From Candidatus Saccharimonadota bacterium (GTDB lineage Archaea; Nanohalarchaeota; Nanosalinia; Nanosalinales; Nanosalinaceae): a DNA stretch of 32,000 bases. The translations under genes were made by a program, and so were the position numbers. Below are positions 1-32,000 of this stretch, in pieces. Below the pieces are notes generated by a model, which saw only the letters and a list, made by a program, of their open reading frames with translations, ran no database searches and was not told where the DNA came from. The stretch covers positions 420,001 through 452,000 of the forward strand of contig NZ_CP180230.1 in the NCBI RefSeq assembly GCF_047555085.1. Direction: 5' to 3'. Positions within the stretch are counted from its first letter, which is position 1. Every line of letters begins with the position of its first letter.

Positions 1-2
1 AA

Positions 3-3000
3 GACGACGGAGAAACTTACACTGAGGACGATCCTGATACATACAACGGACTTGTAAGAGCTAATTCAAGCTATGATGGCGATGGCGTTAAATGGTTCAC
101 AGATAGCTACGGGCCTGCTGCTGAGGTAGAGTTAACTCCTTACAATCCACTGGATTATTCTGATGGATATGCACTGGAGGATGACTGTGGGCCTGATGTA
201 GAGTTCTGTGAGGACTCAGGCCTTGCAAATACTCATATGGAGGGGAGGGCGGTGTATTCATACTTTGAAGAAGGTAGGCCTGAAGATGACAGAATCAATT
301 CTCTTGTTGAGGATGGTAGCGAGGATGAAATAGTTGCTGGAGAGGTGTTCACAGGAGTTTCTGTCAGGACATGGGTGGGATATGCCAACGGTACAGCTAG
401 TTACGAGCATGGTGCCACAAACAATCAGGATGAGGAGAATACGGAAAATACTGTGTTTGATTCATCTGATAACTGGCCTACAGAGAACTTGAATGATTCA
501 AGTATTGATAGACTGGAGGATACATGGGCAATCGCAAATACCACTGAGAAGGCTGTAGGGCCTACAGGAAGGCCTTATCCGGAAGGAAAGTGTTATGGTC
601 GTAGCCCGCTAAGTGTCGATGATTACCAGGTAACTAAGAATGAGAAGGTGATGGGTAACTCCTTCGCAAAAGCCGTTGATATCAATGGAGATGGCACTTC
701 CAGGAAGAAAGGTGTCTGGGTGAATCCTGATTCCACAGTTGACTCTGCTCTTACAGGAAATCTTTCCTGTGATCTAAACGTGACTGACTGGGGATTCGGA
801 TATAATGCAAGTACTGATGCCGATTTACAGGTTATCCGTGGAGATGCAAGAGAGTTCGGATACGACAGGGATGATCCTCATGTTGTAGTCGGAGACATAC
901 CTTTCGATATCAACTCGGATCCTAACGGCGTAGGAGAAGACGAAAATCTTCAGCAATACCCTAACGCATGTGGCGATGACAGAAACGAGTACCTTATCCG
1001 CGAACACCGTGATACCGCCGACAGCACCGAACAGATGCCAGATCTTACAGAGGACGATATATACGGCTGTACAGACAGGATCAGTGACTGTGTATTCAAT
1101 GGTTCCATATACAGCGAGGGCCAGGTAGTAGACATACAGTCATACGGTAGAGAGGAACGTGGAACCAACTCAATAGATGAAGAAGTCTGTGTAGATGTAG
1201 ATGAAAGTATTCCTGGAGGAGAATGGTACGATGTGGATAACGAATCACTGAACCAGTATCTGAAAGGGGAACAAGGCCTCTATACAGAGGATAATCCTGA
1301 TACGTACACCGGAGTGGTAAGGGAAAACGCAAGTTACAGCGGCGATGGCGTAAAGTGGTTCACAGATAGTTATGGGCCTGCAGAAGAAGTAGAAATCTCG
1401 CCGTTCAATCCTTTGAACTATTCTGATGGATACGCTTTGGAGGATGACTGTGGGCCGTCAATCGATTACTGTGAAGACTCTGGAGTGGAGGATACTCATT
1501 TCGAGCCTGATGCTGTGTACTCGTTCTTTGAGGAAGGGCATATAGGCGATGACAGGAGGCCTAGTCCGGAAGATGATACAAAGCCGGATCCGAACAGCGA
1601 CTACTTTGAAGCTATCTCTGTAAGAATGTACGTTGGATTTGCTAACGGTACTGCGTCAGCTGAGCACGGTGCTACAAACGGTCAGGATAAGGAGAACGTG
1701 CCAGATAATCTTGATTTCAACGTTACGAAGTGGGGTAAGACTGTATCGCTAAATGATTCTACGATTGATCCGCTTGAAGACACATGGGCTCTTTCAAACA
1801 GGACTTCTGCGATCGTTGGACCTACAGGAAAGGTCTACAGTGAAGGAAAGTGCTACGGACAGAACGTACTTGATCAACCCGACTACCAGCTTACAAAGGC
1901 TCAGAAAGCTGTAGGTAACTCGTACGCCATGACTGTTGACGTAAATGGAGACGGTACATCAAAGGAGAAAGGTGTATGGGTGAATCCGGATTCAACCGTG
2001 AAATCCGCTACTACAGGAATCCTTTCATGTGAACTAAACTCTACTGACTGGGGTTATGGATTTGATCTAGGTAACAACTCTGATCTACAGATTATCCGTG
2101 GAGATGCACGCGAGCAGGATTACGATAGAAGCGATCCTCATGTAGTTGCCGGGCCTGTACAGTTCGATATAGAGTCTGATCCAGGTGCTGCGGAGCAGGA
2201 TCACTTGCAGCAGTATCCGGGTGCCTGTGGAGATGATAGAAATGAGTACCTTATCAGAGAACATCACAGTCCTATTGAAGGCCTTGAACATGATCCATCT
2301 CTGGAGAGAGATAATATCTACGGATGTGCGGACAGGATCAGTGACTGTACATTCCAGGGAGAAGTATACAGCGAGGGCCAGGTAATCAACGTGGAGAATC
2401 AGAGTAGTGAGAGAGGCGTTGATTCTGTGGATGAAGAAGTCTGTGTAGACGTAGATGAAAGTATTCCTGGAGGAGAATGGTACGATGTGGATAACGAATC
2501 AATCAACCAGCTTATCAAGGGAGAAAACCATATCGGTGATAATACAGCGTCTTATCAGAATTCTTTCGTTAGAACAAAGGAAAACTATGACGGTGACGGC
2601 GTAGTATGGTTCAACGATAGCTTTGCACCGGCAGAAGAGGCCGAAATTTCGCCTTATAACAATATTACTTATTCCGATGGATATGCATTGGAGGATGACT
2701 GCGCAGAGAATATTCAGTACTGTTCCGATGAAGGCGCCACAGAACAGCATTTCACTCCTGATGCTGTGTACTCGTTCTTTGAGGAAGGAAGGCCTGAAGA
2801 CGATGCTAATGTCTTCGAAGGACGCAGCGTCAGAATGTACGTTGGATACGCCAACGGTACAGCTAGCTACGAGACAGGCGCCACGAATGATCAGGATACA
2901 GAGAATACTTATGGCCTTGAGTTCGATTCAACGGAGTATGACTGGCCTACCGAAAACTTGAATGATTCTACGATCGATCCGCTTGAAGACACCTGGGCAT

Positions 3001-6000
3001 TGTCAGCAAGACTTGAGTGGCCTGTAGGCCCTACAGGAGAGGTCTGGAGGAATGGTTCCTGTTACGGGATGAACCCTTGGAACTCACCGGATGCCGACTG
3101 GGTGACAAAAGATCAGAAAGTCGTTGCCAACTCTCTTGCAATGGCGGTTGATGTCAACGGATATCCTCCTGAAAATGCGCACTATGATACTTCAGAGATT
3201 GCGGATCAGAAGAAAGGTGTATGGGTGAATCCGGACTCCAGTGTAAGATCTGCTACCTCCGGAGGAACAAGCTGCGATCTGAACGCTACTGACTGGGGAT
3301 TCGGTTACAACCTCGGAGATGGTGAAGAACTACAGCAGATTGAAGGAGACATCCGCGAACAGGGATACGATCCGAATGATCCGAACGTAGTTGCCGGAGA
3401 TATCAAGTTCGATATCAACTCGGATCCTAACGGCGTAGGTGTAAGTGAGAACTTGCCTCAGTACCCTGAGGCCTGTGGAGACGACAGAAACGAATACCTG
3501 ATCAGGGAGCATAGAAGCCTTTCAGACAACTCTGAGCATAATCCGCAGCTAGATGATGAGGATATCTACGTATGTGCAGACAGGCCTAGTGACTGTGCTT
3601 ACAACGGTGAAGTGTACAGTATGGGCCAGAAAGTTGATATTTCAAGTGAGAGCGATGACGAGGAGCTTGGAGTAGGTTCTGAGGATGCAGAGATATGTGT
3701 GGACTCCAATCCGGAGATTCCGGGAGGAGAGTGGCAGGATGCAGATAATGAAACTAATAGAGAACATGTAATTGGAGACGGTGATCCGAACAAGACTGAG
3801 ACGTATGATGGATTTATCAGCTACAGGAACGGAAGCGGAAACGTCCACTGGTTCAACTATACTTGGGGTGCAGACGTTGATTATCCTGCAAGAGAGGCCA
3901 TGATTTCGCCGTATAATCCTGTAAATTATTCTACAGGATTTGCTCTTGAGGATGATTGTGGGCCTGAAGTCAGTTACTGTGAGGATACAGGCCTTACACA
4001 GACGCATATGAATAATGACAGCGATCCAAGTGACGATCTTGTGTACTCTCCGTTTGTTGCGGGTGAAGGTGCTGATGACTATGACGTATTCGATGGTACG
4101 GTTGTCAGGATGTATGTTGGTGGAAGTGCCGAACACGGTGCATCGAATCCTCAGGAGGATCAGAATGTTTTCGAGAATCTCCCTCAGTTGAACGATTCCA
4201 CAATTGACAGGAATGAGGATACATGGGCGATCGCGGGAGAGCCTTACTATGCTGTAGGGCCTACAGGGCATGTATACAAGAATGGTTCGTGCTATGGAAG
4301 GTTCAACAGTGAGACAAAGGCTGGAACTGTCGTAGCTAATTCGTTTGCATATGCTCATGATGTCGATGGCGACGGCCAGAAGGAGGGTGACTGGGTTGAT
4401 CCGGATAACTATGAAGACGCAGTTCTGAATGGATACGGTACCTGTGAGCTCAGCAACATGTCCGACTGGGGAATGGGATACAACAACCAGTCCAGAGATG
4501 AACTCAGAATTATACAGGGAGATGTACGTGAAAGAGGCTACAATGATACAGAGGACTGGAAGTTCCACGTAGTTTCAGGGCCTATCCAGTTCGATTCCGA
4601 GAATGATCCTGGGACTATGGAACAGGACAATCTTCCACAGTACCCGAACGCATGTGGAGATGATCAGAACGAACATCTGATCCGTGAACATATGAGCGAC
4701 TCCACGAAAGATGAGGCAAGGCCTGCACTGGAGAGAGATAATATCTACGGCTGTGCTGATAGAGTAAGCGACTGTGTTTACAATGGCTCTGTATACAGTG
4801 AGGGACAGACAGTAGATATCTCAAGTGTAGGAAATGATGCCGAGGCCGGCCTCAATTCGACCGATACAGAGGTCTGTATAAATACTGATGACAGGATTCC
4901 GGGAGGAGAATGGCATGATATCGACAATGTTGAGTGGCGTGACTATCTGACAGGTGCAAACGATACAGACTGGGACTACGAAGAGGACAATATTTCAAGT
5001 TACAAGAGGCTTGTTGAGCCTGAGACAGGAGATCACTGGTTTACAGATGATCACCCAGCAGCTCTGGAAGTAGAGCTGTCACCTTTCAATCCATTGAACT
5101 TCTCCGATGGATACGCGCTTGAAGACGACTGTGATCCTGACCTGGCGTACTGCGCCGATATTGGAGAAGAGAACCAGTACATGCCTGGATATGCAGTTTA
5201 CTCGGCATTTGAAGAAGATGTTGGAGAGGACGATTCCAACGTTTTCGAGGGAAGAGCTGTAAGAATGTACGTTGGATACGCCAACGGTACTGCATGGGCA
5301 CACCACGGCGCAACAAATAATCAGAGCGAGGAAAACAGTGGAGAACTCAACTTCAACGTTACAAAGTGGGGTAAGACAATTCCACTTAATGACTCCACTA
5401 TCAACAGAAGAGAAGACACATGGGCTATCGCAGACAGCACATCTGATGTAGTAGGCCCAACAGGAAAGCTCTACGATCCTGGCAAGTGTTACGGCGGCAC
5501 TCCTTCCACAGAGGATGAAGACTGGGTCTACAAGAACGAGACTGTTGTAGCAAACTCATTCGCCTATGCACAGGAAGTCAACGGCGACGGCAACGAGGAA
5601 GGAGTCTGGGTGAATCCTGATTCCACAGAGAAATCACTTACACAGGGCAACTTCAGCTGTGAACTGAACACCAGTGACTGGGGAATCGGCTACGATACAG
5701 GAGAAGGAACAAATCTTCAGGCCCACTACGGAGAGCCAAGAAGCAGTGGATACGAGGCCTCTGATATACACGCCGTCTCAGGGCCTATACAGTTCGATAT
5801 AGAGTCTGATCCTGGAGAGAAAGAGCAGATGGATGAGCCTCAGTTCCCAAGTGCCTGTGGAGATGATCACAATGAGTATCTGATCCGTGAGCACGGCTCT
5901 AACGTTGGGAATGAGTTCAGGCCTAACCTTTCACGTGACAATATTTACGGCTGTGCGGACAGGATCAGTGACTGCGTGTACAACGGCGAAGTCTACAGTG

Positions 6001-6425
6001 AAGGACAGACAGTAGATATTTCAGAGGCCTCTGCTCCGGGAGAGAATCCTGAGCGTGGAGATGATATTGCAGATGAGGAGATCTGTCTTGACCTGGATAA
6101 GAGCATCCCTGGAGGAGAGTTCTATGATAAGGATAACAACTGGACTGTAGAGAGCAAGATCCGGGAGATCGCTGATCAGCCTGACAAGACATGGGAGAGA
6201 ATAGAGTACTTCGAAGATCATGATTTCAGCAGGAATCCTGGAACTGACTGGAAGAACAGAACTCACAAGCTGAACAGGACAGACTTCGGATTCTTCAACA
6301 ACTCCGGATTCACAGAGGCAGAGTACGAGAGTTACAGGCCTTCAGGATACGCCACGGAGGATGACTGTGGAACAATCATGCAGAGGCCTTCTACAGGGCC
6401 TTGTGGGGATGTAGGTTCGGATACA
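3..6425 (+). repeat. In-frame tandem array of 385-425-aa coding modules (1 partial + 5 complete copies)
   Basis: Module starts, set at the (A/L)VYS.FEEG motif, fall at nt 249, 1512, 2763, 4038 and 5193; the last copy ends near 6425. Motifs recur in the same order in every copy: VRMYVGYANGTAS.EHGATN, LNDSTID.LEDTWA, VGPTG..Y..G.CYG, NS(F/Y)A..VDVNGDG...GVWVNPDS, SC.LN.(T/S)DWG.GY, HVV.G.I.FD..SDPG, QYP.ACGDD.NEYLIREH, DNIYGCADR.SDC..NG.VYSEGQ, EVC.D....IPGGEW.D.DN, SP.NP.N(Y/F)SDGYALEDDC......YC.D. Confidence 0.9.
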
Positions 6426-8363
6426 CAGAATATTTCATGGTTTAACGCAGGTAACTTCTCCTTTATCCCGAACAATCCTGAGATGCAGGAAGGTGCTCCA
6501 CAGGACAACTTCGATGATTTCTACGGTTTCACCGGCTACCACAACATGATTGATGACTCTTCGGATCAGTTCGAGCCAGGTGCAGCTACACAGAGAAACT
6601 GGAATCTATCCGATGTCTACGGTGAAAACTACAGGGTATACGACAGCAGGGACAGCACACCAGGACCTGATAAATGGGCGCTCACACGGTTCATGAACTA
6701 CTCGGTCGATAACCGTGGAAACGGCTATCCTCCAGCTACGGAGAACAGAGCAGGATGCTTCTACAGAGATGGAGTGCAGGAAAGAACAGATGTCGATGAT
6801 CAGGGTGTAGACAAGAAGGACAAGATATTTGGAAACTCTGTTGCGGCAGCAAATGATTACGATAACGACGGAGAAGTTGAAGGTGTCTGGGAGGATCCTG
6901 ACGATGTAGGCGTCATGTATGCAAACTTCAGCTGCGATATCACAGGCCCTGACAAGGGATACGGATTCGATACCGGTGATAATGAAGGAGAGTTCAGCTA
7001 CAAGAATGACGACAAGAGCACGCACGTCGTTACGGGAGATATCGCATTTGCTGTCACCGATGGAAAGACAGGAGCCTTCGAACAGGAGCCTCCGGTCTGT
7101 GGAGACGATCACAAGGAGTACCTGCTTGAAGAGCTGGGAGCCACACAGAACAGTCTTGAAGGAACAGGACAGTGGGGCTGCGGAACCGATAGAAACGACT
7201 GTGTGGCCAGAAGCGGAGGAGAATACGCACTTTACCGTGAAGGAGACACCGTCAATACTAATGAGGCCTCTGAAAAATTCGGACGCTCAAAGGACGATGC
7301 AGAGGTCTGTATGCAGAGAACACAGGATACCTACGGCGTATGGTACGATCAGGATTACGGCCCTGAACTCTGTCAGGTCAACAATCTCTACGGATCAGCA
7401 GGTGTAAGATGGATAAGCCCTGAATACATCGACAGAAAGCCTTACTCCGTAGTAGAGGGAATCAATGATGATATGAATCCTTACCTTGCCGAGAACTCTG
7501 GAGACTTCAATAAATCAACTCAGGGCAACGTTACAAAGTATCTGAATAATCCAGAGGACAGGACTCCGGTGCCTACAGGAAAAGATGTCAACAGATCTGT
7601 AGACAGTTATTACTCCGACTACAACGCATGGAGTCCAACAGATGAGTACCTGAACTACTCTGCCACGAAAGGATTCTGTGGAGGAGACGACGAAGGAGAG
7701 AACATCGTCGTACAGCAGGCATCCACAGAACTTATTCAGACAAACTACTCGGTCATAGGTATCGCCGATGATCCTGACGACTGCGTACTTGATGGATCAA
7801 ACTACGACTCTGTAGGACATGACAAAAGAAAACTATACAGCCCAGGAGACGAAGTAGATCTTGATCTGGGACAAAGCCAGAGAACAATCTCCTGCTACTC
7901 CGGACAGTGGTTCGCAAACTGGCCTGTAACATTCCTGCAGGAAAACGTCTCAGTAGAGGCCACTACAGAAAGAGAAATTCTGTTCAAGGTAATCAATGTC
8001 CGAAACACAGAGACATCATACGAAGTAAACATGGACGTTGATGAGGAGCTTGAGGCCTTCACACAGTTCAGCGGATACGACGGCGACTCGTTCACCACGA
8101 CAGTCCCAGCAGAGTCCTCACGCCAGTACAGCATCCAGGTCTACGGACAGAATAATGACATCGGGCCTGCAAATATCAGTATAAGTGCAAACTCGCTTAC
8201 AGGAGATATAGAAGGATCTGATGAAGTCACAGTAGATGTAGTGGAAAACGTGGATACATCAGGCACTACATCCCAGACAACTTCAGAAGTTCCAGGCCTG
8301 CTGCCGGTACACCTGATCTTCCTGATGCTGCTATCAACACTTATCTACTACAGAAGACTGTAA
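3..8363 (+). CDS. Giant hyper-acidic cell-surface protein, C-terminal ~2,786 aa (5' end upstream of window)
   Basis: The frame is open from nt 3, before the track's first Met at 237. nt 3-236 translate to ...DGDGVKWFTDSYGPAAEVELTPYNPLDYSDGYALEDDCGPDVEFCED..., which is the tail of a further repeat copy. The protein is D/E-rich, has many N-x-S/T sequons and about 8 positionally conserved Cys per module. The C-terminus is a Thr/Ser-rich linker + PGL + hydrophobic helix + RRL. I recognise no catalytic motif. Confidence 0.9.
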   Translation, partial: DDGETYTEDDPDTYNGLVRANSSYDGDGVKWFTDSYGPAAEVELTPYNPLDYSDGYALEDDCGPDVEFCEDSGLANTHMEGRAVYSYFEEGRPEDDRINSLVEDGSEDEIVAGEVFTGVSVRTWVGYANGTASYEHGATNNQDEENTENTVFDSSDNWPTENLNDSSIDRLEDTWAIANTTEKAVGPTGRPYPEGKCYGRSPLSVDDYQVTKNEKVMGNSFAKAVDINGDGTSRKKGVWVNPDSTVDSALTGNLSCDLNVTDWGFGYNASTDADLQVIRGDAREFGYDRDDPHVVVGDIPFDINSDPNGVGEDENLQQYPNACGDDRNEYLIREHRDTADSTEQMPDLTEDDIYGCTDRISDCVFNGSIYSEGQVVDIQSYGREERGTNSIDEEVCVDVDESIPGGEWYDVDNESLNQYLKGEQGLYTEDNPDTYTGVVRENASYSGDGVKWFTDSYGPAEEVEISPFNPLNYSDGYALEDDCGPSIDYCEDSGVEDTHFEPDAVYSFFEEGHIGDDRRPSPEDDTKPDPNSDYFEAISVRMYVGFANGTASAEHGATNGQDKENVPDNLDFNVTKWGKTVSLNDSTIDPLEDTWALSNRTSAIVGPTGKVYSEGKCYGQNVLDQPDYQLTKAQKAVGNSYAMTVDVNGDGTSKEKGVWVNPDSTVKSATTGILSCELNSTDWGYGFDLGNNSDLQIIRGDAREQDYDRSDPHVVAGPVQFDIESDPGAAEQDHLQQYPGACGDDRNEYLIREHHSPIEGLEHDPSLERDNIYGCADRISDCTFQGEVYSEGQVINVENQSSERGVDSVDEEVCVDVDESIPGGEWYDVDNESINQLIKGENHIGDNTASYQNSFVRTKENYDGDGVVWFNDSFAPAEEAEISPYNNITYSDGYALEDDCAENIQYCSDEGATEQHFTPDAVYSFFEEGRPEDDANVFEGRSVRMYVGYANGTASYETGATNDQDTENTYGLEFDSTEYDWPTENLNDSTIDPLEDTWALSARLEWPVGPTGEVWRNGSCYGMNPWNSPDADWVTKDQKVVANSLAMAVDVNGYPPENAHYDTSEIADQKKGVWVNPDSSVRSATSGGTSCDLNATDWGFGYNLGDGEELQQIEGDIREQGYDPNDPNVVAGDIKFDINSDPNGVGVSENLPQYPEACGDDRNEYLIREHRSLSDNSEHNPQLDDEDIYVCADRPSDCAYNGEVYSMGQKVDISSESDDEELGVGSEDAEICVDSNPEIPGGEWQDADNETNREHVIGDGDPNKTETYDGFISYRNGSGNVHWFNYTWGADVDYPAREAMISPYNPVNYSTGFALEDDCGPEVSYCEDTGLTQTHMNNDSDPSDDLVYSPFVAGEGADDYDVFDGTVVRMYVGGSAEHGASNPQEDQNVFENLPQLNDSTIDRNEDTWAIAGEPYYAVGPTGHVYKNGSCYGRFNSETKAGTVVANSFAYAHDVDGDGQKEGDWVDPDNYEDAVLNGYGTCELSNMSDWGMGYNNQSRDELRIIQGDVRERGYNDTEDWKFHVVSGPIQFDSENDPGTMEQDNLPQYPNACGDDQNEHLIREHMSDSTKDEARPALERDNIYGCADRVSDCVYNGSVYSEGQTVDISSVGNDAEAGLNSTDTEVCINTDDRIPGGEWHDIDNVEWRDYLTGANDTDWDYEEDNISSYKRLVEPETGDHWFTDDHPAALEVELSPFNPLNFSDGYALEDDCDPDLAYCADIGEENQYMPGYAVYSAFEEDVGEDDSNVFEGRAVRMYVGYANGTAWAHHGATNNQSEENSGELNFNVTKWGKTIPLNDSTINRREDTWAIADSTSDVVGPTGKLYDPGKCYGGTPSTEDEDWVYKNETVVANSFAYAQEVNGDGNEEGVWVNPDSTEKSLTQGNFSCELNTSDWGIGYDTGEGTNLQAHYGEPRSSGYEASDIHAVSGPIQFDIESDPGEKEQMDEPQFPSACGDDHNEYLIREHGSNVGNEFRPNLSRDNIYGCADRISDCVYNGEVYSEGQTVDISEASAPGENPERGDDIADEEICLDLDKSIPGGEFYDKDNNWTVESKIREIADQPDKTWERIEYFEDHDFSRNPGTDWKNRTHKLNRTDFGFFNNSGFTEAEYESYRPSGYATEDDCGTIMQRPSTGPCGDVGSDTQNISWFNAGNFSFIPNNPEMQEGAPQDNFDDFYGFTGYHNMIDDSSDQFEPGAATQRNWNLSDVYGENYRVYDSRDSTPGPDKWALTRFMNYSVDNRGNGYPPATENRAGCFYRDGVQERTDVDDQGVDKKDKIFGNSVAAANDYDNDGEVEGVWEDPDDVGVMYANFSCDITGPDKGYGFDTGDNEGEFSYKNDDKSTHVVTGDIAFAVTDGKTGAFEQEPPVCGDDHKEYLLEELGATQNSLEGTGQWGCGTDRNDCVARSGGEYALYREGDTVNTNEASEKFGRSKDDAEVCMQRTQDTYGVWYDQDYGPELCQVNNLYGSAGVRWISPEYIDRKPYSVVEGINDDMNPYLAENSGDFNKSTQGNVTKYLNNPEDRTPVPTGKDVNRSVDSYYSDYNAWSPTDEYLNYSATKGFCGGDDEGENIVVQQASTELIQTNYSVIGIADDPDDCVLDGSNYDSVGHDKRKLYSPGDEVDLDLGQSQRTISCYSGQWFANWPVTFLQENVSVEATTEREILFKVINVRNTETSYEVNMDVDEELEAFTQFSGYDGDSFTTTVPAESSRQYSIQVYGQNNDIGPANISISANSLTGDIEGSDEVTVDVVENVDTSGTTSQTTSEVPGLLPVHLIFLMLLSTLIYYRRL
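6820..7360 (+). repeat. Degenerate partial copy of the module core inside the divergent C-terminal region
   Basis: KIFGNSVAAANDYDNDGEVEGVWEDPDD ... FSCDITGPDKGYGFD ... HVVTGDIAFAV ... PPVCGDDHKEYLLEE ... GCGTDRNDCV ... YREGDTV ... AEVCM ... GVWYDQD follows the motif order of the full modules at much lower identity. Confidence 0.6.
8250..8360 (+). other. C-terminal sorting/anchor signal resembling archaeal PGF-CTERM (PGL variant)
   Basis: The last ~36 aa read DTSGTTSQTTSE-V-PGL-LPVHLIFLMLLSTLIYY-RRL-stop. That is a Thr/Ser-rich linker, a Pro-Gly-hydrophobic tripeptide, a ~17-aa hydrophobic helix and a short basic tail, which is the layout of archaeosortase (ArtA) substrates. Confidence 0.5.
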
Positions 8364-8418
8364 AACAGAAGTCTGACTATCTAAAAGCTGAAAAAGACCG
8401 GAGATAAGAAGTAAACGT

Positions 8419-9189
8419 ATGAAATCAGCCAGAGAAATCCTCGACTCGATGATAGAAAAAGGATCCCATGAAATAGACAGGGATACCGATGGATTGCTGC
8501 TTTCAAGCTTTTCAGCAGGCCTTGACATAGGATTCGGGCCTCTACTGATGGGAGTAATACTTACTCTTTCAGTTGGCAGTTACGGTGACTTAAGCACAGA
8601 GCTGCTTCTGGCAAGTGCTTACTCTGTAGGATTTATCTTTGTCATACTCGGAAGATCGGAACTTTTCACAGAACACACTGCGCTGGCGGTGATGCCTGTA
8701 ATCGATGGAGAGGCCTCCCTGAAAAGTCTTGGAAGATTATGGGGGATAGTCTACGCAGGAAACATTATAGGAGGCCTGGTATTTACAGGCCTTGCCGTAC
8801 TTCTTATGCCAGGCCTTGGAGTTATCAGTCCGGAGGCCTTCGGAACAATTGCATCCAAACTTGTTACTCATCCGCTTCACTGGCTGTTGATTGCAGGAGT
8901 GTTTGCAGGATGGCTGATGGGATTACTGGCATGGCTGATTTCCTCGGCAGAGAACACGATAAGCCGAGTATTCTTCATCTGGATGGTCACAGCAACTATA
9001 GGCATGCTGCATCTTCCGCACAGCATCGCAGGAAACGTCGAAGTTCTGTTCGGCCTCTTTACGACTAACAGCGTCACTGTAATTGATTATCTCTCCTTCC
9101 TTTCACTGGCAACGATCGGAAACGCCATAGGAGGAGCGATATTCGTAGGCCTCATGAAGTACGGCCACGTCACAAGAGGCGCAAAATAA
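8419..9189 (+). CDS. Formate/nitrite transporter (FNT) family channel
   Basis: 256-aa polytopic membrane protein. It carries FNT-type signatures GRSELFTEHT (family G.ELFT..) and LPHSIAGNVE (family H.IAN) with Gly-rich helices between them. Confidence 0.75.
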   Translation: MKSAREILDSMIEKGSHEIDRDTDGLLLSSFSAGLDIGFGPLLMGVILTLSVGSYGDLSTELLLASAYSVGFIFVILGRSELFTEHTALAVMPVIDGEASLKSLGRLWGIVYAGNIIGGLVFTGLAVLLMPGLGVISPEAFGTIASKLVTHPLHWLLIAGVFAGWLMGLLAWLISSAENTISRVFFIWMVTATIGMLHLPHSIAGNVEVLFGLFTTNSVTVIDYLSFLSLATIGNAIGGAIFVGLMKYGHVTRGAK

Positions 9190-9295
9190 CACAGGACTCA
9201 AGTAACTTTCAAAACTTTTCCCGGAGAAACACTTGTTTAGAGGCGCAAAAATATGATTCGAAATTCAAAGAATTTCTGTATCACGCAGAAAACAC

Positions 9296-9301
9296 AAGGT
9301 G
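9296..9301 (+). promoter_or_regulatory. Shine-Dalgarno-like AAGGTG 7 nt upstream of the proS GTG start
   Basis: AAGGTG is complementary to the archaeal 16S 3' end (..CACCUCC). Its spacing to the GTG at 9309 is 7 nt. Confidence 0.4.
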
Positions 9302-9308
9302 TTTTCGA

Positions 9309-10787
9309 GTGAGTCAGGAACTCGGGATCACGGTAGATAAACATCAGGATACTTCAGAATGGTATACACAGGTAGTCAAGAAGGCAGGCCTTGCGGATTA
9401 CGCGCCTGTCAAAGGCTGCATGATAATCAAGCCTTACGGCATGAAGCTCTGGGAATCGATCAAGGAAAACTTCAATGATAAGATCACGGATACAGGAGTT
9501 GAAAATGCTTACTTCCCGCTTTTCATCCCGGAAAGCTACCTTGAGAAAGAAGAGGATATTGTGGAAGGATTCGATCCCGAAGTTGCATGGGTGACACACG
9601 GAGGAAACGAAGAACTGGAGGAAAGACTCGCAGTAAGGCCTACATCCGAAAGTATAATTGCACCATACATGAGCGACGAAGTAAGAAGCCACAGAGACCT
9701 GCCGCTGAGGCTCAACCAGTGGGCCAACGTCGTACGCTGGGAGCCTACCGATACAAGGCCTTTCCTGAGAACTCGAGAATTTTTGTGGCAGGAAGGCCAT
9801 ACAGCACACGCAACAGAAGAAAGTGCCGACGAGGAAACGATGCTGCGCCTAGAACAGTACCAGGAAGTGATCGAGGACCACTTGGCTATTCCTTCGATTC
9901 TTGGTTACAAGCCGGAGCACGACAAGTTCCCGGGAGCGAAGTATACTACAACGATTGAGACACTGATGCCGGACGGAAAAAGCATCCAGTCAGGTACTTC
10001 ACACCAGTTAGGCCAGCACTTTGCAGAGGCCTTCGATATCACTTTCGAGGATGAAGACTCGGAAACTCAGACAGCGTGGACGACGTCATGGGGCCTCTCA
10101 ACAAGGACGATCGGTGCCTTGATCATGGCTCACGGCGATGATGACGGCCTTAGATTGCCTCCTTCCGTTGCGCCGCATCAAGTGGTTGTCGTACCTATCT
10201 TCCAGGAGGACAATCAGGAAGAAGTCATGGATTACGCGGAAGAAGTGGCTGAAGATCTCGAAGACGAAGGCCTTCGTGTCGAGTTCGATCACAGAGAGCA
10301 CCGCACCCCTGGCTACAAGTTCAATGAGTGGGAACTGAAGGGAGTACCTCTCAGAGTTGAGGTCGGACCGAATGAGATGGAAGACGACGCGGTTACAACT
10401 GTGAGACGAGACACTGGAGACAAGGAGATGGGCATTGACAAAGAAGAATTCATTGAGTCCGCAGAGTCAACTCTTGAAGATATTCAGGCCTCTATGTACA
10501 GCGAACTGGAAGATTATCTGCATGAGAACATCAGAGAGGCAGAATCCAAGAACGAAATTTTAGCGACAATCGGCAAGTCAAGAGGCTACGTCAAGACACG
10601 ATGGTGTGGAAAAGAAAGCTGTGAAGAAGAAGTCAAGGAAGAAGTCTCGGCAGAGATCGTAGTCCTCCCGTTCCAGGAAGACTCGGAACCAGCTACAATA
10701 CAGGCCTCAGAAGAAGAAATCTCTGGAGAATGCGCAGTCTGCGGAGAAAACGCCGAGAGATGGGCATATTTTGCCAAGAACTACTAG
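9309..10787 (+). CDS. proS: Prolyl-tRNA synthetase, archaeal/eukaryotic type
   Basis: 492 aa with a GTG start. Class II motifs are present: FLRTREFLWQEGHTAH, SHQLGQHFAEAF, WANVVRWE. The C-terminal Zn-type domain (CGKESCE...CAVCGE) and the terminal ...FAKNY are typical of archaeal ProRS. Confidence 0.93.
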   Translation: MSQELGITVDKHQDTSEWYTQVVKKAGLADYAPVKGCMIIKPYGMKLWESIKENFNDKITDTGVENAYFPLFIPESYLEKEEDIVEGFDPEVAWVTHGGNEELEERLAVRPTSESIIAPYMSDEVRSHRDLPLRLNQWANVVRWEPTDTRPFLRTREFLWQEGHTAHATEESADEETMLRLEQYQEVIEDHLAIPSILGYKPEHDKFPGAKYTTTIETLMPDGKSIQSGTSHQLGQHFAEAFDITFEDEDSETQTAWTTSWGLSTRTIGALIMAHGDDDGLRLPPSVAPHQVVVVPIFQEDNQEEVMDYAEEVAEDLEDEGLRVEFDHREHRTPGYKFNEWELKGVPLRVEVGPNEMEDDAVTTVRRDTGDKEMGIDKEEFIESAESTLEDIQASMYSELEDYLHENIREAESKNEILATIGKSRGYVKTRWCGKESCEEEVKEEVSAEIVVLPFQEDSEPATIQASEEEISGECAVCGENAERWAYFAKNY

Positions 10788-10806
10788 ATAGTTCTTTGGT
10801 ATCTCA

Positions 10807-10832
10807 TTTTTCTTCTTTTTATTCTGATTTTT
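10807..10832 (+). terminator. Oligo-T tracts downstream of proS
   Basis: Three T5 runs (10807-10811, 10816-10820, 10828-10832) start 20 nt after the proS stop. Archaeal termination is oligo-T driven. The tract overlaps the 3' end of the convergent ORF. Confidence 0.4.
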
Positions 10833-11466
10833 GAGGATTCTTGTCTTCTACTATATTTACTCTCTGTTCTCTGCTGTATCTTGACTGGAACTTTGCCAGT
10901 TTTTCAGCCCTCTGTGTAGCTGCTGGAGGGCTTTCGGCTCTGTTTCTTTCGACGTCTTCTACTGTTCTGTTGAGTATTTCCTCTCTGTTCCCCAGTCCTT
11001 CAGGGCCTGATGTATCTGGCCTCACAGCGGTATACTCCGGATCTATTTTTATCTCTATTTCAGGATCATGCTCCAGAATGTTATCCACAACTGTTGAGAT
11101 GCAGTCGTTCAGCCAGACACCGGCCAGAGTAACTTCTTCTGTTTCTGATGTTATACTCTCTAACTGCTCCTCATTTAGATCGCCGTTGCTGTCGTCTTCC
11201 AAAATTTCATCGTATTCGTGAAAGTTGTAAGGCAGGTGTGTCTGATCTTTAATTTCTCTGGGCCTTTTGATGGCCTTGTGATCCAGCGGTAAATCTGATC
11301 CTCTATCCAGATACGCCACTGCTGTTGTATGCCCATATTCTTCAAATGCAGAATCTATTCTATCCTCCCAGTGATCGCCGTACAAAGCTTTACCTGAGTC
11401 CTCATCAAACTCTCCTCCAAGATAAACAATATCACCGTGAACCACTACCAGTTCATCTTCAGCCAT
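10819..11466 (-). CDS. Acidic hypothetical protein (215 aa)
   Basis: Long ORF with the same D/E-rich composition as neighbouring genes. I recognise no motif securely; the segment VTLAGVWLNDCISTVVDN is only faintly like a cysteine-hydrolase/isochorismatase strand-helix. Confidence 0.55.
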   Translation of the reverse strand: MAEDELVVVHGDIVYLGGEFDEDSGKALYGDHWEDRIDSAFEEYGHTTAVAYLDRGSDLPLDHKAIKRPREIKDQTHLPYNFHEYDEILEDDSNGDLNEEQLESITSETEEVTLAGVWLNDCISTVVDNILEHDPEIEIKIDPEYTAVRPDTSGPEGLGNREEILNRTVEDVERNRAESPPAATQRAEKLAKFQSRYSREQRVNIVEDKNPQKSE

Positions 11467-11625
11467 TTAAACACCCGTAAGACTCCCGAAACATAGAATT
11501 TGCAGAATTTACAGCAGAAACCATATGTTGTTACTATGCAATAACATTTAAATCTTTTCTTATGTCTGACGCAAGTCTCTATATCGCCTCTTAACGTAAA
11601 AACTTTTCTCATACAGTAGTTTTCC

Positions 11626-12282
11626 ATGAGTGATTTCTGGACTGTCACCGAGAATCCTGCTGGATACGGGAAACTGGAGAGGCCTCTGGAATACGTTGTT
11701 GAGAATGAACTGGAGGTCTCGGGCCCGGTAAGAATTCTTGATGTGGGGTCTTCGAACGGTGCAGGATTTTCCCGTCTAGTCGATTATCTGGAGGATGAGA
11801 CAGGCCGTGAGTTTGAATCAGTTAATCTGGATCCGCAGAGTGTCATATACAGTGATCGGGCTCAGGGGAATTCTGATCATCATGTCCGAGGTATGGCAGG
11901 CCGTCCTGAGACTTCTTTGCCTGTAAAAGATAATTCTGTTGATCTAGTTGTCTCTAACTATCTTTTGCCGTTCATCGGGAGAAAGAAATCAGAGGAGTTT
12001 CCTGGCGAGACACAGTCACAGGCCCTGAATCAGATACACAGTATCCTGAGGCCTGGAGGCGCTGTAGGAATACATGTAGATCCGTATCCTGCAAATGAAG
12101 ATAGCGTGTCCGATCACTGGGTGCTCAGCTATGAAGATTTCTCCGATTTAGGAGAAGAGACTGAGGCCTTTACACAGTATCCCCTGGTGCCGGAAGAGGG
12201 AAGGAATATGTTCTATGGGGATAACAGGGACAGTCTGCCGGATGGATTCTACGACGACTTCCGGGATAGACTGGGATTTTAA
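11626..12282 (+). CDS. Class I SAM-dependent methyltransferase (substrate unknown)
   Basis: Motif I is VRILDVGSSNGAG. This is followed by an acidic beta-2 end (SVNLDP), VDLVVSNYLLPF (motif IV-like) and LRPGGAVGIHV (motif VI-like). Confidence 0.55.
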   Translation: MSDFWTVTENPAGYGKLERPLEYVVENELEVSGPVRILDVGSSNGAGFSRLVDYLEDETGREFESVNLDPQSVIYSDRAQGNSDHHVRGMAGRPETSLPVKDNSVDLVVSNYLLPFIGRKKSEEFPGETQSQALNQIHSILRPGGAVGIHVDPYPANEDSVSDHWVLSYEDFSDLGEETEAFTQYPLVPEEGRNMFYGDNRDSLPDGFYDDFRDRLGF

Positions 12283-12283
12283 C

Positions 12284-13492
12284 TCAGATCTCCATTACCT
12301 CGGAAGTTTCGTGGCCTGTTGAGGCCTCTGTGTCTCCGTGACTCATTCCTGTGTCTCTTATGAAGTCGGCGGCCTCGTTGACGAACTGTTTCTCGTAGGT
12401 CTCTGTTGAAGGCCTGTACTGCATCTCGAGAGCATCTCTGTTCTCTTCTCCGTGATCTATTTTTCCTGGATTAAAGCCAGCGTATTCGAATCCAAGTCCT
12501 TCAAGCTCCTCTGCTGCAGTTGGAAGATATGGGCTGTTGGCATCCAGCGTGAGGCCTATCCAGTAATCCTGATCGTCTTCATCTTCCTGTATCTGGCTTT
12601 GAGCTTCCCCGATCTCCTGAAGTACGTCGTTCCATGTGTAGTCTCCGCTTTCGTCTTCCACGATCTGTACTTCGGCGAAGTTCATAGGATCGCCGACAGC
12701 TTTCGGCTTCACTTTGTAGTTTCGATTACGGTGCTCTGTATGCGCCGTATTAACTGTTCTAGTTATAGCATCAAGGCTGGAATCTCTTTTTGCATTGATG
12801 TTGTCCCTTGCTGTTGTAACGATGTCTCCAGCTGCTTCCGGCACATAAACTTGCTCCTGCTCATTCTCTATATGGGAATCAGCCCAGATCATATCGACTA
12901 CAGTCACACGGCCTTTACCTCTGTACGCCATCGGGAATTTCTTGTCGTACACTCCTGTCACTGCAAAATCGTGCTGATTAGCAACGTGCTGAGTTGCAGC
13001 AGATTTATCCGCCAGTAACTGTGTATATGCGATATCTACAGGATCATCAGGATCAGCAACCATGCCTGAAACTGTATCAAGGCGATCAGAGAACAACTCG
13101 CTGTAAACTGTCCGACCTGTGTCACTGGACCGAAGACTTCTATCATCTTCTCTGATAATCGTTGAACCCAGCTCTGCAAGATTATCCTGAAACTTTATCG
13201 CACCAACGCCTATGAAATCTCCATCAGAATCCTCAACAGTACGTACAATTTCGGGAGCTTCATCAGAAGACCATTCATCAACAGTCCATTCTCCAACTAC
13301 CTCATCAGGACTCACGCCGTCAAGTTCCTCATTCATAACCTTCAGAAAGGCCTCCAACTCCTCACTATCAACATACTTCCCGTAATACTTCTCATACTCG
13401 TTCTGGAAGGCCTCTGTAATATCCTCTGCGTCTTCAGGCCTTGAACGCCTTATTTCCTCGTTTATAGATGTTTTTCCATCTGTTTCTGCCAT
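12284..13492 (-). CDS. Conserved hypothetical, probable double GNAT-fold acyltransferase-like protein (paralog A)
   Basis: 402 aa. The N-terminus IRRSRPEDAEDITEAF and GVGAIKF...AELGSTIIREDDR resemble the GNAT beta1/alpha1 and beta4 elements. The C-terminal half (YWIGLTLDANSP...ELEGLGFEYAGF) looks like a second GNAT-like lobe. It is clearly paralogous to 19020-20150. Confidence 0.45.
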   Translation of the reverse strand: MAETDGKTSINEEIRRSRPEDAEDITEAFQNEYEKYYGKYVDSEELEAFLKVMNEELDGVSPDEVVGEWTVDEWSSDEAPEIVRTVEDSDGDFIGVGAIKFQDNLAELGSTIIREDDRSLRSSDTGRTVYSELFSDRLDTVSGMVADPDDPVDIAYTQLLADKSAATQHVANQHDFAVTGVYDKKFPMAYRGKGRVTVVDMIWADSHIENEQEQVYVPEAAGDIVTTARDNINAKRDSSLDAITRTVNTAHTEHRNRNYKVKPKAVGDPMNFAEVQIVEDESGDYTWNDVLQEIGEAQSQIQEDEDDQDYWIGLTLDANSPYLPTAAEELEGLGFEYAGFNPGKIDHGEENRDALEMQYRPSTETYEKQFVNEAADFIRDTGMSHGDTEASTGHETSEVMEI

Positions 13493-13553
13493 TCAGGCAA
13501 CCACCTGATGCGTGTGCGTGTTTCCGGTATGCGTAATTTTTTGTTCACCTCAA

Positions 13554-13563
13554 GTATATAGAG
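13554..13563 (-). promoter_or_regulatory. Candidate TATA box for the 12284-13492 gene
   Basis: The minus strand reads CTCTATATACTT about 62-70 nt upstream of the ATG. An AGGTGG SD-like element lies 9 nt upstream of the ATG. Confidence 0.3.
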
Positions 13564-13746
13564 AATCTCTCTTCATCGAGCCCTGTCAAAAAATTTTCCA
13601 GGTCTCTGGAAGAGAAAGCTAGAGCTGTCAGTGATAGAAATAGTGGCTATACTCTGAAAATGTGCTAATGTGACCACTGACTGACAACATATAACTCTAG
13701 TTTTGTACCTGTTTTTAAGAAACTTTTCTCTGAACAGGCTACAGGC

Positions 13747-15033
13747 CTACTTTCTCCTTGCGGCTTCGAACTTCTCAACTTTACCCTGAACTTTTTCCAG
13801 GAGGCCTTCCTGATCTACGTCCTTCACTTTTCCGTTTTCCATGACTGTTTCGCCGTTGACGATCACTTTCTCCGGGTGCCCGGTGTAGGAAAAAACGATG
13901 TTCGATACCAGGCCCTTTTTTCCGTAGAAAGGAGTCATCTCCGGGTCATCGAGATCTATGACAACTATATCGGCTTTTTTACCTTCCTCTAACGAGCCTA
14001 TCTCGTTCTCCAGGCCTAGAGCCCGGGCTCCGTTGATAGTTGCCATATCAAGCACCTGTTGCTCGTTGATATCCCGTGGATCAGCCAGTTTGTGCACCAG
14101 TGCAGCAGTCTTCATCTCCTCAAAAAGATTGAAATTATTGTTAGATGCAGGCCCATCGGTTCCCAATGCGACATTGACATCCATGTTCATAAGTTCCGGT
14201 ATCTCTGCGATGCCGCTTCCAAGCTTAAGATTAGCTGCCGGATTATGCGCTACGTTCGCCTTTCTATCTGCGAAAAGCTGTTTATCCTCCTCTGAAAGCC
14301 AGGCCGCATGCGCCGCTACAACGCTCGAATCGAAAAGCCCAAGATCATCAAGATACTGTGTAGGAGTTAATCCTTCCTCCTCAAGAATATCGCTGTTCTC
14401 CTCCTCAGTCTCCGAAACATGGATATGATACGGAACACCGTGCTTATCCGAGAAATCCTTCATCTCCTTCAGAAGCTCCTCACTACACGTGTAGACTGCA
14501 TGAGGTGCTATAGCAGGCGTCACCAGTTCATGATCCATATACTTCTCAACGGCATTCTTCGCCTCATCTATACGCTCCTCTCCCTGTTCATCCCAGTCGA
14601 ACAGGCCTCTTGAGACGACGGCACGGATACCTGCATTCTCTACTGCTTCAACAACCTCATCAGGCCTCTCGTACATATCGTTGAAACATGTCGTCCCGGT
14701 CTTCAGCATCTCCACAGACGCAAGCAGTGCGCCGGTGTAGATATCGTCAGCGTTCATCACGTCCTCGGCTGGGAAGATATCGTCCTCCAGCCAGTCCATC
14801 AACTGTTTGTTATCTGAAATCCCTCTGAGAAGAGACATCGAGGCGTGAGTATGGGCATTGACTAGGCCCGGCATCACAGCTCTGTTCGAGCAGTCGATAA
14901 CTTCCTCGCCTTCAGAGGCCTCTACATCACCTATACTCTCTATTTCTCCGTTTCTGATCTTTATGCTGGTGTTTTCCAGTACTTCTCTTTCAGAGTTCTG
15001 CGTTACAATGAATCGGATGTTTTCCAGTATCAT
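13747..15033 (-). CDS. mtaD: Amidohydrolase-superfamily nucleoside deaminase, MtaD/DadD-like (5'-methylthioadenosine/S-adenosylhomocysteine deaminase)
   Basis: 428 aa. Contains VMPGLVNAHTHASMSLLRG (HxH metal site), HIHVSETEEE (signature of the ATZ/TRZ-MtaD group), AAHAAWL and GTDGPASNN (the conserved Asp). Confidence 0.7.
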   Translation of the reverse strand: MILENIRFIVTQNSEREVLENTSIKIRNGEIESIGDVEASEGEEVIDCSNRAVMPGLVNAHTHASMSLLRGISDNKQLMDWLEDDIFPAEDVMNADDIYTGALLASVEMLKTGTTCFNDMYERPDEVVEAVENAGIRAVVSRGLFDWDEQGEERIDEAKNAVEKYMDHELVTPAIAPHAVYTCSEELLKEMKDFSDKHGVPYHIHVSETEEENSDILEEEGLTPTQYLDDLGLFDSSVVAAHAAWLSEEDKQLFADRKANVAHNPAANLKLGSGIAEIPELMNMDVNVALGTDGPASNNNFNLFEEMKTAALVHKLADPRDINEQQVLDMATINGARALGLENEIGSLEEGKKADIVVIDLDDPEMTPFYGKKGLVSNIVFSYTGHPEKVIVNGETVMENGKVKDVDQEGLLEKVQGKVEKFEAARRK

Positions 15034-15128
15034 GAGAAAGGCCTGTGAACTGAAATGTTAAGAAGTGTTGATTTCAGGGTGCAGCGTCAAAAAGCTTGCC
15101 CGGTAAAAAGTTACTGTAAGTTGATAAA

Positions 15129-16238
15129 ATGAATTTTGAAGAGTTAGGTATTTCGGAAAGAACGGTTTCGCAGTTAAAGCAGCAGGGTATCACAGAGCCT
15201 ACAGAGGTTCAGAAGAAATCTATACCAGAAATTTTTGAAGGGAAAGACATGCTTGTCGAATCGGAGACAGGCTCAGGTAAGACACTGGCCTTCTCACTTC
15301 CTATAATCGAAAAGGTTTCAGGGGACGACACGAAGGCCCTAGTCCTGACACCGACAAGAGAACTGGCCAAACAGGTATCAGAGGAGATAGAGAAAAACTC
15401 TCCCGACAAGATCGAGACAGTAACGATCTACGGAGGAGTAAGCTACGATCCACAGATCCAGGGAGCCAAAAAAGCCAACATAGTCGTCGGAACACCTGGA
15501 AGAGTACTGGATCTTCTTAAACAGAAAAAAATCGATGTCTCAGGCCTCGAATACTTTATACTTGATGAGGCTGACAGGATGCTGGATATGGGATTCCAGG
15601 ATGAACTTGAACAGATCATCAGCTTCCTTCCGGATGAGAAACAGAATCTTCTGTTCGGAGCGACAATCCCAAGAGCACTGAAGAAGATGTGCGACAGATA
15701 CGATATCGAGCCGGAAACTATCAGAATCAAGGCCTCAGAGCACACCAGAAATCTTGATGCAAAGTACATGAACGTCAAGAAGAACGAGAAACTTTCAACA
15801 CTGTACACATTGCTGGAGGAAAGGGAGAGAGATCTGTCTATCGTCTTCTGCCAGACAAAGAACACCACGAGATGGCTTGCCGACAAACTCAGGAAGAACG
15901 GGATTGATGCACAGGAACTGAACGGCGACATGAGCCAGCACAAACGTGAAGAGATGGTGGAAAAATTTGAAAACGGAGAGATAAAAGTCATAGTTGCGAC
16001 AGACGTCGCTGCCAGAGGCCTGGATATAGACAACGTTACACACGTCTTCAACTACGATGTGCCGGACACTGCTGATACATACACCCACAGAATCGGAAGA
16101 GCAGGGAGGCAGGGACGTGAAGGAGAGGCCATCACACTTCTAGAGAGAAACGATCACGACAAGTTCCGCAGGATCAAGAGAAAAGTCGACATCCCGCGTA
16201 TGGATGAAGAAGTTGATCTCAAAGACGCAAAAATGTAA
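15129..16238 (+). CDS. DEAD-box ATP-dependent RNA helicase
   Basis: Q motif TEPTEVQ, motif I ETGSGKT, Ia PTRELA, Ib TPGR, II DEAD, III GAT (a variant of SAT), V ARGLD and VI HRIGRAGR, all in canonical order. Confidence 0.92.
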   Translation: MNFEELGISERTVSQLKQQGITEPTEVQKKSIPEIFEGKDMLVESETGSGKTLAFSLPIIEKVSGDDTKALVLTPTRELAKQVSEEIEKNSPDKIETVTIYGGVSYDPQIQGAKKANIVVGTPGRVLDLLKQKKIDVSGLEYFILDEADRMLDMGFQDELEQIISFLPDEKQNLLFGATIPRALKKMCDRYDIEPETIRIKASEHTRNLDAKYMNVKKNEKLSTLYTLLEERERDLSIVFCQTKNTTRWLADKLRKNGIDAQELNGDMSQHKREEMVEKFENGEIKVIVATDVAARGLDIDNVTHVFNYDVPDTADTYTHRIGRAGRQGREGEAITLLERNDHDKFRRIKRKVDIPRMDEEVDLKDAKM

Positions 16239-16241
16239 ATA

Positions 16242-16263
16242 AGGCCTTTAAGGCCTCTTTTTT
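16242..16263 (+). terminator. AGGCCT-tta-AGGCCT hairpin followed by T6 between convergent genes
   Basis: Two copies of the palindromic hexamer (16242-16247 and 16251-16256) can form a 6-bp stem with a 3-nt loop. The stem is followed by C + TTTTTT (16258-16263). It sits 4 nt after the helicase stop and overlaps the stop of the convergent peptidase gene. Confidence 0.45.
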
Positions 16264-17218
16264 ATTCCTCAAGGAAGACTGGTTCTCCTTTTTCCAGAAT
16301 TTTTCTGTCATCAAAGTAGACTGTCGGATTTTCACAGACCGAGTCCCAGTGAATAGCACATGGATTTCGTCTCTCATCGCCTTCATCTATGTAGGAGCAG
16401 TTATCTCCGAAGGCGAAATGAACTGTTCCAAGAACTTTTTCATCCTGTAAAGGGTTTCCTATCAGAGTAGCCTCGGGATTCGTTCCAAAGCCGAACTCAG
16501 CTATCTTCTTCGTACATGGATGCTCCTCAAAGGCCTCTTCAAGCTTTGAACTCTCTGTTCCTTCGCTTTCAAGTGCAACTACTTCTCCATTCCTAATCTC
16601 AACTTTTTCTGCCTTAGGGGAGAAAGGAAAATGATCTATTACGAGCGTCCCAGATATTTTATCTGGATAGCCGTTGGGCTCTCCTGCAGGCAAATTTCCG
16701 AAATTACCTGGCTCGTTCAGGATGCCTGTATCCCTGTCATATGTATCGATATCAACTTCAAAACTTAGATCGGTGCCTGAAGGCGTAGTAACTCTTATTT
16801 CAGAGGCCTGTTCCAGGAGGCTGTAGACTTTCTCCGTTATCTCTTTCACTCTTTCGTAATCGGCCTGTAGACTGGTGTTCCAGATCTCCTTGCTGACTGT
16901 AGGAAGTGTGGCAACTCTTGCACCGGCCTTGTTAGCATCTTTTCGTGCTTCAGTATGTGAAAGAGATTTCATTGTTGGAGCGATCACTACGTCAAAATTT
17001 TTCATCGCATCGGCTACATGTTCCGGCGGCTCACCTCCGTAACTGTCTACTTCCTCGTACACGATCAACTCGTGTTCCAGGCCTCTATCCTCAAGTACCT
17101 CCATAAGAGAGTCTATAAGATCTTTATCGTTGGAATCATTCAGTACAAGAACTTTTTCGCCCTCTCTAACATCCAGACACTGATTTATTATCGTTTCAGC
17201 GCCGTCTCTAAGACTCAT
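16262..17218 (-). CDS. M29-family (aminopeptidase T/AmpS-like, COG2309) aminopeptidase
   Basis: 318 aa. The N-terminus ...AETIINQCLDVREGEKVLVL, the central GNLPAGEPNGYP and the C-terminal FGFGTNPEA...DEKVLGTVHFAFGDN match the thermophilic metalloprotease M29 pattern. Confidence 0.65.
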   Translation of the reverse strand: MSLRDGAETIINQCLDVREGEKVLVLNDSNDKDLIDSLMEVLEDRGLEHELIVYEEVDSYGGEPPEHVADAMKNFDVVIAPTMKSLSHTEARKDANKAGARVATLPTVSKEIWNTSLQADYERVKEITEKVYSLLEQASEIRVTTPSGTDLSFEVDIDTYDRDTGILNEPGNFGNLPAGEPNGYPDKISGTLVIDHFPFSPKAEKVEIRNGEVVALESEGTESSKLEEAFEEHPCTKKIAEFGFGTNPEATLIGNPLQDEKVLGTVHFAFGDNCSYIDEGDERRNPCAIHWDSVCENPTVYFDDRKILEKGEPVFLEE

Positions 17219-18312
17219 TTGTTCTCACCTGGAAAATTCTCATCTATGAAGTCCATAACAATTCTGTAATAGTCGCCGAGGCTATCGATAACTGCGTATT
17301 CATCTGGAGCGTGTGCATTGTAGCCTTCAGGCCCGAAGACAACTGCAGGAATCCCGTTCTCCGTCAGGAAACGCATGTCGCTTCCCGGCTCTTTTCTTGA
17401 AACTTTACAGTTCTCTTCAAACTTTTCAGCAGAGGCCTTCAGGGACTTGACGAATTTATTTTCCTGATCCGTCGACAGCATTGACTCATTCAAAGATTCC
17501 TCAAGTTCGAGGCCTTCAATTTTTCTTAAATCTTCAAGAACTTTCTCGTTCGGATACTCTCTCGCTGTCCGGATATCAAGCCAGGCCTCACATTTCTCAG
17601 GTACCTTGTTCGTCGAGTCTCCTGCCCTGACTTTTCCGAGGTTTACTGTAGTCACCCAGTTTTCCCCGTTTTCGTGGTCCTTGAACAGGCCTTTGATTTC
17701 AGGCCATTTCTCCATGAATTTCTCCATTGCGTTTTCCCCGTTCCATGGACGTGATCCGTGTGCGGAGAGGCCTTCTGTAGATACTTTTACCTGTAGAATT
17801 CCTTTCTGATCGGTGATTATGTCGAGGTAGCCGTCGATATTGTTTGGCTCGGCGGAGATAGCGAATTCAGGACTGTATTTTTCCGAGAAAAGGTATCCTG
17901 CTCCGTTGAATCCTCCACGTTCCTCGTCGGAGACTATCATCAGACCGACGCTGGGTTTTTCTTCTTTCACATCTTTCATCGCCGTCATCAGTGCGGCGAC
18001 ACCTGCTTTCATGTCGGCTGTCCCTCTACCATATAGTTTGCCGTCTTTCCTCTCTGTTTCGAACATTTCATCCGGGGCCTCTATCACATCGATGTGGCCG
18101 TGAAGCATCAGATCAGGGTTTTCATCTCCGAAAGTGATTACCATGGACGGTATATCATTTTTCTCGTGTCTGGTAACTTCGAATTCAGGATCTGAGAAAT
18201 ATTCTTCGATGAAGTCCAGACATTTGTTTATCTCCTCGAGATTATCGTTCGTTGATTTAAACTCTACAAGTTTCTCCGTTAGTTCAAGTATTTCCTCCTG
18301 TTTATCGTCCAT
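17215..18312 (-). CDS. M20-family metallopeptidase (ArgE/DapE/carboxypeptidase-like)
   Basis: 365 aa. Contains LMLHGHIDVI (metal His), GRGTADMKAGVAA (Asp bridge) and SDEERGG (catalytic/metal Glu pair). Its stop overlaps the M29 gene start by 4 nt (ATGA-type coupling). Confidence 0.8.
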   Translation of the reverse strand: MDDKQEEILELTEKLVEFKSTNDNLEEINKCLDFIEEYFSDPEFEVTRHEKNDIPSMVITFGDENPDLMLHGHIDVIEAPDEMFETERKDGKLYGRGTADMKAGVAALMTAMKDVKEEKPSVGLMIVSDEERGGFNGAGYLFSEKYSPEFAISAEPNNIDGYLDIITDQKGILQVKVSTEGLSAHGSRPWNGENAMEKFMEKWPEIKGLFKDHENGENWVTTVNLGKVRAGDSTNKVPEKCEAWLDIRTAREYPNEKVLEDLRKIEGLELEESLNESMLSTDQENKFVKSLKASAEKFEENCKVSRKEPGSDMRFLTENGIPAVVFGPEGYNAHAPDEYAVIDSLGDYYRIVMDFIDENFPGENK

Positions 18313-18358
18313 AGCTAGACCTTGAAGTTTAACAGACTTAAATTTTCAGTACATATGG

Positions 18359-18619
18359 ATGTCTATGGATTTCGACAGTTTTGAGCAGGCGGTAGATTAC
18401 GCTGAAGGAGAACATGAAGATCTAGATGGAAGAGAGTTTGAAGCATCTGTAAGAGAATCTCTATCGGCTATGGGGTTCGACACAAGACTTCTGGCGGATG
18501 GAGAACTTGACGGAGAAATAGTCAATAATTATGAAGTAGAGACAGATGAAGGAAGTTACAGAATCGAGGTCCGCAGAGATTCATCCGAAGTAGAGATCTA
18601 CAGTACTCCCGAGGCCTGA
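18359..18619 (+). CDS. Small acidic hypothetical protein (86 aa)
   Basis: ORF with the host-like acidic composition. I recognise no motif. Confidence 0.45.
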   Translation: MSMDFDSFEQAVDYAEGEHEDLDGREFEASVRESLSAMGFDTRLLADGELDGEIVNNYEVETDEGSYRIEVRRDSSEVEIYSTPEA

Positions 18620-18659
18620 ATCACAAGAGATAAATCATTCCTTTCCTATTACCTGTTTT

Positions 18660-19031
18660 ATGAGCTCTCAGGCAAGGCCGGAAACTACTTTTGAAAGAGT
18701 TCAGAACGCTGCTCCAGAGAAGCTATACGATGATATTCCAGAGCTTACAGGTCTTGATGAGAGATATGTTGTTTTTGAATATGATCTCGGTGGCGGTGTA
18801 GGTGTTATACCATCTGAAGAAATAAAGAGAATACTTGAAGAAGGCCGAGAACAGGGAGAGATATTCCCGGTCTTCAGAGGTATAGAAGCCAGCGAGGCCT
18901 ATGTCAGGAACGCCGTGGAAAACGGAGAAGGCCTGATGACTGCCCGACTTGAAGACGGCGAAGTCTACAGCACCGGCTACATGATTGACGATGAGGAATT
19001 GAAAGGCCTGATGACTTTCTCAACCGACTGA
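18660..19031 (+). CDS. Acidic hypothetical protein (123 aa)
   Basis: ORF with the host-like acidic composition. Its 3' end overlaps the convergent gene by 12 nt. I recognise no motif. Confidence 0.5.
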   Translation: MSSQARPETTFERVQNAAPEKLYDDIPELTGLDERYVVFEYDLGGGVGVIPSEEIKRILEEGREQGEIFPVFRGIEASEAYVRNAVENGEGLMTARLEDGEVYSTGYMIDDEELKGLMTFSTD

Positions 19032-20150
19032 TACTCTTCTTACATGGTCAACAGGCCCTTTTCCGTGGTCCTGGTAATCTATTCCTGTTGCGTCAAGTGC
19101 TTCAAGCGCCGAGTCTATCAACTGTATTTCTCCTGTGCCATCTTTTGAATACTGGAATCCAAGTGCATCGCTTACTTCATCATCATAGTTCATTGCTTCA
19201 GGGCTGAATCTTTCTGGTGTAAATCCTCTCTCTGAAAGCTCCTGACTTGCCTCCCAGGCTGATTCATCATTGGCATCAAACTCCACACCAACCCATCGGA
19301 CATCATCGTCCTCTAGGGCCTGATCTACAGCATCCAGAGCTTCATCTATCGACTGTTCGCCGCCCGGTGTCAACTGGTAGCTCGCCATCTTTCCAACTTC
19401 ATCGTCGTAAACTTTCTCGGTTAAATGGTATCCAGCGTTCACTTCTTCAGGCCCTACATGGAGATCCCTGCTCAAGGCCTCTCCATCCCGTTCCTCGTTC
19501 ACTCCGGAAAGAACCTGATCTACAAGGCCTACAGTATCGTCTGTTACAAATACGTCTCTGGAATCTCCTGCAGTGAATTCGTAGTTGCCATCAGGATATA
19601 CCATCGGTACGACGGTTTCACGGCCTTCTCCGTTGAAGATTTCAGGATACTTGTTAACACTGACGCCTTCCGGTACAGCACCTTTCTTCGCATGACCATG
19701 CTGAGTCTTCGCATGTGTGGATGAGACTGGATGTGTGACGTATCTATCCGCATCGGAGTTTCTGGCTACCTGAACTCTCTGATTCACAAGATCCTGATAA
19801 AACGGTGCTCCATCCATCTCCTGGAAATCAGGGTCAAGGACAATTCCTCCGAACTCGGCCTCATGTCCACCACGATGGAACTTCACTGAGCCTGTTCCAA
19901 CTACTGTATCTTCAGGCACTTCCTCTCCGTCTATAACCTGTCCGCCCTTAACCTCTACCACAAAGTTTTCACTATCTCCTCCAGGAATAACTTCCTCCTG
20001 AACCATTGCGGGATCAGTAAAGGCAACGAATGGATAATCCTCATAGACAGCGTTGTAGGCCTGTGCTATACCCTGAGCATCCATCTCATCGGCTCTTGCA
20101 GGCCTTACATGGTAGTTTACTGCGTCCTGTTCTTGGTCCATTTCCGGCAC
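19020..20150 (-). CDS. Conserved hypothetical, probable double GNAT-fold acyltransferase-like protein (paralog B)
   Basis: 376 aa, alignable by eye with 12284-13492. The pairs are GTGSVKFHRGGHEAEFGGIVLDPDFQ / GVGAIKFQDNLAELGSTIIREDDR; KTQHGHAKKGAVPEGVSVNKYPEIFNGEGRETVVPMVY / ATQHVANQHDFAVTGVYDKKFPMAYRGKGRVTVVDMIW; RWVGVEFDANDES...ELSERGFTPERFSP / YWIGLTLDANSPY...ELEGLGFEYAGFNP. Confidence 0.45.
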   Translation of the reverse strand: MPEMDQEQDAVNYHVRPARADEMDAQGIAQAYNAVYEDYPFVAFTDPAMVQEEVIPGGDSENFVVEVKGGQVIDGEEVPEDTVVGTGSVKFHRGGHEAEFGGIVLDPDFQEMDGAPFYQDLVNQRVQVARNSDADRYVTHPVSSTHAKTQHGHAKKGAVPEGVSVNKYPEIFNGEGRETVVPMVYPDGNYEFTAGDSRDVFVTDDTVGLVDQVLSGVNEERDGEALSRDLHVGPEEVNAGYHLTEKVYDDEVGKMASYQLTPGGEQSIDEALDAVDQALEDDDVRWVGVEFDANDESAWEASQELSERGFTPERFSPEAMNYDDEVSDALGFQYSKDGTGEIQLIDSALEALDATGIDYQDHGKGPVDHVRRVSVG

Positions 20151-20590
20151 CGATAGCTTTCGCTTCCGCTATTTGAATGATTTTGAGTTACCTTGGTGTC
20201 GTGTGGTTGTATGTTGTTGTGTTGTAGTGTCATAGATTGAGTATCACCAAAAACAGAAACTTTCGAGGCGTATAGAGGCCTCTACAGAATCAGGATAATC
20301 AGCAGAATAATAGATACGGCACTGAATCTAGCTGAAGTCAAGTCAGTGCACTTTGAATTTGAAAACTGTGAAAAAACTGTAGAACTGTTAGAGCCAAGGC
20401 TAAAGCTATGATAATTACAGCTCTTGCAGAACGCGGCCACCCTTCTGGAGGCCTTCAATAAAACGTCCACCCTTGATTGCCTTGGACATAGACTCTGTTA
20501 TGACACTATCGTTTAAATACCTGTTGTAAATTCTATGTGTTTTTTCTGCAGGCCTCTATCTTGTGTTTCTGCGGCGTTCGTTCACTCACC

Positions 20591-20600
20591 TATTTAAATT
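20591..20600 (+). promoter_or_regulatory. Candidate TATA box (TATTTAAATT) for psmB
   Basis: AT-rich TATA-like octamer about 65 nt upstream of the ATG at 20663. A GGTGAT SD-like element lies at 20651-20656. Confidence 0.35.
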
Positions 20601-20662
20601 TGGCATGTCAATCTAAGCGTAGGAAGTTTTTCCTGATTACTGCATTTCTCGGTGATGATTTA

Positions 20663-21310
20663 ATGGAAAATAATGTTCAACAGAAGGGAAAGGATATGAA
20701 GGAATTTGAAACCGGTACAACTACTGTAGGCCTTACTACAGAAGAAGGAGTAATCCTGGCAGCTGATAAGAGAGCCTCTATGGGCCGCTTGACAGCTTCC
20801 AAGTTTGCGCAAAAGGTCTACAAAATTGATGATAATCTGGGCCTTACTATCGCGGGAAGCGTCGGCGATGCACAGAAGATCGTCCGCTTGATGCGTTCAC
20901 AGCTGAAGATGAAGAAGCTGGAGACAAAAGAGCTCAGCGTTAAAGGAGCAGGCACACTGCTTGCAAATATTCTTCACGGCAACAAGATGATGCCGTTCAT
21001 GAACCAGTTCATTCTTGGAGGAGTCGACGATGGAGAGGGAGTTCTCTACGATCTCGATCCTGCAGGAGGCCTGATGAAGCATGAAAAGTTTACAGCAACA
21101 GGTTCAGGAAGCCAGATGGCATACGGAGTTCTTGAAGATGACTTCCAGAGCAATCTTGAACACGAGAAAGGGAAAGAACTTGCCATCAGAGCCGTACAGT
21201 CCGCTATTGAGAGAGATACAGCATCCGGAAACGGTATAATGGTCGTAGAGATCACGGAAGACGGCTACAACGTAGTAGAGGATAGAGAAATAGAGTCGAA
21301 GCTTGCGTAA
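20663..21310 (+). CDS. psmB: Proteasome beta subunit (with propeptide)
   Basis: I start at the ATG at 20663 (MENNVQQKGKDMKEFETG|TTTVGL...). The G|TTTVG processing site with the catalytic Thr1 and GSVGDAQ, GTGSG are typical of archaeal PsmB. The 42 upstream codons in the track ORF are Cys/Phe-rich and non-acidic, so I excluded them. Confidence 0.9.
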   Translation: MENNVQQKGKDMKEFETGTTTVGLTTEEGVILAADKRASMGRLTASKFAQKVYKIDDNLGLTIAGSVGDAQKIVRLMRSQLKMKKLETKELSVKGAGTLLANILHGNKMMPFMNQFILGGVDDGEGVLYDLDPAGGLMKHEKFTATGSGSQMAYGVLEDDFQSNLEHEKGKELAIRAVQSAIERDTASGNGIMVVEITEDGYNVVEDREIESKLA

Positions 21311-21412
21311 GCAGGCCTCTCAATATTTTTCTACTTTTTCTATCCTATCCAGAGTTACAGTTCAGAAGTTTACAACAGATGATTCAAACAATTTTTAGGT
21401 GATATTACAAAA

Positions 21413-23290
21413 ATGAAAGACTTAGACGATGTCGAGGATCTTCTGCCTGCAGATGCGCAGATAGCAGATCTTAGATATGAAGCATCGGACATAATTGTTT
21501 ATACAAACAGCAAAGAATTCTTCCTCGATCATTCCGAGGTAATTAAAGAAGTAGTTTCAAAGGTTAAGAAACGAGTGGAGGTAAGGCCTTCACAGAAACT
21601 TTTCAGAGACCCTGAGACTGCAAAGAAAAATCTAAAGGAAATTTTAACTGATGAAGCAGGCCTTGAAGATGTTATTTTCCAGCCTTCACTTGGAAAAATG
21701 ATTATCAGAGCAGAGAAGCCTGGAACTGTCATAGGTAAGCAGGGCTCAGGCCTTCAGGAAATCAGAGAAAAGACTCTGTGGGATCCACAGGTTGAGAGAG
21801 TTCCTGCGATCCAGTCAAAGGTAGTTGACAGAGCCAGAGAACTTACTGTAGAGGATCCTGATTTCAGGAAGGACTTCCTCCACGAAGTCGGTGAGAAGAT
21901 TCGCCTGAAAAAATCTGTAGGCGATGAATGGATAAGAGTTTCAGGCCTTGGAGGATGCAGGCAGGTAGGACGCTCATGCTTCCTGATCCAGACAGAGGAA
22001 TCCAACGTTTTGCTTGACTGTGGTATCAATCCAAGTGCAGAACCGGGTTCAAAGGAGAACTATCCTTATCTGAATGCTCCAGAGCTTGATCTCAGGGATC
22101 TGGATGCTGTAGTTCTTTCACACGCACACATGGATCACTGTGGAATGATTCCGTATCTGTACAAGATGGGATACGACGGCCCTCTTTACTGTACCGAGCC
22201 TACAAGAGATCTGATGATTATGCTTACACTTGATTACATAGGCCTGGCTCACGGTGAAGGAGGCGATGCACCGTATGATTCATCACACATCAAGAAGGCT
22301 GTGAAGAGAACTATCACGCCTGACTTTGGAGAAGTTACTGATATCACGCCGGACATGCGCCTTACATTGAAGAACTCCGGGCACATCATTGGATCGGCGT
22401 TGACACATATCCACGTCGGAGAAGGCCTTCACAACATTCTGTACACAGGAGATTACAACTACGATAATACAGAGATGTTGAGAGCTGCGGATACGGACTT
22501 CCAGAGAGTGGAGACGATGATTACAGAATCCACTTACGGAGGACGTGACGATAAACAGACTCCGAGAGACGAATCCAACAAGAAGTTCCTCTCGAAAGTT
22601 AAACAGACCTTGAGCAAGGGAGGAAAAGTCATAGTGCCTGTATTCGCTGTCGGCCGAAGTCAGGAAGTACTGGGCCTTCTGGCAGATGAGATGGACAGAG
22701 ACTACTTTGACTACCCTGTATACATCGATGGAATGATCAAGGGAGCCAACGCATTACACACCGCTTATCCAGAGTTCCTCTCGAACAAGGTACAGGACAA
22801 AATCTTCAAGGAGGAAAACTCTCCGTTCATCAAGGATAACGTACAGCCTATTGGAAGCCATTCTGAAAGAAAACAAGTTCATGATGATGGGCCTTGCATC
22901 ATCCTGACAACTTCAGGAAGTATCACAGGAGGCCCAGTCATGTCATACCTTCAGGAAGAGGCCTCTGATCCGAAGAACTCACTTATCTTCGTAGGATACC
23001 AGTTCGAGGGATCGCTTGGAAGAGACATACAGAACGGTGCAGACGAAATCGAGATCAACGGCGAAAAAGTCGAAGTCAATCTCGATGTCTCCAGCGTTTC
23101 AGGATTCTCCGCGCACAGCGACAGACAGCAGATAATCAACTTCGCAAAGAATCTGAGGTCTACTCCGAACAGAATCTTCACGAATCACGGAGAAGAATCC
23201 AAGTGCTTCTCGCTGGCATCGACACTTCACAAGATTCTTCACGTCGACACATCAGCACCACAGAATCTTGAAGCCAACAGACTCAACTAG
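21413..23290 (+). CDS. aCPSF1/FttA: KH-domain beta-CASP metallo-beta-lactamase ribonuclease (transcription termination/RNA processing)
   Basis: 625 aa. The N-terminal tandem KH region (IGKQGSGLQEIRE) is followed by the MBL motifs LLDCG, HAHMDHCG and GH..GSA, then beta-CASP motifs and a C-terminal ...FSAHSD...NHGE. AGGTGA SD lies at 21397-21402. Confidence 0.92.
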   Translation: MKDLDDVEDLLPADAQIADLRYEASDIIVYTNSKEFFLDHSEVIKEVVSKVKKRVEVRPSQKLFRDPETAKKNLKEILTDEAGLEDVIFQPSLGKMIIRAEKPGTVIGKQGSGLQEIREKTLWDPQVERVPAIQSKVVDRARELTVEDPDFRKDFLHEVGEKIRLKKSVGDEWIRVSGLGGCRQVGRSCFLIQTEESNVLLDCGINPSAEPGSKENYPYLNAPELDLRDLDAVVLSHAHMDHCGMIPYLYKMGYDGPLYCTEPTRDLMIMLTLDYIGLAHGEGGDAPYDSSHIKKAVKRTITPDFGEVTDITPDMRLTLKNSGHIIGSALTHIHVGEGLHNILYTGDYNYDNTEMLRAADTDFQRVETMITESTYGGRDDKQTPRDESNKKFLSKVKQTLSKGGKVIVPVFAVGRSQEVLGLLADEMDRDYFDYPVYIDGMIKGANALHTAYPEFLSNKVQDKIFKEENSPFIKDNVQPIGSHSERKQVHDDGPCIILTTSGSITGGPVMSYLQEEASDPKNSLIFVGYQFEGSLGRDIQNGADEIEINGEKVEVNLDVSSVSGFSAHSDRQQIINFAKNLRSTPNRIFTNHGEESKCFSLASTLHKILHVDTSAPQNLEANRLN

Positions 23291-23323
23291 AAAATAGAGG
23301 CCTAACAGGCCCTATTCCCTACA

Positions 23324-23329
23324 TTTTTT
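23324..23329 (+). terminator. T6 run after aCPSF1
   Basis: CATTTTTTC lies 34 nt downstream of the stop at 23288-23290. Confidence 0.4.
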
Positions 23330-23336
23330 CAAAAAT

Positions 23337-23347
23337 TTCTATAAATG
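23337..23347 (+). promoter_or_regulatory. Candidate TATA box (TTCTATAAATG) for the LamG gene, geometry of a leaderless transcript
   Basis: Centred about 26 nt upstream of the ATG at 23368 and preceded by an A-rich BRE-like tract. There is no SD. Confidence 0.45.
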
Positions 23348-23367
23348 CCTGTAGCCAATACATACGT

Positions 23368-24807
23368 ATGCCGAAGCTTTCGTGGAACAGCAATGATTTC
23401 CAGAACAGTCAGGATTCTTCCGGACTCACAGCTGATCAGGTCTCCCATGAAGGAAATTTACAGCAGGGATACCAGCATGGATCATTGACTAGAGGCCTCG
23501 TCGCATACTATCCTATGGAAAAAGGAGAAGGCCAGGTACTGCATGATGGTGCGATGGTTAACTTGGGACAGATTAATGGATCGAATTGGACTTCAGGAAG
23601 AATTGGACAGAACGCACTCAGTTTTAATGGGAGTGATAATTATGTACAGACATCGACTAAAGGCCCTTATGATCAAGAATCTTGGACGATATGTATTTGG
23701 CTGAAAACTTCTGCTACAGGTAATAATGCGGCAATAGGTAATTATGATGGTACTTTTCCACAGGTAAAGATTGTAGTTGATGAAGATGGAAATGGAAAAG
23801 CAAAGTTGAGGGTTCGCGATAGCGGGGGTTCAGATGTACAGCCAAGCTCAAATACTACTGTAAATGATGGTCAGTGGCATCATATCGTCGGGCAAAGAAG
23901 AAATGGTAAAGTTAATTTGTTTGTAGATGGAGTGAAAGAAAATTCTGTAGATGATGGTACTTCTGAGATAGATCTTACCAGTGCAGATGTTCGTATTGGT
24001 TCAAGGGCGGACAATATCGAGTTTTTTGATGGTAAACTTGAGGAAGCACGTTTCTATAATAGAGCACTCTCTAAGCCGGAGATAAATGCATTATATAATC
24101 AAGGAAATGGAATTCAGTCAGGAGTCCAGCAAAAGGAAAAAATGGTTCCGGGCCAAAGTGAAGGAGGAGTCTCACGTTGGAAGTTCAACGGCGACTTAAC
24201 AGATTCTTGGGGCAGCAACGACGGCACAAACAACGGAGCTATGTTTGATACCGGAGTATATGGACAAGCAGCAAAATTTAACGGAAGCAACGACGAAGTT
24301 ATAATTTCTAACGATAATTCTCTGACAGGTTTTGACTCGTTCAGCGTATGCTGCTGGATGAAACCACCTCGTACTGACTACCAGACCACGGTAGCTATGA
24401 GAAGCGGAGATGTGTGGCAACTGGAAAAGGGAGATCCTCAGGCTGGTTACGGCCCTATATTCCAAGTAGATGATGGATCTGGATCCTTTCCAGATGTGCG
24501 ACACGATTCTTCTCTAATCCAAAACAAATGGATTCATGTGGCAGGGATTAGAGATACCTCTGAAGATAAACTTAAATTATACATAAACGGCAGGATGATA
24601 AACCAGACAACAGAAGGTTTAGGAACGCCAACATTAAGTCCTGAAGGAGACCTCGGAATCGGTGCACGACAAAACGGAACTTCTTACTATTATGAAGGCC
24701 TCATAGATGATCTCAGACTATACCAGCAGGCCTTGACTCCTGTTCAAGTTGAGAAACTTTATCACAAAGGAGCTTACAGGATTCCAAGGAAAAGTACTTT
24801 ACAGTAG
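23368..24807 (+). CDS. Protein with two tandem LamG/concanavalin-A-like lectin domains (Laminin_G_3 type)
   Basis: Two copies of the pattern occur. Copy 1: LVAYYPMEKG...GQNALSFNGSDNYV...WTICIWLK...DGQWHHIV...LFVDG...VRIGS...FDGKLEEARFYNRALSKPEINALY. Copy 2: RWKFNGDL...GQAAKFNGSNDEV...FSVCCWMK...NKWIHVAG...LYING...LGIGAR...YEGLIDDLRLYQQALTPVQVEKLY. There is no N-terminal signal peptide or TM segment. Confidence 0.8.
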   Translation: MPKLSWNSNDFQNSQDSSGLTADQVSHEGNLQQGYQHGSLTRGLVAYYPMEKGEGQVLHDGAMVNLGQINGSNWTSGRIGQNALSFNGSDNYVQTSTKGPYDQESWTICIWLKTSATGNNAAIGNYDGTFPQVKIVVDEDGNGKAKLRVRDSGGSDVQPSSNTTVNDGQWHHIVGQRRNGKVNLFVDGVKENSVDDGTSEIDLTSADVRIGSRADNIEFFDGKLEEARFYNRALSKPEINALYNQGNGIQSGVQQKEKMVPGQSEGGVSRWKFNGDLTDSWGSNDGTNNGAMFDTGVYGQAAKFNGSNDEVIISNDNSLTGFDSFSVCCWMKPPRTDYQTTVAMRSGDVWQLEKGDPQAGYGPIFQVDDGSGSFPDVRHDSSLIQNKWIHVAGIRDTSEDKLKLYINGRMINQTTEGLGTPTLSPEGDLGIGARQNGTSYYYEGLIDDLRLYQQALTPVQVEKLYHKGAYRIPRKSTLQ

Positions 24808-24812
24808 GAGAA

Positions 24813-24819
24813 TTTTTTT
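24813..24819 (+). terminator. T7 run after the LamG gene
   Basis: AATTTTTTTC begins 6 nt after the TAG stop at 24805-24807. Confidence 0.45.
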
Positions 24820-24864
24820 CTGATCGGCGTATGAATTTTAAGCGAAACTTTCGAACTTGTGTTT

Positions 24865-25116
24865 ATGGTATACGAGATAAAATGTGATAACTGCGGTGAG
24901 ATAATTGATTTCGGCGGCAGAAAGCCGGAAGATTCTCTTAATCCAGAGGACAAGTTTCCTGATGATGCTATAAAATTTGATGGAAGCACGTACTGCAAGG
25001 CCTGTGTCAATGATCTGATTCAGTTCGGTGCTGGAAATATCACCAGCAGGATTGATCATCTTGAGGATAGGCTTAGAGAGGCCCTGGAAGCTCTGGGTAT
25101 ACCTTTCAAATCTTGA
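24865..25116 (+). CDS. Small Zn-ribbon protein (CxxC...CxxC) with C-terminal helix
   Basis: Reads MVYEIKCDNCGE...STYCKACVNDL... followed by an amphipathic IDHLEDRLREALEALG. I prefer the ATG at 24865 over the GTG at 24859. The AT-rich element AATTTTAAG lies about 25-30 nt upstream. Confidence 0.45.
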   Translation: MVYEIKCDNCGEIIDFGGRKPEDSLNPEDKFPDDAIKFDGSTYCKACVNDLIQFGAGNITSRIDHLEDRLREALEALGIPFKS

Positions 25117-25192
25117 TAGAAAAAATTCTTCAACTACGGATCGTGTACGGCCTTTGAAGTAGGAAAAGATCGGATAAATGTGTGGAGGGCCT

Positions 25193-25567
25193 TTAAGGGG
25201 CCTGACTTCCTTTCTCTTTTGTGCTTCTTGCAATTTCTGCGTAGCTTGGACAGGCCACGATCCAGCTTTCGTCGACTCCTGCCATGTCTCCGTCAATAGC
25301 TTTGATTGTCTTCTTCAGTCTGTTGACGGCTCTCTTCAGGTTGGTCATGTCTCGGCTCTTCAGGGGTCCGATGTTGATCCATACGATGTGATCATTTCTC
25401 AGGTGGTCCTGAACTGCTTCAATGTCGTCGAACTCCTGAAGTGTCTCGGCTCTTATAACAGCCTTTTTGTTGCCTTCTGCTACCTCTGCATCTAGCTCAA
25501 CAAAGTCATCGTCTACAATTTCTTCGGAGTCGTCCTGTTTATCTTTATTCAGAAAATTAAGTGGCAT
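25193..25567 (-). CDS. sepF: SepF-like cell-division protein (DUF552 family, FtsZ-associated)
   Basis: 124 aa. An acidic N-terminal tail is followed by VIRAETLQEFDDIEAVQDHLRNDHIVWINIGPL...LKRAVNRLKKTIKAIDGDMAGVDESWIVACP. This matches the SepF core (block-stopping region, R..D.L.G...a..G.i..i....l..P). GGAGGT SD lies 12 nt upstream. Confidence 0.65.
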   Translation of the reverse strand: MPLNFLNKDKQDDSEEIVDDDFVELDAEVAEGNKKAVIRAETLQEFDDIEAVQDHLRNDHIVWINIGPLKSRDMTNLKRAVNRLKKTIKAIDGDMAGVDESWIVACPSYAEIARSTKEKGSQAP

Positions 25568-25610
25568 TAATGTTATGCTACCTCCTAGTTGTAAGCGTGT
25601 TCTACACGTT

Positions 25611-25620
25611 TTTATATATT
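25611..25620 (-). promoter_or_regulatory. Candidate internal TATA box (minus strand AATATATAAA) ahead of sepF
   Basis: Located in the 57-nt UPF0147-sepF spacer, about 45-50 nt upstream of the sepF ATG. Confidence 0.3.
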
Positions 25621-25624
25621 GTCT

Positions 25625-25870
25625 TTAGCTGCTGAGGCTTTCTGTTTTAGATGCCAGGTTCCAGATCTCTGTCCTGGTGTGCTGTTTGATGTTAGGATCA
25701 TTGCTTACCTGATCCAGAAGTGATGATGCCGTATTGACACGTACCTCGAGATCTTTGTCCTCGTTTTCAAGTTCTTCAGCTGCCTCCCTGATCATATCGG
25801 CAACATTTGAAGGAACAGATCCCTCATCTGCCAGATCTCTCATTTGCTGTGTAACTGCTTCTACTGACAT
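25625..25870 (-). CDS. UPF0147-family small archaeal protein
   Basis: 81 aa. ...DEGSVPSNVADMIREAAEEL...RVNTASSLLDQVSNDPNIKQHTRTEIWNLAS..E matches the family pattern D..VPRN(I/V)R..A......L......R...A...LD.(I/V)S.DPN.P.H.RT.IW. Confidence 0.6.
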   Translation of the reverse strand: MSVEAVTQQMRDLADEGSVPSNVADMIREAAEELENEDKDLEVRVNTASSLLDQVSNDPNIKQHTRTEIWNLASKTESLSS

Positions 25871-25873
25871 TGT

Positions 25874-26206
25874 TTATCCCTGCAGACCTGAGAACCTGTC
25901 TCTAAGTTCCTTGAATTTTTCCTGAAGCTGTTCTTCCTTCTTTTCGAGGCTCTGCTTTCGAACCTCCAGATCTTCTTTCTTCTCCTCCAGCTCATCTTCA
26001 AGCTGTTCTCTGTCACGGGAAACAAGTATGTTCCCTACAGACTTGTAGACATCTCCCTTGTCACTTTTACCAAGTTCTTCAAGAGACTTGTCAATTCCAT
26101 CAAGTTCAGTAAGTGTTTCCTCTTTTTGCATGTTAACCTGCTGTAGCTGGCTCTGAACCTGCTGCAGCTCCATCATTGCTTCCTGTGCATTGTTCTCTTC
26201 AGTCAT
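25874..26206 (-). CDS. pfdB: Prefoldin beta subunit
   Basis: 110-aa coiled-coil / beta-hairpin / coiled-coil protein. Contains VYKSVGNILVSRDREQLEDELEEKKEDLEVRKQSLEKKEEQL. It starts 3 nt upstream of the stop-adjacent UPF0147 gene. Confidence 0.8.
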   Translation of the reverse strand: MTEENNAQEAMMELQQVQSQLQQVNMQKEETLTELDGIDKSLEELGKSDKGDVYKSVGNILVSRDREQLEDELEEKKEDLEVRKQSLEKKEEQLQEKFKELRDRFSGLQG

Positions 26207-26222
26207 AAATTATCTTTACACC

Positions 26223-26447
26223 TCAACGTTCCAGTAACTTCTTTGACAGGCTTAAAAGCCTGAAAACCGTATCCGAACTTCCACGTAAATGGCCAATACT
26301 TCCACTCTCAGCCCTGAAAACAACATTCAAGGCCTCATCATCAAACTCCAGACTGTAACTAACGTTTTCATCTGTAACAAGACTTGGACTGACACATCGA
26401 TAAAGTATGTCAGGCCTCTCGGCCTCGATATCAAGCTCAGCCCTCAT
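26223..26447 (-). CDS. pcc1: KEOPS complex subunit Pcc1-like
   Basis: 74 aa. ...ILYRCVSPSL....VSYSLEFDDEALNVVFRAESGSIGHLRGSSDTVFRLLSLSKKLL fits the Pcc1/CTAG fold pattern (A.d...LRas.n...r.l). The position between rpoP and pfdB is the same as in haloarchaeal genomes. Confidence 0.6.
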   Translation of the reverse strand: MRAELDIEAERPDILYRCVSPSLVTDENVSYSLEFDDEALNVVFRAESGSIGHLRGSSDTVFRLLSLSKKLLER

Positions 26448-26461
26448 CCCGAAAAAGGCCT

Positions 26462-26602
26462 CTAAATGGCTTCAACTTTTGAAGGAGTTTCAGGCCTCTT
26501 CTTGAAAAGTACTCTGTGACTGCACTTTGGACAGATAACTTTCTCATCGATAGGTTCCAGATCTACTTCTGTCTCGCAGTTGACACAGATGTATGCAGCC
26601 AT
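26462..26602 (-). CDS. rpoP: DNA-directed RNA polymerase subunit P (Rpo12/RPABC4 homolog), 46 aa; not in supplied ORF track
   Basis: My translation of the minus strand is MAAYICVNCETEVDLEPIDEKVICPKCSHRVLFKKRPETPSKVEAI*. It has a CxxC...CxxC zinc ribbon plus the R(V/I)L(F/Y)KKR signature. GGAGGAG SD lies just upstream, and the gene sits 3 nt after the L37Ae stop. Confidence 0.85.
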   Translation of the reverse strand: MAAYICVNCETEVDLEPIDEKVICPKCSHRVLFKKRPETPSKVEAI

Positions 26603-26605
26603 TTT

Positions 26606-26881
26606 TTACTCCTCCTCTTCTGCCAGTTCTTCTTTTGCCTCTTCAAGTTCCTCGAACTCTACTGTGGCACCTGACTTCAAGGCCTTTGAAAGAATTTCGT
26701 CTGCACCGGTGTCTCTGTCGTATGCTCCACCGGCTACTTTCTTGCCGGTTTCCTTGTCTTTCCAGATTCCTGCTGCGACTCTTTCAAATCCTTCTGGCGT
26801 TGACTCTGCTTCATCTACATTTTTTCTGATTCTGCTTCCGTACCGTGCTCCAAATCGCTTGGAGGACTTGTTTTTAGACAT
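26606..26881 (-). CDS. rpl37ae: Ribosomal protein L37Ae (eL43), cysteine-free variant with acidic C-terminal tail
   Basis: 91 aa. The N-terminus SKRFGARYGSRIRKNV...E..S, GIW and AGGAY are the eL43 hallmarks. There is no Cys anywhere. The canonical position is between rrp42 and rpoP. AGGTGA SD lies upstream. Confidence 0.8.
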   Translation of the reverse strand: MSKNKSSKRFGARYGSRIRKNVDEAESTPEGFERVAAGIWKDKETGKKVAGGAYDRDTGADEILSKALKSGATVEFEELEEAKEELAEEEE

Positions 26882-26935
26882 TATTCAGTTCACCTTTTGA
26901 GTTGCTCTATTGAAGTAAATAAAAGGAAAGTTTTT

Positions 26936-27724
26936 TTATTCCACGGCCTCTTCAAGCAGCTCGCGGAACTCTGAGGTTTTCTTCCTGACTTTTTCCATCG
27001 CTTCAACGATTTCAAGCGTTGAGTAAGGTGCTATCTCTCCTTTCTGCATCGCTACAACTTGATCGTTTTCGTCGATGGAGACTGTCATTCTTGCATCAAG
27101 GGCTTCTTCCTCGTCCTTGGTTGTATCGAAGACCAGTTCCCCGTTGATCATTCTTGCTGTGGCTGTCACAGGCTCTGTGGAAAGTTCTATATCCTTCCAC
27201 TTTGAATCCCTGTCAAGCTGTCCTTCATCTTCATCATACTCCGGAAGGTAGCCGCTCTTCAGTGCTGCCATTGCAGCAAGACTTGAAGCATCGATCAGGT
27301 TTCCATCGTTGTTCAACACGTGAACATCGATGAAAAGCGTGTAAACTTTCTCTCCAGGTTCAATACACAGATCCTGCAGATCAATAGCTTCTGACTCACG
27401 GATACCACGGTCAACTACTCTTGCAAGCTCTACACCGTCCTCTTGAGGAGGCCCGGACTCGAACTCTCGATCAGCCATAGGTGCCAGTTCAGCGTTTGTA
27501 ACGATAGTACCGGATTCAGGCCTGTCATCGTAAGGCTCTTCAACTTCTGTGCTGACTCCGACAACTACCTGTGTATCTCCAATACTTACCTTGGCGGATC
27601 CTTCAGCTGTCTCGTGGATGTAATCGGTTTCGATCTCGATATCTCTGTACTCTTCAAGATCTCTGCCGTCGTGTCTCTTTCCTTCTTTAACCTTCTTCTT
27701 GATATCTTTCTCGTTAAGCTTCAT
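26936..27724 (-). CDS. rrp42: Exosome complex RNase PH-like subunit Rrp42 (non-catalytic)
   Basis: 262 aa. RHDGRDLEEYRDIEIETDYIHETAEGSAKVSIGDTQVVVGV is the RNase PH domain 1 pattern. The position after rrp41 fits. GGAGGTGA SD lies 7 nt upstream, and the start overlaps the rrp41 stop. Confidence 0.88.
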   Translation of the reverse strand: MKLNEKDIKKKVKEGKRHDGRDLEEYRDIEIETDYIHETAEGSAKVSIGDTQVVVGVSTEVEEPYDDRPESGTIVTNAELAPMADREFESGPPQEDGVELARVVDRGIRESEAIDLQDLCIEPGEKVYTLFIDVHVLNNDGNLIDASSLAAMAALKSGYLPEYDEDEGQLDRDSKWKDIELSTEPVTATARMINGELVFDTTKDEEEALDARMTVSIDENDQVVAMQKGEIAPYSTLEIVEAMEKVRKKTSEFRELLEEAVE

Positions 27725-28473
27725 TATAGGTCACCTCCGTTGTACTTCTCCATGATAGTCTGTCTCTGCTGCTCGTATAACTGTCTGCATCCATCTTTCG
27801 CTAGCTCGATGCAGTCCTCTACCTGTTGAGTTGTCAGATCTCCATCCATCTGGAGAAGTGTAATCTTGTCCTCGTCCTTCGTGTTTTCATCATCGCTCTT
27901 GTTGATCGTTGCAATAGGGATATCGGCGTTACCTTCCTTATCCTCCTTCCCGTTGACGTCAAGAACAGGAGTTTCATCAACAACACCTGCTGCACACGCA
28001 GAAACCATTCCCTTCATAGGAATACCGGCATCTGCAAGAGCTAGAGCTGCTGCTGTAATACCTGTAACACGTGTCCCTCCATCAGATTCAAGGATTTCCA
28101 TTGAGATATCGATTCCTGCAGTAGGGAACTTTTCAAGCTCCAGAGCAGGCTCAAGTGCTCTCTTCGCAACAAGGCCTATCTCCTTAGCTCTCCTGTTAGG
28201 ACCAGGCCTCATCCTGTCGTCTACTGAGAAAGGAGCCATGTTGTAACGCATCTTGATTACAGCACGATCACTTTCCTGAAGGTGCTTAGGATGCAAGTCC
28301 TGAGGTCCGAAAACTGAGGCAACTACACGTGTGTTACCGATCTCGACCATTGCAGAACCATCGGCTTCGTCAAGAACTCCGATCTCCATACTTGTATCTC
28401 GCAGTTCGTCAGCTTTTCTGCCGTCAACTCTTCTTCCTTCATCATCAAACCATTCAATTTCTTCTTCGCTCAT
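27724..28473 (-). CDS. rrp41: Exosome complex catalytic RNase PH subunit Rrp41
   Basis: 249 aa. Contains RVDGRKADELRDTSMEIGVL.EADGSAMVEIGNTRVVASVFGP and the phosphate-site motif SDGGTRVTGITAAALALADAGIP. Confidence 0.92.
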   Translation of the reverse strand: MSEEEIEWFDDEGRRVDGRKADELRDTSMEIGVLDEADGSAMVEIGNTRVVASVFGPQDLHPKHLQESDRAVIKMRYNMAPFSVDDRMRPGPNRRAKEIGLVAKRALEPALELEKFPTAGIDISMEILESDGGTRVTGITAAALALADAGIPMKGMVSACAAGVVDETPVLDVNGKEDKEGNADIPIATINKSDDENTKDEDKITLLQMDGDLTTQQVEDCIELAKDGCRQLYEQQRQTIMEKYNGGDL

Positions 28474-29162
28474 TATTCTTCACCTTCGATTTTCTCGTCA
28501 AGCCATTCTTCCATCCTGTCTGTCAGGCCTGAAGTGTGTGCTTCCTCTTCAACTTTTTTCACTGCCTCTGCAGCGACTTCAGGGTACTGTCCGTGGATCC
28601 ATACAAGCCCGTTCTGCCCAACAACGATGTGACAGTTGGTCTTCTTGTTGATCTGCTGGACCATCGTTCCCTGGCGTCCGATGACACGTGGAACCTTGTG
28701 AGGGGAAATATTAACGATTCTTCCGTCCTCAAGCTTCCTGCATCGGTCATCAAGCATCGTCAGGTCGACATCCATGGACTCGGAAACTGAATCGATCTTG
28801 ACAACAATAGCATCTCCGACATCATAGAAATCAGTCAAGTCGTCTTCATCCAAGTCGACGTACTGATCAGAGGCCTCGCTGATATTCAGTGTGCCCTCGT
28901 AAGGAGAGTCCAGATCGACGTTCCATCGGGAGTAACTTACACGAGTTACTTCTCCAATGACGACATCGCCTTCTTCAGGGATGTAGCGTCCGTCCATCGG
29001 CTGTACCTGTACAGAATCTCCGCTGTACTTCACAGTACCTGTAAATTTCGAATAGATTTTACCTTGTTCAACGTATACTCCGGAACCAGGGCGCTGTTCG
29101 CCGTCATCCGCCACCAGATCTCCCGGAGCAACAATATCGTTATCTTCTTTAACTTTTGACAT
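28473..29162 (-). CDS. rrp4: Exosome complex RNA-binding cap subunit Rrp4 (S1 + KH)
   Basis: I start at the ATG at 29162 (MSKVKEDNDIVAPGDLV...). The S1 region is GDVVIGEVTRVSYSRWNVDL and the KH region is KVPRVIGRQGTMVQQINKKTNCHIVVGQNGLVWI. The 25 upstream codons of the track ORF are non-acidic and lie in AT-rich promoter DNA. Confidence 0.88.
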   Translation of the reverse strand: MSKVKEDNDIVAPGDLVADDGEQRPGSGVYVEQGKIYSKFTGTVKYSGDSVQVQPMDGRYIPEEGDVVIGEVTRVSYSRWNVDLDSPYEGTLNISEASDQYVDLDEDDLTDFYDVGDAIVVKIDSVSESMDVDLTMLDDRCRKLEDGRIVNISPHKVPRVIGRQGTMVQQINKKTNCHIVVGQNGLVWIHGQYPEVAAEAVKKVEEEAHTSGLTDRMEEWLDEKIEGEE

Positions 29163-29335
29163 ATTCAAACCACATCTTATATTACGAAAATTTGTTTCTA
29201 CAAAGAAACCTTTTTTATAATATACAAAACGAGACAAAACGTTATAAATCGTTTCTTAAAAACAGATGCAGAGATCCGGCATTCGGACCCTCTAAACCCA
29301 AAAGATATTTATTGTTACTATATGATGATAACAGC

Positions 29336-30193
29336 ATGAGCGATGGGCCTGAGCTCGACAGAAGAAATTTTCTGAAGTCGGGAGCCGTAACTTTTGCCTC
29401 TGCAGCAGGCCTTACAGCTGCTTCTGAAGCAGCAAGCAGTCTGCAGGGTTATAGTGAAGATAATGATGTTCTTTACGGACCTCACACGGAGGACAGCGAG
29501 CCCTATGATCCGTCTGAACTTTCAGATGATATAGATGGACTGTTCCTGGAAAACTCTGGAGACTACATGCATAATCCTGTAGCACATCTGGAAAATCTTC
29601 GATCAAGGCCTCAGTACAGGGAGCTTATCGATGAGATGGCTGAAAGAGAGATCCCGATATACTTTGGAGACGTTGATCTCAGCACGGATGCACAAGTAGC
29701 AGAGACAGGCCTCATGGCGGGAGAAGCAGGACTCGGAGCAGGCCTTGCAGCTTACGCAGGAAAAGGAGAAGATTTCACGGGGACAGATGGAGCTCTTGCA
29801 GGTATCGCCGGATGGCTGATACAGCCTTTCGCCACTTACTCGGCGTTCATGGGATCAGGTGGAGAAGTAGATCATGTGGAGGCCTCGAACGATATGCATC
29901 CGGAAAGTTTTGCCATGACAAGAGGCCTGAGAAACGCTGTAACTGCATACAAGCAAAATGAGATGGATGGGGATTTTGGAACTGTCTGGGGATCGCTTCA
30001 CAGAGGCTTCGGGGAAAGACTGGAGCAGAGCAGTAGCTCGCTCCGTCAGGAGATCGAAGGATATGATGAGGTATGGAAAAATTTTGTCGGAAATGAGGAT
30101 ACCGTGTCAACTGCTGTAGAGCTACAGAGCCAGGGAGGAGAATGGTATGTGGAAGAAGTCCATGAATTCCCTGAGCTGGATGAAATAGTCTAG
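29336..30193 (+). CDS. Secreted hypothetical protein with twin-arginine (Tat) signal peptide
   Basis: I start at the ATG at 29336: MSDGPELD-RRNFLKSG-AVTFASAAGLTAA-SEAASS. This is a near-consensus (S/T)RRxFLK motif plus an h-region. The mature part is acidic with two Gly/Ala-rich hydrophobic stretches. AT-rich TATA-like DNA (GATATTTATTG) lies 25-30 nt upstream. I recognise no family. Confidence 0.6.
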   Translation: MSDGPELDRRNFLKSGAVTFASAAGLTAASEAASSLQGYSEDNDVLYGPHTEDSEPYDPSELSDDIDGLFLENSGDYMHNPVAHLENLRSRPQYRELIDEMAEREIPIYFGDVDLSTDAQVAETGLMAGEAGLGAGLAAYAGKGEDFTGTDGALAGIAGWLIQPFATYSAFMGSGGEVDHVEASNDMHPESFAMTRGLRNAVTAYKQNEMDGDFGTVWGSLHRGFGERLEQSSSSLRQEIEGYDEVWKNFVGNEDTVSTAVELQSQGGEWYVEEVHEFPELDEIV

Positions 30194-30876
30194 TACTCCT
30201 TGACTTCAGCCTCTCCACCGGTGTACTCCTGTAGATCCTCCATTAACTCTGTAAGGACTCCTGCAGGAAGAGAAACTCTTGCAGTGAAGTAGTCGCTACC
30301 CCAGTTTTCCTCTTTTATGTCAGCTACCTGCTGCAGCTTATCATAGGCCTTTCCAGTCTTATCGACAGGAATCCTGATGGCAACATCTTTTTCCTGAAGA
30401 GAGATAGGGATAATCGGCTTAAGCAAATCCGTGGCCTCGTCGAAGGCCTCTTCAAGATCTGCATCCCAGTCAATGTGGAATCCGGCCTCCTCCAGAGCGT
30501 TTTCAACACGGTTCGGAGGATGAGGATTTCCGGTCTGAGGATTCTGGGCGCGTCTTGCGATCATGTTGACAAGCTGCTTCCATTTATCCTCCCGTATCTC
30601 TGCTTTCTGATCCGTTGTCAACTGCATCTCTCCTTTCTCGAAAACTTCTTCAGCGGCATCCAGCACCTGCTTTGTACCGAATTCCTGTTCAAGCTCATCG
30701 GCAGAAGCTCTTTCACCTGCTCCTGCATCCTTGAACACTTCCTGTACAAAAAGAAGCCTCTGGATATCATGATCTTTACCTTCCATCTTTGTCTCTTTCG
30801 CCAGATCAGGATCTACAAGTATCTCAAAATCTTTCCCATCAGAATAACTTATCTTTATCGCTTCCGAAGTTTCCAT
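30190..30876 (-). CDS. sdo1: SBDS/Sdo1-family ribosome maturation protein
   Basis: I start at the ATG at 30876 (METSEAIKISY...). Contains VFKDAGAGERASADELEQEFGT......AEEVFEKGEMQLTTDQKAEIREDKWKQLVNMIARRAQNPQTGNPHPPNRVENALEEAG, which is the typical SBDS FYSH plus central domain. The track's upstream TTG start is unnecessary. Confidence 0.85.
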   Translation of the reverse strand: METSEAIKISYSDGKDFEILVDPDLAKETKMEGKDHDIQRLLFVQEVFKDAGAGERASADELEQEFGTKQVLDAAEEVFEKGEMQLTTDQKAEIREDKWKQLVNMIARRAQNPQTGNPHPPNRVENALEEAGFHIDWDADLEEAFDEATDLLKPIIPISLQEKDVAIRIPVDKTGKAYDKLQQVADIKEENWGSDYFTARVSLPAGVLTELMEDLQEYTGGEAEVKEY

Positions 30877-30951
30877 ACCAGAAAACTGGAGGCCCAGTCT
30901 TAAACAATTTTCCAAAAGATCGCAACGTAGTACTGACTTAATTAATTACAG

Positions 30952-31635
30952 CTACAGGAGGCCTGAGTCTGGGAGACTGTATCTATCCGTCTCCTCCATC
31001 CACTGAAAATTTTCGGCCTCTCCATCGTAGGCAAGGGCCTCGGCGATATCTACCTGGGCCTCTCCGAAGTCTTCAGGAGTATTCTGCCAGATATGATGTG
31101 TATCCGTGACTTCCACCTGACGGGCATCCAGACGTCCCTCCATGGTGTCGTCGTAGAATACCACGCCATCAGTTTCAGGCTCCAGTAAGCCCTCATAACT
31201 CTGCATACCGGCCGGTATATCAGATCCGACGAATGCTACTACATCGTTTCTATCCATGACTCCTGATTCAAGTGCGTATGATCCTCCGCAACAGTACCCA
31301 AATACTGCTGTTTCTCCATCAAGCATTTCAACGGCTTCCCGTATCTCATCGAAAATTATCTCCGGTGAAGTATTGAATACAGGCCCTTTCTCCCTGTCGA
31401 TAGCCTCATCACCAAGATTCAGTGTTACAAGAGCAGAGTCCGTACCTCTACCGCCAAGAGCCTCGATTATATGAGTTGTTGGATCATGCTCTACAGAAGT
31501 CGGGAAACCTCCGACCACGAGGCCTGTATCAAAGCTTCGGGCAGACTCGTTTTCGGATTCATAGAACAGAGTTTCCGGCTCTATAGTCTTTCCTTTATCG
31601 GCCTCGAAATCGTATCCTGTTTCATCATCCGCCAT
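30952..31635 (-). CDS. Possible dienelactone-hydrolase-family alpha/beta hydrolase
   Basis: I start at the ATG at 31635 (MADDETGYDF...). AVFGYCCGGSYAL resembles the DLH nucleophile elbow G(F/Y)C.GG. A candidate His lies in TDTHHIW near the C-terminus. The assignment is weak. Confidence 0.4.
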   Translation of the reverse strand: MADDETGYDFEADKGKTIEPETLFYESENESARSFDTGLVVGGFPTSVEHDPTTHIIEALGGRGTDSALVTLNLGDEAIDREKGPVFNTSPEIIFDEIREAVEMLDGETAVFGYCCGGSYALESGVMDRNDVVAFVGSDIPAGMQSYEGLLEPETDGVVFYDDTMEGRLDARQVEVTDTHHIWQNTPEDFGEAQVDIAEALAYDGEAENFQWMEETDRYSLPDSGLL

Positions 31636-31670
31636 TCTGTTCCCCCCGTTTATTGGTGGAAATATTATCT

Positions 31671-32000
31671 TCACAAGTCGTTAAATAACTTGGAATCAAG
31701 ACTTTCCCTCAAAATATTTTTTATCTCTGAAGCATCACAAGCTGATCCAGAGGCCTCTATACCCGCTTCATCCAGAAGAAACTCAAGGAACTTTCTGTTG
31801 TTCAAACTGTCATGGATGTACGTGCCTCCGACGCCGGACTGATAAACTCCTTCATTCCCGTCTTCCAGACTGAACAGATTCTGATCCGGGACATCGGAGT
31901 TGCCGTAGTGGATCCTGTAACCGGTATATTTTTCACCTGAAAAACCGTATTTCACCTGCTCAAGATTTTTCTCATCTTCAAAAACCGTGTCAAAATCAAG
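31671..32000 (-). CDS. 3' end of an acidic protein-coding gene that begins beyond the window edge
   Basis: The minus-strand frame is open from nt 32000 (LDFDTVFEDEKNLEQVKYGFSGEKYTGYRIHYGNSD...) down to the TGA at 31671-31673. The GTG 'start' in the track at 31955 is internal. I do not recognise the function. Confidence 0.5.
   Translation of the reverse strand, partial: LDFDTVFEDEKNLEQVKYGFSGEKYTGYRIHYGNSDVPDQNLFSLEDGNEGVYQSGVGGTYIHDSLNNRKFLEFLLDEAGIEASGSACDASEIKNILRESLDSKLFNDL

Follow-up and report, generated by a model that had tools for sequence, protein, structure and literature searches.

A highly iterated palindrome of the HIP class, AGGCCT, in certain lineages of nanohaloarchaea

Genes and features of the locus

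The stretch of DNA analysed as a whole, in the following called the window, comprises 32,000 bp and belongs to a nanohaloarchaeon, as the homologues of its prolyl-tRNA synthetase (ProRS) are nanohaloarchaeal, with that of Candidatus (Ca.) Nanohalovita as the nearest named one (87%). A previous sequence-only reading of the window, which had spoken of an archaeon and a symbiont, was right on both. The features discussed below with respect to the hexamer AGGCCT are collected in Table 1.

Table 1. Positions of genes, site groups and motif-free gaps in the window
Feature	Position	Strand	AGGCCT content and context
Tightest AGGCCT cluster	8711..8839		Five sites (8711, 8772, 8787, 8811, 8834) in the formate/nitrite transporter gene (8419-9189)
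Prolyl-tRNA synthetase gene	9309..10787	+	7/7 opportunities used
215-aa ORF departing from the pattern	10819..11466	-	0/4 opportunities used
AGGCCT pair, 9 bp apart (AGGCCTTTAAGGCCT)	16242..16256		Between two convergent genes
Intergenic region 5' of the proteasome gene	20151..20656		Three sites (20276, 20449, 20550)
Motif-free gap in the LamG-domain gene	23499..24695		
Motif-free gap over SepF, an 81-aa ORF and prefoldin beta	25004..26329		Genes offer 0-1 opportunities

The formate/nitrite transporter gene uses each of its seven synonymous opportunities for AGGCCT (7/7), and its protein is rich in G-L and A-x contexts. Among ProRS orthologues, those of enriched lineages have most sites in common and those of non-enriched lineages use other codons, with three sites at which the non-enriched orthologues even carry different residues (AGL versus ADL, QAS versus QES). 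The two copies between the convergent genes form a hairpin of 6-7 bp, followed by a T-run on either strand, and are the one inverted pair of terminator type at a gene end in the window. The only gene off the pattern is the 215-aa ORF, in which AGGCCA and AGGCCC, each one letter off, stand at two of the opportunities; its product is matched by no family of Pfam or NCBIfam, and the fetched loci contain no orthologue.

Motif-free gaps mostly mirror genes with few coding opportunities. The gap in the LamG gene is not anomalous, because the gene offers only five opportunities, of which three are used, and SepF and prefoldin offer none and one, respectively. The long gaps of 978, 1203 and 1332 bp are as expected from a Poisson process at this density. 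Motif-poor stretches had been pointed out from sequence alone; they exist, but without special meaning, the 215-aa ORF being a possible exception. Some of the site positions given in that reading were off by 1-2 bases (the true ones are 13743, 20276, 20550 and 23298), and its assignment of a G-L dipeptide to the site at 218 is not established, because this position precedes the first callable start codon (237).

Over-representation of AGGCCT

The window contains exactly 109 copies of AGGCCT (3.4 per kb, approximately one per 300 bases). Dinucleotide-preserving shuffles (n=100) gave 6.6 ± 2.6 copies with a maximum of 13, and Markov models of order 0 and 1 predict 6.7 copies, an observed/expected ratio (O/E) of 16 (16.3), such that the earlier estimates of 105-110 copies, an expectation of about six and a more than 15-fold excess held. 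With increasing order of the Markov model the expectation rises to 22 (order 2, O/E 4.9), 50 (order 3, O/E 2.2) and 106 (order 4, O/E 1.0), the last being uninformative because the pentamers AGGCC (143 copies) and GGCCT (159 copies) are themselves carried by the motif. Under the order-2 model no other of the 4096 hexamers reaches the z-score of AGGCCT, which leads the next-commonest hexamer (55 copies) 2-fold in number. Of the control palindromes, for which 3-10 copies each had been claimed, GGATCC and GAATTC were counted 12 times, AAGCTT 10 times and TGGCCA three times. The claim that more than half of all GGCC tetramers are embedded in AGGCCT was confirmed (109/214, 51%).

One rival explanation is a by-product of codon, dipeptide or compositional bias, as the motif can encode R-P, G-L and [EQK]-A-x, all common in acidic halophile proteins. 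Synonymous-codon shuffles, which hold fixed every protein sequence, hence all dipeptides, plus the pooled codon usage, yielded 11.3 ± 3.4 copies (maximum 24), compared with 92 observed in coding sequence (O/E 8.2, z 23.6). The sequence-only reading had named an O/E below about 3 in codon- and dipeptide-preserving shuffles, or confinement to one codon phase or one recurrent peptide, as outcomes that would refute it. Neither occurred, the three codon phases being represented by 21, 30 and 41 sites. Sites are found in genes on both strands (60 in plus-strand and 32 in minus-strand genes), and 14-17 of the 109 do not lie wholly within coding sequence. The 3.0 kb of non-coding DNA contain 14 sites, including the three 5' of the proteasome gene, and at 4.6 per kb are denser in AGGCCT than coding DNA (3.3 per kb), and the non-coding enrichment of approximately 22-fold over expectation is comparable to the odds ratio of approximately 40 at coding opportunities. 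Further evidence against bias comes from the minority status of the motif's codons elsewhere, from the random flanks and from equally acidic relatives, as detailed below; this explanation is rejected.

A force on DNA that overrides codon preference

Relatives were sampled only at loci of ~20 kb, around one locus each. While approximately 73% of the synonymous opportunities for AGGCCT are filled in the window and 57-80% in the other highly enriched lineages, the equally acidic non-enriched relatives fill just 2-13%. In orthologous housekeeping genes, use of opportunities amounts to 82% in the high, 63% in the middle and 2% in the low group. Outside the motif, the codons GGC, GCC and AGG are minority codons, making up ~19-22% of their families. 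Even the proteins are affected, as motif-compatible peptides are 1.46-1.5 times more frequent (p 0.008 in orthologues; p 7e-8 over all ORFs) and replacements at motif codons are such as create the motif (I>L seven, D>G four and E>A four times); the total rate of amino-acid replacement at motif codons equals the background (15% versus 15%). The force that favours AGGCCT overrides codon preference and makes motif-compatible peptides more common. Its target is DNA and not protein; it favours the exact hexamer by a factor of roughly 20 to 40, in genes as well as outside them, and a GGCC core with one correct flank 2- to 5-fold. That its reach is genome-wide is an extrapolation, because each lineage is represented by ~20 kb around a single locus.

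The flanks of AGGCCT carry less than 0.15 bit of information and are random apart from a general avoidance of TAG and CTA, which accounts for the 0.15 bit seen at the +1 position. The spacing of sites is Poisson (variance/mean 1.0; Kolmogorov-Smirnov p 0.68 against an exponential distribution). AGGCCT is not the core of a longer element, and the footprint of a longer dispersed repeat of MITE or REP type is ruled out by the random flanks.

Near-cognate words

Compared with non-enriched relatives, one-letter variants of AGGCCT behave according to the position of the deviation. Variants at the outer positions are enriched, 2.1- to 4.3-fold in highly enriched and ~5-fold in moderately enriched loci, and those at the inner positions are all depleted (0.65-0.93), most so the transition neighbours AGACCT/AGGTCT (0.65). 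Words at a Hamming distance of two are at 0.88. The excess of AGGCCT amounts to ~300 sites in 96 kb, with a combined deficit of inner one-off words of only ~80.

These numbers bear on very-short-patch repair as the sole cause, by which a Vsr-type nuclease together with a C5 methyltransferase would convert T:G mismatches in AGGTCT/AGGCTT to C:G, a process that has been proposed for CCWGG in E. coli. That the transition neighbours are the most depleted class and that one nanohaloarchaeon has an annotated Vsr-like nuclease speak for it. On the other hand, all inner neighbours are similarly depleted, without a selective loss of the T-containing one, the Hamming-2 class is drained as well, and conversion at a single position cannot yield an 18-fold enrichment. 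Very-short-patch repair alone, very unlikely on these grounds, was rejected, as the gain exceeds the combined neighbour deficit several-fold. The Dcm/Vsr system of E. coli enriches CCWGG modestly and drains one specific neighbour. The likeness lies in biased repair which, tied to a methylated palindrome, alters oligonucleotide abundance; unlike there, AGGCCT is enriched by an order of magnitude more, and at the expense of all its sequence neighbours.

Patchy enrichment and shared positions among relatives

Four lineages show AGGCCT densities of 2.5-4.4 per kb and two, including the cultivated Ca. Nanohalovita, 1.6-1.8 per kb, with the others at 0.05-0.4 per kb; in three related lineages O/E is 13-21. 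The genomes CP107255.1, CP046106.1 and SG9 are placed with the enriched lineages, CP104395.1 and Ca. Nanohalobium constans with the non-enriched ones. The lineages that span this range of 0.05 to 4.4 per kb are 82-93% identical in ProRS, and on the ProRS tree those with and without enrichment are intermingled, the lineage trees being single-gene neighbour-joining trees that are mutually incongruent. Some nanohaloarchaeal lineages have AGGCCT enrichment switched on while close relatives have not, which the sequence-only reading had not foreseen. Such a patchy on/off pattern is typical of mobile modification genes. GGCC is avoided in two sister lineages, L092 and L034 (order-2 Markov O/E 0.57 and 0.45), so GGCC-directed enzymes may circulate in nanohaloarchaea.

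Outgroups, retrieved by a partial search of genome contigs with a ProRS alignment, were mostly haloarchaea and Bathyarchaeia, and a partial search of metagenome contigs with the window ProRS (at least 80 loci) returned only distant relatives of at most 60% identity. Within two sets of near-identical contigs (L083/84/85 and L081/82), SNPs were too few to polarise changes at AGGCCT. A search of viral contigs for three copies of AGGCCT within ~80 bp retrieved at least 120 loci, mostly local tandem repeats; a few contigs (L094, L175) show dispersed enrichment but encode proteins that lack an acidic character. None of the loci from this partial search was recognised as a nanohaloarchaeal virus, which does not demonstrate absence. 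Environmental halophages described as nanohaloarchaeal have been published (PMC3316494). The LamG protein of the window has no halovirus match.

Positions of AGGCCT are common to enriched genomes in 60% of cases, compared with 18% for other palindromic hexamers, and 87% of the constituent codons are identical within the motif, compared with 45% outside it. The same test was applied to HIP1, the iterated octamer of cyanobacteria, by Xu et al. (PMC5861425), who took shared sites as evidence for selection and proposed a role in chromosome structure. In our case genome pairs are not independent, and parallel saturation would yield the same outcome. Selection for dense binding sites of a chromosomal protein, involved in nucleoid organisation, replication or segregation, would fit the shared positions, which go far beyond those of control palindromes, and the graded advantage of partial sites, which resembles a binding-energy landscape. 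It is nevertheless unlikely: local spacing is purely Poisson without regular phasing, thousands of near-neutral sites are hard to select in small symbiont populations, and close relatives lack the motif entirely.

Likeness to known iterated motifs

AGGCCT belongs with the highly iterated palindromes (HIPs), as a member limited to particular lineages. Like the others of this class, it is a GC-rich palindrome and the most over-represented word of its length, occurs in all reading frames and in non-coding DNA, is not due to codons or peptides, is kept between genomes more than control palindromes and more than its own codons elsewhere, and is patchily present among relatives. Its O/E of 16.3 falls within the range of 15-300 known for the class (PMC4390886; PMC5861425), and its density in the window extrapolates to ~3400 copies per Mb, compared with 300-2700 for HIP1. 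As for AGGCCT, one-letter deviants of HIP1 are biased to the outer positions (Elhai, 2015, PMC4390886). It is not HIP1 proper, an identity ruled out by sequence and organism: HIP1 is the octamer GCGATCGC of cyanobacteria, AGGCCT a hexamer with a GGCC core that is the site of StuI. Alternate cyanobacterial HIPs are GGCGCC, GCsGC and rCCGGy (Elhai, 2015, PMC4390886; Xu et al., 2018, PMC5861425). Further differences are the host, an archaeal DPANN symbiont with a genome of ~1 Mb, and the on/off switches among close relatives. HIPs show a periodicity of 10-90 kb, for which 32 kb is too short; the local spacing of AGGCCT is Poisson. The initial proposal of a HIP1-like palindrome, with a force that acts on DNA and not on protein, held in every test run; it is supported because protein-preserving shuffles, all codon phases, non-coding DNA, codon override, shared positions and outer-position bias agree.

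A second likeness is with the uptake sequences of Neisseria (DUS) and Pasteurellaceae (USS), short motifs that occur about once per kb or more densely, in both orientations and within genes in tolerated frames, that shift peptide composition, with mismatched copies partly enriched, and that spread by drive rather than by a benefit of each site. AGGCCT might be such an uptake or recombination tag, spread by molecular drive as in Neisseria and Haemophilus: nanohaloarchaea of one species would import or recombine DNA with the motif in preference to other DNA, and the motif would therefore spread without benefit to any single site. We consider this possible but unlikely. Poisson scatter, occurrence in all frames and in non-coding DNA, partly enriched near-cognates and a shifted proteome are all known for uptake sequences, and one inverted pair lies at a gene end. 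With 3.4 sites per kb the window is 20 times denser than haloarchaeal loci (0.17 per kb), so AGGCCT could discriminate self from host DNA. A recent proposal regards HIP1 itself as an uptake sequence, with a correlation to type IV secretion proteins (bioRxiv 10.64898/2026.06.24.733823), and giant surface proteins of nanohaloarchaea bear VirB4/TraG-like ATPase domains (PMC10266531). Against it, AGGCCT has six bases without flanking information, far shorter than the known uptake sequences, which with 9-12 bp are non-palindromic, have informative flanks and depend on known competence machinery; nanohaloarchaea are not known to possess genes for natural transformation or competence, and no gene of the window bears on uptake.

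AGGCCT also contains the HaeIII site, and in this it resembles a target of type II restriction-modification. Active restriction sites are normally under-represented (Rusinov et al., 2015, PMC4687349), and avoidance of GGCC was seen only in the two sister lineages; the 16-fold over-representation of AGGCCT therefore fits at most an orphan methyltransferase, not active restriction-modification. The same observation weighs on the suggestion that dense, probably modified AGGCCT marks symbiont DNA, which would be spared by a nuclease of the host or one that scavenges host DNA. The 20-fold density contrast with haloarchaeal loci, the exchange of methyltransferases between nanohaloarchaea, Halorubrum and haloviruses, and the GGCC avoidance of some sister lineages are compatible with this. 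It is regarded as very unlikely, however, since restriction pressure normally gives avoidance and not enrichment, protection by modification needs no extra sites, and no nuclease or methyltransferase candidate was found in the window or the fetched loci.

Proposed mechanism and search for the enzyme

The force may stem from an enzyme with sequence specificity that only enriched lineages possess, the best candidate being an orphan DNA methyltransferase which would recognise AGGCCT or its GGCC core and would act together with repair. Of the errors made in replication, those that create a site would persist and those that destroy one would be corrected, the 'ratchet' proposed by Elhai for HIP1, such that sites would be recruited from all neighbouring words until the majority of permitted positions is occupied. 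Orphan methylation with biased repair is the most likely mechanism among those considered, but it is inferred, without a gene or methylation data, and we hold it with more doubt than confidence. Where HIPs are abundant a cognate, usually orphan, methyltransferase is found; none was identified for AGGCCT in the window or the fetched loci. In particular, neither the window nor the ~20-kb loci of enriched relatives contain a gene for a methyltransferase, an endonuclease or a repair enzyme with specificity for AGGCCT or GGCC (StuI- or HaeIII-type), the rest of these genomes not being covered; unannotated proteins of the window and the enriched loci show no restriction-modification or repair domains. 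The roles suggested initially (methyltransferase target, uptake tag, nucleoid site) remain conjecture.

The sole system reported by Reva et al. (PMC10266531) for Ca. Nanohalovita, a moderately enriched lineage, is of type III (Mod/Res), and C5 methyltransferases and Vsr-like nucleases do occur in nanohaloarchaea (supplement of PMC10266531). One C5 methyltransferase was traced from the pyruvate kinase of locus L083 via the pyruvate kinase of Ca. Nanohalococcus to the adjoining methyltransferase gene and its homologues, a family common to nanohaloarchaea, Halorubrum and a Haloarcula virus. This family was rejected as the AGGCCT enzyme because both readable loci are depleted in TGCA and show no AGGCCT enrichment.

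Whether the ratchet is neutral or selection acts on a function cannot be separated by comparative data; for HIP1, selection has been argued (Xu et al., PMC5861425). A bolder reading takes AGGCCT as a dense, probably modified tag of self DNA in the traffic between an obligate symbiont and its host, by which an uptake, recombination or nuclease system of the symbiont would separate its own from scavenged host DNA, and which would repeatedly have been turned on or off when lineages took up other partners or enzymes. We regard this reading as unlikely.

Implications

No prior report of AGGCCT iteration in nanohaloarchaea was found in the literature searched, and the motif looks like an independent instance of the HIP1 phenomenon in another domain of life. 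The abundance of HIP1 in cyanobacterial genomes has been unexplained for approximately thirty years, and the search for an enzyme is much harder there because nearly all lineages carry HIP1. The AGGCCT system is attractive in this respect, as genomes are ~1 Mb, enriched and non-enriched lineages are closely related and at least one organism, the moderately enriched Ca. Nanohalovita haloferacivicina, is available in culture; the gene profile of enriched versus non-enriched lineages together with one methylome could identify the responsible enzyme. Provided that the sites are not modified, digestion with StuI would yield ~20 times as many cuts in the DNA of the symbiont as in that of the host. 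The density of AGGCCT provides a sharp signature for the assignment of metagenomic contigs, and possibly viruses, to these lineages. The case already shows that, in the reduced genome of a symbiont, a short DNA motif is able to remodel codon usage and, to a measurable extent, core housekeeping proteins at the level of their amino-acid sequences.

Abundance of the palindrome and its independence of coding

The window (46.4% G+C) contains exactly 109 copies of AGGCCT in 32,000 bases, which makes the palindrome its top hexamer at twice the count of the next; dinucleotide-preserving shuffles of the same sequence yield 6.6 ± 2.6 copies with a maximum of 13. The runner-up hexamers GGCCTC, CAGGCC, GGCCTT and GAGGCC are overlaps of the motif itself, and each of its 18 one-letter variants is present in merely 2–25 copies. 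Markov models predict 6.7 (orders 0 and 1), 22 (order 2), 50 (order 3) and 106 copies (order 4), the last of which says nothing, since the two constituent pentamers (AGGCC, GGCCT) occur almost solely within the motif. The sequence-only reading had given counts for other palindromes, placed over half of all GGCC inside AGGCCT (51%) and described three long motif-free gaps, all of which held, while a few of its coordinates were wrong by 1–2 bases.

The enrichment is not an artefact of coding. With 23–27 genes called, the 92–95 coding sites are located in genes of both strands and distributed over the codon phases as 21/30/41. Permutation of synonymous codons, which leaves protein sequences and pooled codon usage unchanged, gave 11.3 ± 3.4 sites versus 92 observed (O/E 8.2, z 23.6). 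Opportunities, places where the protein permits a synonymous AGGCCT, are used in 21 of 27 R-P, 41 of 58 x-G-L and 30 of 43 [QKE]-A-[FLSYCW] contexts of the window. Codon bias as the cause is disfavoured by the permutation ratio, by a density that is higher in non-coding (4.6/kb, 14 sites in 3.0 kb) than in coding DNA (3.3/kb), and by the motif codons being minority choices outside the motif (GGC 19%, GCC 22%, AGG 19%).

Distribution among relatives

The window encodes strongly acidic proteins of archaeal type (exosome operon, proteasome, FttA, SBDS, prefoldin), and the homologues of its prolyl-tRNA synthetase (ProRS) are nanohaloarchaeal, with a top match of 93% identity and Ca. Nanohalovita haloferacivicina (87%) as the closest named organism. 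When the surroundings of ProRS (approximately 20 kb each) are compared between 15 nanohaloarchaeal lineages, groups of high, moderate and non-enriched density can be distinguished.

AGGCCT density in the window and in nanohaloarchaeal ProRS loci
Locus	Group	ProRS identity to window (%)	AGGCCT per kb
Window	high		3.4
L081	high	93	2.5
L083	high	93	3.3
L089 (carries SG9 ProRS)	high	84	4.4
L086 (CP046106.1)	moderate	88	1.8
L087 (CP107255.1, Nanohalovita)	moderate	87	1.6
L092 (ena:ERZ28435101 k141_189244)	non-enriched	88	0.05
L090	non-enriched	84	0.37
L091	non-enriched	82	0.19
L001	non-enriched	81	0.23
L034 (JACOQA010000001.1)	non-enriched	78	0.09

Haloarchaeal loci, as possible hosts (n=28), and other archaeal loci (n=43) show 0.17 and 0.13 copies per kb respectively. 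The non-enriched L092, whose 21 kb contain AGGCCT only once, branches in the ProRS tree as the sister lineage of the most enriched group, but the single-gene trees conflict with one another. GGCC is under-represented in L092 (19 observed versus 33 expected, O/E 0.57; order-2 Markov) and L034 (16 versus 36, O/E 0.45; order-2 Markov). In these two lineages, close as they are to the enriched ones, the situation is reversed and the word is avoided.

Genes other than ProRS share only 55–80% identity between these lineages; synonymous sites are therefore saturated, each genome being at its own equilibrium. In pairs of enriched genomes, the partner also carries the motif at 60% of aligned AGGCCT sites, versus 18% for other palindromic hexamers, and constituent codons are identical in 87% inside versus 45% outside the motif, while in enriched versus non-enriched pairs the corresponding values are 1% versus 11% and 25% versus 28%. 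This comparison reproduces the test of Xu et al. for the cyanobacterial palindrome HIP1 (PMC5861425); its p-values are inflated because genome pairs are not independent, and site sharing cannot separate conservation from parallel saturation.

Strength and shape of the preference

Across all ORFs, 57–80% of opportunities are used in the high, 50–54% in the moderate and 2–13% in the non-enriched group (82%, 63% and 2% in eight orthologous housekeeping genes). As the odds ratio of approximately 40 for opportunity usage and the approximately 22-fold non-coding excess are of similar size, both fit a single uniform advantage of the full hexamer. In 96 kb of high-density versus 107 kb of non-enriched DNA, AGGCCT is 18-fold up; variants at position 1 or 6 are 2.1–4.3-fold up (approximately 5-fold in the moderate group), variants at positions 2–5 are all reduced (0.65–0.93, AGACCT/AGGTCT lowest) and the two-mismatch class as a whole is reduced to 0.88. 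The surplus of approximately 300 sites is several-fold larger than the summed deficit of approximately 80 of inner one-off variants, and the sites therefore come from a broad neighbourhood via intermediates in which GGCC stays intact. Where both flanks are incorrect, GGCC is approximately 2.4-fold up in the moderate and at baseline in the high group. Very-short-patch repair alone is disfavoured by the imbalance between surplus and inner deficit and by the comparable drop of all inner variants.

Flanks carry no information except that T is rare before and A after the motif, in agreement with the genome's general scarcity of TAG/CTA. The preference for the exact palindrome acts at the DNA level, is lineage-specific and roughly uniform, and includes a graded preference for the GGCC core.

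Proteins are affected as well. Motif-compatible peptides number 13.5 versus 8.9 per 1000 aa in high versus non-enriched groups (1.5-fold, p 7e-8) and 14.3 versus 9.7 in orthologues only (p 0.008). The ProRS alignment shows A-G-L at AGGCCT where relatives show A-D-L or A-E-L, and Q-A-S is aligned with Q-E-S of relatives, the replacements at motif codons being mainly I>L, D>G and E>A. Since the overall replacement rate at motif codons in well-conserved columns equals background (15% each), most sites sit on opportunities already present.

Spacing and local features

Spacing of the motif is indistinguishable from Poisson (variance/mean 1.0, KS p 0.68). The motif-poor stretches of the sequence-only reading do exist, but they are gaps expected by chance and coincide with genes offering few opportunities, with one exception, the 215-aa ORF. 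It uses none of four opportunities (chance approximately 0.005 at 73% usage), matches nothing in Pfam or NCBIfam, lacks orthologues in the fetched loci, and is possibly a recent arrival with conversion still pending.

Features discussed in the text
Sequence	Position	Strand	Feature
Window	237-8363	+	2708-aa acidic ORF
Window	10819-11466	-	215-aa acidic ORF
Window	16242-16256		pair of AGGCCT copies with TTA between them, flanked by the convergent genes for a DEAD-box helicase and an M29 peptidase
Window	24859-26881		small genes below the 100-aa ORF cut-off
Window	within 24859-26881		85-aa zinc-ribbon-like ORF
Window	within 24859-26881		81-aa ORF
Window	26223-26447		Pcc1
Window	26606-26881		ribosomal protein L37Ae
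Window	26580-26900	+	106-aa ORF, rejected as a gene (antisense artefact)
L293 (Ca. Nanohalococcus occultus CP104395.1)	8717-9859		C5 DNA methyltransferase
L294 (haloarchaeal contig, JGI Ga0207719_100034)	10001-11161		counterpart of the C5 DNA methyltransferase

The giant ORF, with sparse opportunities (2.5/kb) of which 18 of 20 are used, is likely a surface protein resembling those described in other nanohaloarchaea; in the loci of relatives, other giant ORFs (with PKD, GEVED and lectin domains) occupy this place upstream of ProRS. The paired copies fold into a hairpin with a T-run after it on either strand and could have been co-opted as a bidirectional terminator-like element; the fold is no better than in shuffles (z -1.3). 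The small genes complete a typical archaeal exosome-proteasome superoperon.

Relation to other iterated and avoided words

This is a case of the established class of highly iterated palindromes (HIPs), set apart by the sequence and length of the word, by the domain of life and by its phylogenetic dynamics; the open-access full-text literature searched holds no report of the motif. CGATCG, the core of HIP1, is the commonest hexamer of a whole 21.4-kb locus of Halalkalirubrum salinum N1521 (L018, NZ_SRSG01000010.1), with 119 copies (5.5/kb; 17x base-composition and 1.7x order-2 Markov expectation) and one-off variants at 3–33 copies. Other haloarchaeal loci range from 0–1 copies (L008, L012; GATC also avoided) to 62 (Halococcus morrhuae), and CGATCG in L018 might be a second, haloarchaeal HIP-like palindrome. 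GATC is strongly avoided in the nanohaloarchaeal contig L002 (CAZEKI010000056.1; 5 observed versus 29 expected) and in L294 (8 versus 101). Dispersed enrichment of AGGCCT is present in the viral contigs L094 (IMGVR_UViG_3300029432_000018; 13 sites in 3.6 kb, 36% G+C) and L175 (IMGVR_UViG_3300031867_007516; 22 sites in 10.8 kb), whose non-acidic proteins indicate no relation to nanohaloarchaea; the motif may be iterated in further, unidentified hosts.

Candidate mechanisms

We infer that the agent would be a sequence-specific enzyme confined to the enriched lineages. The candidate we favour, with more doubt than confidence, is a methyltransferase-linked repair ratchet as proposed by Elhai for HIP1 (PMC4390886), because it would act at every motif position, account for the core-versus-flank hierarchy, and suit both the speed with which modification genes are typically gained and lost and the GGCC avoidance in sister lineages. 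It rests on inference, as neither the window nor the fetched loci yielded a cognate methyltransferase or nuclease. Drive by uptake or recombination is a possibility that is not excluded; neither are selection for a chromosomal binding site, which is unlikely, and host/self discrimination, which is very unlikely.

With respect to the ratchet, the literature attributes to Nanohalovita no more than a type III system (PMC10266531), and a methylome (GDGCHC) is available only for the non-enriched Ca. Nanohalococcus. The C5 methyltransferase family of the latter is rejected as the AGGCCT agent, since it accompanies depletion of TGCA (O/E 0.32 in L293 and 0.36 in L294), not AGGCCT. The Ca. Nanohalococcus enzyme is 65–69% identical to Halorubrum enzymes and 59% to that of Haloarcula virus HCTV-16, a kinship which points to exchange of modification genes among symbiont, hosts and viruses.

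Follow-up and report, generated by a model that had tools for sequence, protein, structure and literature searches.

What is the giant repetitive protein encoded at the left edge of the analyzed window, a 32,000-nucleotide stretch of the genome of Candidatus Nanosalina sp. VS9-1, and could it take part in the contact of this organism with its host? Candidatus Nanosalina is a tiny, salt-loving, symbiotic archaeon. To our knowledge, host recognition and attachment by DPANN archaea are largely unknown, and the discussion of host contact in nanohaloarchaea has so far centered on the SPEARE and LamG proteins.

Gene and Module Array

A single open frame of 2,786 codons without internal stops occupies nucleotides 3-8360 of the forward strand and is closed by a stop codon at 8361-8363; the ORF listing starts it at position 237 (237-8363), as frames running off the window were left out there. 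The frame is the C-terminal three quarters of ACK3SF_02500 (P0001), a protein of 3,709 aa, with which the visible 2,786 aa are 100% identical across their entire length. The initial annotation, which postulated a giant modular protein of a small halophilic archaeon with at least 2,786 aa and the N-terminus outside the window, proved correct: the organism is a nanohaloarchaeon, 923 codons precede the window, and window positions are those of P0001 minus 923. It also called the protein hyper-acidic, a distinguishing trait that we dropped, since the D+E content of 20.7% is ordinary for this proteome (22.0% in ProRS and 25.2% in Rrp42). Neither tRNA genes nor Rfam families were found in the window.

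A module HMM and a module alignment identify eight modules in full-length ACK3SF_02500, six of them in the window, all on the forward strand. The visible part starts with the end of the second module of the full protein, m2 (3-158, window aa 1-52, 100% identical to P0001), which is followed by five complete array modules: M1 (m3 of the full protein; 159-1421, aa 53-473; HMM score 706, E = 1.8e-215), M2 (m4; 1422-2672, aa 474-890), M3 (m5; 2673-3929, aa 891-1309), in which VDVNG is followed by a loop insertion of 16 aa, M4 (m6; 3930-5102, aa 1310-1700), the shortest one with 391 aa, and M5 (m7; 5103-6338, aa 1701-2112). This is the arrangement of one partial and five complete tandem copies recorded initially. 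The array modules are 391-421 aa long, which is also the period of motif recurrence, and M1-M5 (window aa 53-2112) share 49-61% of protein and 64-70% of DNA identity among one another. Most of the ordered motif set described earlier does recur: VGPTG, CYG, ACGDDxNE[YH]LIREH, IPGGE[WF]xD, and S[DT]G[YF]ALEDDC occur five times each, and GC[AT]DRxSDC four times plus one variant, whereas VD[VI]NGDG is matched exactly only twice. Tandem Repeats Finder called no repeat, the period of ~1,250 nt being above its limit.

The cysteines of the module covary in pairs. Among 128 module instances, columns 189 and 246 both contain cysteine in 87 and neither in 39, with no instance retaining just one; the respective numbers for columns 83 and 90 are 117 with both, nine with neither, and two with one. 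Four other cysteines are near-invariant (fractions 0.98-1.0), and the module has invariant D, E, and W residues and a DxNxDG-like loop.

Anchor Region

The tail downstream of the array had been described as containing a degenerate half-module. It opens with a complete sixth module of the window, the anchor-type module m8 (6339-7367, aa 2113-~2455), which is full-length (HMM E = 3.7e-25) although its identity to the array modules amounts to only 31-34%; the part of the description that holds is a half-module, namely a CGDD unit, located after m8. The supposed degenerate half-module is thus a full module of ancestral type plus an extra CGDD sub-domain. A module of the m8 type is present in every family member, and the single module and tail of the ~1,500-aa relatives match the anchor HMM with E from 1e-145 to 1e-191. 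The gene boundary observed in other nanohaloarchaea corresponds to nucleotides 6465-6488 (about aa 2155-2162).

After m8 comes a conserved spacer (7368-7664, aa 2456-2554) with the alignment-invariant motifs VRWI and DDDMNPYL and low predicted order (AlphaFold2 pLDDT <50). The extra cysteine-rich CGDD sub-domain, FCGGDD...C...C (7665-7922, aa ~2555-2640; pLDDT 70-82), is aligned by hhalign with the CGDD unit of m8 at a probability of 83% and E = 8.5e-6. The next segment is a predicted seven-strand Ig-like β-sandwich (7926-8249, aa ~2642-2749; pLDDT 82-92), in agreement with the β-sandwich stalk suggested earlier. Its Foldseek matches in PDB are the MG domains of complement C3/C5/CVF and PapD-like/ASH domains (E from 7.5e-8 to 1e-5); the match to 2e6j has TM 0.68 and rmsd 3.2 over 113 columns.

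The C-terminus consists of a Ser/Thr-rich linker recognized from sequence, VDTSGTTSQTTSE (8250-8288, aa 2750-2762), a VPG motif directly before the membrane helix (8289-8297), and the predicted transmembrane helix LLPVHLIFLMLLSTLIYY with a three-residue cytoplasmic tail, RRL, and the stop codon (8298-8363; helix at residues 609-626 of the AlphaFold2 model). The C-terminal membrane anchor that had been proposed is therefore retained, its suggested archaeosortase type being a conjecture. The VPG motif has the family consensus [EN][VI]PG[ILM] and is shared by P0001-P0010, the ~1,500-aa relatives, and 22 stand-alone anchor proteins, even where overall identity falls to 32%. It reads VPGL here and VPG[ILM] across the family, not PGF, and no NCBIfam sorting-signal model, PGF-CTERM included, matches the last 87 or 306 aa at E≤1. 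Neither the window nor ~125 kb of related loci contain another ORF with a VPG-type C-terminus, and a literature search for archaeosortase in nanohaloarchaea, PGF-CTERM in DPANN, or the locus tags of the family yielded nothing relevant.

Sequence and Fold Searches with the Module

None of the libraries searched contains a described family or a solved fold that matches the ~415-aa module, a result that bears out the initial assessment that its family cannot be named. No significant match was obtained in Pfam, NCBIfam, PDB sequences (single sequence and profile), PDB folds, or BFVD (Foldseek). In particular, Pfam gave no match at E≤0.01 to either the entire protein or a single module, the module profile had no hits among PDB sequences at E≤10, and the best Foldseek match of the module model in PDB had E = 1.1 and TM <0.1. 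The module has no profile match to the Ig/BIg, cadherin, PKD, FG-GAP/VCBS, TSP3, or HYR adhesin repeats, and no glycoside hydrolase, peptidase, or carbohydrate-binding-module family was detected by sequence or fold. The AlphaFold2 model of aa 403-890, covering M2, has pLDDT 63.9 and pTM 0.66, with a confident, mostly-β core at model residues ~135-437; it is moderately confident overall and has no recognizable binding-site homology. Modeling and searching with one module, as the initial annotation had recommended, thus linked it to no characterized adhesin or enzyme family. Since neither sequence nor fold searches place it, this ~415-aa, apparently disulfide-bridged module is a target for structure determination.

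Family, Locus, and Gene Fusions

A profile search of 1.84 billion proteins produced 113 relatives at E≤1e-3. Every relative with a named source is nanohaloarchaeal, one mis-binned contig excepted. The exception, a seemingly bacterial homolog in a "Colwellia polaris" MAG (L004), was rejected: FNT and ProRS of the same contig are 83% and 86% identical to the window proteins and have the same gene order.

We define here the nanohaloarchaeal CGDD-module family of predicted surface proteins, which by these comparisons is phylum-wide. ACK3SF_02500 has all its defining features: at least one ~350-415-aa module with the cysteine pattern EDDC..C, CYG, SC[DE]L, CGDDxxEYL...C...C...C; a C-terminal anchor-type module followed by the extra CGDD unit, the Ig-like sandwich, [EN][VI]PG[ILM], and a transmembrane helix; and a conserved position, with the genes for the FNT transporter and ProRS downstream. 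The order module protein, FNT (formate/nitrite transporter), ProRS is seen in the window and in loci L001, L003, L004, and L007, the latter with two small extra genes before FNT; in L005 the module protein is followed by ProRS, and in SVXNc the order runs from SVXNc_0418 to SVXNc_0421, which is ProRS. Family members vary from 1,418 to 4,622 aa, a three-fold range between genera, and carry from one to about ten modules. In some relatives, VWA, C-type lectin, PKD, and GEVED domains adjoin the modules, and in one a β-propeller is nested within a module. P0002, encoded in an independent metagenome assembly (locus L007), has the same eight modules as P0001 in the same order, with 1:1 orthology between the two tandem sets; seven compared modules are 81-91% identical, and the first P0002 module is interrupted by an insertion.

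The array and the anchor are fused in ACK3SF_02500, whereas elsewhere they are encoded by separate adjacent genes 12 nt apart. In the split forms, the large secreted protein ends after "...WFSAGNFS..P", and the sequence continues from "EGAPQDNFD" in a separate ~660-aa anchor protein that has a signal peptide of its own. The idea that this split falls inside a domain was dropped, since the choice of repeat phase is arbitrary and mature family members begin (EGxPxD[DN]) at the very point of the split; most simply, it would mark a domain boundary. The tip region is fused to the rest of the protein in the ~1,500-aa forms SVXNc_0418 and LC1Nh_0457 and is a separate upstream gene in the 85% ortholog (L007). 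In VS9-1, the tip is the ~750-aa ACK3SF_02495 upstream of the window, considered a separate gene by the consecutive locus tags 02495/02500. A comparison of VS9-1 with the L007 strain gives an identity of 51% for the tip, versus 85.5% for the stalk, 84.6% for ProRS, and 89.8% for FNT. Purely by gene-fusion logic, we infer that the tip and the stalk are physically associated.

Predicted Surface Location and Expression

Hydrophobic N-termini resembling signal peptides were found in P0002, P0006, and P0008 and, without exception, in the 22 stand-alone anchor proteins. ACK3SF_02500 as annotated begins with MDYPNVLEG and lacks a signal peptide; we infer its export from these orthologs. The number of N-x-S/T sequons is 65, compared to 26.9 ± 4.3 in composition-matched shuffles. 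DsbB and protein-disulfide isomerases are listed in the genome table of SVXNc (PMC10266531). The covarying cysteine pairs, the sequon excess, the signal peptides of the orthologs, and the adhesion domains in relatives indicate that ACK3SF_02500 is probably an extracellular glycoprotein, so that the surface location assumed in the initial annotation is well supported, if indirectly. In co-culture, SVXNc_0418, a distant homolog from a cultivated strain, has an RPKM of 4,033, with 3,458 for an annotated S-layer protein and 1,712 for ProRS (PMC10266531 Table S1).

Possible Functions

The best explanation of these observations, to which we give about an even chance, is that ACK3SF_02500 is the stalk-and-anchor subunit of a surface assembly restricted to Nanohaloarchaeota and carrying a tip that most likely contacts the host. 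The protein would be exported via Sec, N-glycosylated, and stabilized by disulfides, and its C-terminal helix, preceded by the Ser/Thr linker and VPG[LIM], would hold it in the membrane. Starting at the membrane, the order would be Ig-like sandwich, CGDD unit, ancestral module, and an array of seven paralogous ~415-aa modules. Amplification of the array modules in the Nanosalina clade would have made the stalk longer, and the stalk would carry the separately encoded, fast-evolving tip ACK3SF_02495, which most likely makes the specific contact with the envelope of the haloarchaeal host. The adhesion or host-recognition role is suggested by context, and the high expression, the phylum-wide conservation, and the purifying selection on the array are no less compatible with a structural role in the envelope or S-layer.

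Accordingly, the protein might be a structural component of the cell envelope, either the main or an accessory S-layer protein or a part of a canopy, with the anchor serving as a membrane stalk (like SlaB or the C-terminal region of haloarchaeal S-layer glycoproteins), the modules forming the outer layer, and no specific role in host recognition; we regard this as a real possibility, though not a probable one. It would account for the presence of the syntenic family locus in every nanohaloarchaeal locus examined, for transcription of SVXNc_0418 as strong as that of the annotated S-layer protein, for the housekeeping rate of array evolution, and for the similarity of the sequons, Ser/Thr linker, PG-motif, transmembrane helix, and basic tail to those of haloarchaeal S-layer glycoproteins. 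The three-fold length range between genera argues against it, as do the VWA, lectin, PKD, and β-propeller domains in or beside the modules, which are more typical of adhesins than of lattice-formers. Moreover, other SVXNc proteins are already annotated as S-layer (PMC10266531), and the visible part of ACK3SF_02500 has no S-layer match in Pfam or NCBIfam.

A distinctly unlikely alternative is an extracellular binding or enzymatic scaffold that captures nutrients, for instance host-released polysaccharides or glycoproteins, and is not a cell-cell adhesin. The invariant D, E, and W residues and the DxNxDG-like loop may reflect metal or carbohydrate binding, lectin domains occur in relatives, and nanohaloarchaea need host-derived polysaccharides (PMC7443923). 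However, the searches for hydrolase, peptidase, and carbohydrate-binding-module families were negative, and eight tandem copies in 1:1 orthology suggest a spacer or structural role rather than catalysis.

It is very improbable that the protein belongs to the SPEARE giant proteins or does the same job, namely secretion or invasion by a surface protein with a cytoplasmic ATPase. The two have giant size, nanohaloarchaeal origin, a mostly extracellular chain, and an anchor near the C-terminus in common, but only RRL follows the membrane helix of ACK3SF_02500; Pfam and NCBIfam detect no VirB4/TraG or type III restriction ATPase, LamG, or serine-protease region; and SVXNc encodes both a SPEARE protein (SVXNc_0300) and a separate CGDD-module member (SVXNc_0418). 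Membership proper is ruled out by the domain content and the lack of a cytoplasmic domain. Finally, although short reads may be assembled wrongly across tandem repeats of ~1.25 kb, a collapsed, expanded, or frameshifted array is hardly credible given the DNA identity of only 64-70% between modules, the frame unbroken for 8.4 kb, and the same eight modules in the same order in the independent assembly of P0002 (L007).

Returning to the stalk-and-anchor explanation, a bolder form of it, put forward as a tentative conjecture with the odds against it, is that the locus encodes the primary host-recognition organelle of Nanohaloarchaeota: a three-part fiber, fused or split differently by genus, in which a membrane anchor holds a stalk of adjustable length, built from phylum-specific modules with an undescribed fold, and the stalk bears a rapidly diversifying tip; the tip sequence and the stalk length would set the haloarchaeal host that can be attached. 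The analysis thus defines a second, phylum-wide family of large nanohaloarchaeal surface proteins with a conserved genomic position and points to LC1Nh_0457 and SVXNc_0418 as candidates for testing in cultivable pairs. The differing fusions and splits, with one to about ten modules, provide a natural experiment on stalk length and tip identity versus host range.

Comparison with Known Systems

Giant proteins of the SPEARE or SVXNc_0300 type have been proposed to mediate contact with the haloarchaeal host (PMC6642349; PMC10266531). They have LamG and Ig arrays outside and, after the membrane helix, a cytoplasmic VirB4/TraG-like ATPase originally described as "restriction" (PMC6642349; PMC10266531). 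ACK3SF_02500 comes from the same phylum, likewise runs to thousands of residues, probably most of them outside the cell, and also has its membrane helix close to the C-terminus. Unlike SPEARE, it has three cytoplasmic residues, no LamG, and an unrelated ~415-aa module, and both types coexist in SVXNc. Pfam and NCBIfam have no match across all 2,786 visible aa, and no ATPase domain in particular; no LamG, PKD, or Ig domain of Pfam was found in the visible protein at E≤0.1, while the same method finds LamG in the neighboring gene at 23368-24807.

The haloarchaeal S-layer glycoprotein (PGF-CTERM/archaeosortase A) is likewise acidic and N-glycosylated and ends with a Ser/Thr linker, a Pro-Gly motif, a hydrophobic helix, and basic residues. 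ACK3SF_02500 differs from it in having VPG[L/I/M] instead of PGF, with no PGF-CTERM match at E≤1, has no similarity to it elsewhere, and is four to five times longer. The two adjacent genes of many nanohaloarchaea, for a small membrane-anchored β-sandwich stalk and a large secreted outer protein, may be compared to SlaA/SlaB of Sulfolobales, although no sequence or fold relationship was detected and both parts are fused in ACK3SF_02500. The membrane-proximal sandwich (aa ~2642-2749) matches the MG and PapD-like/ASH Ig-fold domains, but the match covers ~110 of 3,709 residues at 11-17% identity, and is a generic fold resemblance rather than family membership.

The giant repeat adhesins of bacteria (RTX type: MpIBP, LapA, SiiE) have an anchor-extender-tip organization, with extenders of ~100-aa Ig-like (BIg) domains and type I secretion. 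By analogy, the nanohaloarchaeal proteins would share with them the cell-anchored end, the long extender of tandem paralogous β-rich domains varying in number, and the distal VWA or lectin ligand-binding domains. In contrast to these adhesins, the unit of ACK3SF_02500 is a ~415-aa, probably cysteine-bridged module, the proposed export is of the Sec type, the anchor is a C-terminal membrane helix, and the putative tip in the Nanosalina lineage is a separate polypeptide.

Module architecture of the giant protein

Frame 3 of the forward strand is open from nt 3 of the window to the stop codon at 8361-8363 (2,786 codons); the ORF listing gives only 237-8363, because ORFs running off the window are left out of it. 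The motifs noted in the initial annotation do repeat along the protein, with a period of 391-421 aa. With boundaries set at the S[DT]G[YF]ALEDDC motif, a 52-aa remnant of the preceding module (window aa 1-52) is followed on the same strand by five complete modules (aa 53-473, 474-890, 891-1309, 1310-1700, and 1701-2112), which share 49-61% pairwise protein identity. Next comes a sixth unit (from aa 2113), which is 31-34% identical to the complete modules in an alignment spanning the entire module and is matched by the module HMM (E 3.7e-25). Hence the tail, first taken for a degenerate half-module plus a stalk, begins with a complete divergent module.

The visible 2,786 aa are 100% identical to the hypothetical protein ACK3SF_02500 of Candidatus Nanosalina sp. 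VS9-1 (3,709 aa, encoded on a 1.05-Mb contig), the first window residue being residue 924 of this protein. The module HMM finds eight modules (m1-m8) in the full sequence. Eight modules in identical order occur in an 85% orthologue, P0002, from an independent metagenome assembly; seven of them are comparable and are 81-91% identical to their counterparts, the first being broken by an insertion. This conserved order, together with module-to-module DNA identity of 64-70%, rules out a repeat-collapse artefact in the gene model. A 308-aa antisense ORF inside the gene (3642-4568, minus strand) is most likely a shadow ORF produced by biased codon usage.

A module family found in Nanohaloarchaea

As initially proposed, the module has no nameable family. 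Pfam-A (2025) yielded nothing at E<=0.01 for the whole protein, a single module, or the tail, and two sub-threshold, chance-level matches for the whole protein at E<=0.1; NCBIfam (June 2026) gave no family match, only chance-level ones with E>0.1. No PDB chain sequence was matched by phmmer, or at E<=10 by the module and anchor profiles. Foldseek searches with the module model reached a best E of 1.1 and TM <0.1 against PDB, and nothing significant against BFVD.

A word-indexed search over 5.8 billion clusters turned up 23 relatives. A profile built from 23 module instances, run with full-sensitivity HMMER over 1.84 billion representatives, matched 113 proteins at a cutoff of E<=1e-3, of which 55 reached E<=1e-30. 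All matches with a named source, including SVXNc_0418 of Ca. Nanohalococcus occultus and LC1Nh_0457 of Ca. Nanohalobium constans, come from Nanohaloarchaea, apart from one contig binned as Colwellia polaris (JBLGBK010000008.1, locus L004). At 1-16310 the latter encodes a 1,534-aa family member, then a formate/nitrite transporter (FNT) and ProRS, which are 83% and 86% identical to the window proteins and stand in the same order. It is thus nanohaloarchaeal DNA that was wrongly binned into a gammaproteobacterial MAG, and a bacterial homologue is rejected.

Fusion and splitting of tip, stalk, and anchor

In the window and in the related loci L001, L003, L004, and L007, genes for a 256-aa FNT and a 492-aa ProRS come after that of the module protein, with two small additional genes before FNT in L007. 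The SVXNc genome has the same gene order as the window, and in L005 the module protein is followed by ProRS.

Three arrangements of the parts were found. In the first, exemplified by SVXNc_0418 and LC1Nh_0457, a single polypeptide of ~1,400-1,650 aa contains a signal peptide, a ~650-aa N-terminal region, a cysteine-rich CGDD unit, one module, a further CGDD unit, a sandwich domain, and a VPG-TM anchor. Since the single module and tail of these proteins fit the anchor profile (E 1e-145 to 1e-191), the last module of the giant protein is not degenerate, but is the ancestral type present in every member.

In the second arrangement, a gene for a secreted protein of 1,750-2,500 aa, comprising the N-region, VWA/GEVED/lectin domains, and two modules, ends at one alignment column ('...WFSAGNFS..P') in 13/13 relatives (P0011-P0023). 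The next gene, 12 nt downstream, encodes a protein of ~660 aa that has a signal peptide of its own, resumes at 'EGxxQDNFD', and contains the rest of the module, the tail, and the anchor; in L001 it lies in another frame than the large-protein gene. In the window, the site of the split (L001 15200-15500, L002 11250-11480) lies at nt ~6465-6488, where the reading frame is unbroken. Across the 22 stand-alone anchor proteins, identity to window aa 2160-2786 is 32-56%; coverage of this segment is 96-100% in 21 and 68% in P0099 (446 aa).

In the third arrangement, that of Nanosalina, the array and anchor are fused, and the N-region is a separate secreted protein (~750-780 aa) encoded directly upstream and homologous to the N-terminal ~650 aa of the single-polypeptide members. 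In L007, the locus of the 85% orthologue, this tip protein has 779 aa and its gene (3638-5977) stops 24 nt short of the giant gene; the VS9-1 counterpart, ACK3SF_02495 (749 aa), is placed directly upstream by its consecutive locus tag.

In a module-by-module comparison, m1 pairs with the first module in the two-gene proteins, each of m2-m7 with the second, and m8 with the anchor module. Thus the array arose as one module type multiplied from a single copy to six. As the same pieces are covalently joined in some lineages and encoded by adjacent genes in others, tip, array, and anchor most likely act as one assembly. Modules also accept insertions: one module of P0004 (a JGI metagenome protein with the annotation 'BamB') holds, between HMM positions ~205 and ~211, a nested WD40/PQQ-like beta-propeller (aa ~1420-1720), and P0002, P0003, P0006, and P0007 have unassigned 100-340-aa insertions in roughly the same region (positions ~205-245).

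Surface features and the C-terminal anchor

Several features of the family speak for a location at the cell surface. Signal-peptide-like N-termini are present in the orthologues and in all stand-alone anchor proteins. The annotated ACK3SF_02500 start (MDYPNVLEG) shows no signal peptide and, in alignment with the 85% orthologue (L007 5968-6130), falls at residue 42; a TTG start in that orthologue adds the hydrophobic leader MIVALIALVAVQTGASQG; the VS9-1 start was therefore probably called too far downstream. The protein has 65 N-glycosylation sequons, against 26.9 +/- 4.3 in shuffled sequences. In 128 near-full module instances, drawn from 77 proteins, two cysteine pairs are retained or lost jointly: columns 189/246 are both occupied in 87, singly in none, and both empty in 39; for columns 83/90 these numbers are 117, two, and nine. 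The four CGDD-unit cysteines are essentially invariant (fractions 0.98-1.0). This pattern implies about four disulfides per module. VWA, C-type lectin, PKD, and GEVED domains are found in relatives. The protein had been called hyper-acidic; its D+E content of 20.7% is the norm of this genome (ProRS 22.0%, Rrp42 25.2%), and it is distinguished instead by low K+R (6.1%) and by its contents of Asn (7.4%), Gly (9.4%), and Cys (1.9%).

Beyond its divergent module, the tail consists of a conserved, poorly ordered spacer, an additional copy of the cysteine-rich sub-domain that lies C-terminal in the module (FCGGDD...C...C; hhalign probability 83%, E 8.5e-6 against the CGDD unit), a beta-sandwich, and a Ser/Thr-rich linker that leads into VPGL, a hydrophobic helix of 18 residues, and RRL. 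The membrane-proximal sandwich, modelled confidently (pLDDT 82-92), has a generic Ig-like fold, similar to complement MG and PapD-like/ASH domains (E 7.5e-8 to 1e-5, Foldseek against PDB). The family motif is [EN][VI]PG[ILM], not PGF, and no NCBIfam sorting-signal model matches the C-terminus of the giant protein. The [EN][VI]PG[ILM]-helix-basic signal is retained down to 32% overall identity, which speaks for more than passive anchoring; no other protein ending in it occurs in ~125 kb of related DNA.

Evolutionary rates and expression

Between VS9-1 and the strain of L007, FNT is 89.8% identical, ProRS 84.6%, and the giant protein 85.5% (76-92% in 200-aa bins, 68% in the C-terminal bin alone), whereas the tip protein is only 51% identical. 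The stalk evolves at a housekeeping-like rate and the tip diverges much faster, the pattern expected of a conserved scaffold presenting a specificity-determining end.

In a Ca. Nanohalococcus occultus co-culture, SVXNc_0418 has an RPKM of 4,033, compared with 1,712 for ProRS, 3,458 for the annotated S-layer protein SVXNc_0478, 1,973 for a LamG protein, and 13,131 for SVXNc_0300, a SPEARE protein; only 8 of the first ~163 CDS listed exceed 4,033 (PMC10266531 Table S1). In the library searched, no paper's main text contains these locus tags.

Other genes in the window

Genes at 8419-10787 and 20537-29237 encode the FNT transporter, ProRS, a proteasome subunit, FttA/aCPSF1, and exosome Rrp4, Rrp41, and Rrp42, confirming a chromosomal archaeal locus. 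No tRNA or Rfam family was detected in the whole 32 kb. A 479-aa protein (23368-24807, plus strand) has two laminin-G/ConA-like domains (Laminin_G_3, E 1.9e-54), no membrane anchor, and no obvious signal peptide at its called N-terminus; laminin-G domains have been proposed as mediators of DPANN-host contact. Four sizeable ORFs remained without a Pfam match at the thresholds applied: 10819-11466 (215 aa), 12284-13492 (402 aa), and 19020-20150 (376 aa) on the minus strand, and 29156-30193 (345 aa, TTG start) on the plus strand. The start of the last may be wrong, since it overlaps the Rrp4 gene start by ~80 nt.

Proposed role

We suggest that the giant protein is exported, presumably via Sec, and forms a glycosylated, disulfide-stabilised fibre anchored by its C-terminal helix. 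From the membrane outward, the order would be helix, Ser/Thr linker, Ig-like sandwich, CGDD unit, ancestral module, and amplified array, with the fast-evolving tip protein, predicted to associate with this stalk, touching the host.

The main alternative, a general envelope or S-layer role, agrees with the conservation, expression level, and C-terminal design of the family, and fits less well with the three-fold length variation and the nested adhesion domains. Membership in SPEARE, the nanohaloarchaeal giant surface proteins with a cytoplasmic ATPase, is excluded, as the giant protein lacks this ATPase and both kinds coexist in one genome. With a host-contacting fibre as the favoured reading, the family offers clear candidates for host-attachment experiments, its adhesive role being predicted.

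Giant surface proteins are already known from DPANN archaea, and adhesins of anchor-extender-tip design are likewise a known kind. What is new here is a ~415-aa module family without detectable relatives and limited to one phylum, and a conserved locus in which tip, stalk, and anchor are alternatively fused and split.
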